A stretch of 57,750 nt of DNA, filler included, from Perkinsus olseni (taxonomy: Eukaryota), in the NCBI GenBank assembly GCA_013115125.1. It is 3 parts of 3 records of this genome, joined end to end, with 100 filler letters (N's around TTAATTAATTAA, not from the genome) between each part and the next. Parts side by side here need not be neighbours in the genome. Positions count along the whole stretch, not along the records: positions 1 to 19,286 come from JABANN010000601.1; positions 19,387 to 38,567 come from JABANN010000603.1; 1 more part is not named here. One strand, given 5' to 3'. A program made the position numbers and the translations under genes. The notes beneath the pieces are model-generated. The model was given only the letters and a program-made list of their open reading frames with translations, had not been told where the DNA came from and did no database searches. Positions 1-57,750 of this stretch are shown one piece after another (the first letter of the stretch is position 1; each line of letters starts with the position of its first letter).

Positions 1-2883
1 TTAATCTGTTATCATTCACTCACCATGGCTTCGGGTTCATCAAACAACACAGGGTCTCCATGGAACTACAACAAATTATGACAGTAACAGAGAGTGATAC
101 GTAGCATGCGTTATTCCCAACGCTGCTCTTGGAGCCGGATTTTTGTCAGAGAGACACTCTTCCACATTTTCCACTCCTAAACCGCGAAAGCGAAATTCCC
201 ATAGCTACACAACGAAGGCTTCAGCCGAAGTCTCGCTTTTCAAACTCTGAAAAGACGGAGCAAAAACGTCTTTTGTGACGACCAGGTACGAGTGCCTGTA
301 GGCACCCTTGGTATCAGTGCCACTCGCGATATTCATCTGAATATATCATTGATAAAGCTCGTTCTCTGATCGTTACCGTCGAACAAGAGAGTTGAGGGCA
401 AAGACCGCATACCATACATATAGTGGTTGAATGACATACGTCTGCCTAACAATGTAGAGTTGACATCTTCCGTTTCTCCAAGTCCATGAAGCCATTCGCT
501 ATTGATCTTTTGAAATCTTCCACTGTACGGAGATCATGAAATTATCTCCAAGGAAGAGAGGTGCCGCTGGAACGACCTCAGAGTGCATTGCACAGATGCG
601 CCTACAGGCGGCCCTCAGTACAAGCATCAACACGAGGCTCCAGCTCTGTTGCAAGACCCCTTCAACGTTCGCTGCTAGGGGTGAACGGAACGCAGTGCCT
701 CTCGTGGGCTCATATGTCCCATCTCGAGTGCATCGCTCACAGTATCGGTGGATGCCAATCTGTACTACAGATTCTGTAGGTCTCTTTGGTGGAGCTCAGT
801 GCCTCATCCGAGTAAGTGGGCGGAAACTGGGCCGTTGGATCAGGACAAATAGAGGCACCCCTCACGAAGGGACTGTCGTGGCCCAGCTCGTAGATGGTCA
901 TCGGTCCCGGGGCAGATATCTTCAGAGCGAGGTTAGACATGATTCGGTGCAACGTCGGGAGAGTTTCCAATACATTGCCGGTTGACACTGAGCACCTCCT
1001 CGTACTTATCGCTTAACTTAGTCCAATATTCCCAACTGACTTCAACTCCTACTCGTGAGCGAGCCGCGCGCTGAAAGTCTTTTTGTGTTGCTCACTCACA
1101 TCATGCCTCTTGATGCGCTCGCTCTTCCTCAAGCCACACCAGCCTTTCTTCCGTCACGGAGAAGGCGACAGCAGACGCAGCAGGCTGCATTCGTCTTCCC
1201 ATAATACGCGCGCCAACAGTACTTCTTGAACCATGCACCATCGAAACATCGCTTCTAGTGGTGACTAGGGTACGGCTCGGTCGCCTGGGAAGGCCGATCA
1301 TCTTTGAGCTCGGCGAAGTCGGCAACAGGCGCTTCACGGTCTCGTTGAAGTTGATTGAAATTACTCCTTGCTGCTCCGAGCCTCATTACGAAAGCCAATG
1401 ATCCCAGGTTGCAGCTTCGCTGGCGCAGTTGAAATGCCGAAACACGCTGATATGCTCTTATGGAGATCCGCAGCTGTCACCGCGCATAACTCGGCCGGGG
1501 AGCGCATACAACTTAAAGGGGCAGCAAAGATTGTGGTCTCATAACGAGTCCCTCGAAAGGCTGGGAAATTTCTTAATAAAGGCGTACGTTCTCCAACCAC
1601 GATGGACTCGAGCAATCACTGACAGTGTATCACAATCTGTCAGACTCCTAGAAGCGTACGAAATCTCCGAATCGGTGATCGGAAAACTGACAGCCAAATC
1701 TCACCTCGAACCAAAAGACCGTCCTTCCCGCGCATGTCTGGTCGTTTTTTCACGATCATATCATAGAGTGACTTGTCCGCTAGACGACAACGGATTGTCT
1801 GGCTCTTCATTTTCTTCCGTCGACTAATCGTCGTCGTCTCCTCAGCTGATATGACCTCGGCCGTTGCCCTGAGCAACTACAAAGATACTCGTTCTCCTTC
1901 CCTAAATTGGTGAAGAACGGCTTCAGAAATTGCCAATAATCGTTGAGTAATTAATTCCGTTATGAACTATAAACGACATGAACTTCTCTTGTAGCTTGAC
2001 TAAAGATTTCGGAAATTCGCGCGAATCTCGAGAAACCAAGCAACTCCAAGTGCGCGTTCCGGAAAATCACAAAATCTTGCGCGGCTGAGAAATATCTTTT
2101 TCTTCATGACGTACTACAATCAACTCAGATCAAAGAAAACTAACTTAATATGGGAATATCTTTCTACAGTGTATTGAACCAAAGTCGACCTACCACACGT
2201 CCATCGTTCTATGTTTGCTTAAGCCAAGGTCGCCCGCGGTGAGGCTCAGATAATCTCCGGGCTTCACGGGGACTTTGTCATCTTCGTCAAACTTCTCTGA
2301 AAAAAAGCAACAACATAGTAAACTCAGCTGATGTTCTACGAGCAAAATAACCCCAAACCCGGAAATTTTCGCACATACTAGACGTTTTTACCCGAGCAAA
2401 AACGGCACATCCGGACAATTATAGGGAAACCAACAAAATCGTCCGATTCCCATAGAATCGATCTGTTGCCATCTTACGCGACCAATAGCAATACACGAAC
2501 TCCACCATGTCCCTCGTCCAACCCTTCTCAGGGTCGACCGTGTTAAGGAAATCAACAACCGTCGGCGCCCAAGCCAGGCTGACGCAACCGATGTCCTCCT
2601 CTGACTGTTCTCCTGCTGACACGCCCGCCTGAAGTTGATATTACAATGACGGTTTTTATGAAAAGCAGGTGGATGGAGAAGTTGCCTTTTGCATGAAAAA
2701 GGATCAGCTAGTCCGAATGGTTCTTCGGGAAGTACTACTCTAGTTTAACCAGAGTACCAAAACTCAAATATAAAACTGAATGTGCGTTCCCTACAGCAAT
2801 GCAATGCTACAGAGTCTCCCTGAACGAGTAATCTAACCGCCATGGACGGTTACAGATAGCAACTTTATATTTTCACTTGCACC

Positions 2884-2930
2884 CGGTCAACATCACCGCT
2901 CCAGTAGTACTGGAGCGGTGATGTTGACCG
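2884..2930. repeat. Perfect inverted repeat, 23-bp arms with a 1-nt spacer
   Basis: CGGTCAACATCACCGCTCCAGTA-G-TACTGGAGCGGTGATGTTGACCG read directly from the sequence. Confidence 0.95.
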
Positions 2931-4151
2931 CGAGTACTGTACCAGTACTAACTCACCCTGTGTGATCTACACCCCTTGAAAGCACCAGGGCCACCATTAA
3001 AACGGCTCTCCTTTATTTCGCCACAGAAGCGTTGATTTACGTTGCGAGTAAGAATCGTTTCCCTCATACCACTCGCTCATCAACTCGCGTTTCGAAACAG
3101 AGAACTCGTTCCCGTCATCGCGATTGCAATGCCCTTCCATTCTTTAAACGCTCCCTCTCCTCAGACCTCGTCCGTCCTGTCTTCCGGAGATTCTCCCACC
3201 GTCTGCTCCGCGACACTCGGAGATGCCCTCGACCGGGCTGGCATGACGATGATGGTAAAATACTGCAGCACGATGGACGAATTGAGTTCACTTTACACAA
3301 AAAATTTCAGAATAAAACGGATCTGTCGCTACGAATCTTGAAATCTTTTTTGACACATGGTGACCACCAGACGATATCATGTAGTAATAATACAGAGGTT
3401 GATGACAGGGTACCGCAGAAAACAAGATACCCTGGAAAATCGCCACGCATAAGGCAACCGAAAGGAGAGCAGATCTCGATTCGGGATTTAAAAATGGTTC
3501 TCACGATAGACACTACAAGTTGAATCAGTGCAAACACGACGAATTTCGTGGCGCGCGACAAGATTCACGCTGCAATCTAGCGATTTTATGACGACGAGAG
3601 AGAGAAAAAAAGAAGGAATGGCTACACTACAGCACGGGGTCTTGCAATCTTGCTATATCTTGCAATTTCCCAATGCGTAGTCTAAGTCTACTATTTCTTC
3701 CATCACAACCACCATTGCTTTGTGCAGCTCTAGACATGATGTTAAGACGCCGGGAAAATTGAATCAATAATAGCGGAGCGTAGCAGCATGCTGCGGCGTC
3801 TAACCACCAGAGGAACCTAATCGATCAGTCGGGCGAGCGAGATCTCCATTTCGCAAATCTTACAAATCTGACCTCCCTCGATCTTACTTAACTTGGATCG
3901 TAGGCGCTCGGCCACCTGAGAGAGAGTTCCAAATGAACACTCGACGAACCATTCTATAGGGCTCATATGCAAAATCTTGCTTTCTCGCATTTCCTCAACG
4001 TTAAGATATTCACTCAGAAGGTATTGAGGGACTACAGGACCAAATTGTCGAATTCTCATGTCGAATAATGATGAAGAATTTCCCAGGTTCAAATCCCAGC
4101 GGCGACATTTCGAAGTAGCCATAGAACAGTTAGAATCAACCCCCTAGTCAC

Positions 4152-4434
4152 CTCTGTAGTTGAAGTCTTCTTAGCTGCCATCTCAGGACTTGATCGCGGA
4201 CAAATCGTGCCAGTTCTCACCCGTCCATTTGGTCTAGCCGGCGAGGGATACACCATAAATCTCTAAGTCGGGAAGCCACTAGTTCAATTCCCAGCAGTGG
4301 CATTTTATTCGTCACTCTAGAGGGCTGGGGCACTTGCACTCTGACTCTATCCGACCTCCTCGGTCGACTGTGCCGTCGTCCGTATGGCTTCCTGCAGCTG
4401 CTACCAGACCCACACCAAACGGGGGGAGAGGACC
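4152..4434 (-). CDS. Probable Ser/Arg-rich exons, possibly a continuation of the 4734-7725 gene
   Basis: Exons GSSPPVWCGSG...VPQPSR and RFMVYPSPARPNG...KKTSTTE join in phase across a 53-nt GT-AG intron (4263-4315). The link to neighbouring exons is unresolved. Confidence 0.4.
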
Positions 4435-4733
4435 CTGGACAGACCCGAGTTCGATTCCCAGCCACGTCAATATTCTCCACAATTCACAGTGGGTGGGTCG
4501 TCCGATGATATTAAAAAAACTAAACGGCAAAAATGAATTTCCGTAAATTTTCGACTGTAGACTGTAAATTTACGTGTAAAGATGGTCTCTTAGTAATAAC
4601 TACTCAGACTGAACTACAGAATCACCCCATTCCCTGAAAAATGCCCTTTACCTAAAGTTCGTAAAGTCTAGTAAACCTACTACCTAAGGTCTAGTTCTTT
4701 CCAAAAAAAACCGACTTCTGCTTTCTTTCCTCG

Positions 4734-7725
4734 TTACTCGGGAGACTCTGCCTGAACGTCTACGTCCCCGCCCCGGACCTCAGCCTTCGAGTTGGAAACT
4801 CATCCCAGTAAATGAATATCAACCCAAAAAAATCGAGACCACCCATCACCAACTCTATTAATAAAACTACTACGCCAAAAAGCCATCCTCTCTCCACCCA
4901 CCTAGCCCAGGTGCCATCGGCCTGACAAGTTTCCTCCCGAGCGTCGGAGTCGACAATCTGCTCGACCCTCGGCTGCCGACACTCAAGTGCTCACATGGTG
5001 ATGTGCCGCGGCCAGTTCGCGGAGAGGGGGACTTGGACGATCTGCGCTGGAGAGGGCTTGCTGAGAAGACGGAGCGTTGAGGAATCGCAAGAGATCAAGT
5101 GGAGGACCTGCTGTCTTGACGAATACACTCGGCGAAGCGTTGAGAAATAGCAAGAGAGCAAGTGAAGGACCCATTATTTTGACAAACAGACTCGCCAAAG
5201 CGTTGAGAAATAGCAAGAGATCAAGTTAGCGCGAATCACAAGTTTGACTCACACTGCCGATCGGTCATAGGCATCACGTGCCGCTGCACTCGACTGGCAC
5301 TTGGCCGAATAGGTGACTTAGATACCTTCCAAAAAAAGGTCCCAGGTTCGATCCCCGGCCGCGGCATCTCGACACTCACATGACTATCATCGTCCTCAAC
5401 AGAAGAGCCTTTGGGCGAGTTGCTCCCACCATCCGATCCCCGCCCAAAAAGCATCCCCATATCTTCATACTCTTCCGGGCACAGCTCCAACGTATCTTTA
5501 TCACCATCTATGTGAGTAGCGCGCGCCCAGCTGATCGATCTCCTGTAATTACAATTCTGTAATTCTGTAATCGATCTTTTCAATTCATTTGTAAGTAATG
5601 AAATTTATGGAGAAATTGTGATTATCTTTCTCTCCAGAAATTTCAGAGTCCGCATGTAGTTCTCGCAAAAAGCGCGCGCCCGACTGATCGATTAACTGCG
5701 AACCACCTCACCAGCCATGCTTGGCCCAGGCATATCCTTCCGCGTGCGAACGTCGTCGCTCATGTCAAGCTCGGTGGTACCGGCTTCCCCCATCAAAGTA
5801 GGTGAAGACCTCAGCCTCCGTACACTGCCCACTGAATGGAGACCAGCAAGACCCATAATCGATCACCAGGGCGAGCGCTAAATGCATTACCACCATCCAG
5901 TGGATTGTCTTTCTCAGACTTCCTCAGCGCCACCTGATTCCGCAGCTCTCCTCGGGCTTGGCGGATCAGAGCGGCAGCTGTATCAGCGGACAGTCTAAGA
6001 AGACCGATCATTTACGGAAGGAGCGGTATCAAGAAATTAAGCACAAACCTTAATTCGTTTTGTTGGGAAGTGGGCGGTGGGGGCGTGTCCGCGCTATCCA
6101 TCGACAGCTGCGAATAATCACCTTCGTGGAGGGTTGTGAGACAACCTGAGAAGACGGGAAAATTGTATTACTCATCCGGGTCAACGGCCTTTCCGCAATA
6201 GAAAATTCCGAAGTTTCTTTTCGCGCAAAAATAATCTAAATTTTACAAAATTTTCCTCGAATCAGCCCCCATTCACCTAAGCTTCGTCACGACAACCCCC
6301 TCAAGAAACTCCGAAAATTAGCACATCGAAATTTCTCGCTTCAAAAACTAAAATTTTCCACCTCGAAGAAAATTTAGATTTTTCACGTCGAAATTTTTAC
6401 GCAATAAAATGAACTCCGTCATCTCCGTCAAATTATTTCTCGATCCTTTTTTCCACTTCCCAAAATCCACCTTCCAATTTTTCCGAAACTCACGCCCAAA
6501 ATGAGCAGTGAAAGCCCCAAGCTGGGACTGGCCGCGTTGGACGATAAACTTAGAAAATTTATTAGTAATTAAAAAAGAATAAAAATAACTCAAACTCGGC
6601 AGCGCCTACCCCGAGGAGGAGCCAACCTCCTTCCTCCAGTAGCGAGAACCTTGCCGGGTGCCGAGGCTCGAAGAAAATCGTTAATTCGAGAGTCGCCGGA
6701 CGCGTCACTTCCATGCGGGAGCACGCTCGAACTCTCAGGGAAGAAGCCATTAGACAAGGAGGTCGATAACGACAATGATTTGCTTGTTGAGGGAATAGAC
6801 GTCTTCAGCAGCTCAGCCAGGGAAGCCTATGTACATGAATGAGTAATCCAAAGGTCTCCGGTTCGATACCGGCACCTGTCATCCTCACATTTTTTCGCTC
6901 CAGGTCCCTAGCGGTGTTCCAAAGTTCAGCATAGTCCCTCTCGAGGTCCTTCAATGTCGACAACACCTCATCCTTCTCATGCAGCGCTCGAGTCAGCTAC
7001 AACAGCACTCTCATCCGGTTCGAGGTCCCAGGTTCGATCCCCGGCTAGGTTACTTGCTGTTTAATTTTGGCAGTCTCCCCCGCTTTTTCTTGTATCCAAA
7101 ATTCCCGTTCCAATGACTGATCATCAACCTGACTGCATCAGTCCCTACCACTCCTTCCGTAACTCCCCACCTGACGCTGTATCAAAGCCCGAGCTTCCTT
7201 CTCTCTGGCCAACTCCGCCTTCAGTCTACATAACTAAATAGATGACACAGAAGAATTGATGGCCCGACAATCTCGCTCGCCCGAGAAAACCGTTTCACGA
7301 TATTTTCCAGAAAAACCTTCCGTTTCGAAAACCGTACCGTATGGCCTTTAGAAGTCCTCCTGGCTTGATCAACTTCGATCAACAAAGAGTCTGACTGAAC
7401 CACTTCTCGGCGTTGTACTTGAGACTCACTCCCAGAATTTTCCGGAAAATTTTCCGGAAATTTTCTCGCGGCGCCCGAATCGAAAAGCGAACGGAAACGT
7501 GAACCGTCGGGAATGAACCGGAAAAAACCGTTTCATGCATTATTGGGCGAGCGAGATTCCCCTTACCTCCAATTCAACATCTCCCTTTCTAGCGTCTGAT
7601 GATGATCCTGAGGAAAATGGCGAGCTAGCGCCGCCGCCGCCGCTCGAAAAGGCGGGTTTCCGATCTCTGATCTCTCGAGCCGGGGAGGGAGATATAGATA
7701 CCGTGGAGAGGGTGGCTCGAGGCAT
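4734..7725 (-). CDS. Multi-exon hypothetical protein with an N-terminal coiled coil and a long Ser/Pro/Arg-rich region
   Basis: Exons join in phase across GT-AG introns: ...KGDVELE | SQVQRRE...KGHT | LCRLKAELAREKEARALIQRQ | LTRALHEKDEVL...LERKN | ASLAELLK...; later VGSVRR...DMPGPSMA | DGDKDTLEL...DDDSH | VSKSP...DRQ | SSPLQRRSSKSPSPRTG... The middle exons and both termini are uncertain. Confidence 0.55.
5075..5227. repeat. About 2.5 copies of a degenerate ~60-bp tandem repeat (intronic)
   Basis: The core GCGTTGAG(G/A)AAT(C/A)GCAAGAGA(T/G)CAAGT recurs at about 60-bp spacing. Confidence 0.8.
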
Positions 7726-7734
7726 TCAGATAAC

Positions 7735-8105
7735 TATAAAGATAATCGATCAACCGTTTCCTTGTAGGTATACATAGTTATATATCGATCAACTGTTTCA
7801 TTCACATATACAGAGTAAAATAATCGATCGAGCGTTTNNNNNNNNNNNNNNNNNNNNNNNNNNNNNNNNNNNNNNNNNNNNNNNNNNNNNNNNNNNNNNN
7901 NNNNNNNNNNNNNNNNNNNNNNNNNNNNNNNNNNTTTCATTCATATATACAGAGTAAAATAATCGATCGAGCGTTTCATTCATATATACAGAGTAAAATA
8001 ATCGATCGAGCGTTTCATTCATATATACAGAGTAAAATAATCGATCAACCGTTTCATCATAGGTATACATAGTTATAAATCGATCAACCGTTTCATTATG
8101 TACAG
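7735..8105. repeat. 39-bp AT-rich minisatellite spanning an assembly gap
   Basis: Unit TTTCATTCATATATACAGAGTAAAATAATCGATCGAGCG occurs on both sides of the N run, with diverged flanking units. Confidence 0.9.
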
Positions 8106-8857
8106 TAGATGTCAATAGACATTTCTGCCGGCAAAACATGTCATCCCTGGGATTCGAACCCGCGCCCTAATTAATACAACTTAACCTCAACTCCGTTACG
8201 ACTCCCAACGACTATTTATAACATGCTAATACCAGCAATGAGGGTACCTCACAATCGATCACGCGGGCGAGCGCGTTGTGCTATCACGCATCCGCCGATA
8301 TATGCTTGATATTGACGCAAAGCTGGTCCTTGCAAGTCTGAGAAGGAAACCTTTCTTTACTGCAACAGAGCAACTCGAAAAGGTTCATCCACAGTTTGCA
8401 CATTTTTTCGGCCGTTCCCTCACGCGTTACACCCCGCGGTTAAGATCAACATCATCCGTTTTTTCACTCTTTTCATCAGCCATCATCGGCAACCATGAGT
8501 AATTGGTGCCATGTGAGAAAGTTCTTCTATCACTAGGGTAGTGAAAATTAACGTAATTGCACGAAACTAATACTACATCAAATTTTGCCGATTACATAGC
8601 AAATCAACTTCGCGGGGACAACGTCCTCTCGTAAATTGCGAAAAAAGCGAAAAAATGCAATTAAAATGCAATTAAAATACCAATCAAGCGATCAACTTTA
8701 CGTAAACGAGAAACTAATTTACTCACGGCTAAGCCGTGAGTTGAGGCCGCGGAAGCTCAGCTCTCACTCTCTCTGTGGAAGTCTTCCCCTCAAATGCGGC
8801 GGCAAGCTTCGGGTATATGTAGCTCCGAAGCTTCGCCTCAAGTCACCATCCACTCAC

Positions 8858-9325
8858 CATTTTGAAAGCGACTTTCGGCAGCATCAAAAGCTTCTCAAAA
8901 CTCTTCGTATTCGCAAACATAAACGCCAACAGCCGATTCACAAAGGTCTCGCTGGCCTGCTCCTAACATCCGAAAGGTTCATGGTTCGAACCCCACACCC
9001 GTCATTTTTCCGTATACCTCCCCAGGCTTCACAAACCGTATCACTGCCTGCTCTACAGAGCTCACGTCGTGACTCGCTTCGCCATACCAGTACACACAGC
9101 CACTACCACCCTAACACCAATTCATTTAGCGCGCGCCCGGCTGATCGATTTCAGCTCACCAATATCGGGTCAGCATTTCTATCAACATTTTCCCCGATCG
9201 CTCGAAGCACTTCGGCCACTTTTTCTTCGCTTTTGAACATATCCCGAGCCCGCGGATGCACATGCTCTATCCACCGCCTGAAATAGCGATAATTTCGTGG
9301 CGCGCGACAAAATCTCGAAGATTCC
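8858..9325 (-). CDS. Partial model of a conserved alveolate protein, possibly of the His-Me finger ('zinc-binding loop of homing endonuclease'-like) family
   Basis: In-phase exons ...NYRYFRRWIEHVHPR...DPIL | GGSGCVYWYGE...IRFVKPGE (9018-9110) | EQASETFVNRLLAFMFA...PKVAFKM (8858-8962). The family call is from recollection of similar dinoflagellate/apicomplexan proteins. The last exon was not located. Confidence 0.55.
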
Positions 9326-10120
9326 TGAGATCGTGTATCAATAGATTAGTAAGCAATGCGTATATGTATCGCGAGTGTATACAAAAAATTCGTAAAAAAT
9401 CGTAAAAAATTCCGGATTCGAAAAAAGTCGCAACCCGCTATATTGTAATAAGATTTACCTAATTCACATTCTAGACGATACGAGACACGGATTTCTGATA
9501 GGTCTGAAATTACCGCGCGCCACGAAATTCCTACCTAACCAAGTCGTCCAGCTCTACGCCCTGCCGTGGACGATACCCGTCGGTGCTCTCCTCAACAGTT
9601 CGAGTCGTTCCTCGTCTTCCCCTGAGATACCAACAATTCCCCAACTCACACAAAGCCAGAGGGCGACACTCAGGCTGCATAGAACTTTTCACATCGGAAA
9701 GACTCATTTGATGGTACTTTTTACCCGAGAAAAAAATTTACACCGTAACTAAAGTGATGACCGATGCCCTCTGGAATCTCAAACTCATCATTCCATCGCT
9801 GATGAGTAAAATCAACCAATCGCACCGGGAAAAACGAGAGACACTCTTCAAGGCCGCCATCGCCGACGACAGTTGGCCACTCTGCGCGTTTACATCACTT
9901 CCATTGAGACACCTCGTTGGTCGGACCCGAGCGACGTGAGCGAGGATTGAATTAGAAACTCGGAAAAAAACCAAAGGTATTAAGCATGCCTTCTCGTAGC
10001 GACCGTCAAGCCAGCGTCAACAAGCCCACTTCAATGCAGCACCGCAAGGCCATTGCTGAGCCTTTCAGTGATGAACGGCATTCAGACAGACCATACCAAA
10101 CTCTTCGCGAGAAAATAATC

Positions 10121-10178
10121 AAATTTTCCCGAGAAAGAATCTCAAATTTTCCCGAGAAAGAATCTCAAATTTTCCCGA
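10121..10178. repeat. 23-bp tandem repeat, about 2.5 copies
   Basis: AAATTTTCCCGAGAAAGAATCTC repeated. Confidence 0.9.
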
Positions 10179-11280
10179 TCGACCCGAGCCAGCCTCCTCG
10201 ATAAGCCAGCTCGATTACAGAAACTCTGACCACCTCGCCTCAGTCCGATAGATCCATCGTCGGTTCCGATTCGTTACATAACGAAACCGCATCCTGTGCC
10301 AGAACAGAATGGGATGACAATTGAACTAACTACGCCAATCACCTCAGAATGCCGCACTTGGCGCGCGAGAGATGCACTTTGAGCTCTCCACAACAATAAA
10401 GTTATGGCACGGAAGATCGACACGGCGTAAAATTCCCTTCGTTCAAAGACCTAAGCGGTCCGATTTCAGTATGTGAGTTTGTACTTGTCGGAAAAGGTCG
10501 GAAATTTCGCACTTAAAATGCTAGCGCATCCTGAACAGAAGTTTTTCGCTTGTGCTCCGGGAGACTTCAGAGAACTTCTCTCGGTAATCATTCGCTTTCC
10601 GATTTTCACCGTCACGTCGGAAAATGCTTCACTATCCATCACCATGGCTTTACCACACGACCAGCAGTGACTAACGGAAGGAGTCCAGCAATAACATGCA
10701 AAAAAAACCGGAAAAAAATTACCCGCTCGAAAATTCACGAGCCCAGCAGAAAGCGAACAACAAGCGCCTCGCCTATCAATTTTCAATTTTCAACCTTTCC
10801 GAAGTGAGCCCCGATTCCTCAGTACCCGTGCCTTTGTCGCCTCCGATGGTCGCCAGCCGTCCCGAAAATGGCGCCGAAAGGATCCTCGACGCACTGCCGA
10901 CAACGGAACATGATCCAAATCGGGAAAGAGGTGAAACTGTTGGGGGCCACGACCAAGCTGGGGCTATCACCCAGCTATCAAAGAGAAAACTTCTAGGATG
11001 ATCTCAGGATACTCGATTACGAACAGACTCCTACTCGGAATCGTGGCTTCGCACCCGTTCACACACACAGTAATGTATATCGATCAGAGCGGCGGGCAGA
11101 TTCAACATGCTCAAATATTCTTTTCCATCACCGTGCACTGATAGAGGGGGCCAATTACACCTCTCGATTGACAACGGCGTCGTCTTGTCGTCACGACATT
11201 CCGTTAAACCGGGTCCTCACGTGGTTCGGACGGAACTCGCAGGGAACACGATCTTTGCAGCCCTGCACCAGATCCCTCCA

Positions 11281-12132
11281 ATGGCGACCCAGCACATCCT
11301 CATCGCCGCATTAGCTTCTGCTGTATTTATTTCCAACTTACCCGTCGGTAACACACTCGGTGCACTGGCCCCACAAGTTGAAGTAAGCTCATCTGTTGCG
11401 GCTGATTTTGTGATCAAACTCGCTGTTGTGTGGACATCTCGTTGAAATCCTCTGCAATTTTGCGCAGAATTAGAGATTTTCCACCGCTAGTGGACTGGGG
11501 GCTAAATCCAGCTTTCAGCGAAGACGGTTTTGAAGATTGCTATGACGCTTCCTGCGTCTACACCAGCGGTGAAAGGAACACTCACGACTGGACAAATTTG
11601 GAGGTTCAAATCAGGGAGCTCGATTACATCTATACAAAAACCATCGATTGTCCCGGGGCTACCTGGCGGGAAGGATTCAGGAGCGATTTGTAAGGCAGTG
11701 ACTGTGACTGGCTCGTGCGCATACATATTTCCTCTTAAAGATCCTTTATACAGCCCTCTCAGTATGGTCTTCATAAATTCCACACTGGCATCCCAATCGG
11801 TGTTTATTTCCAAGAATTCCAAGCTCGTGGCGAAGATCAAGAATCGCGGGCGCCTCCTATCCCTGCCGGTCTGGATTTTCTAAGAAACTCGATTGATAAT
11901 TCAACCATCACCCCGATATTGGAGGAGCTGAGAAACAGAAACAGCAACTTTCTTATATTTTACAGGACGTATAAAACCTGCCTATAAGTTAGTAAAGAGA
12001 GCCTGTCTCTCCTTGCGCGAGGCCATGATGAAGAAATTCGGTTCGATTGGGGTTATGTGCGATGAGTACTACAGAATGTCGAAGAAGGCCCTCCAGACTG
12101 CCCAGGCAGCAACCAGAAGCGATGTGGCGTGA
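11281..12132 (+). CDS. Lineage-specific secreted protein, multi-exon
   Basis: Signal-peptide-like start MATQHILIAALASAVFIS; GTAAG donors; terminal exon GRIKPAYKLVKRACLSLREAMMKKFGSIGVMCDEYYRMSK...DVA* is conserved with the paralog at 15484-15666. Confidence 0.5.
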
Positions 12133-12409
12133 TTGCAAGAAAAAGGAGAAATTATCGATTGCACGGTGCTGCCTCATTTTCATCGCGCAAGATCAGGAGT
12201 GGTTTGAGAAGAACACGAAGAATAATCGACTCAATCAATCTTGGATATATCAAGTTACTCCCTTTTTTCAAAGTTTGACGTGTGACCATGCTTTATGACT
12301 TAGCTGCTATCCATAAAATATTCATGCAAAGATGTGTGATGATGTATTTGTGCTGTTGAACCGACAGTATTGATGTTACGTCAGTCGAATTTGGTAGCCC
12401 GCTGTGATT

Positions 12410-13275
12410 CACCAGCCATGCTAGGCCCAGGCATATCCTTCCGCGTGCGCATATCTTCGTTCATGCCAAGCTCGGTGGTGGGGTCGCTTCTCCCAGCAAA
12501 GTGGGTGAGGACCTCAGGTTGCATAGAACTCTTCACATCAGAAAAAAGCGGAAAATTTTTTTCCGATTTTTTTAACCAAAGAATCATTTGACCCCGTAAA
12601 TTACGGGATGGCCGATGGCCTCTCCATTCCTTTCAAACGCCTCTTTCCATCGCCGGAAAACGCCAAAATGATACGCATGTCTTGAAGACATTGTCTTCCC
12701 TCAGCGACCCTCAATCTAGCATAAACAAGACCACTACGATGCACCGCCGCAAGACCATCGCAAATCCTTCCCTCAATGCACGTCGTTCAGATAAGCCGTG
12801 TCATTTTATTCGCAAAAAAACGCCTGCCAAATTCCCTCGTGAAATGATATATTTTCAAGGAAAAGTCGCAAAACCCGTACAACACACTGAGCGACTCGCG
12901 CCAGCCTCCTCATTAAGCGAACTGAATTACAGAAGCTGTGACGACCTCGCCGCGGTGTGAAAGACTTTTATCGGCACTGATAATTTGTCTGATTTTGTCG
13001 GATAATGAAAACGAATCCTGTGCTCGAACGGGATAGATTCACCATGGAGGTAACTACGCTAACTATCTTCAAATCGAACATGCATGAGCCCGGCAGAAAG
13101 CCGACAACAATCAATGTGTGCGTTACGTACCAATAATCAAATTTAGATTGTCAATTTCTGAAAGTCAGCCTCAATCCCTTACTACCCGTGCCTTCGTCGC
13201 CTCCGATGGTTGCCAGCTGTTCCCAAAAAGGCACCGCATCGATCCTCGACGCACTGCCGACAGCGGAACATCATT
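12410..13275 (-). pseudogene. Degenerate or mosaic paralog of segments at 5712-5815 and 9665-10915
   Basis: Block-wise nucleotide similarity. Peptides TTEL.M..D.RTRKDMPGPSMA and MFRCRQCVED..GA..GTAG.HRRR.RHG are conserved with synonymous changes, but other blocks contain stops. Confidence 0.45.
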
Positions 13276-14565
13276 AAATTTTTAGGGGACTATGAACGGC
13301 ATTCTCATCGAAATTTGGAGCTTTTGGAACATGCTCTAGACGACTGTGAGGGGGCAAGACTGAAACCAGGATCACCTCGAAATGCAAAAATTCCACGAAA
13401 TTTGCTGAGACTACGGAAACAAGAACGACCTACACATACCTCCATCAAATTAAACGAGTATAACTACTTTCAGCATTCTCAACAACCAGGACTTGATCCT
13501 AGGTTGGGAGGCTAGAGCGACTACCCAAAACCCGTCTGGATACTACCATCACACGACACCATTTCCAGACCTACTTAGTTAAACCCCAGAGCATTTGATA
13601 AGCAAATTAGTAATACCCCAAAGTTCAGTTTCATGAAAGACCAATTCAGTAGAGCCCGAGGAAGTCACCAACAGATACGGAACAGCTCACACCCGTCAGC
13701 TTACACGAAGTATTCCCTCGATATCCCACAGACGCAGGTTGAAATTTAATTGTTGAACATTCGAGTTGGGGCTCCGCTGACATGCCTTCCATGGCTGAGC
13801 AACGAGGTTACAATGTTTGGGTGCGATTGGAGCATCGTATACATACACACCGTGTACCTACATATAGTAGTGATCGCTTAAAAACCTTCTAAAGCAACAT
13901 CCCACAGTCCCGCAGAGGTAGTCTGACTTCGGTTTACCGCCTCGCCACTCATGGCCGGAGTCCCCAGGCCGGGAGGAAGGAACCACAATCCAACGCGAAA
14001 GAACACGACGGATATTCGACAGAGTAAGAAAACCGAAAAATGCAGCAACAGACGGGCATGACCGCAGCTCCTAGGAAGCTCCCCGGCAGCAACTCAAATT
14101 TCAGAGGCTCGAGAATTTGCCCTTGGTAGCCGACGTTCGGAGCGGACGGTTCGGACAAAATGAAGCCACCAACGGATCCGTCGTGAATATTCATCAAGAT
14201 ACCGTCGCCTAGGTTCGAACTCGGGACCTCTGATAAACTCAAGCCTAGGAGATTCTCTCATACACAAGCAATAAAGAAACAGGAACATCCTCTATGACTT
14301 GAACACTTATGAAAAACTGGTAGGTGTTTATAAGGCTACCGTGGCCTCGGATTAGAAGTCCAGTATTTAGATTTCCTGAAATAGCGGAAAAGTTGGTATG
14401 CAGCATATGAGATGAGCGTAATGATCCATAGTATCCGAGAAGATTCCGGAGAAAGATGAAGCAAAAAATTATCGTTGTCAAAAAAATTCAACTGAAATCC
14501 AACACAGAAAACTTTATTCGGCCGCTAAAACTTCACGATACGTCAGAAAAATTCTCGGAAGAACT

Positions 14566-17500
14566 TTAATATTTTCCACAGTCCGTGAGCACGAAGCCAT
14601 ACTGCCCGCAGAGAGGACGTGGAAAACGATAAATTCGGAATTTTTCTTCCGCCGAATTCCAGTCCGAATTAGTACCTCATAGTCCTCCAAAGGGAATGAA
14701 TCGACTTCAACTTTTCCTTTCACCCAGGCCTTCAGGGAACTCACCAACTGTGACTCCACTGGATGCTCAACCACCACAACCTCGCCGTTTTCGTTGAAAT
14801 CACCGGGAATAATCAGTTTCTGTACAGAGAGTACCTGAACACGCAGAGAAAAAACATCTACCAAAGACCGAACCCCGTACCTTAGGCTTACCAGGCGACT
14901 AGTACTCATAATGAGCATCTCAACATCTGGTCTCCGAGCCATCTCCACTGATACCGTTTCAAACACCACTTTGATGTCGTGGTCACGGCATGCCTCGAGC
15001 AAGAGCTCCCTGATGGTGCCGCTCAAAACCTGAGTGAGCACTGCCGTTACTCAGCACGCACCGAACGTTCTGCACATGCGAGAGGAGCTAGTAATCCCTT
15101 GACATTCTTTACTTCTCTCATTCTTCACCTTAACATTCCATCATCCCTCGGAGGGGATAGTGCTACTCATTACGCACCGATCGTCTCGTGCATGCGTGCA
15201 TACACGCACATCGTCCTCCCATACACCCGAACCCCCTCCTCCCACCTAGCATTGCTAGGTGGGGGTAAGGCCGTAGCCTATTTGGGGGTAAGGCCGTAGC
15301 CTATTTGGGGGCAAGGCCGTAGCCTATTTGGGAGTAAGGCCGTAGCCTATTTGGGGGCAAGGCCGTAGCCTATTTGGGGGTAAGGCCGTAGCCTATTTGG
15401 GGGTAAGGCCGTAGCCTATTTGGGGGTAAGGCCGTACCCTATTTGGGGAAAAGGCCGTAGCCTATTTGGGGAAAAGGCCGTAGCCGGCTATAAAACCTAC
15501 ATACGCGCTGTTGCAAAATATCTGCATTTCTGTTCGTGAGGCTATGAAGAGAAGATTATGGTCGACGGAAAAGATGTGCGACGAGTACTACAGAATGTCG
15601 AAGTATGTCATCGAAACTGCTGAAGACGAAGGTAGCCCGGCTGGTCTTTATGAACCCCCCGAGTAATTTGATACCAGCGGTAGCGGACCACCTTCTTTCA
15701 CATTGAATTGATATCATCTATCGTAACCTCTTCGCAAGATGCGCAAAAATACTCGCATCTTGAAATGTCTACACCGGTGTAGACGTGGATCCACTGATAG
15801 CTAATCTATAAGACTTTTGATCCTTTTTGACTTCTGATCTGTTGTTTGAGGACATGTTCCCTAAGTGTTGTCACCCTCGAGTACCCTAGAGTTGGCTTAG
15901 GATTCAAGGAACAGTTATCTGTTTGTCTTCATCAATGTCAATCCAAAACTAGGCCTGATAGAGCGGATGACCCAGATGAGTCCGCCCAATCAAGATCTTG
16001 AGACTGAAGACTCCAGTGCTTACACGATTCTCGTTGTCCTGTGAATAGCGATCCAAAGACATTTGATTTGCGCAAATACGCGGTGTCAGGGATCGAACCG
16101 GGATGCGCGCTAATACGCGATGTCAGGGATCAAACCCGGGACCTCCCCAATGAGAACTCCTCACCTTATCCTCTCCAGCGGTGTAGACCTTTCCATTCGC
16201 GACAAAGGCCACATTAGAACTCAGGCCTTCCGTCACGCGGTCATTAGAACCCACCATGACCATCTCCTCTACACCAGTCGCCATCCTCTCGCTGATAGCC
16301 TTCCTCCGCTCCGTCCAGCTCACGTCTTTCACATGGACATTACCTACAGGAAAAATGCCTCATTTTATCGTCGATAATGATTTCGCTTTGATGTTCCCGG
16401 CAGGAGCCAAAGCGGACGATATCAAGATTCTCCATCATCAAGTTCCAAAACTAATGGCTCAATGAGATGCTGACTCTTTTCACCCTACATGTCGTACGAT
16501 TTCAACAATATCCACCCAACCCTCAAGAGCCCGAAAAACGACCAGGGATACCACCAGTAAAAATTTTTGACTGATGAAAAATTCTCCTCGATTGGGACTC
16601 TCGTGTCAAGAGTCGACGAGAAGAATATAGTAATTTTCAATCCGATTTTTAAATATAATCCACAACCTCCCTATAGTGAGTAATACGCTACCCCGCCACA
16701 CCACTCAATCGATTACCTGATCGTTCTCCCCTGGCCAGCTCCGCCACACAGCGGCTGTTCTTGTGCACAGGCAGCGGACAGAGGAACATCCACATGTCCT
16801 TAACTTTATAAGTGATCCCAACCGTCACTTGCGCCTCGAAATCCTCCGCCCTGGCGTGGCCGTTCAAAGCCGCTATGCCCTTAAGGCACATCTCCTTAAC
16901 CTTCTTTCCAAGGGTGTCCAGCTCTGCAGCCTGAAAAAAAGCTAAGAAGGGAAATTCCACATAACCGATATTTCGGAGAAATTTCTGATCGGAAATGCAC
17001 CGGCCCCGGGCGAGGTAGACCACTTGCCTTGCGCTCCACCAAACACTTTCTTCCTTAAGTCAGCTAAGAAGGATAGCAAGAGCCTCCTTCAAGTTCAGGT
17101 AATCACAGCCCCCAATAAAACCTATTCCAGCTTCACTCAGGGCAACACGATAATTCTGTCACAACTATTTTCACCTTTGTTAAATACCCTTTATTATACC
17201 GTAAAATTCGCAACTTAGTATAGCCGATGGTGTTATACCTTCACACTCAACAACATTTTTCATCACTGATAATTAAAACACTCAGTGACTTTCATACCAC
17301 AAATTCCGCAATTAAGCGCTGCGAAACAGTCGACAATAGCGATATACAAATTCAATCATCTAATACTACCACTACGCTACTACTCCGAAAGACGAGGCCA
17401 ACGATCTAAGCACTACCAGATCCGACACAAAGGCCAGCGCGGACGAACCGTCCCACAGCAGCGCTAGCCCTCTCACTATTACATCATCAGTATCCTCATA

Positions 17501-17650
17501 CGCTGCCGAGAGCCTCTTGATGTGTCTATCCAAGGACAGTATCCGAGTAGCGTTGAAAGTGGTTCGCATAGTGGTGAATACACCACCTTCCAGGGCGAGC
17601 GCGTGGAGGAAGGACGCCTTGGTCAGTCCCGGTGGGGTTACCTGAACCAT
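14566..17650 (-). CDS. Class IV PLP-dependent aminotransferase-like protein (D-amino acid aminotransferase / ADC-lyase fold), 6 exons, about 297 aa
   Basis: Exons 17483-17650, 16717-16930, 16165-16343, 14892-15029, 14676-14834 and 14566-14601 splice in phase. Motifs GVFTTMRT, LDRHIKRL, VKDVSW (candidate PLP Lys), EGLSSNVAFV, VLSGTIR, STSRLV. Confidence 0.85.
15261..15485 (+). repeat. 23-bp tandem repeat, 10 cores, spliced-leader-like
   Basis: Unit GCCGTAGCCTATTTGGGGG(T/C)AAG, with cores at exact 23-bp spacing from 15271 to 15478. Confidence 0.95.
15484..15666 (+). pseudogene. Isolated terminal-exon paralog of the 11281-12132 gene, nested antisense in an aminotransferase intron
   Basis: PAIKPTYALLQNICISVREAMKRRLWSTEKMCDEYYRMSKYV...PPE* aligns with GRIKPAYKLVKRACLSLREAMMKKFGSIGVMCDEYYRMSK. 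Confidence 0.7.
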
Positions 17651-19386
17651 CACAGCTCTGAAAATATTTTGAAATAAATTTCTGATAGTTTTTATGCTTA
17701 AAATATTGAAAAATGAAAATAAAATTTTCGTTCGGTTCCCTCCTCTGTCTTCAATAAACTATTTCCAAAAAAGTCAAAATAAAAAATTTTTTCAGTTCGC
17801 TCATTATTATAGAATTGTCTTTAATTAAGCTTCATTAAACTGGCAAATTCCAGCGAACTTATTAACAATTTAATATGCTTTGATAGACTTATTGAACTTT
17901 CGAATTGCTCTGTCTTCAATAAACTATTTCCAAAACTCAGAATCAAACTTCAAAAAATCCTTCGGAGAGAAAGATTCAATTCTTTCAAGAAAGAATTGTT
18001 TTCCCGTGAGATGCTGTACTAAAATCAACAACGACTTTCACTATTTTTCCGTGAAAAACGGAAGCATCCAAAAATACGAACCGAACGAGTAGCGACAGCC
18101 AAGCAGACCAACAATCAATAAAACAATAGAGGAAAGATTCCTCCCAAATGAGAAGTGCCCTCTCATTGGTCCATCTATTCACTATAAAGACAAGAAAAAA
18201 TTACTTCTTTCAATAAAGAGTTAATTTTTCCCCGGAAATGCTACACTACAATCGACTCTGAGTTCCAGTACGAGTTAACTGAGTGACCCCACTATTACCA
18301 GTAGCCTTCCATTGCGCAACAAAGCGTCCTTCTGATCGGCTTCCTTGGGAGCGGCTCCCGGAAGGCCCTTGGTGAGCTCTTCGTTAAAATCGATGATTTC
18401 GTTGAGGGTGATGTTTGACGGTGAAACGGTCGCGGTCATATTTATTAAATATACACTACTGATTCATCCCTTGTCCGCTCTGAAAGCCGACGCTACAGAG
18501 GCTGGCCCGTTTGGTGATAGAAAATGCGGAAAAACGCCATATGCCGGGATCGAACCCGAGTCACGCACGAGACGGTAACAATCAATGTCGTCGTTGGCGG
18601 TCGTCTCCTTCCTACAAGTGCCTCTTCAACCTTCACTGCCAATCGAGCGCCTGGTCGGTCGCCTTTCTTCGGCATTATTGCAGCTTGAGACGGTCCACAG
18701 AAGCTGTGGCCTTCAGAAGACTTTCCATATTACATTTTTACGCATATCGGTGGGGAAGGGAATTCCGTTGTTCTTCAACAATTAGGCGCTCAATCGCCCG
18801 GTCTGCTTCTAGGCAACTCGCTCCCTGTAGTTAAAACAGCAAGAACAGCTTTTCTCGGGGATTTTCTTCGTTTCAATAAAAGGCTTTTCACTCCAGTCAG
18901 TCTCGATGGCTCCCATTCATCATCGCCTCTCGTTGTTGTTTGATAACCACATCCGCGAATTTCCTACTCCTATGGCAACAATGCTACTGAGCTTACGACG
19001 ATCTTGAATAGACCGAGTCCTACGCATTCGTTTTAAGTAAAAGCGGCCAAGACTTTACGCGGGCTTCAATAACAATTAGTACAACCAAGTATTGCGCCCT
19101 ACCGTCACGCTAGAGGACACAGCAAAACTTGAAAGACGAGTATTCAATCATTATTTTCAATCGGTTCTCTACATCCTGAACGCCCCTTCAGGTTGCCCTC
19201 ATTCGGCTAATATTGACAGTGGGTACCCTTCTTGGACTTAGGATCCACTGTGTGGTCACCCTCGTACTCGCTAACACTACTCTTCGNNNNNNNNNNNNNN
19301 NNNNNNNNNNNNNNNNNNNNNNNNNNNNNNTTAATTAATTAANNNNNNNNNNNNNNNNNNNNNNNNNNNNNNNNNNNNNNNNNNNN

Positions 19387-20008
19387 CCAACCTCACGTAG
19401 AGAGTATCATTGAGGAATCGGATTGATGTAGGTTCCTTCAAAGCGCTGTTCGTGATGGTTCTCACAGCGTGATAGTCCGGCCCGCGATGGGAGAATGCAT
19501 AGATCTTGTTGGAAGCCTTCCCTGTAACATAAAGGATGTCCTCCTGGTCATCGAAGGCCACACCTGTATAACCCTTGCTAGGCTCCGCCGGGGCAATCAA
19601 CACCAAGGCGTCGGGGCTAGCCGGGTTCACTGCGTACACCGCTCCGTCTGAGATGCCATAAATGACCTTGCCGCCGTTGCTCGCCTGAATATCAGAGAAG
19701 TCCTTGTCGGCAACGACCTCATGCTTGCTTCGACCAGCAATCGGCGCCCTCCACAGTTTACCAACACCGTCTTCCGTACCAGCGATGTACCAAACACCGG
19801 TGGAGGTCGAAGTATAAGTAACGACAGATACGTTTCCGGCGGGAAGGATATCGGGGTGGTTGTTGCTGTCGACCTCACAGAACTCTTCACTCGAACATAC
19901 ACTCGTAGTGGGGGTATGAAGTAGACCTCTGAGCCTGATGGAAGCCTTAGCTGGAGATAGGCTGGTAGCGAGGAGTCCGATCCACAATGCAATCGAATGG
20001 GCAATCAT
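19387..20008 (-). CDS. Secreted beta-propeller-like protein (NHL/SMP-30-like repeats), truncated by a gap
   Basis: Signal peptide MIAHSIALWIGLLATSLSPAKA; propeller-type motifs GVAFDDQEDILYVT and PTSIRFLNDTLYV. Confidence 0.65.
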
Positions 20009-20653
20009 TTGGAGGATGCTGCAAAGATAAAACTAAGTGGATGGACTGATAGATGACTGACCGAAATGAATTGTAGAATAGATATGCTTCATCATACTCG
20101 AGTACTCCCTAGAACTAGCTATTGAAGCTTAGGAAGCTCCATGGAACATACAGATCCATCCACGCCCACTTTGTGTTCTGCAAGGGAGATCTTAAAGCCC
20201 TTTGCCTTTCTCGAAACCTCTGTAACCTCCTATAGGTCGATTATCGGCGAGCCACGAATGACCTCAGATTTCCGAGGTTGCTGAGGGAGATTCTCCGAGA
20301 GCATTGTGAATTGGAATTACCCTTCTTTCACAGGATCAAGCGCATATGTTCAAGCGATTCTTTGATTATTATCTCCACACACAGGAAACGACGATGACGT
20401 GATTGCGCGGAACCGTGCGTTGAAATGACGACCATCCATGCATCGAGAACGGATGCTCGGAGACGATTTCGGCATCGTCTTGCGACAGTGGAGGGAGAGG
20501 ATGACCAGGTTGTCCGCGCTTCCCTCGACAACCACTCTGGCGAGAGACCTTCCTCGACTCTGCCCAAGATGGAGAATGAGCTGAATAGGATCTTCACGAA
20601 AATCGATTGCCCCGTAACAAGATACATTCAGTCATGCCAAACTGAATCTGTTT

Positions 20654-20800
20654 GTTTGGCTGGTTAAGGCAATTGATAAAAGTTTCACTTGTGATTTGTC
20701 TATACTACTTGCTATTGATTGGCCTGTGCTGCTTGCGGGCGTTTCTCTGTCCGTTTGGCTGGTTAAGGTTGATAAACGTTTCACTTGTGATTTGTATAAT
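20654..20800. repeat. Imperfect direct repeat of about 50 bp, two copies
   Basis: GTTTGGCTGGTTAAGG..TTGATAAA.GTTTCACTTGTGATTTGT at about 20654 and 20753. Confidence 0.8.
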
Positions 20801-23800
20801 CTACCATGTCAAGAACATGACAATGACGTGTATAATTCCGTTTCCACTCAAGTGATACCAAACACCAAATCATCTTTATCTGTCTTATCCGGCCAACTGG
20901 CTAAAGGACTGAGTGGTCTGGCTTCTCCAGCTGACCGCGGAGCAGCTAACTTGGGTCGGTTTAAGGCAGGCTATCTGCTCGGGGTTACGAGGTATTGATT
21001 GAGATGGATCCATTGGAGGGGGTACTTCTTGTGATTCAGTGGAAATATGGTATTTATGTAGCACGCTCTCCCTCTTCTACCAATACCGTCGTTTCAGACT
21101 GACAAGTGTCAGCGTTGCAAGATTCGCGTGCAACAGTACGCCCTCAATGACACTTCGAACACAACAAGGGATATTGAAATGTGCACTAATGCGCAGCGAC
21201 GGCCGTTGTCGGGCTCATCACAGGGGATGTCACTGAAGCATCACCGGGCTTAGCCCGTTGAAGCTCCAACACTCTTAAGCAGGGACCCGATGGGTAGAGC
21301 GGATACAAGTTCATAACGGGCAAGTCAACACGTACCTCCTGACCGAGGGACCTGAGCGATCCCATTTTTTAGTAGAAAGAATTTACTTTTTCAAGTAGAT
21401 TAGAGAAAAAATGGAGGCGAAAAAAAACAAGTCAATCATTCGAGTCACCCAGAACTCGATGCACCACACGAACATGATGGCATTGGACAAGTTGTGAGAT
21501 ATTCTTACGTATTAAGACGCTCGCTGAGAGGCTTCTGAACAACTGGAGAGTACTGGGCAACGAAGGAACCAAAATGCTGGAGATATCCTTCAACCTGCGT
21601 GCGTGTCAACTCTCGCCATATGCTGTGTATCGCCTGAAAACAACAACCAATACACCCTATCTCCGCCCAGCCAATTCTGCGAAGTAAGAGTACCACACTC
21701 CGATGAGCGCCGAAACGCTAATCCCCACCGGTGCGCGCAGCGCGCTGGTTGAAACGATAAGATATTCTTGGCGAAGCGGCGATGATTCACCACAGTCCTT
21801 GACACAACAGGGACGATCGGGTTGTTCAGAGAACTCATTTTGAAATTCAGAATCGATTCTGGAATCGATTTTCCCCCCTTAAATGCGATTCAAGAATAGA
21901 TTGCGAAATTCAGAATTGATTCTCTGAACAACCCGGATATCTTTCGATCCGTGGAATCCCGCTGCGCTCCGTCGGCTTCTCACATTTTTGGCCCGCCGCT
22001 CGGCGGGGTACCCTCCCGAAGCTTTCGCGAATTCGAGGGCTTCATCAACACCCTTCCTCAGGTCCCCAACAGCTCCGACTAAACGCGAAATGAAACCTCT
22101 TTCCCGATAATCAGTGTACCTAAGCGTTGAGGAAATCCAAGAGAGCAAGATGCCGCAAGTGAGTTCACTCGACACGACATGACCCGGGCGGAAGCAATAG
22201 GTCAAGCCACTCGTTCGAAAAGAGCTGCCCGAGGACGTCTTCCATATCGGAAACTGTAAAACATGAAGCTGTTCTTCAGCGGAGCGATGCACAACCTCAC
22301 CGTCATCCGAGGAATGCAATGGAAAGTCCATAGACCGCACAGCCTTCACACAGAGATCCCCCACTGCCCGATCGATTGGCGATCCAGTGAGAGCTCGAAC
22401 TGCAACATTCTGAGAAAGAATCTTGCGCACAGCGGAGAGTTAAGATACGCCTCGTTAGCTTGCGCGCACAGCAAAGATTTCCCACCGATAATATCTTACT
22501 TGTGCCCAATCAAAACAGTCGCTTTTTGCTTTCGACCCTGGCCAGATCCCGGGACCAGCTCCATCCTCTTCCCTTCCCTGCGGTACCGCTTTCTTGTGAG
22601 AGTTACTACTCACACCACTTGAGGGATTGCTGAACTGACAACGGAACGCGTTGAGGAAACGCAAGAGTGCAAGATCTTCTCACCTCGTGTGCTCGCTCGC
22701 ACTCCCCTACAGCGAACTCAGCAATAGACGCGAGTCTCATGACCGTCGTTGAGTATATTAAAACGCGATACATCGCTACGACTAATTTCTGACGGCAATC
22801 GGGGTCGAAGACCGTTGCCTCAGAGGAATTGGCCCGCTGGAGGATCCGAGTCCAGGCCTGAGACGACAATCTTGCTAATCTTGCACTTTTACAATTCCTC
22901 AACGCTACTCACATTGCGAGTTTGGTACTCTTTCAGCTGTAATGACTGTATCTCGTTTATGGCATAGCCCCCGAAGATCCGGAAGTCCTGCTTGCAATTG
23001 TGAATATACTGCAGCAAGAAGTCACTCTGAAGAGTTGGGAAAGGAGTGGTATGACAAACAGCACGCATGCCCAAACCGCCACTACTACCCGATGGAATTC
23101 TATGTCCAATTCGGCGCAACTCCGGGCTAGTCTATTCATACACCGCTTGAGCTGCTCGATCCTCAGTTGCATTCTAATATTAACGTCCTCGGGAGGGATC
23201 GAACCTGCGACCTCTGGATGCTCCAAGTGCAAACAAGAGGGAACCCCGACGATAGTTCCGAGATGAGATTCGGAGGAAAAGAGACCTTCCACTTCCTCGC
23301 TGATCCCGCTCCCCAGTCTACTGAAGGGACATCCCTGTGCAGTGAGAATCTTCTATCTCCCGTTTTGAAAAGTCCGAATGGTAGAATCCCTTACAGTAAC
23401 GGACATCTAAAGATGCAAATTGCGGATATATACAGAGGCCCTTTGGCTGCAATTTTAGGTCCAAACTCGGTCTTGGGAAGAGTTACCTCTGCACACGTAA
23501 TTTGCATCTTTACATGTCCGGTACTGTATTACACCGCCACTCGTTTCTGATCATCGTCGTTTACACGCTCATGCATTCTACCCGACAACTTCAATTTCTA
23601 CAGGAATCTCCGTCAGAAGGTTTCCAGCGAGATCCCATAATTTCGCGTGCAATCCCCAATCGATCCAATCTTGCAGGCAGTTTCACAGGGACGACAAACC
23701 CCTCCCTGACCCCCAGCTGCCATTACCCTTCTCATCAACATGCTTGCAGTCAACTAAGACAAGCCTCTCATCGCCAGACCGCATCGAGGTGGGTATACTC

Positions 23801-26800
23801 CCGCTGGGAGATACAACTCCAATATGACAGAGGGGATGGAAGGACGCGTGCAGCTGACCTGCAGCACCGATCAAACACATGCGATCATGATTCGGTAACT
23901 ATCATGTAGGTGTCGAGAATGTCAACACTGCGGTTATAAGACGCCGCCTCACTACGAGATTTCCGAGAGTTGGAAATTACCGTTGATTTAGTTGTTGCAT
24001 TCCCGCGCTGCAGGCGAGTATTGGACCGCAGAGTGATTTCGGGTAGGGAGTAAAACTCGTAAGTCATTAACACATAATACGAAGCCAGTGGTGCAACGAG
24101 CTTCATTGGGCAGAGGGACCGGACGCGACTCACGAAATTTATGGTATGAATATCGAACTGAATATCGAATCTAGAATCGTCTGCGAGAGAAAAATAGATA
24201 CGAAAATGGCAATCTGACTGATGTCGAGAAGAAAGCAGCGGTGATGTGATCCTTCATCCGTTATCATTCGCGCGCACGATTCGCGGAAGGTATGGTATGG
24301 TATGATTTGATGAGATGAGTACTCATAACCATTTGCCAGCGAAAATACGACCTGTTGAACTAACTGGTAACCAAAAGGAAACATCCATCCCACGGCAGTG
24401 GGCCGAGCCTCTACCCGCTATTACGTATCTCTTCCCTTATCGGGGACACAAGTATTGCATAGTACGCAGAATCCGACAGCACCGGAGCAGGAGGCCGGCA
24501 TCCGGCTACTATATCCATCACTGTTAACTTTCCAGATACACTGCTTGGGTCACAGGCCGCGGATATCCATGACATTGAGAAATACCTGAGTAGACCTAAG
24601 ATACTCGCGGCGGTTATGAGAATTCTTCGCCGTGCGCGGAAGATACTCTCGCGATCTCACATCATATTATCGATGAAGGGCTGTAGTTTCCGCTGTCCAT
24701 TTTCGTCAATAACCAGCAGAACATATTCTTGGAGATCGTGCAGGGCCACGATCAAGTCACAGAGAGAGCAGAGCACCTCAGTAACGACACTGCGTAGGGG
24801 TCGGAGAGTTGAAGTTAACCTGACGAAAGGGAGATGAATCTTACTTTGCTGACCGTCTGAAGATGATTCTGTTCCCGGAGGCGCCCCGGCCAGATCAAAC
24901 CACGAAAAAAGGGTAGCGAATTACTTTCAAGTCGCGTAAGGCGGTTAAAAGTTCGCTCAGATGACTAGCATGAGCGATGTATTTACTAGTCATCGAACGG
25001 AGTCTGTCTGGATGACGATCGTTGTTCTATTGACGCTAGGGAGTCAAGTTTCCCGGTTCAACGAAAGAGTTCTCTCATTCAGCGTGAGTGGTGCCATTTC
25101 CTCGTCCCAGAAAGCAGCAGTAGTGGCGACGGAATCGATGCTACGAAGCCGATTTGTTATGCTGGTCGGCGGAGCAAAGATTCCCCCCGCCCGTGGACAG
25201 CGTCAAACGACAAATAATAAAACCCGAGGCATCGCAGCAACGTCCAACGGGATTGTCAAACGACAAAATATCTCCTCAGTAATTGTGAGTAGTTCTCGCG
25301 TACGACCACATCTTACTACCGCTCCGAAAGGCCGATATCCAACCACAGCGGCATCTCCATCAGCCCCACCGATATAGGAGGCAGCTGGCTTTTCTCCTCC
25401 TTTTCACTGCTCGACCCGCACAGAATGCCAAAAAAGTATCCAAGGTTAGAGATGGTATGTGACAGATACCGATACAGTATGTGGAGTATTGGAGCCAGCC
25501 ATCTAGACAGATACCTCCTTAGTAGAGCCATTGGGGACTCCAAGATTGCTGAACCGTATCTTTCACTTTCTGATAGAAGAAAACCGATCATGATGGCGCG
25601 CGCGATATACGGCGCATTTTATGGGGTCGTTCAATTGATCAATTCTGAAACTCAGATTGAATAACTTTGTGGCACAAATCGTATAATCTACCACGCTAGA
25701 CGTGTATAGTTTCAGTTCCACAAAAAACGTGTGAAAATTCATTCCAGAATCGATTCTGAATTTCACAATTAGTTTATGGAACAGGGAGATACCGTCACGA
25801 AGAGTCGTTCTGTTTGCCTCCGACGACGACCTCTCACGCATAAATCCTCATGCCCGACCGAGTTTGCGACGATAAGCTTACCAGTATCTGCAGGGGTCAT
25901 TGCCATCGAGTAGTTTATGGTTCAGCTATTACTTTTCTGAATGTCTGACTGAGCATGCTCCTGCTTGCAGCAACGCTCTGCTTATCGTTAAATAAGGGAA
26001 GCTCTGGTCGAGCGGATAAGAGTATCGTGCTAGACACGTAACGAACCGGGTTCAATTCCGACCATAGTTATTCATTGCCAGGTCCTCGCTAGACTCCATA
26101 ATCGAGGGACTTCAGCACTCTCAGAGACTGTACTTGATGAATGATGACAATAATACAGTTCCAACACCGTAGGCCGGAGATGATAATTCCGCCGAATGCA
26201 GCTCCAGAATCTTCCTATTGAACACTCCCTCTTGTGTATCTTCGTGTGTGTGAGTTTACAGTCTAACGCCGGTTCCGGCTTAGTGAGACTCTTGCCAATG
26301 CGCACAGTTGGAGACTTTTTGTAGCACTTTCTTTCTGTATCTTCGTAACTGACAAGGCGTCGCTCGCGGCCAATTATATTTTTTTCTTCTATCTTTCCCT
26401 GTGCACCAGCAAAGAGGGGACCCTTCGAACTGATCCAGCACAGCTCCCTTCTTCCACTCACAACAAGCTGAGATATCGCATCAGGTCGACAGAGTCTCTC
26501 CCAGTACTCGAAAACAAGGTTGAGGTTCTCAAAGAGAAGTTGAACGTGTTACAAATGATAGAGACTGGGCACTTTTCTGAGGTCAGTTGAACACCAGAAC
26601 GGACTACTAACTCTGCTACCGCAGGTGAACAAGACACATCTCACCTTGCATCGTGCCAGAGAGCAACAGAAAAACAACGAAGCCAGCAGGCAGGCCTGTA
26701 TCGTAGGTTGATTCTTGCGACACTCTGGTTGGAAGGTCGTGCTTCTTCCAGGCCTCGTACAATCACCTTTCGGTCGCTCTGAACAGCTTGCTAAGCGATA

Positions 26801-28459
26801 TGATCAACGGTGCTGGTGGAATCAACGCCGATGTGGTAGGAGCATGCTTCCGTTTATCGTGAGAATGAGTATCTCTGCTGTTGCAGGATGTAGCCAACAA
26901 GGTGAAGAGACGCATGCAGCTTGACTTGGTAGGCTTCTGTTCCACTGTTCTTCGTATTAATGCTGAGTTACCACATTTCCCACATCTCCCGTTGGAATAA
27001 TGACGGTTGCCTAATGGATAAGAATAACGAATGTATTCACTAGTTGAAAAATTCATTCTGGGACGCTCGAATATAACGCTAGTTTTCCGTTGCAGAGGAC
27101 AGCGCGAGAATTATGAAGTTTTGCAATGGCATTTCTTCGCGCAGAAAAGATAAACGGCCTGCTCAATTTCGACCGATTTGCTCTGAATCGATTGGCTCAG
27201 GCTAAGTTCGACGAGCGTGTGAAGAGCCTCAACACGTGGCTTCGGAACATGGATGGTTGGTCGTCGTTCGTTCTGGCGGAAACACATAAGTGTAGGTCGA
27301 TCTTGCTATTGATAGTTTTTACGCATCTTCCTTCTCTAGTGGACCGAGGCCAAGCTAGGCTGCTACAGTGGGGTCAACGAACCCGATCTACGATGAACAT
27401 GCATGAGGTAAAGATACCATGACAGTGCGCTTGTTCATGACTACCACCGCTTGTTCAGGCGTCGCTATTGAAACTCGGCCGTGAACTCTTCAATCTCGAG
27501 ACGCTTCTTCTGAGCACTCACGAGTCCCTCCTGGCCGCCGGGGGTGCAGTTGGTTGTAGGTTGTCTCAGCTGCCGTTTTCTCAACAGTTTTTTCACTGCA
27601 GACAAACCGCTGAGTCTGTCCCTACCCGAGGCTGGTGGTGGCAATGGTCTGAGGTACACGATCCTGAGCTGAGATTCATGTTCAAACATGAGCAGTCTGT
27701 GAATACTTCCCTTGTTGTGTTGATATCCGGAAATACAAGAAAACAGTCTGCTTCGAATGAGCTGACTCCGTGAAACAGCGAGGCTACTGATGCGCCGCAC
27801 TCGATGTCAAACTTCACCCGACCGAAAGTTCGAGGTTGCAAGAATTTCCACTCATAACTCAAATCCCAGGGACAACAACGATCGATATTTCGTTTCCACC
27901 TGAGCTTGGTCCCGCTGAGTTCACGAACGCAAGTTCGGCCCCGAGAAGTCAATGGATTCCACACCCCCAAAGATGATCAACAAGTCATTGTCGCTATGGC
28001 CTTCCCGATGAACTGGCGCGCATGTACTTCGTGACCCTCGGCTGTGACGTTGAAGAGAAAGAAGAGAAAGCGACGGGTCCTCAGTTTTGACGGAAAATCG
28101 GAAAGTTGGATTGCAAAGTCCCTAGCTGAAGTACGGCGAGTCCTGCCGCGAACGTCGTGAGAGGGGGAAGCAGCACCGGTGACATCTCAACCGTCTGAAT
28201 GGACGAGAGAGGTCCGTTGAACCTTCCGGTAGCCGAGAACGGGGGTTCATGGTTATCATGCAGCTCCAGTTGCTGCCTCAATCGCTTGCGGGCAGGATTG
28301 TGAAGAATTCGTTTCTGATCTGCGTTTGTATCAATGATTCCTGAATCAGGAATCCTGATATGTTCTGATTCTCAAGGATGTGGCGCTTTTCCAGCAAACC
28401 TTCGAACACTCAACGCGGTTAGCCTCAAAAATATCAGATAATGATGAAACACCGATCGG

Positions 28460-29640
28460 TCAAGCCGAGCACTTAACATCATGGCCACCTCTCTGACTAG
28501 CTGATACTCCGCCTAGGAGGTCATCTTCCGACCCTCCGATGCGGTCCTTGCGGAGTGGAGGTGTGCTCGACCGAGCTCGGGGCTGAAAAACAGAGCTCAA
28601 CAGCGAGACGGCTGAACTGAACGCGAAAAAGATACTTCGTTCTTCAGCTTGTCCCTCCTTTCCCTCTGGGTCTTCTCCCACCGGTCCAACACCTGCTTTA
28701 GCGGTCCAGTTCCCTGTTGACGACGAATTACTCACAGCTGAGGGTGAATGATGATTTGGCACTTCCCTCGACTCCATCGTCTCCTCCGTAGCCTCGAGAA
28801 GTGGCGCCAAATCAGAGGACAGACGAGGGTCTGGATACACGATGATTCACTCAACACGAAGGCTGAAGGCGTACGCTCCATACCGAAGGCCTCAGGGTCA
28901 TCGAATCCTTCCGAGAACAGACCCGACCGAACGTCCATTGTCGTATCATCGGTCGCGGTGGTCACTCCGAGCTCAGCAGCAGCGATCTTGATCACCGCTC
29001 CGGCGTCCAGGCTTCGTCCCCCTACTGAGATCATGAGCGAACTGTTGAGTATTTTCCGCTCCCGATAAGAAGCGACGGTGAAGCTAAGTGGCGGATGACA
29101 AGAAGACCGCAGATGAGAGATTGGATTCTAGACGGCACAACTGCGCCGCTTTCGGCAAAGCGTTGAACTGACGATTCTCTAGCGTGGTCTTCGTCGCTAG
29201 CATTCAATTTCATCACTACTAAGTGAACCAAGATAGCTGTACGATTCCTTTTACCTGTTACCACTGAGTAACTCGGTCTCTAACACCATCACAGCACACC
29301 TGCCAACCCTACCCCGACTCAGACTTCTGTCTGTGGATCCCCTCGTGGTCTTTTCTAGCAACTTGCGTTCGAGTCTTCTTATATACGTCTCCTGCTTCTC
29401 GCGTTTTTTCCGCTCTTCTTGAAGTTGCCGCTTCAGTTGCCTGCCAGACCTCCACTCCCGCTGATCTCCCCTCCCCAGCGACATCACAGTATTGTCCGCG
29501 CCGCAGTGTCCACATGTTTATAGTGTTTGGCTTCGAGACCGCGGTAATGTGCCGCCCGAGCCTTGCTGACCAGTCTCGAGTTAGATGCCTCCAAAGAAGA
29601 GTTTCGTGCCTTCAGCGTGAGTATCTCTGATTCACACCTG
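28460..29640 (-). CDS. Hypothetical coiled-coil / low-complexity protein, multi-exon; boundaries approximate
   Basis: Segment RQLKRQLQEERKKREKQETYIRRLERKLLEK and consecutive minus-strand ORFs separated by GT-AG-like gaps. Confidence 0.4.
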
Positions 29641-32600
29641 ACTGACTTCTATCCGGGAGAATATGAACCACAAATGAACCGTCGGATGAGCGAAGTTTCC
29701 TTCTCCTGAGATCGATGGCCGCCCTCCGCGGTTCGTGAGTGATGTTATACTCGGAAGTCACGTTAGGAGATGTTACTGTTGCGGATCAATGACAACCACT
29801 TGAGGTCAACTTCCCAGCGGCAATTTTGCAGATTTCCGTTGAGCCCTCGCCGGGCCGGGTCCGCACCCCACAAAGCAGAAGTGGTGCGAATCAGCAACGT
29901 TCTCCACGAGCGACTTTGAACGGTCATTCCGCTCACTGTTTCACGTTCAACACAGGAATAATCTCGTGCGTTCGCGACCCCGCCGTCTGCATCTCGGTGA
30001 CGCGGCCGACTATTGCCGACCTGACGTCCTTCTCACCTTCTTATATGAGCAGCCACATCCTTCGGCATCAACCCTACCAGGGCCTGGGCCGCTGCAGCAT
30101 CACCCAAGTCATGAACCTAGCATCTCTACAGTGACCAGGCAATCAATACTCAGCCAGTATTGTTCACTCACAAGTGGTCCGTCACGGCGCGTCTGCTGTC
30201 GAGGAGAAGCCATGAGATCCTCAAAATGCTCAGTCAGCTTGTAGACCTCTTTGTGCCTAAGGGGGAATGGCATATGACTTCTGAGTTGGGCTGGAAGTCG
30301 CAGCCAGCTACCTCAAGGAGCCGTCTTTGGTCGCTAGCTGTCCTGCGAGATGATCAACAACCTGTCGAAGCTTCTCGCGGTGTTTTTCGAGACTCTCCAC
30401 TCTCCCTTGTAATTCCTTCTGCCCTCGCCTCAAAGATTCTATCGTCAACGACTCCATCTCGTTGGCCTGATCGCCGAACAACTCTCAGAATACCCAGACT
30501 CCAAAGGGGTTCCACCATCGTGTTGAGAGGAAATGCCCAAAATCGAAATTCACCCAAGTGCCGCCTCAACAACATCTGCCATCAGAAGTCGATGGCTAAG
30601 GGGAGTGTGTGAGGTATCCGAGTGATGAACTTCCATTGGATAATAGCCAACCATTCAGCCCTGGGAGAGGACTTGGCGGTGGCAACGGTTCAACTTTCTT
30701 GTCGGAGGGTTCACTTCGATGGATCTTTCTATATAGTTATAAATCATAATTCATTCAGATTATTGATGATGGCTCGTTATATTTTGTAGTAACTATACGC
30801 TGGTTGATTGATCAGAATTGATAACAAAGATGTGGTATGAGGAATTGCGAGATACCCAACGATAGTGTTTCATAGACCTGAAGTCGACGACATCTCTCCA
30901 CCCACTTCTTTCAATTCTCCGTTCTCATCCACCAAGGTCCGAATCTTTCGCTGCAATTTCTGGATCTTATCTTTCGACGTTTGCTGAGCCTCCTCTATCC
31001 TTCGTTTCAAGTCGGCCACTTCAGATTCGCGTGCTCGAGTGCCTTTCTCATGTGCCTAGAGACAACCCGGGGAGCTTTGAAAGTTTCTAAGCTTCTCAGC
31101 CGCATAGTTACATCGGTAATTACCAATAATATCAAAAAGCAAGGTCAAGCTCAGCCGAGCCCTTGCACCTTCAACGAAATGCCATGCTGATAAGCTATTA
31201 TGTCGCCATTGCCAACAAGTGGTTCATGGAGGCCCCCCCTGAGTTTCTTCGTCACGGACGGCTATGACCCGGGAAGGAGTAAGTAAGGAAAATTGACCGA
31301 TTGGTGATAATAAAACAGATTGAAATTGCAAACTCCTACGAATGTACATACCCCACAGAAATGAGGCATGCCGCTGAACTCACTGCCAGCAGAAGCGTTG
31401 CGAGTAGAGCAAGGTAGTATTGTACGCCTTAATTACGATCGACGATAATCGATGATCCGCTATGCAACGATGAGGCTAACCTGGAGCTTAGCTTGTGACT
31501 CTCTGAGCTGCTCACGAGTCTTCAACGATTCGAGGAAGATATCGACGTCTCCCGCCGAACCATCTCTGATGGATCTGATAGCAGTCGTGTCAATGGTTGA
31601 TGGTGACGGGACACGGCAGTAGGGAGTAGACGGTATCGTTGTAAGCGTCTTTTCCGAAGCAATGTTTGCTATGCTTCGCCTAACGCGATCGGGACCGAGA
31701 GCGGTCGTGCAGCACAGATAACGCGTTCTTAATCTTTGATCCGCCACAAGCGAGCGGCAGCGCCCCGCACCTTCGACTGCTGCTCGCGTACTCGGTGATT
31801 CTCCGTCTAGTGTCGGGGTCACAGCTACTCAGACATGTCGATCTGGTGGTATCGGAGAATGTCAGCGACGACGTCATAGCAGCGGTTATGAGAAATCTGC
31901 GGTCCCCACACGATACCAATCGTACTGGATGCAGTTATTCTCAGAGTCTCCTTAGGGCTACGAGTGAATGCGGGAATCCCCCACTACACAACACCGGCTG
32001 GACTGTCCAAGTGTTGTACGAGCGACAACAGCTCGGCTAAATGGCCTTCAAGTGGAAGCCCTCCAAATCTGGAGACTGCAAACTCGACTCGTCGAATTCG
32101 ACTGGAATACAGCGACGTTTTTGAAACGATGTATGACTTATTGTCAACCATGAGGAACTCTAGCGGTCCATGGTTACTGAAGTACCGAACCTTCATCTGC
32201 AATCAGACAGATAAGCTCCTTCGCTACCATCAAGCTGAGCTAAGGTTCCGTGAATGCGCACTTGCACAACTGAACTTATCCGACCTGGCAAACGCGTCCG
32301 CAACAGAGACTTTAGAAGTGCCTCGATCCCCGAAGATGGTGCACTAAAACGCCTTTGGGCATCAAATTTTTGTGAAAATCGGGTAAGCTAGAGTTAAGTT
32401 ACACAACCACGATCTAGGTCTACCTCAAACTTCAAAACCCGACAGGTCAAGAGCTTCCACAACATCATCATCAACAACAACGTCGTGAGAAGGAACATCA
32501 TCGACAATAGAAAGCTGACTACTGTAATGACAATCCGATAATGGTACCTCCTGGTCGATCAGTTCAGACGATGACTCTGTGCCGGCAGCTGTGGATTGAG

Positions 32601-35600
32601 GTATCACTGAAGCGCCTGCTACGCCCTCATTCACCACCTCCTAGTAGACCTCGACGAAGCTCTCTCGGCAATTCGGTGGACTTTTTGGCAAAGTTGGTCG
32701 AAAGTGCCGAAATGGCTGCTAATATTGTCGAGAACGTTCGAGCATACCTCTTCAACGGTCTTAATAGTGTCTGCAAGGTCTCTATACTCGTACGCCCGCA
32801 CCAGCACGATCTGAGAGTTCACAAATACTTGTGGGTGTTCCCTCGCAGCCGAGTAGAGTATGTTCGTCTGAGTACGATAAGAAGCCGCGTGAGCGCCGTA
32901 GAATGGGTCAAGGCCGACATCAACAGGAAGGGGAGGATGTTTTCTAGCATCCCAAATTGGGCCAGGGTGTGAGTAGTGAGGATCATATCGTTGGAGGGTG
33001 GGTTCCTCAGACCACCTGAATCGTAGAGGACAACGATGATGATGAGGGGATTGATGGTCGGGAAGATGCTATTGATTCACCCCTTACATAGCCGAGAACG
33101 CTTTCCGGCCGCCATTCGTGGAGCAGTGGATTGAACGTGTTCTCACGGCGTCCTCCCTCACAGTGAATTGCAATTCTTCATACTGCTCTGTGGCGAAGTG
33201 ATAATTGTTGAAACGACAAATTGTGGTATTGCTGTCCGCGTCAAATCGACTGGTGTAGTCCATCTCTGGGTAGCCCTGATCAATGTGATGACAGACTATC
33301 TCAGGAAGGGTGCTGCTGACGGGCGAGTTCTAGTCAGAGCTTTGAAAGGGACGTGGCCAGGCTAGAAGCGCCATAACGCCTCAACGAATAGAGTTCTCAC
33401 ACCGCTCATCCCGCGGACTGCCCCGCTCACCTTGAGGAGGGGCAAACTAGAAAGAAGTTCAACAACGAGAGCAGCTGAGGCTCTGATCATCACCTTCTTG
33501 GAAGGCATGGAACTGGAAGGATTGGACACTGCATAACAGCATGATGATCGTGGCGAATGTGGGACTGTCACCGGAAAGGATGAGCGTTGGCTTGGGCTGA
33601 GAATAGAACTTCTGATGCACGTCGGCCATACGCAAAGGTGCTCCACTTCGCCGTCAGTGAGTTTGGATTCCAAACTTTAAAAGCGTTTTCGTCCGTCAGG
33701 AATGAGTGTTAGGCGATGGAACTTGGGCCGGGCATCTCTCAGCCCTCCTCCGCGCAGTCCACTAGATGCTCCCACCGATGAGGAAAACACTCGGGATCGA
33801 TGGAGCACTCGATGGAACACCGAGTCGGAGCAGTGCTCCGACGAAAGCTTTTCCAAGCCCCACCACGGCCACGCCAACAACGGACACTCACTTGCAGTCT
33901 GCAGAAAAACAGCGAGCCTTCACCACGGAAACCCGAAAAGTTCGTACGAGTCGCGGGCCAACTCCCTCCGAAATACTCGGGAACATCTGACAAGTGAGTG
34001 CCTTCCAGAGACTGAGTTGATATCGGTGGTGCAGCTTTAAATCAAGGAAACTAACTCGGACCGAGTCCTCGATGAAAGAGCACTGGAGATCGACTTCTCC
34101 GAGGGATACACTAAAATCCATGAGCTCTTGGAATCCAAGGCTCGGAACTTGCGGACCGAGCATTTGGACTCGGATCCCGGAAGGCCTCAGCACTTTAATC
34201 GTCCCCAGGTCCGCCGAGGCGCTGGTGTGAACTCTCCCCTTCGAATATGTACAGATGAGACAGTAGCCTTTGAAGTAGGCTGCGCGGTTTTTGAAGCATT
34301 TAGCGAACACAACTTGTCTTCGCCCGATGCTTTGCGAATGGAGTCAGACTCGCCGCCGCAGCCAGTAGCTCCGTTAGTGTACCTAGGGGCGCCGTCACAG
34401 GAGTGAGGAGAAGGAGGCCAGCAGCGGTGGTCCAGTTTACAATGACAAAAAATTATCGACTAAAGTGAAGGACTTGTCGAACTTCCACACTCTTTCGCTC
34501 GCACGGGTAGCCGTTGGATCGCACTGGAACTAATAGCCGATAAAATATGAACTAGAAGTGAGTTCTCCTACAGTATCTCGCTCCGATAAGAAGCTACTAC
34601 GCGGCGGATGGCGGCAAGGAGATCGACAGCAGATCGATCGGATTCCAGAGGGATTCCAAAACTCGGGTGTTGCGTTGGTCTCAATCAGCCGCCGGGCTCC
34701 AACACCATGGTGAAATTTCAGGGAAGATGGAGAGCTTTACGTAGTACTCTATCCGGAGAATCTTTTTACTGGTCAGACGCGAAGCTGAAGTATAGAAAAT
34801 TATTAGAGAAGGGACTCGTGATAACCTAGTAAAAGAAGAGGGTACTCAGAGTCAACCAGAGCCAGTATCGTTTATGAACGTCAAAGGTATCGTCAATGGA
34901 CCTTGTAGAGGGGAGAGAAGGGAAGCTGATAGACTTCCCAGTCATCCCCCATGACCGCGTATCTCTACGGTGCCGAGGCGCCATTGAATGCATAGATGCT
35001 ATCACCACTTTGGCGTTCGTATTCGCTCAGGACTTGGCGGGTCGAGTGCCAACTAACTTAACAACTTCAACGCGACATTCTAGTCCAAATAATAACAGGC
35101 GCCTTTCAACCCAAAATGGACCGCTCTCTGCCGGAGAGGATGAATCACATTTCTTCAACTTCCGCGGGTCCTGGCCAGAGAGAATTCAATGCTCAAGCCA
35201 CGCCAAGGCTGGTTGGAATCGCGCCTCCTGGCCAACCTTCTGTCGGCCTTCGGTGTGAGATGAAGAAGGATTACTACCCCGTCCAACGACCGCCGAGTCC
35301 TTCGCGTAGTTCCACTCGATCTCCATAGACTTAGTCGCAGCGCTGACGGCCGGAATACCCTTCACAAAGCTTTCCAAAGCATCCGCATCTTCCCGCTCGG
35401 AGGTCTGCATGGATCAACCCAATAAGCCACGATGCAGAACACCTAGGCTTGAGCTTACTTTGACTTTAACAATGGCCATTTTGAGAGCATGCAGAATGCT
35501 CACGTTCGGAGATTCCGTCGAGGCAGGGAAGATCTTGCCTAGTTTCTCAGAATTCTGCAACGAGCACAGCTACTTTGACATCCCTACTAGAATAAACATA

Positions 35601-36432
35601 CCAGGTTGGCCGCAATCTCATTCAAATCAGCATTGTCGTCGAAGTCGATCATCAACGAGACTGAAAGTGACGAGCTTAGCAAAGTATCTTAAGTTGAAGC
35701 TTACATCCAGTGATACTGCGCTTGTTGAAGTCGGCAAGCTTGTCATACTCCGCCTGTGTTACACCAACCTTACACACTTTGCCGCAGCCGTTGGAACAGC
35801 ACAACTCTCCTGGTTGAGCTGAATACAAAACGAGATGACCGACGAATCTACTCTATGATCCTTGGATGATGGTACCAGGAGCGACCGATGATACCATCCT
35901 CATTCCGACGACCGTTGACACAACGCCGACCTACCCAGTACCTCACTAGGTCTAACAAGCCTGACACTGCTAGGCTAAGCCCGTTGCTGAAGAAGTACCG
36001 CGAACGAATGCTCACAGGGAGCTAACTACTACCACGAACGAAAACAACAGTGAAGGACGATCGCGTACTTTCCAGTTGTCAACAGCGACGAGCATCGAGA
36101 GAGGCCCCCCCGCTTGGCGACGGAGTTACGCTATGCTCACGTTTTCCCTCATCAACCCAATCACCCACCCTCACTACCACAAGGCTGCCTTTCCGAGCAA
36201 GCCTCCATACAAATGCCTCCCTGGCCCGGTATGAGCGGTGGACAGAAGACGAGGCCATTCGATGAGGCAGCAACGACGGTCACGATGATATTTAACAAAA
36301 TGTATGATAATGATCTCATAGAATTAAAATCTGCAGGAAGTCGCTGTATGCTCTTTGCAACGCAACAGACGAGAGTTGACCATCATGACACAACTTTGCA
36401 TTCGCGCGATTAATTCGATCATGGTACTTCGA

Positions 36433-36791
36433 TCAGAGATGGAATAAAAGGCCGATAACCGACACGCCTACGAGTAATGATACCGCTCGAGTAGCTCCAG
36501 ATGGGGTGTCCTGCGCTTGGCGAATTTGCTCAGCCTCCTCTTCCGTGACGCCGGCCATGCACAAGTGTCCACAACCATTGGGGCAGCACATCTGCTCACG
36601 ACCTGCGGAGGATCACGTCAGTAATGGAGAGAGGCCACTCTCTTACCACAGGGCTGCTCCTCCGAGCACATCTCCACGCAGATCCCCGCTGTGCCAGACA
36701 GCACCGGGGAGCACACTAATGGCTCCGACCCGATATCATCAGCGGCTATGATGGCCTTCAAGAGCAGAGGCAAAAGGAGTGCGATCGTCAT
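36433..36791 (-). CDS. Single-WAP (four-disulfide core) protein with signal peptide and hydrophobic, GPI-like tail; 2 exons
   Basis: MTIALLLPLLLKAIIA...CSPVLSGTAGICVEMCSEEQPC|GREQMCCPNGCGHLC...SGATRAVSLLVGVSVIGLLFHL*; 8 Cys in WAP spacing. Confidence 0.8.
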
Positions 36792-37655
36792 GGAGCGATT
36801 GATAACAAGTAACTTTTCCTGGGAAAAGCGCTCTCTCCAATCTCAGCAACTCGACTAGAATGCATGAGAGAAACTGTGGAACGGCTGACAGGAGAGAATC
36901 GAGTCATACCATCTTCACCATGTGTCAGCCTGTAAATTCTTCGCTGTGCGCAACCATGGTTTCCGGACGAGAAGATATGCCCCCATAACCAGACTAATGC
37001 TGCCCGCTGCTAGGTAAGCCATCGATCGATGAGTGAATGGCAACTTGTCATTCGCGAGGTCCCGAATCCCCAACACCAGCAGCGGAACAGATCTGAGATC
37101 GAATAATTTGACCGTTCTAAGAAGCAACCCTCAATCACGACTACCCAACCACACTCATGGTCGCTGAATAGGTCCAGTATCGATGATCTACAGCTGCCAG
37201 CACTCCGGCTCCACCGAATATGCCAGCCGCACATGCTGGAAGATAGGCAAAGGGGCAGGGCATCGTCACAAGACTGCGGCAAATCGGGAGGCTCACCCAG
37301 AACCTCTATCGTTTAGAAAGCAGGGATTCGCCACAGTGGCGAACTGGCCAGTGACTGGCTACTAGTGATAAGGGCTGATGAAATTGTACTCACGAAATTG
37401 AAGGGATGACGTAGCTAGGATCGGCCTTCACGCTACGTGAGTCATGTTTATCCCTCATCAACCACATGGGCCATGTGACATGGCTGCCGGGAAAACGAGG
37501 CAGCGATATCACTGATATTCAACAAAAAGTATGGCAACGATCTGGTTGGAATATAATCTGCCAGAAGCTGATCGACGCTTTTCAACGCAACAGGCGAGAG
37601 CTGATCATCATGAGACAACTTTGCAATCGCGATTAATTCGATCATGGTACTTCAA

Positions 37656-38292
37656 TCAATAATGGAATAAAAGGCCGATAAGGGGCACGCCTACAAATAG
37701 TGATACCTCACGAGTAGCTCCAGATGGGTTCTCCTCGATGGCCATGGTGCTCTGTATGAGGTCCTTCAAGGCCTCCTCTCCCCTGATACCGGCTACGCAA
37801 GTGCTCACGCAGCCGTTGTGACAGCACAGCTCATTGCCACCTGAAGAGGAAAACAAGTTCCATAAACTCGACGGCTAAGTGTAACGTGTGTTGACTGGCC
37901 AAGAAGCCCTCACTCACCGCAAGGCATATCCTCTGAGCAGGTCGCCTCTACACAACCACTCGAAGCGTCGGGGAACACTACTGGACATACCAAGAGCTCC
38001 TCGACGATCGGCTGAGGCGTCGTAACTTCCTCTGGAGGCACGCCGTCAATACAAACCCCACCACAATCAGTGCCACAGCACACTCTGTCACCCTCTAAAG
38101 AAAAAAAGATAACGTGAACCAGGTTCAAGAGTTCTGAGAAACCACCCTACCACCGCAGTCGCTGTCCTCGTAGCATTGTCTCACGCAGAGACGCGCGAAC
38201 TCCGGCAGCACTTTGGGGCACACCAACGGCTTCTCTTCCGCGATCGGGTCGGCATTGTGGAAAAAAGGAGCCAGTAGAAGGGTGAGATTCAT
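37656..38292 (-). CDS. Double-WAP-domain protein with hydrophobic tail; 3 exons
   Basis: CPKVLPEFARLCVRQCYEDSDCG|EGDRVCCGTDCGGVC and CPVVFPDASSGCVEATCSEDMPC|GGNELCCHNGCVSTC; phase-1 introns splice correctly; tail and 3'UTR shared with the 36433-36791 gene. Confidence 0.8.
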
Positions 38293-38667
38293 TGGGTCTC
38301 GAAAGACTAGTGGACGTTTAATAACCTAAGAAGGGAATATACTGGAGCCGCATCCGACCCACCGAGTCGGTGGCACCGATGAACGATTCATGATAAACCG
38401 TAGTTTGAATCGAAATCGCCGTTGCTGAACATGCACGTTGAGCTGCTTGAATGCGCCCAGGTGGCGCGTATCTAACCGTTTCAAGAATGGGCGAGTGTTA
38501 GATACTCGCTCGCACCCATCAGTATTCCTGCAATATGTGTGAAGTGTGATTGTGTGAAACGGCTGTCNNNNNNNNNNNNNNNNNNNNNNNNNNNNNNNNN
38601 NNNNNNNNNNNTTAATTAATTAANNNNNNNNNNNNNNNNNNNNNNNNNNNNNNNNNNNNNNNNNNNN

Positions 38668-39333
38668 AAGAAGGAAGAGGCCAAGCCCAAGAAGGAGGAG
38701 GCCAAGCCCAAGAAGGAGGCCGAACCCGAGAAGGAAGAGGCCAAGCCCAAGAAGGAAGAGGCCAAGCCCAAGAAGGAGGAGGCCAAGCCCAAGAAGGAGG
38801 CCGAACCCGAGAAGGAAGAGGCCAAGCCCAAGAAGGAAGAGGCCAAGCCCAAGAAGGAGGAGGCCAAGCCCAAGAAGGAGGCCGAACCCGAGAAGGAAGA
38901 GGCCAAGCCCAAGAAGGAAGAGGCCAAGCCCAAGAAGGAGGAGGCCAAGCCCAAGAAGGAGGCCGAACCCGAGAAGGAAGAGGTGAAGCCCAAGGAGGAG
39001 GCCGAGCCTGAGAAGGAAGAGGCCGAGCCCAAGGAGGAAGAGGTGAAGCCCGAGAAGGAAGAGGTGAAGCCCGAGAAGGAAGAGGTGGAGCCCAAGGAGG
39101 AAGAGGTGAAGCCCGTGAAGGAAGAAGCTGAGCTTGAAGAGATTGCTTCTACGGAAGAGGAGTCTAAGCCGGAGAGCGAGCTGCCCGAGTCCAAGACGGA
39201 GGTTGAAGCAGAAAAGTCTGTGGATGAGAAGGCTGATGATGAAGATTCTGAAACGGGAAAGTTTTCTGCTGTCGAGGAAGCCGCTGTAGCCCCCACCATC
39301 CAGTCAGCTGTAGTTCCCATCATGATGGCTTAG
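38668..39333 (+). CDS. 3' part of a Lys/Glu-rich repeat protein (KKEEAKP repeats); 5' end lies in the gap
   Basis: Open frame from the gap to TAG at 39331-39333; 21-nt units within an 81-nt higher-order repeat. Confidence 0.8.
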   Translation, partial: KKEEAKPKKEEAKPKKEAEPEKEEAKPKKEEAKPKKEEAKPKKEAEPEKEEAKPKKEEAKPKKEEAKPKKEAEPEKEEAKPKKEEAKPKKEEAKPKKEAEPEKEEVKPKEEAEPEKEEAEPKEEEVKPEKEEVKPEKEEVEPKEEEVKPVKEEAELEEIASTEEESKPESELPESKTEVEAEKSVDEKADDEDSETGKFSAVEEAAVAPTIQSAVVPIMMA

Positions 39334-40202
39334 TTAATTTCTCAAGAAGTTTTTGTCAGACAGTTTTTGACTAGTATCGGCAAGAATCGTGGAAACATGT
39401 CATTCTTCGACTAGTTATTATAAGTGACTTTCACCTACTTGCGGCTAGTTTCGTGTTGCCAAGTGTAAGAAACTGAGTACTCAATATCGAAGGTACTGTG
39501 TCTCTCCGCACGCCGCCCGGATTCGCTTTCGCTTAAAAGCTCTTCCCAGCCTCCTGCCATGCCTCCCTGCTATCGCCCCAGCGGTCAACATCGAATATCC
39601 TTGCATTGTATAGTCGGGCATTACTGTACAGCAGTCTCGGGAGGGGACAAGCGACTATCACTTGCCGTCTATGTACCACAACTTTCTTCACATATTGACT
39701 TTCACCGAACTGTAAATGTATTCCAGTGTTTGTACCTCTGTAACTGGTCAGCAGACGTGGCATCACAGCCACTTGATCCGCTCAAGTCAATTGATATCCC
39801 GTGCATGACGGCCGAAGACAAATGCGGGAATGAGATCCCTATCCCCCGTGGGCCGCGAAGCAGCACCCAGATAGTGGCTCCATACATTGTTCGATCGGCC
39901 TTCTCGCGCCACGTGGCATACCGGCCTCACTCTCGAATGGTGCACCTACTTCGTTACGGACCGTATGAACCTCCAATTCCTTGCCACGATATGCGGCTAT
40001 GCTGGCCCACCATCAGTAGGTCAGCTACGCTTCGCGTGCAGAAAAGCGCTCGAGTATAAAGTCCAAGTTAGGATGGGCACGTTCTTTTTTCCTCCACTAC
40101 TATGTCACTTGCTACCAGACATACTCATTACTCAACAATACAACGCGTAAAGCGTGGAGTAAATCGTGAAAGTGCAATGGTACTTGAAAGCGAACTGAGA
40201 TG

Positions 40203-40806
40203 TCAGCAGAGGCACGTTTGGTTGTCCACTAGCCGCGCCAGGACTTGACCTGCATTCGAGATGTCCGCGACGTCCTCGATGTGCCAGGCTGCACATCCCA
40301 GCAAAACTGCAATCATCGCTGCTGTTTTCTCGCCGAATATGAGAGTGAGAACAACTCCTCCTGTAACCCCCATCGTGAGTATCGCCAGATCTCTCACGTG
40401 ATCAGTCGGGGGATCATCAGGTATCGACACTATGGTCTCGAGCACCGCGTAGTTGGTGACCGCTTTTGCGACGTGCGTTGCATGCCGACAATACGGGCAG
40501 GTCACGTACTTGCCAAACAGCCAGGAATTAGACGTCACGGACTCCATGCACTTGGCGCAAACGCTATGTCCACACCGGGTGAGCACCTAAAGCCGATCCG
40601 AATTTTTACTGAGAGTCGCAGATGAAGCGTACCATGGGGCGATGCCTGGAATCGTCGTAGTCGTTGCAGCAGATGCCACATTCGAGAGGAGCTAGGACGC
40701 ATCCACTACTGACTTCTCGTGGCTTCACTCGCATTACGACTTGAGGCACAACTTGTGCTATCCGAGTCGACGCCCAGTCCCAATAGTCTATCATGTACTG
40801 TGACAT
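40203..40806 (-). CDS. C3HC4 RING-finger protein with C-terminal transmembrane helices (probable E3 ligase); 2 exons
   Basis: ECGICCNDYDDSRHRPM|VLTRCGHSVCAKC...VTCPYCR followed by two hydrophobic segments. Confidence 0.85.
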
Positions 40807-40887
40807 CAATCGCACATTTATTAAACAACGACTGAAGACGCGAGCGAGCTCAGCCTCCTCAAACTCAACAGAAGTAGCTGCCCAACG

Positions 40888-42537
40888 TCATGCAGTCAAT
40901 TGAAGGGTTCTCAATAGCCCCGCATACGGGCTACAGCCGTACCAGTCCACATGATGCCAGTCAAACCAGCACGCATGCGCATCGACCGCTCTATGCATGT
41001 TCCGAACGGATGCTTCACTTAGGTTCGACAAGTACTCGTATAATCTAACGTCAGCTTTGTCCATAGGCCACTTGACAGCGATGGAGCTCCAGTCAATCCA
41101 CTGGGTGAAGGGCAGCCGGACATGGTCGGAGAGAATGACTGGTATGCATCGAGAGTAAGCTATGGCTTCGAAAACTCTCATAGTCCACCAGCCCCTCCCT
41201 CTGGGGGCCAGACAGAAGTGGGAGTTGCCGTGAAGGAATCCGTACCGTAGATTCGGTCCGCCAACGCTCACACGATCGTCCAACCCTTGCAAGCTTCTGA
41301 TCAGATCCAGTCGGGTGGTCTCATTGACGGAGCGGTAGGACTGCGCAAGAGCGTGACCATTGCTGGTGTTGGCATGCTCGAAATGGCCCACTACTAGGTA
41401 CTCTCTGTCGACAGCAAGTCTCGCAAACACCCCCAAACGCTCAGCCTGGACCCTAGTCGTAGCAGAGGGAAGCACAATGTCCCAATCCGGTTTGAAGCAG
41501 CGGCCTACGGGGCAATGCTGGCAGGAGGCGTCGCCGCTACACTGCACGGGAAGGGCCTCTACCACAACGAAGCGTGCCTTGCGGTACCGATGCCAAGCTG
41601 ACAGTTTCCATATCTCGCTTAGGAGAGGTATCAGGTGTCCCTCAGCCTGAGTGTCCCAATACGTCATGACGCCCATCAAAGCAGCGTGGACCTCATCAGG
41701 GTCAGCCAGGTGCAGATCCAGGCACGAGAAGTAGACGGGGACGTAGAACCACCGGGCCTGCTCGGCAGCCAGCGTGCGACAAGGGCTGCGAAGTAGCTGT
41801 CTGTGGAGATAGACCTCCGTGAAGCCAGTACCAATCGACGCACAGCATATGGGGTTGCCGTAGAGAATGGACGTAGGGTCGGGAGTCTCATAGACGTAAA
41901 TGAGATTGCCAGCACACCGTGTGTCCGCTTCCGCCGAGGGCCTGTCGAAGAGGAAGAGATGGTAGTCTCTGAAGTAGGCGTGATCAACCCTATTCATCCA
42001 GTAGCAGTCCTCGATATCCTCCAGCCGGTTCCCGAGGGCAACCGCACGCTCGTACGTCGAGAGAGCCTCGGCGCGATCGGTGATATTCCCAAGGGCGACT
42101 AACTCCACCACAACCACACCAGCAGCGCATTCCTCGACCGCCTTAGCCCGATCCGCCTTGATCTGCATGTACTTAGCCCACACATCTATCGGCATTTTTC
42201 GGACGTTCATAGTCATCGACAGCGTCTGACTTCGCATGAGGGCCTCCCAGTCATCCTCCTTGCACTGGTCCTCGGCGAGGCAAGCTCCGTCCATCGTCGA
42301 AAGATACGTCATGATGTTGGGCATATTATCATCAGCATCAGCCATGACCTCCATGTGGGGGTAAGTTGGCTTGCAGCACCTGTCGTAGGTGAAGGCCCCA
42401 TCCCAACACTGTGGGTTGCCGCTCCCGAGGGGACGACAGCAGATCTCCTCCGTGAAGCCACCGGACCAGCAGAGGCTATTCCCACCAAGGACAGGAACTG
42501 GCAGTAGCAGAGCCGTCACGTGCAAGGGCAGACGCAT
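40888..42537 (-). CDS. Exostosin-family (GT47) glycosyltransferase, intronless
   Basis: Motifs IYVYE, WFYVPVY, SHFCLAPRGRGWWTMRVFEAI, CIPVILSDHVRLPF; signal peptide; N-terminal CW-x-G-x-FT-x3-CC doublet. Confidence 0.9.
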   Translation of the reverse strand: MRLPLHVTALLLPVPVLGGNSLCWSGGFTEEICCRPLGSGNPQCWDGAFTYDRCCKPTYPHMEVMADADDNMPNIMTYLSTMDGACLAEDQCKEDDWEALMRSQTLSMTMNVRKMPIDVWAKYMQIKADRAKAVEECAAGVVVVELVALGNITDRAEALSTYERAVALGNRLEDIEDCYWMNRVDHAYFRDYHLFLFDRPSAEADTRCAGNLIYVYETPDPTSILYGNPICCASIGTGFTEVYLHRQLLRSPCRTLAAEQARWFYVPVYFSCLDLHLADPDEVHAALMGVMTYWDTQAEGHLIPLLSEIWKLSAWHRYRKARFVVVEALPVQCSGDASCQHCPVGRCFKPDWDIVLPSATTRVQAERLGVFARLAVDREYLVVGHFEHANTSNGHALAQSYRSVNETTRLDLIRSLQGLDDRVSVGGPNLRYGFLHGNSHFCLAPRGRGWWTMRVFEAIAYSRCIPVILSDHVRLPFTQWIDWSSIAVKWPMDKADVRLYEYLSNLSEASVRNMHRAVDAHACWFDWHHVDWYGCSPYAGLLRTLQLTA

Positions 42538-42703
42538 CCGTTGGCGGCTGACAGCAGCTGGACCATCACCGGGAGGCACCTGACCTCTCTCTTAACAACA
42601 TACTGGGTCATCCTAACGCAGCGCACATTGGTCGTTGACACTTATAGGGACACTAGGGTGTTTTCTAAGATACGGCTACTGATACAGTAGTGGTAATTGT
42701 AAA

Positions 42704-44676
42704 CTAAATAAACCGAGGGCTTTTGGACTGCAGCTCTTCCTCGTTCTCCTGCTGCTCATCATCGTCAGCTAGCTTCAGATTGTCTTGCTTCAGCGACAGC
42801 ATCTTGAACTTATTGGGCTCCACCTCCACTCTGACAGCCACTCGACCATCGTCGGTGACCTATGGGTCACAATGGATGCCAAGGGGAAGGGGCCTCGGAT
42901 GCTACCTTAACGACTTCAGCTGGCTTCCCGTTGTAGTGTTGCGCCTTCACAAGGCCGGTCACTACTACTCGATCACCGTCCATAAATGAGCGTGAGTCGC
43001 CGTACAACTCTTGAGGGACGCTCACCCTGATCAGCACGCATGCACAGAAGATATTTTGTTGCAGCGGCCTACCTGTCGACCAAGGGTTTTGGGATGCTGC
43101 CCTTGCGATACCCATCTGGCAGAAGCATCTGGCTGAAGTTGAGGAGGTTGGGCACTCCCGTGACCTGATGCAGCACGCGTTTTTTCCTCAGAAGCTCCCG
43201 CCACGGTGAGCCACCTCAAAAGGCAGCAAGGGCAACTGTACGACGGACAAGTTTGCGTCGGCGACCTCAGGGAAGTTGCAGAGCTCACTCAGGTACTTCT
43301 GCTGAATCGAGTTTCTGAAAAACGACATTGAAACTTAGCGGAGCGATGCAGCTTCCTCACCGGGCCCGGCAGAACTGAAGCGCGTCTGCAACTATACTCC
43401 ACTGTGCCTTGCCAAGAGCCTAAGGGAATATGGTAATCTACAATCATGGACTTCGGTGCGGTACTTCCTCGCCCTTCCGAGCGATGGTGGCATCGTCAAT
43501 CGGCAAGGTGGTGAAGTCGCCGAGGACAAGTTGATTCACAACAACGTGTGAGACCGCGACTTGGTCCTTGTGAAGCTCCTGAAGAAATCTACTGTGAACC
43601 GCCACACGCCACAAAATTCGCTCACCCTTAGAAGCCTCTGACTCTCTTTAATGCTGAGGTACTCAGCAATGCATACCACAACAAACGTAGTTCTCATCCG
43701 ATCCTTCAGCATTCGGCCAACCTTCTCAATACCCTTCTTGTAGTCGCGTATCCTCGAGGTCACCTACAGCCCTTATCACTTAAACTCCCCCGTGACGATG
43801 AACGCGCAGTACCTTCTTCCGCAAGGCTTCCGTTTGCGAGTAATTACCACCTTTCACCATCTGCCAGTACTGCCAGAGGGATGTCTGCCAGGACTCCAGC
43901 TTAGTCAGCCCGACCTGAGATCAACCGAGAAGCCCTCGTCCGTTGAAGTCGGTACAGCGGAGCTCGCCACAGTCCGGAGCGTCCTGAGGCGCTTCCCTCA
44001 CCTGCAGGATATCGGGTAGCTGTAGCAGCTTCAGGGTATGGCCCGTCGGGGCTGTATCGAAGACTATGATGTCATAGTGACCGCCCTCTAGCAGGTCTAC
44101 TACGGACGAGAGGGCAGTGGCCTCGTCAATACCGGGTATGCCCGAGATCCAGTCCTGAAGGGGTCACTGCAACTCCGATGCTCCTGAGCAGCCACCTCCC
44201 TTCTACTTGAAGTTTTTCGACGTTGTCAATAAGGTCATTGTAGCCGGCCTGGTTGGCGAGCTGGCCCCACTGATACAGCTCCTCCGCTAGGTATGTGTGA
44301 GGGTTGATCTCGAGCACGTCCAAATTCGGAACGCCTGGTACTGGGGTGGGCTGAACGAGAACCCCATCGAGCTTCGCTGTCGCCCAATCCACCGAGCACT
44401 ACCTCACCACCGAACCGTGTTCTGAAGGCGTCACCCAGACTGTGAGCTGGGTCTGTTGAGAGCAAGAGGACCTTGCGCGTGTATGCTAATTGCATGGCGA
44501 TCGCTGAGGAGGTTGTGGTCTTGCCTGACACCGAGGCCCTCCAAACCACGCCACTACTCCCCGCTACTATTACCGACACCCCCCTTTCCGCCGACGAATA
44601 TGAATTTAAGATTCGGGTCTTCGACTATCTTGTCGATGTAAGCCTGTCGGTCGTGGGCCGAATTCACGGAGTTCAT
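42704..44676 (-). CDS. Get3/ASNA1/ArsA-family ATPase with an added C-terminal SH3-like module; about 12 exons
   Basis: [13 protein letters not shown]-loop, [63 protein letters not shown]; introns splice in phase. Confidence 0.9.
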
Positions 44677-44832
44677 AATAACAAGGAACGAGAGGGCAGG
44701 AACAACTAGGGGGGAGGAGCTCGGCTCTGTCCGTCCTTGTACTAACACGCAAGACAAATTGGGCCGAGAAAAATAATACTGAAGTTAACTGAAGATTCAT
44801 TCAAGTGAGAATAAGGTCTGGTCTCTCCGAGA

Positions 44833-44892
44833 GCAAGCACATCATCACCGAGGTGAGCTCAAAGGCTTTTGACCCCAGGATTCATTCGCTGC
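44833..44892 (-). promoter_or_regulatory. Eukaryotic SECIS element (type II) in the SPS2 3'UTR
   Basis: GCAGCGA-AUGA-A-UCCUGGGGUC-AAAA-GCCUUUGAGC-UC-ACCUCGGUGA-UGAU-GUGCUUGC: AUGA/GA quartet, roughly 10-bp helix II, apical AA, mini-stem and helix I. Confidence 0.85.
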
Positions 44893-44925
44893 AATCGGAA
44901 AAACTTTCCCTGTACTCTCACTGCT

Positions 44926-46092
44926 CTACACCTCGACCACCTTATGATCGGGCAAAATACTGGCACCTTGCTTATCGCCATTCTTGGTTTCGACCACCCG
45001 ACCAACGATCCAGCCCCACTCCCTGCGAGGATCGTCATCGCCATAGCAGTTCCTCAGAGCCTTGACGAATTTCGCGGCAGTTTCCTCGTCCTTAAGCATG
45101 ACCAGCAGGCCTCCACTGGTCTCGGACGCGCGGCCCTCGAACAAGCCGTAGTCCCTGCCATTCGGTCGGGCTGTCGATAGGGTCTTGCAGCCCCTGATGA
45201 CCGGTATGGTGTCGATCTCGATGCTGGCTCCAGACTTCTGCACCCGAGCCAGGTTATCAGCATGACCGAGTAGGCCGAAACCGGTGACATCAGTGGCACC
45301 TAGGGCACCGAACTCCCGCATGTACTTGCAGCCGTTCTTGTTGAGAGTCATCATACTGAGATCTCCCATCTTGACGGCTCTGGTACAGGTCTCTGTGTCC
45401 AGGCCAGCATCCACGACCTTAGCCCACTGGCCTTGGTTTATCATCCACAGGGCGAGATTGCCGGTAATCTGCGTACCCAAAGGCTTGGTCAACACGATGA
45501 CGTTGCCAGGCACGGCTAAGTCGGTCCGGACCAGCTGCGACTGGGGTACCGTGGCCATGGCGCAGCCACCCAAAAGCGGCCAGGGGTTGAAGACAGTCTG
45601 ACCACCGGTGACCTTGGTCCCGGCCTCCTCGCAGCAAGCATTGAAACCCTCAATCATCTTTTTGGTGACGATGGTCTGTTCTTCGGGCGACATCTTCATG
45701 CTGACTGTGAGTATCATGAGGATGTTGTTGACGTCGTCCGCACCGACGGCGTAGAGGTCGGACAGGGTGTTGGCGGCCGCGATCCAACCTTGGTTGAACG
45801 GGTCTTGAGAGATGGGGGAGAGGAAGTCGGTGCTCGACACGAGGACGCGTTCGCCGTCGCCGACGGGCACCACAGAGCAATCGGGAGAATCTTCAGTTAA
45901 CATGTTGCCATCGCCGATCGCCGGCAAGAAGCTGCTGAGCTGATCGGCTTTGACCTTGCAACCTCAGCCCTTCCTTTCACTGAAGGACGTGAGTACGAAG
46001 TCCTTGGACAGGCCCAAGGAGGTCGGGTCCCACACCCTAGGGGGTAAGGTGCTCTCCGAGGTTGCAGTCTCGGAGGCAGTAGAACTACTCAT
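44926..46092 (-). CDS. SPS2: Selenophosphate synthetase 2 (selenoprotein, Sec43), intronless, 388 aa
   Basis: ATG at 46092 reads MSSSTASE...FSERKG-U(TGA 45964-45966)-GCKV in frame with the 333-aa ORF. SelD motifs TDF, ANTLSDLYAVG, GGQT, LTKPLGT, TDVTGFGLLGH, ETSGGLL. Confidence 0.95.
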
Positions 46093-46577
46093 TAACAAGA
46101 CAGGCTCTGCTCGATAAAAATCAACTAAATAAGACGAGAAGGTAATGGGCCGCTTCAGGGTTCCCGTACACTCGGTGAAAGCCCAACAGATAAAATTTCC
46201 AGAGGCTAGAGCCTAACGAGAAGTGGATTTTGAGGTCCTGGGCTGTGCGTCGCTCCGCTAGCAAAAATCGCGCACGCCCTCGACGCAGAATTGATCGCTG
46301 ACGCAGGGCCGACGCTCATTCCTGAGTCGAAATCCTCGGGTCCATTTTCCAGCCGCCCTCTTGTCCTCACACAGCAGGGGGGTGTGATCCTTTGTTAAGG
46401 CGGGAAATAGGGCTCTAGGAGACCACGTCAGCTGTAGACGCTGTTGTGAAATCACGCGAGTTTCATCATCGGGAAGTGGAGTTGTCGTCCCGGTGACAGT
46501 AGTACGATAGATAGCGGTGGGAGAGGAGGAAGGATCCTCCTGAGGACACGGCGTTTTCAGTGAATTTTTTGTTGGCC

Positions 46578-48065
46578 ATGAAAGCGTCAAATTCAACGTC
46601 AAGCTTTTCCGAACCGTACGAGTCGAAACCGCTGCTGCGGAATCGGCAAGGCAAGTCGGAGGAGCATCTTCCGCCTACGACCAGCGCTGCGGCCATGTGG
46701 TGGAAGTCGATGAAACGGTGGCCCAAGGAAGTCTGGCTCATATTCCTGTTGAAGTACCTAGAGTCCTACGCCTACTTCGTCTTTGCCTACACTCTGATCC
46801 TCTTCCTCTCTGATGAGTTTGGATTCTCTGACGAGGAGGCCGGTTGGAGTTACGGTTTTTATGGTATGCTCGTTAGCGTCTATGGCTTCATCATGGGTTC
46901 GGTAATTGACACTCTCGGGCCACGGTGGTCGCTCACGGGTGGCATGAGCATACTGCTAGTCTCCAGACTCGTCATGGCGACGACCTACTCGACCCACGTC
47001 CTGGCTGCGGTCCTCTTCACCGTCCTTCCAATCGGAGGTGCTCTGGGCATCCCGGTCATGCAGATAGCCATTAAGCGCTTTACTGAGGGCGAGGATCGTT
47101 CCACTGCCTTTTCTATGTTCTACGTTATCATGAACGTGGCGGCCATCACAGCTGCGCCGTGCATCGACGCGTTCCACCGTGCCTTCCCTCGAGGAATCGC
47201 CTTGGCACTGGCGGGAGGGGACGTCCATATAACAGTGTCCAGCTACCGGATCCTCTTCCTCACTGGTGCCTTCGTCACAGCCCTTTGTCTGGTCATCTGC
47301 CTGCTCTTCCTGAGGGACCCCCCTTCGGAGCCCAACTCGGCTTCTGAGAAAGCACCTGGGCAGCTGTTCCAGGAGGTCATGGCCAGCGATGGCTTCTGGC
47401 GGTTCCTTCTACTGGTCGTACTGTTGATGGGCGTTCGAGTCATTTACCGCCATATGGACGCTACTTTCCCGAAGTACATGGTCAGGGAGTTCGGTCCTGA
47501 AGCCCTGTACGGTACCATCATCGCCCTCAACCCTCTCTGTGTAGTGCTGCTAGTCCCCTTGCTATCGCCATTGGCCCTCAAGTACCACCCACTGAAGCTG
47601 ATAATAGTCGGAGCTACAGTGACCGCCGTCTCCCCTTACTTCCTGGTTATGGGTCACACCTACATCACCTGCGTCTGCTTCGTCCTGTGCCTCTCTCTAG
47701 GGGAGTCCATCTGGTCGCCTCGTCTTTACGAGTACACCGTCACGGTGGCAGAGGACGGCCGCGAGGGAACGTACATGGCCTTGGCGTCCACCCCTATGTT
47801 TGTAGCCACCCTGTTCACAGGCGCGGTCTCCGGTTGGCTGCTCGACACGCTTTGTCCGGCCAACGGAGTTCGGCATGCGGAGTTCATGTGGCTGCTCATT
47901 GCCTTGGGCAGCACCATCTCCCCGGTGCTCCTATTCGTCTTTCGGGACTCTATTGCGGGCTGCAAGCTGTCGGAGTTGGAGTGGCCGGTGGCGGAGCATT
48001 CTGAGGAGACGGAACCTGAGCGGACTACCACTAGTAGCAGTAGCAGCAGTAGCCCTGTAACATAG
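46578..48065 (+). CDS. MFS transporter, POT/PTR2 peptide-transporter-like, intronless
   Basis: About 12 hydrophobic helices; motifs GSVIDTLG, RSTAFSMFYVIMNV, LGESIWSP, GTYMAL. Confidence 0.85.
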   Translation: MKASNSTSSFSEPYESKPLLRNRQGKSEEHLPPTTSAAAMWWKSMKRWPKEVWLIFLLKYLESYAYFVFAYTLILFLSDEFGFSDEEAGWSYGFYGMLVSVYGFIMGSVIDTLGPRWSLTGGMSILLVSRLVMATTYSTHVLAAVLFTVLPIGGALGIPVMQIAIKRFTEGEDRSTAFSMFYVIMNVAAITAAPCIDAFHRAFPRGIALALAGGDVHITVSSYRILFLTGAFVTALCLVICLLFLRDPPSEPNSASEKAPGQLFQEVMASDGFWRFLLLVVLLMGVRVIYRHMDATFPKYMVREFGPEALYGTIIALNPLCVVLLVPLLSPLALKYHPLKLIIVGATVTAVSPYFLVMGHTYITCVCFVLCLSLGESIWSPRLYEYTVTVAEDGREGTYMALASTPMFVATLFTGAVSGWLLDTLCPANGVRHAEFMWLLIALGSTISPVLLFVFRDSIAGCKLSELEWPVAEHSEETEPERTTTSSSSSSSPVT

Positions 48066-48186
48066 CCAATCCATGCTCTCATGAAAAAATAGTTGTGACT
48101 TGCCTTGCCTTGTGTGACTTGCAGAAGGGTTGAGCTGTTAGTTTTCTAGATGGGGAGATCGCGTCGATTAGGTTTGCCGGGTTGTC

Positions 48187-49191
48187 ATGCCTGCAGCAGT
48201 GGAGTCCCGAGTACGAGGGGAAGGTTGTTCTTTGGCGGTTACCGATGCACCTTGTCCGAAGAAGAAAGGGTATCCGACTGGTCCCGAGCGAATCCAGGAG
48301 GTGGTCATCAAAGAAGAATCCCATTTTAAGGGAGTCAGGCTGTACCCAGGAGACAGTGGTAGATTTTCCAGACTAGTGTCGTTCGTCGAAGCAACGCACT
48401 CGGCGGCCTCGACGGTGACGGCTGTTTTGTCCCTAAGCGGTGCGACCACTCAAGGCTTCCTCCTCTACTCCATCCACCCAGCCCTCCACTGGACACTTTC
48501 GATGGCCGAGGTTGGTGTCATCGCGACTGCGAGCACCTCTGTGCTCACCATTATACGCGAATGTTCCGGAGATGGTCTGCCGGTGGTCTGGGAGGCCTGC
48601 ATGAGGGTTGGCACGGTTCTGAGTCCTTGGGCGAGTCTGGCGTCGAGCGCCTTGCTCATCGTCACCACCTCTTCCTCATGGGCCCCTTTTTATGCTACAG
48701 TTCTTGCGTTCAACACAGGAGGCCTTGCCCTTGCCGAATGGACGCGCGCCCTGCTTCGGAAGTCTTCTGATGGGTTGACAAGAACGCTGGGAACTGCCGG
48801 GGCCTGGTTCGGAGCTCTCATCGGGGCAGCGTCCTCAGTGGTACTCAGTGTGTCCCTGGCCAGTGGTACCGGTCCCTTATCGCTGGTCCTCTACTCCGGT
48901 CTGTGCCAGCTGGGCTGGGGTCAGCCCACTATTGGGCTTGCCTTCACTGGCGGTATGAGTGCCGCTGGGGCGTTATGCGGCGGAGCGCTGGGCGCCGTAG
49001 CCGGCAAACTCCATCACGTGAATCACTCGAGCTCTGCCGCGAGGGCTCGCCATTTTTGGTTTGATTGGCTTGGTTGCGGAGAGAACTGCGTGGAGGAGGA
49101 CGAGCCCGGTAGTGAACGCTCCACCTACGATCCGGAGGCGCCAGTATTGAGGCGGATCAGAGACGTTCTTGTGGAGATCGGCTGGCTTTAA
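48187..49191 (+). CDS. Hypothetical multi-pass membrane protein, 334 aa
   Basis: Long ATG-initiated ORF with several Gly/Ala-rich hydrophobic segments. Confidence 0.65.
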   Translation: MPAAVESRVRGEGCSLAVTDAPCPKKKGYPTGPERIQEVVIKEESHFKGVRLYPGDSGRFSRLVSFVEATHSAASTVTAVLSLSGATTQGFLLYSIHPALHWTLSMAEVGVIATASTSVLTIIRECSGDGLPVVWEACMRVGTVLSPWASLASSALLIVTTSSSWAPFYATVLAFNTGGLALAEWTRALLRKSSDGLTRTLGTAGAWFGALIGAASSVVLSVSLASGTGPLSLVLYSGLCQLGWGQPTIGLAFTGGMSAAGALCGGALGAVAGKLHHVNHSSSAARARHFWFDWLGCGENCVEEDEPGSERSTYDPEAPVLRRIRDVLVEIGWL

Positions 49192-49786
49192 CAAGTGATT
49201 CATTCGACTTGACTTACGTTCGAGAACAATAGTCGCTTAATTCATGATTATCAGTACTCTGGACGGGTCGTGTCAAGTTGGCATTTTCAATAGAGTGGCA
49301 GAGGCAGGTCTGCATTTTCATTTTCGATTCCCGTCAACGGGTTCGAAGGCGTTCTGAGGGCTTCATTCTCCCTCTGCGTGTCATTGAGGATTGTCGGATC
49401 AAAAGAGCCGCTGTGAAGTGGTGTAGAATACTCTTTTCTATCGGCTGTACGGTAAGCGTGGCAGGTTCCTGCTGAATGACGGGACGATCGGTTTTTTCGC
49501 TTTTCCAGCCGTGCCATCTTGTTTGAAGAGAATTCGTCAACACTGACTATCTGTAGGGGAAAATTCAATATGAGAAAGTGAGGCTATTAGGCCACATGAC
49601 ATAGGGCCTTCATCTTTGCGTGTGGCATAGTGGCTTCACTTTTGCACCTGGCGTAGTGACCTCATCTTCTCACGTAGTATTATCTCACGTCACCACAGTC
49701 CGCCGCTGTACTAGGGCGTTGTATGATTCCGCTGCTGCCGTCTTGAGTGGGATAGGCTCGACTCGCCCTCCCTTCAGTTCTGATGT

Positions 49787-57750: not shown

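Follow-up and report, generated by a model that had tools for sequence, protein, structure and literature searches.

The origin of new spliceosomal introns is a long-standing question, and to our knowledge the clear cases of gain so far involve transposon families (introners) and, rarely, captured fragments. In the captured-fragment cases, such as the organelle-DNA-derived introns, a short unrelated piece of foreign DNA at a repaired break provided the body of a newly formed spliceosomal intron. In budding yeast (ETC sites) and fission yeast (COC sites), isolated B boxes bind TFIIIC without Pol III; these sites are clustered, match the B-box consensus although no functional tRNA gene accompanies them, and some may be tRNA relics. 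tRNA-derived SINEs disperse B-box-bearing tRNA sequence in genes, often antisense and 5'-truncated. Introners or introner-like elements are described, in the accessible portions of PMC11282704 and PMC7789003 (see also PMC9860276), from Micromonas, Aureococcus, fungi, dinoflagellates and Amoebophrya, and so occur in close relatives of the alveolate lineage of Perkinsus. Their body is inserted repeated DNA that works in either orientation, with several per gene. In Perkinsus marinus, Dada transposons target tRNA genes and break them, yielding tRNA gene fragments, according to the available part of PMC3706591.

We analyzed a 57,750-nt, three-part stretch of Perkinsus olseni DNA (the window). The B-box pattern GGTTCRANNCC occurred 10 times in the window, compared with a mean of 0.98 in 100 dinucleotide-preserving shuffles (maximum 4; at least 10 in 0/100), which answers the comparison with shuffled background proposed in the first-pass annotation. 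The looser pattern RGTTCRANNCY returned 14 rows in the window. A site at 29169(-), with no further tRNA-like feature and a position-matrix score below 10, was excluded, while the 16127/16136(-) site (GGTTTGATCCC) was carried over from the first-pass annotation. The resulting working set of 14 sites consists of 26049(+) and the 13 B-box-like sites that the annotation had counted approximately, all of which are present. All 14 scored at least 21 with a position matrix, and the best other site in the window scored 11.1, although this scoring is circular as the matrix was made from the same 14 sites. A transition-tolerant consensus scan gave 17 sites at a score of at least 12 where 4.7 were expected, adding a site at 14861-14882(-) and a weak one at 9940-9961(-). 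The relics are spread across a 22-kb stretch rich in repeats and introns, and the position-matrix scan found no B-box/T-arm site in the 27-57.7 kb part of the window. Their absence from the introns of the genes at 36-57 kb, noted previously, is real, yet introns are sparse in these genes, with a single 14-residue gap in the SelD gene.

The sites are what is left of nuclear tRNA genes, mostly reduced to a decayed 3' third that comprises the variable loop, the T arm with its B box, the 3' acceptor strand, the discriminator and often an oligo-T terminator. The resemblance to a tRNA 3' third that had been seen at several of them is borne out by C72-A73 at 7/14 sites (null 6.2%, binomial p 8e-6) and by TTTT within 16 nt past position 73 at 6/14 (null 5.0%, p 3e-5). 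CCA follows at 0/14. The spacing of B box, C72-A73 and oligo-T run, with CCA missing, is that expected of a tRNA gene relic. The T stem is decayed, with 44/70 positions paired. At none of the 14 sites could a 5' acceptor strand able to pair with the 3' strand be found (lowest p 0.084), nor an anticodon stem (0-4 of 5 pairs), and 11 of the 14 copies have no trace of a 5' half. The earlier statement that neither a 5' half nor an A box is present thus holds for the 5' acceptor strand but not for the A box: three of the 14 sites (4281, 5345 and 26049; null 0.86% per site) match the generic A box perfectly at a distance of 43-51 nt upstream of the B box. ARAGORN at default settings reported 0 tRNA genes in the window. 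Cloverleaf fits were weak and appeared only at an 80% threshold within 42 noisy calls, the best of them at 8139-8212, and there was no Rfam tRNA match at E up to 10. None of the sites qualifies as a functional tRNA gene, given the ARAGORN result, the missing 5' acceptor strand and the incompletely paired T and anticodon stems.

Table. Relics, associated motifs and host genes in the window (positions along the whole stretch)
Feature	Position	Strand	Context
tRNA 3' relic, positions 44-73	4078..4107	+	in 236-nt intron 3916-4151, antisense to gene 1
tRNA 3' relic, then TTTT	4273..4302	+	in 53-nt intron 4263-4315, antisense to gene 1
A-box-like TGGTCTAGCCGG	51 nt upstream of B box of relic 4273..4302		in adjoining exon
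tRNA 3' relic	4440..4469	+	3' end of 467-nt intron 4435-4901, antisense to gene 1
tRNA 3' relic	5337..5366	+	in 54-nt intron 5326-5379, antisense; identical 23-mer with relic 7023
A-box-like TGGCCGAATAGG	43 nt upstream of B box of relic 5337..5366		in exon
tRNA 3' relic	6852..6881	+	in 62-nt intron 6827-6888, antisense to gene 1
tRNA 3' relic ending after T stem	7023..7052	+	in 57-nt intron 6997-7053, antisense to gene 1
partial duplicate CCGGTTCGA	before relic 7023..7052
tRNA relic	8139..8168	-	in 1624-nt intron 7234-8857, sense to gene 1
tRNA 3' relic, then TTTTT	8975..9004	+	in 55-nt intron 8963-9017, antisense to gene 1
tRNA 3' relic	14200..14229	-	25 nt past end of gene 2 RNA contig
T-arm relic AGGTACGGGGTTCGGTCTTTGG	14861..14882	-	in 57-nt intron 14835-14891, sense to gene 2; absent from first-pass annotation
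two tandem relics, period 37 nt	16078..16144	-	in 1135-nt intron 15030-16164, sense to gene 2
tRNA 3' relic, then TTTTT	18535..18564	-	75-105 nt upstream of gene 2 leader acceptor
tRNA 3' relic	23184..23213	-	pattern and matrix score
tRNA relic	26041..26070	+	A-box-like TGGTCGAGCGG 44 nt upstream of its B box
gene 1	3819..9623	-	at least 17 exons, 16 introns all GT..AG; extends below 3819
gene 2, aminotransferase class IV-like (PF01063)	14254..18460	-	7 exons; RNA joints; P0121 and P0122

The relics that fall within the two host genes lie in real spliced introns. After intron removal gene 1 has 621 open codons with no stop; its product is coiled-coil-like without a Pfam family and is collinear with the P. 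chesapeaki protein P0122 (58-86% identity in aligned pieces). Gene 2 carries a trans-spliced leader at about 18460, where the loose RNA end matches the PmaSL1 sequence printed in PMC3101222. RNA contigs from 4/4 runs showed CT..AC joints (minus-strand GT..AG) at 4263-4315, 6827-6888, 6997-7053 and 14835-14891, and GT-AG joints also at the two long introns 3916-4151 and 15030-16164, the latter holding the tandem relics about 20 nt inside its 5' end. For intron 5326-5379 one boundary is present in RNA pieces and the other agrees with a length count of 232 nt as well as with the P. chesapeaki collinearity, while 8963-9017 is placed solely by protein homology and its GT-AG ends. Overall, six relic introns have RNA joints, two have one RNA end with length count and homology and one has homology only, so RNA confirms both ends of all relic introns but these three. 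The intronic placement predicted in the first-pass annotation is thereby confirmed by RNA for six introns, including two of the four 53-62-nt introns that it had modeled (4263-4315 and 6827-6888); the other two are the partly RNA-supported 5326-5379 and the homology-based 8963-9017. Its description of the relics as mostly antisense applies to gene 1 (seven antisense, one sense) but not to gene 2 (three sense). Seven plus-strand relics occupy 4.0-9.0 kb and seven minus-strand relics 8.1-23.2 kb; relic orientation tracks region, not host gene.

The relics are concentrated in the shortest introns. Six of the ten introns below 65 nt in the two genes contain a relic, and short introns make up 542 of 7015 intronic bases. 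For a sample of 22 introns from two genes at one locus, the binomial P of at least 6/11 relics in introns below 65 nt is about 7e-5, or 3e-5 with the tandem pair counted as one; long introns hold five relics, and two are outside introns. Subtraction of the roughly 30-nt relic leaves 23-32 nt of each short relic intron, less than the shortest intron seen (42 nt), suggesting that the relic was probably present at intron birth. The exon-side consensus is slightly weaker in relic introns, with G at -1 in 2/6 compared with 10/12 (one-sided p about 0.06). The distance from relic to splice site varies, being 13-34 nt to one of the two sites and 0-18 nt to the other, ranges that include one string from an intron model, 4435-4487, since rejected. 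Inspection of the intron ends showed no obvious direct repeats, none of the inverted pairs listed bracketed a short relic intron, and no target-site duplications or terminal inverted repeats were seen at relic introns. The RNA-verified minimal introns of this locus are mostly a recognizable tRNA-gene piece, which suggests that tRNA pieces helped create new introns in two Perkinsus genes.

Outside the tRNA-like core, the copies have little in common. BLAST found no similarity among their flanks, none scored above shuffled sequence, and no A-rich or common tail was present in the copies. Because the flanks are not shared, no mobile unit can be defined. The only pair sharing 23 nt within the window is that of relics 5345 and 7031. 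Among 120 metagenome loci, this 23-mer is found unchanged in 8 intact tRNA-Met genes and in 104 members of a SINE-like repeat of tRNA origin; the relics as a group seem to come from different tRNAs. The metagenome SINE family has an A box, a common body and a common tail, whereas the Perkinsus relics share only the tRNA third. A tRNA-derived SINE is not supported here, given the lack of a common body or tail and an A box in just 3/14 copies, in keeping with the earlier remark that the copies differ from one another and do not represent one recent SINE burst. Compared with introners, the relics lack near-identical copies beyond the one 23-nt pair as well as detected terminal inverted repeats or target duplications, and all they share is a tRNA-gene stretch of about 30 nt, apparently drawn from several tRNAs. 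An ORF scan revealed no autonomous partner: 0/41 ORFs matched a transposon protein family, and no Dada-like protein was found in the window. Dada elements, as far as the available part of PMC3706591 describes them, integrate within the A box, so that a tRNA piece of about 60 nt would remain next to the transposon end, whereas the relics start near position 44.

We tentatively favor, at somewhat less than even probability, an origin of the short relic introns by insertion of tRNA-gene fragments. A fragment would have inserted into transcribed sequence, and the spliceosome would then have removed it using GT and AG sites located at its ends or close to them. The inserted fragment may have been DNA or, since the terminator is present and CCA absent, the cDNA of an unprocessed pre-tRNA. 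Such introns would be insertion-derived and akin to introners, seeded by short, diverse tRNA pieces and not by one transposon family; relics landing in pre-existing long introns or between genes would have stayed put. As in captured-fragment introns, a short unrelated piece would have become the intron body, but the source here would be tRNA genes or pre-tRNA copies reused at one locus. Inserted DNA would be expected in either orientation relative to the host gene, and this is what the relics show. They would not act as RNA, because the T stems are decayed and the fold z-scores of the eight stretches folded are ordinary (-1.3 to +1.5), showing no unusual RNA structure in the introns. The idea put forward in the first-pass annotation, that introns were gained by capturing tRNA 3' fragments, fits the six relics in ten short introns, the 23-32-nt remainder and the presence of other insertion-derived introns. 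As a counterpoint, the P. chesapeaki protein is collinear over every relic-intron junction without indel, implying that the introns are shared and old or that every insert was excised exactly. We regard as unlikely the broader proposal that tRNA tail fragments or pre-tRNA cDNA are a recurrent intron source in Perkinsus, giving diverse 53-62-nt 'mini-introners' whose B boxes may also serve as TFIIIC sites within gene bodies.

Relics could also be neutral debris, that is, 5'-truncated retrocopies or broken tRNA-gene pieces in existing introns and spacers, with the short introns trimmed later. Retention of the 3' end with loss of the 5' end is usual for incomplete reverse transcription, the metagenome SINE family includes 5'-truncated copies, and the relics in long introns or outside introns would be accommodated. 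P. marinus moreover has hundreds of near-identical copies of few tRNA genes along with tRNA-targeting transposons, as stated in the accessible part of PMC3706591. We consider this account unlikely, as it leaves unexplained both the concentration in short introns and why trimming would leave a relic in 6/10 of them, and the copies lack an A-rich or common tail. An improbable alternative is a decayed same-strand tRNA-gene cluster, older than or overrun by the protein genes, with splice sites evolving around the remnants. The strands are grouped, neighbor spacings include 195, 167 and 171 nt, and the A boxes of three relics reach into the adjoining exon. The intervening exons, however, code for protein conserved in P. 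chesapeaki, 11/14 copies lack any 5'-half trace, the relics seem to derive from different tRNAs, and spacing tracks exon-plus-intron lengths.

Selection might instead have kept the B boxes as putative TFIIIC sites without Pol III, marking or insulating the segment while the remainder decays; this could be compatible with an insertion origin, and we judge it distinctly unlikely as the main explanation. Similar to ETC and COC sites, the relics are clustered and have a consensus B box that is not part of a functional Pol III gene. They occupy 4-26 kb with none at 27-57.7 kb, occur on both strands and show no detected RNA structure. Of about 16 recognizable copies, 14 have an intact B-box core, while the three outer T-stem pairs are paired at 18/42, about chance. 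CpG observed/expected is about 1.0-1.1, which argues against special mutational pressure on the CpG in TTCGA. This integrity is nevertheless largely circular because a B box was what identified the sites; several known copies score near noise in the transition-tolerant scan, so a series of decayed copies that have lost their B box may have escaped detection. Four of the 14 sites already have a transition at the CpG (three TTCAA, one TTTGA), the additional site at 14861 reads TTCGG, with A58 changed to G and the CpG kept, and many sites lie within transcribed gene bodies. Unlike ETC and COC sites, most relics are in spliced introns and retain acceptor strand and terminator.

If relic introns prove genome-wide and sister species lack them, tRNA fragments would be a new and easily traceable source of introns, and intron gain would be tied to the unusual tRNA gene biology of Perkinsus, with its hundreds of gene copies and tRNA-targeting transposons. 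The relics also offer natural test cases for TFIIIC recruitment by isolated B boxes in an alveolate. Our literature search, limited to article texts, found no paper describing Perkinsus introns that contain tRNA fragments, nor one that pairs 'introner' with 'tRNA-derived'. Other gene 1 introns are visibly insertion-derived, with MITE-like inverted repeats and a second short repeat family. In intron 9278-9534, inverted AATTTCGTGGCGCGCG ends adjoin both splice sites, and inverted repeats are also present in intron 7234-7566. A 22-nt repeat occurs in four copies, with 0 expected, and is confined to gene 1 introns.

The first-pass annotation had reported 13 B-box/T-arm sites, and its observation was confirmed and sharpened here. 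The pattern GGTTCRANNCC has 10 matches in the window against 0.98 expected, a number reached in 0 of 100 shuffles, and the density is thus above shuffled background. A looser B-box pattern returned 14 rows, from which 29169(-) was left out because it is without any other tRNA feature and to which 16136(-) was added, giving a working set of 14 sites that contains all 13 reported sites and 26049(+). A matrix built from these sites scored each of them at 21 or higher and everything else in the window at 11.1 or lower, a separation that is circular as the matrix was trained on the same 14. Scanning with a transition-tolerant consensus gave 17 sites at a score of at least 12, compared with 4.7 expected, and contributed two additional sites (Table). 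No B-box sites were found by these scans past 27 kb of the window, in agreement with the earlier failure to see any in the 36-57 kb genes.

We evaluated the introns that hold the relics, the decayed 3' thirds of tRNA genes, using contigs from four public runs (one recorded as RNA, three guessed to be RNA) aligned to 3800-19280. RNA contig cover is missing in places, for example at 8.4-9.0 kb and at 9.5-13 kb in three runs. The same CT..AC joints, equivalent to GT..AG on the minus strand, occur in all four runs, and from 18439 to 4149 proteins of P. olseni and P. chesapeaki align in collinear order with the window. Two genes were modeled, gene 1 encoding a coiled-coil-like protein and gene 2 an aminotransferase class IV-like protein. 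At 18460 an RNA contig ends with CTTGGCTCA followed by adapter; the string CTTGGCTCA is contained in PmaSL1, the P. marinus spliced leader printed in PMC3101222.

Coordinates of the gene models, relic-bearing introns, additional sites and 22-nt repeat copies
Feature	Coordinates	Strand	Basis or remark
Gene 1	9623 to 3819 and beyond	(-)	17 exons, 621 open codons, 16 GT..AG introns; RNA contigs and protein collinearity
Gene 2	18460 to 14254	(-)	6 introns; RNA contigs and protein collinearity
Relic-bearing intron	3916-4151	(-)	RNA at both ends
Relic-bearing intron	4263-4315	(-)	RNA at both ends
Relic-bearing intron	6827-6888	(-)	RNA at both ends
Relic-bearing intron	6997-7053	(-)	RNA at both ends
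Relic-bearing intron	14835-14891	(-)	RNA at both ends
Relic-bearing intron	15030-16164	(-)	RNA at both ends
Relic-bearing intron	5326-5379	(-)	One end fixed by RNA pieces; length count and P. chesapeaki protein
Relic-bearing intron	4435-4901	(-)	One end fixed by RNA pieces; length count and P. chesapeaki protein
Relic-bearing intron, predicted in the first-pass annotation	8963-9017	(-)	Homology and GT-AG ends
T-arm relic	14861-14882	(-)	Transition-tolerant scan
Weak site	9940-9961	(-)	Transition-tolerant scan
22-nt repeat AGCGCGCGCCCGGCTGATCGAT	5518-5539
22-nt repeat AGCGCGCGCCCGGCTGATCGAT	5671-5692
22-nt repeat AGCGCGCGCCCGGCTGATCGAT	5858-5879	(-)
22-nt repeat AGCGCGCGCCCGGCTGATCGAT	9128-9149
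22-nt repeat AGCGCGCGCCCGGCTGATCGAT, weaker copy	8253-8274
22-nt repeat AGCGCGCGCCCGGCTGATCGAT, weaker copy	3818-3845

Of the relic introns proposed earlier, 4263-4315 and 6827-6888 are spliced on RNA evidence at both ends, 5326-5379 has RNA support at one end, and 8963-9017 is supported by homology and GT-AG ends. The concern that 5326-5379 might be exonic was not borne out; the segment is in frame and stop-free, yet a contig joins the sequence on either side of it, and its 18 residues are missing from the P. chesapeaki protein. Relic intron 14835-14891 likewise keeps the frame and has no stop. Two mapped exons are separated by 232 letters in the contig, a length for which only introns 5326-5379 and 4435-4901 give a stop-free solution, and this solution agrees with the P. 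chesapeaki protein. The same length count and protein ruled out a 53-nt intron at 4435-4487, and the final intron and relic counts rest on gene models with 4435-4901. A 5.7-kb intron suggested by a loose end before 9291 was also ruled out, that end being a repeated 22-nt motif with a second copy at 3541; six other loose-end strings matched nowhere in the window. The homologous P. chesapeaki model P0122 (1063 aa) combines gene 2 and gene 1 in one protein and apparently reads through an intron, and a second homologous protein, P0121, is named quiescin sulfhydryl oxidase yet carries PF01063 (aminotransferase class IV). The shortest intron at the locus, 7129-7170 (42 nt, GT..AG), is inferred from an RNA contig short by 42 letters and a 14-residue gap against P0122, and its removal eliminates an in-frame stop.

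Several features tie the 14 sites to tRNA genes. C72-A73 stands at the correct distance in seven (null 6.2%), an oligo-T run lies at most 16 nt downstream in six (null 5.0%), and about nine copies have AGGTC-like variable-loop letters 5' of the T arm. CCA is absent from all 14, implying that the source was a gene or an unprocessed transcript rather than a mature tRNA. The first-pass annotation had seen neither a 5' half nor an A box. No 5' acceptor strand or anticodon stem was found at the sites, as it had reported for the 5' end, but a perfect generic A box is present 43-51 nt upstream in three copies (4281, 5345 and 26049; null 0.86% per site), and at this tRNA spacing it indicates that a few sites are relics of whole genes. 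The T stems are decayed, with 44 of 70 positions paired and the outer pairs (18/42) at chance level, and neither ARAGORN at default settings nor Rfam gave a tRNA match in the window. Assigning relics to particular tRNAs through anticodon-loop-like strings proved too weak (6 of 30 frames fit versus ~2 estimated by chance, stems unpaired), and CpG decay was ruled out as the reason why CCAGG and CCCAG states are shared, there being no CpG depletion here.

The copies are highly diverse; an identical 23-mer, a genuine tRNA T arm, is common to 5345 and 7031 only. The 120 metagenome loci containing it (L001-L120) include eight intact tRNA-Met genes, which have an A-C mismatch in the T stem, and 104 members of one SINE-like family; this family is tRNA-derived, its members having an A box and a common tail, and comprises full-length as well as 5'-truncated copies, frequently located at contig ends. 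The 23-mer was dropped as a Perkinsus marker, being a generic tRNA/SINE T arm in metagenome contigs. Comparison of the flanks of the Perkinsus copies found no shared flank or SINE body above shuffled scores and nothing common outside the tRNA third, in support of the earlier view that the copies are diverse and do not represent one recent SINE burst.

Of the 22 introns in the two genes, 10 are shorter than 65 nt and add up to 542 nt; the 12 longer ones add up to 6473 nt. Relics occur in six of the short introns while five lie in long introns; the chance of at least 6 of 11 relics falling in the short class is 7e-5. Their orientation, described earlier as mostly antisense, is so in gene 1 (seven antisense, one sense) but not in gene 2 (three sense), and orientation tracks region, not host gene. 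Two relics fall close to gene 2 but outside it, the first 25 nt beyond its RNA end and the second 75-105 nt upstream of its leader acceptor. As a trend, the exon-side splice consensus is weaker in relic introns (2/6 versus 10/12).

The relic makes up ~30 nt of a 53-62-nt intron, and the remaining 23-32 nt is less than the shortest intron seen here, which implies that the relic was in the intron from its start or replaced an intron interior. The best reading, which we hold tentatively and at a little under an even chance, is that fragments of tRNA genes were inserted and that removal of the insert by splicing would have produced the relic-bearing introns. The intron gain proposed in the first-pass annotation is plausible but not proven. 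Counting against insertion, the distances from relic to splice site vary, no target duplications or inverted ends were found at the relic introns, and the P. chesapeaki protein crosses every relic-intron junction without an indel, so that the introns are older than the species split or the inserts were excised exactly. That the relics are neutral debris in introns already present is unlikely, as this leaves their concentration in minimal introns unexplained.

A decayed tRNA cluster overrun by genes would match the strand clustering, but the conserved coding exons between relics do not fit it and we consider this origin very improbable. The B boxes might be TFIIIC sites, a role suggested by intact B boxes next to decayed stems and by regional clustering. 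The sites were, however, detected via their B boxes, and the loop CpG has already been changed by transition in 4 of the 14, leaving a TFIIIC role a rather poor prospect. Predicted RNA folds of eight short intron stretches, one of them the rejected 4435-4487, were not unusual (z from -1.29 to +1.48), and together with the broken T stems this makes an RNA function of the relics unlikely.

The closest known kinds are introners, ETC/COC sites and tRNA-derived SINEs. Introners have near-identical copies and terminal repeats and SINEs a shared body; tests for these features did not find them in the relic introns or the relics, respectively. ETC sites are defined by TFIIIC binding; the relics resemble them in having the B-box consensus outside a working Pol III gene. 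In P. marinus, Dada transposons disrupt tRNA genes, but they do so within the A box (PMC3706591). In the literature searched, no account of tRNA fragments within introns of Perkinsus came up, and the main text of Gozashti et al. 2022 mentions neither Perkinsus nor tRNA.

Other inserts were observed in introns of gene 1. The 22-nt repeat AGCGCGCGCCCGGCTGATCGAT, which is different from the relics, is present in two more short introns (9111-9159 and 5832-5890). Four copies at no more than three mismatches, against 0 expected, all lie in gene 1 introns in both orientations, with inverted pairs on either side of exon 5712-5831; the repeat is loosely similar to a tRNA 3' end in antisense that lacks a B box. 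Intron 9278-9534 of gene 1 is MITE-like and looks like a classic transposon-derived intron: inverted AATTTCGTGGCGCGCG ends adjoin both of its splice sites, and the end recurs as a solo copy at 3541 (3541-3563). An alternative 333-nt intron, 7234-7566, joins upstream exon 7567-7735 and contains inverted repeats (7269-7287 and 7540-7558, core GGGCGAGCGAGATT). With the relics, these two introns and the AGCGCGCGCCCGGCTGATCGAT repeats, much of the intron complement of gene 1 consists of short repeated inserts. Also in gene 1, the 192-nt intron has a 63-nt tandem repeat (AGCGTTGAGGAA...) at 5070-5226, of which other copies, dispersed and inverted, occur at 22123, 22647, 3976-4000(-) and 22878(-), some 17 kb off in window coordinates, and 39-nt tandem repeats (7739-8100) surround an assembly gap (N run 7839-7935) within the 1624-nt intron.

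The left half of the window is rich in repeats and without long ORFs, and the right half (36-57 kb) holds intron-poor, long-ORF genes for GT47 exostosin, SelD and two MFS transporters. ORF 44926-45963(-), 345 residues, is 97% identical to Perkinsus olseni selenophosphate synthetase, and the exons of a second gene match another P. olseni protein at 94-98% identity and a P. chesapeaki protein at 69-89%. Together with the spliced-leader match at 18460, these identities place the window in Perkinsus, close to P. olseni. The repeat-rich half (1-27000) has a CpG observed/expected ratio of 1.0-1.13 and the gene-dense half (36000-57750) one of 0.86-0.88, with GC at 44-50% and 50-56%, respectively. Pfam gave no transposase or reverse transcriptase match among 41 window ORFs. 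Diverged duplicate segments (65-85% identity) pair 9669-10914 with 12513-13274 and 5708-5814 with 12409-12517, and one exon of gene 1 is duplicated among them; this paralogous copy, 12409-12517, has its own upstream intron-like sequence, different from that of gene 1. Within the 1135-nt intron of gene 2, but on the strand opposite to the gene, about ten 23-nt tandem units with CCGTAGCC lie at 15209-15530 (+); they look like the Perkinsus spliced-leader exon (PmaSL1; PMC3101222) and could be relics of leader copies.

Follow-up and report, generated by a model that had tools for sequence, protein, structure and literature searches.

A spliced-leader-like 23-bp minisatellite beside a paralogous coding fragment in an intron of Perkinsus olseni

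The features described here occupy a small part of the window (the whole stretch of Perkinsus olseni DNA analysed, 57,750 nucleotides with filler included), and their coordinates are collected in the table. A tandem array of 23-bp units and an orphan coding fragment lie antisense within the last long intron of a gene with a class-IV aminotransferase fold. The initial annotation had placed both inside another gene's intron, and this is confirmed by two proteins, P. olseni P0125 and P. chesapeaki P0126, in which ...GEDK or GADK (exon end 16165) is joined to VLSGTIRELL (exon start 15029) on the minus strand, with splice sites AAG/GTGAGG and CAG/. Three of five tblastn segments match the exons of the host gene to P. 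olseni P0125 with 94-98% identity, and Pfam PF01063 is recognised on the exon at 16123-16359 (E 1.3e-6). The last host exon was recognised neither by PDB sequences nor by NCBIfam, and its identity is therefore taken from P0125 and P0126. The other introns of the gene (~370-650 nt on the exon map) are all shorter than the 1,135-nt host intron. Elsewhere, a SelD ORF matches P. olseni with 97% identity.

Features of the locus, in positions of the window
Feature	Position	Strand	Basis or remark
Block upstream of the paralog (parent) gene, 1.2 kb	9669..10914	+	duplicated colinearly at 12513-13274
Paralog (parent) gene	11281..12132	+	signal-peptide-like start; P0123 mapping
Second copy of the upstream block	12513..13274	+	orphan fragment 2.2 kb downstream
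Last coding exons, host gene	14676..15029	-	VLSGTIRELL starts at 15029; small internal intron in the P. olseni model
Host intron, 1,135 nt, class-IV aminotransferase-fold gene	15030..16164	-	P0125 and P0126 join 16165 to 15029
Perfect palindrome CCCACCTAGCA-T-TGCTAGGTGGG, 5' edge of array	15241..15263	no strand	11-bp stem, 1-nt loop
Diverged 'zeroth' unit	15247..15269	+	sequence compared by eye; TRF array start = 15260
Junction palindrome TAGCCGGCTA, between array and coding fragment	15481..15490	no strand	sequence reading
Orphan coding fragment, 59 codons + TAA	15487..15666	+	tblastn, protein P0123
Host exon upstream of the intron, ends ...VYTAGEDK	16165..16344	-	98% identity to P0125

The array extends over 15260-15485 according to TRF, with a period of 23, 9.8 copies and 95% matches. 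A pattern search identifies nine full 23-nt units at 15270-15476 (+) with the consensus GCCGTAGCCTATTTGGGGGTAAG (0 expected from shuffles), bordered by a stub at either end. The exact sequence GCCGTAGCCTATTTGGGGG(T/C)AAG is present in six of the nine full units (four T-variants and two C-variants), and the remaining three depart from it by one, two and three bases. Ten such cores had been counted in the initial annotation; nine hold as full units, while the tenth is truncated to the 9-nt stub GCCGTAGCC (15477-15485, +). At the opposite end, a diverged partial unit (...GCTAGGTGGGGGTAAG) directly precedes unit 1, and the last 15 nt of this zeroth unit, CTAGGTGGGGGTAAG, match the 3' part of the unit at 13 of 15 positions by eye. 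Units 5-7 are identical, GGGGAAAAG is common to units 8 and 9, and the C variant is common to units 2 and 4. Near-identical tandem units, variants clustered in neighbours and partial end units are the properties of a slippage-type minisatellite, and these the array has in common with ordinary intronic minisatellites, from which it differs in its whole-length likeness to the lineage's own spliced leader (SL) and in the palindromic micro-duplications at both of its borders. The terminal AAG is kept in all nine units and is directly followed by GCC in each of them, never by GT; the longest T-run in the array is 3, and every unit contains TTTG and GTAG. The plus strand of the array carries GGTAAG motifs and G-runs in addition to GTAG; the array itself most likely has no function, and these motifs and G-runs are by-products only.

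The hairpin reported in front of the array is present and slightly better than originally described (see table); it can be read equally as a 10-bp stem with a 3-nt loop, and the diverged partial unit begins with its right arm. Seven loci in the window, this one included, have perfect stems of 10 bp or more, compared with 0-3 in each of 20 block-shuffles. At the other border, the array ends at 15485 and the homology of the coding fragment starts at 15489/15490 on the same (+) strand, the junction consisting of the truncated unit GCCGTAGCC followed by GGC..., not of AAG/exon. The reported connection of the array, via the palindrome TAGCCGGCTA and on the same strand, to a paralog of the last exon of the 11281-12132 gene thus stands. 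The flanks of the array also contain the curious strings ACC-TAGC-AT-TG from 15244 and GGCT after the last stub. SL likeness of the array flanks was rejected as evidence (scores of at most 4, with many gaps required).

The orphan fragment has its homologs in a family of small secreted proteins, of which it represents the C-terminal segment. Its translation over 15490-15624 matches that of 11971-12105 with 53% identity over 45 aa (tblastn, E 5e-14), in agreement with the paralogy originally proposed, and the fragment matches protein P0123 with 67% identity over 48 aa (E 4e-22), including the ancestral TAEDEG motif common to both. P0123 also maps to the paralog, 3.5 kb upstream of the fragment and on its strand, at 11281-11382, 11475-11528, 11853-11966 and 11959-12105. 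An acceptor-like site, ttttacag/G, is located in this gene at 11965/11966, and the orphan fragment corresponds to the C-terminal segment from 11966, its homology beginning at most 4 nt from that site. Whether the family has an intron at this site is uncertain, as both P0123 and a third, distant family member (32634-33068, minus strand, E 6e-7) read straight through the presumed intron point (11869-11965 in the 11281-12132 gene). Exons 1-3 of the 11281-12132 gene occur only once in the window. The orphan fragment did not match longer proteins, a weak negative, as P0123 itself emerged only by exhaustive search. At the nucleotide level the fragment and its paralog are ~65% identical, with 14/10/23 differences at codon positions 1/2/3 and a dN/dS of ~0.15. 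Judged from these comparisons, the fragment, with its intact ORF and its similarity to P0123, looks constrained, which sits uneasily with a description as dead debris. A reading frame begun at the first in-frame Met would be only 40 codons long, and the sequence before the candidate acceptor of the fragment is purine-rich.

Aligned over its whole length with one 1-nt gap, the consensus unit matches the P. marinus SL (PmaSL1) at 16/22 positions; against DinoSL, likewise over the whole unit with one 1-nt gap, it matches 17/21 specified bases and has G at the D position, giving 18/22. The C-variant unit matches PmaSL1 at 17/22 positions by our own count. The unit keeps the exact 8-mer CCGTAGCC, TTGG and the terminal AAG in register from end to end, and its period of 23 nearly equals the SL length (21-22). 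Relative to the SL 5' end ACCGTAGCCA, the unit retains CCGTAGCC, starts with G and differs at the tenth position, and its last 8 nt match GGCTCAAG at 5/8 positions (6/8 in the C-variant). The last 8 nt, ending in AAG, are described as conserved in all known dinozoan SLs (PMC9399869), and the Perkinsus-specific TCTT core, a criterion given in the same source, is absent from the unit. The SL alignment score is 11 for the consensus unit and 13 for the two C-variant units. Scores of at least 11 were obtained for 9/20,000 shuffled units and 13/20,000 23-mers from the window, which corresponds to a per-unit p of 4.5e-4 to 6.5e-4, and a score of 13 was obtained for 2/20,000 shuffles and 0/20,000 window 23-mers. 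After correction for the 31 TRF repeat units in the window, p is ~0.02 (31 x 6.5e-4). The next-best score among these 31 units is 8 and the others score 3 or less; the other 23-nt-period repeat in the window (10119-10178) scores 0, and an unrelated single-copy site (49505-49528) scores 11, equal to the consensus unit. The SL likeness of the 23-mer claimed in the initial annotation is therefore beyond chance per unit and only moderate after the 31-unit correction, and the match between unit and SL is best regarded as suggestive, short of conclusive. The canonical P. marinus SL has no match in the window at up to 3 mismatches, the 15-nt relic form of the SL has 3 matches (1.8 expected), and the SL 3' 9-mer has 13 (15.8 expected). 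The canonical SL and its relics are thus found nowhere in the window, and no intermediate forms were seen. A literature search with the unit as a string returned no paper, and one on genome repeats of P. olseni listed nothing of relevance.

The closest known counterparts of the array are found in the same genus, and P. olseni is supported here as an SL trans-splicing perkinsid. More than 100 genomic sequences of P. marinus carry PmaSL1/2 without an intron (Zhang 2011, PMC3101222); as described there, most of these SL-like repeats are tandem, have variable downstream sequence and yield no transcripts, and the matches, collected at 85-100% identity, mostly start with T. The array described here likewise consists of head-to-tail units of SL length in a Perkinsus genome, with no SL intron downstream, and neither these repeats nor the array are SL RNA genes. 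It departs from the P. marinus repeats in that its unit is only 73-77% identical to PmaSL1 (16/22 for the consensus), and thus not a recognizable PmaSL1 or PmaSL2 in the collected range, is 23 nt rather than 21-22 nt long, and starts with G instead of the usual T. It also abuts a gene fragment within an intron.

A second comparison is with DinoRL, the SL relicts at dinoflagellate retrogenes that have also been reported in P. marinus (Slamovits & Keeling 2008, cited in PMC6050394; Song et al. 2017, PMC5585692; PMC12014239). Up to eight relicts per gene are described, some of them immediately adjacent (PMC6050394, PMC5585692, PMC12014239), and recycled relicts are said to lack the first 7 nt through re-splicing at an internal AG, to have a 15-nt period, and to end with AAG at the gene (PMC12014239). 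The locus shares with these an SL-like sequence in sense directly 5' of a coding sequence, in multiple tandem copies. Its units differ in being full length, with the 3'-most unit cut after GCCGTAGCC and not after AAG, and the locus differs in having a paralog adjacent and in the hallmarks of a retrocopy, none of which were found: downstream of the orphan fragment there is no poly(A) (the longest A-run is 5), no target-site duplication was detected (one shared 8-mer, 1.1 expected), and the location is linked to the parent, although in a copy so old (65% nucleotide identity) the first two may have been lost.

These observations bear on how the fragment arrived. The 1.2-kb block upstream of the parent gene is present a second time upstream of the orphan fragment, in three blastn segments with 65-75% identity (E 3e-9 to 1e-32), whereas the interiors of the duplicated units, which follow the two block copies (10915-11965 and 13275-15486), have nothing in common (local score 22; shuffles 22.4 +/- 1.8). 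The proximity of the paralog together with this colinear block fits a local DNA-level duplication and not the random insertion of a retrocopy. It had been proposed that the fragment was retro-inserted, i.e., that an SL was trans-spliced onto the last-exon acceptor, the mRNA was reverse-transcribed into the aminotransferase intron, and the SL relic was amplified. Such an origin would explain why SL-like sequence stands in sense directly 5' of the fragment, why the homology begins so close to the acceptor-like site of the paralog, why the terminal segment alone is present, and why it lies in an intron of an unrelated gene that is longer than that gene's others, and retrogenes with SL relicts are known in dinoflagellates and P. 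marinus (PMC6050394). It is nevertheless unlikely, since a chance landing 3.5 kb from a same-strand paralog with a co-duplicated block is very improbable, poly(A) and a target-site duplication are lacking, the junction reads GCCGTAGCC/GGC... and not AAG/exon, and the units are full length and not the 15-nt recycled relics described in PMC12014239. The intron that would have supplied the acceptor is itself uncertain, P0123 and 32634-33068 reading through this point. Homology that starts at an exon edge is expected under retro-insertion and under an old DNA duplication alike; the edge is uninformative between the two models because intron sequence of such age is no longer detectable. The proposal of a retro-inserted fragment is accordingly not upheld. 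More far-reaching is exon-level gene birth by the SL system, in which the SL would have been trans-spliced onto an internal acceptor and the transcript composed of SL and last exon copied into the intron of another gene, the repeats would serve as TTTG promoters and GTAG acceptors, and the constrained exon would be expressed as a nested antisense mini-gene; this is quite improbable. Expression of the fragment as a nested mini-gene, with the SL-like repeats providing TTTG promoter-like boxes and AG trans-splice acceptors that keep the orphan exon in use, is very improbable as well. The open frame of 59 codons, the low dN/dS, the excess of third-position changes, the TAEDEG motif retained in common with P0123, and the TTTG and GTAG in each unit are compatible with it, and DinoSL relicts have been proposed as basal promoters via TTT(T/G) (PMC5585692, PMC6050394). 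On the other hand, neither an upstream exon nor a start codon context or signal peptide could be identified, the short reading frame after the first in-frame Met and the purine-rich sequence before the candidate acceptor are unfavorable, and the codon-position skew could reflect constraint on the lineage of the paralog alone.

With regard to the array itself, the resemblance to the SL may be due to chance, the array being an ordinary G-rich intronic minisatellite, perhaps at a local-duplication breakpoint, with no historical link to the SL. This is possible but doubtful. The window-corrected significance of only ~0.02, the unrelated single-copy site that scores as high as the consensus unit, the loss of the conserved 3' octamer and of the Perkinsus-specific TCTT core, the slippage-type variation among units, and the 23-nt-period repeat with an SL score of 0 speak for coincidence; the in-register matches that span the unit (CCGTAGCC, TTGG and the terminal AAG), its period near the SL length, the per-unit p, and the C-variant score that only two shuffles and none of the window 23-mers reached argue against it, as do the many SL-like tandem repeats described in the host lineage (PMC3101222) and the position of the array, in sense and abutting the 5' end of a coding fragment. 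At the other extreme, the initial annotation had considered a divergent SL-type array, which as a functional array of SL RNA genes supplying a variant leader is extremely improbable. In its favour, the unit is about as long as an SL, resembles it in the 5' half and ends in AAG, Perkinsozoa are described as having diversified SL types (PMC9399869), and the Perkinsus SL RNA genes PmaSLRNA-L and PmaSLRNA-S have in common with the array the CCGTAGCC core, an Sm-site-like T-rich/GG centre and the terminal AAG. The exon/intron boundary of SL RNA genes is, however, AAG/GTA, with a GT donor directly after the exon (PMC9399869), and the Perkinsus gene is described with an intron containing stem-loops, a poly-T terminator and a transcript of 80-83 nt (PMC3101222). 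The array shows none of the SL RNA gene features except an exon-like sequence, and even this deviates at the 5' end and in the last 8 nt: GCC follows AAG in 9/9 units and GT in 0/9, an intron, a poly-T terminator and neighbouring U2/U4 snRNA genes are all absent, and the 23-nt period leaves no room for a transcript of 80-83 nt. The absence of a GT donor after AAG, of an intron and of poly-T thus indicates that the unit is not an SL RNA gene, and the location of the array, in an intron and antisense to a protein-coding gene, is also unfavorable. Rfam gave no relevant match, whether to an SL RNA, a tRNA or another family, in the whole window at the gathering threshold or in 14800-16400 at E <=10, and ARAGORN found no tRNA in the window. 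The sole Rfam match, a lncRNA with E = 2, is meaningless.

The preferred reading, to which we assign a probability of about one half, is that the array, a non-coding 23-bp minisatellite, has a decayed SL exon as its unit and is thus a pseudo-SL repeat of the kind known from Perkinsus, beside a locally duplicated gene fragment. A single SL-like seed may have become fixed at the 5' breakpoint of the orphan fragment, which would itself have been derived from the neighboring paralog by local DNA-level duplication or template-switch repair and not by retroposition, and the short inverted duplications at both borders of the array may be traces of that event. The seed would later have been amplified by replication slippage or unequal exchange; the lateness of this step is suggested by the 95% likeness of the units and the variants shared by neighbours, compared with the mere ~65% DNA identity between the fragment and its paralog. 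The Perkinsus lineage, the full-length alignment of the unit, and the tandem SL-like repeats within the lineage support an SL origin. The identity to the Perkinsus SL, below the 85-100% collecting range of Zhang et al., and the initial G, unlike the T of most P. marinus pseudo-SL repeats, weigh against it. A simple tandem duplication is likewise not without difficulty, since it does not easily account for the position of the last host-gene exons (minus strand), with the duplicated block on one side and the fragment on the other, or for the absence of any trace of exons 1-3 of the parent gene.

For annotation, the locus advises against labelling such arrays as SL RNA genes and against accepting SL-like sequence by itself as proof of retroposition. 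It leaves unchanged what Zhang et al. 2011 described for P. marinus. The locus would be of wider interest only if an orphan exon were expressed under the control of SL-like repeats, which is unlikely. If the unit is derived from the SL, the array would represent a further example of how leader-like DNA originating from the SL system is scattered through perkinsid and dinoflagellate genomes, more decayed than the examples catalogued so far, in which a seed was amplified to a minisatellite inside a gene, beside a duplicated gene fragment.

The SL-like minisatellite forms a single array of 23-nt units with a palindrome at each border. The layout that the initial annotation had described for 15241-15666 proved real with small corrections only (Tandem Repeats Finder (TRF), pattern search and sequence reading): the 5' hairpin and the 3' junction palindrome are both present, and nine of the ten cores claimed are full units, the tenth being just a stub. 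Adjacent units carry the same or similar variants, a pattern expected from replication slippage or unequal exchange. The 5' border is among seven loci of the window whose perfect stems reach 10 bp or more, against 0-3 per run in 20 block-shuffles. Short perfect palindromes are enriched window-wide.

Features of the array, its surroundings and other repeats of the window
Feature	Position	Description
5' border of array	15241-15263	perfect palindrome CCCACCTAGCA-T-TGCTAGGTGGG; right arm is start of partial unit
Array	15260-15485	period 23, 9.8 copies, 95% matches, no indels (TRF)
Diverged partial unit		...GCTAGGTGGGGGTAAG, before unit 1
Full units	15270-15476	nine of 23 nt; 0 expected from 100 shuffles (pattern search)
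Unit type GCCGTAGCCTATTTGGGGGTAAG		4/9 full units
C-variant		C replacing T before AAG; 2/9 full units
Unit type with GGGAG		1/9 full units
Unit type ending GGGGAAAAG		2/9 full units; GTACCC also in one of the pair
Tenth unit	15477-15485	stub only, GCCGTAGCC
3' border of array	15481-15490	palindrome TAGCCGGCTA; left half is stub's end
Orphan fragment	15487-15666	open frame directly 3' of array, 59 codons + TAA
Host intron	15030-16164	minus strand
Hairpin in host intron	15735-15762	9-bp stem
Palindrome in host intron	15767-15784	perfect, 18 nt, GTCTACACCGGTGTAGAC
Palindrome outside the array region	2884-2930	47 nt, perfect, 23-bp stem, 1-nt loop
Other 23-nt-period repeat	10119-10178	TCAAATTTTCCCGAGAAAGAATC, 2.6 perfect copies, in duplicated upstream block; SL score 0
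Tandem pair	43113-43138	13-nt, CATCTGGCAGAAG / CATCTGGCTGAAG
Coding repeat	38668-39125	21/81-nt, KKEEAKP-type units

The unit was scored in all rotations and on both strands against three spliced leaders (SLs), the published P. marinus leaders PmaSL1 and PmaSL2 and the dinoflagellate DinoSL. The best alignment runs from the first to the last base of the unit with one 1-nt gap, and the unit agrees with PmaSL1 at 16/22 positions and with DinoSL at 17/21 specified bases plus the permitted G at the degenerate first position. Scores are 11 for the consensus unit and 13 for the C-variant. In null sets of 20,000 each, 9 shuffled units and 13 random window 23-mers scored 11 or higher, and 2 and 0, respectively, scored 13 or higher. 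Among the 31 TRF repeat units of the window the runner-up scores 8 and the others at most 3. Counting against the likeness, a single-copy unrelated site (49505-49528) also scores 11, with three sites at 10. The likeness is above chance per unit and, with a chance probability of ~0.02 after correction for 31 units, is worth taking seriously, though alone it is not conclusive. Over 100 genomic sequences of P. marinus have been described that carry a recognizable PmaSL1 or PmaSL2 and no downstream intron, and clear products were reportedly obtained by neither 3' RACE nor RNA blotting (Zhang et al. 2011, PMC3101222), so that the proposed kind of object is already known in the genus. Taking this prior together with the score statistics, descent of the unit from an SL is probable (roughly 0.7); the earlier interpretation is supported in that part, but not for a functional SL array or a retro-insertion.

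The site at 49505-49528 (CCGTGCCATCTTGTTTGAAG) retains the Perkinsus CCATCTTG core and lies ~260 nt upstream of a long plus-strand ORF without introns (49784-51100). It may be an authentic, ancient SL relict belonging to a retrogene, or a coincidence, with roughly one hit of this kind expected in each window. The tandem pair at 43113-43138 resembles the 3' 13-14 nt of PmaSL2 and has the form expected of a recycled relict; it sits among minus-strand ORFs (e.g., 42867-43187) with no obvious downstream plus-strand gene.

SL RNA genes are characterized by an AAG|GTA boundary, an intron with stem-loops and a poly-T terminator (as described in PMC9399869 and PMC3101222), and the Perkinsus transcript is given as 80-83 nt (PMC3101222). 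All of these hallmarks were tested and none is found in the array, where GCC follows every unit, the next unit starts immediately and the longest T-run is 3. Of the 3' octamer that every known dinozoan SL conserves, the unit keeps 5/8 positions and the C-variant 6/8. The suggestion of a divergent SL-type array, in the sense of functional SL genes, is excluded by this anatomy (no AAG|GTA, intron, poly-T or transcript-sized unit).

The placement of the array within an intron of another gene was borne out by protein and splice-site evidence. In the P. olseni protein of this class-IV aminotransferase-fold host gene (P0125) and its P. chesapeaki counterpart (P0126), ...VYTAGEDK (or GADK), coded down to 16165, is joined directly to VLSGTIRELL, whose minus-strand coding runs down from 15029; the splice sites are AAG|GTGAGG and CAG|, and the exon at 16123-16359 matches Amino-transferase class IV (E 1.3e-6). 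The intervening 1,135 nt are therefore an intron that holds the array and fragment in antisense, and it exceeds the other introns of the host gene (roughly 370-650 nt; exon map, tblastn). P0125 (332 aa, Pfam PF01063) matches the host gene at 94-98% in three of five tblastn segments and at 80-81% in the remaining two, where the alignment overruns an exon edge or crosses an intron of the P0125 model; P0126 matches at 69-89%. A minus-strand ORF at 44926-45963, a selenophosphate synthetase, is 97% identical to the P. olseni protein. These protein matches place the window in a Perkinsus close to P. olseni.

Several further observations concern this gene, its intron and the window. Within the intron, 16065-16141 is a 37-nt tandem duplication (84-88% identity) whose minus strand resembles the T-arm and acceptor end of a tRNA (GGTTCGATCCC...); neither ARAGORN nor Rfam calls it, and it may be a SINE-like remnant derived from a tRNA. 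The 15735-15784 region has a 31-nt inverted match (77%) to the neighbouring host exon (16172-16202). Of the minus-strand genes at 4149-9623 and 14670-18439, the P0126 model (1,063 aa) combines the aminotransferase-fold gene and the following minus-strand gene into one, leaving out the 5 kb in which both duplicated blocks and the secreted-protein gene lie, and P0125 is labelled 'Quiescin Q6 sulfhydryl oxidase' by its source yet carries only PF01063; both the fusion and the name look like annotation artefacts. The left half of the window is intron-rich with a GC content of 40-50%, the right half (from ~40 kb) has long intron-less ORFs and a GC content of 51-58%, and five N-runs (273 N in total) mask portions of the window.

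The orphan fragment, the coding piece on the same strand as the array, is paralogous to the terminal part of the neighbouring plus-strand gene of a small secreted-protein family (11281-12132), as had been proposed: translated 15490-15624 is 53% identical to 11971-12105, in the C-terminal segment of that gene, over 45 residues (tblastn E 5e-14). An exhaustive protein search with this segment returned one real relative, P0123 (168 aa), whose N-terminus corresponds to exon 1 of the neighbour (91%) and which is 67% identical to the fragment over 48 residues (E 4e-22); the TAEDEG motif common to P0123 and the fragment is lost in the neighbour. Exons 1-3 of the neighbour occur only once in the window. 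A third, distant member (32634-33068, minus strand; E 6e-7) is a single uninterrupted ORF that is 22% identical to P0123 across 131 alignment columns. In the neighbour, within 11853-11990, ...TPILEEL is read in the frame of 11739 and RIKPAYK in that of 11932, with no GT donor between the two; P0123 and the distant paralog read through this point, and the change of frame could reflect an intron of 97 nt (11869-11965), a frameshift or a misassembly. Since fragment and neighbour share 65% DNA identity, with differences at codon positions 1/2/3 of 14/10/23 and dN/dS ~0.15 (dS saturated), the copy is old, with coding constraint acting through much of its history. This is not proof of present-day use, as the comparison covers 45 codons only and the constraint may have acted on the neighbour lineage alone; an expressed nested mini-gene born via the SL system is very improbable.

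Retroposition of the fragment, as had been suggested, predicts relicts of 15-nt period with the last ending in AAG at the gene, a poly(A) tail, a target-site duplication and a location unrelated to the parent. DinoRL-type relicts are described as stacked, without their first 7 nt and with a 15-nt period (PMC12014239), whereas the array has full-length units and a last one cut short at its 3' side instead of ending in AAG at the fragment. The longest downstream A-run is 5, one 8-mer is shared across the borders (1.1 expected by chance), and only 3.5 kb separate the fragment from its nearest paralog, which has the same orientation and a co-duplicated upstream block; retro-insertion is accordingly not supported. 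The neighbour has an acceptor-like site (ttttacag|G, 11965/11966) no more than 4 nt from the start of the homology, and an 11869-11965 intron would provide the frame change that the neighbour requires; this exon-edge start does not discriminate between the models, because at such age only selected sequence would still align.

Given these observations, we favour an origin in which the fragment would have arisen by template-switch repair or by a local duplication at the DNA level. Upstream of the neighbour, a 1.2-kb block (9669-10914) recurs colinearly at 12513-13274 (65-75% in three segments, E down to 1e-32), the second copy beginning where the first unit ends, and this layout is that of an apparent tandem DNA duplication. 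The interiors of the duplicated units (10915-11965 and 13275-15486) have nothing in common, and the fragment is separated from the second block by the last exons of the host gene, which implies later rearrangement after any duplication of this kind. Both array borders carry inverted micro-duplications that may be scars of the local duplication or template-switch event. The 95% likeness of the units, set against the divergence of the fragment from its paralog, shows that the array amplified much later than the fragment was duplicated. The array fits best among the known pseudo-SL tandem repeats of Perkinsus, as a decayed and probably functionless member beside an orphan gene fragment.
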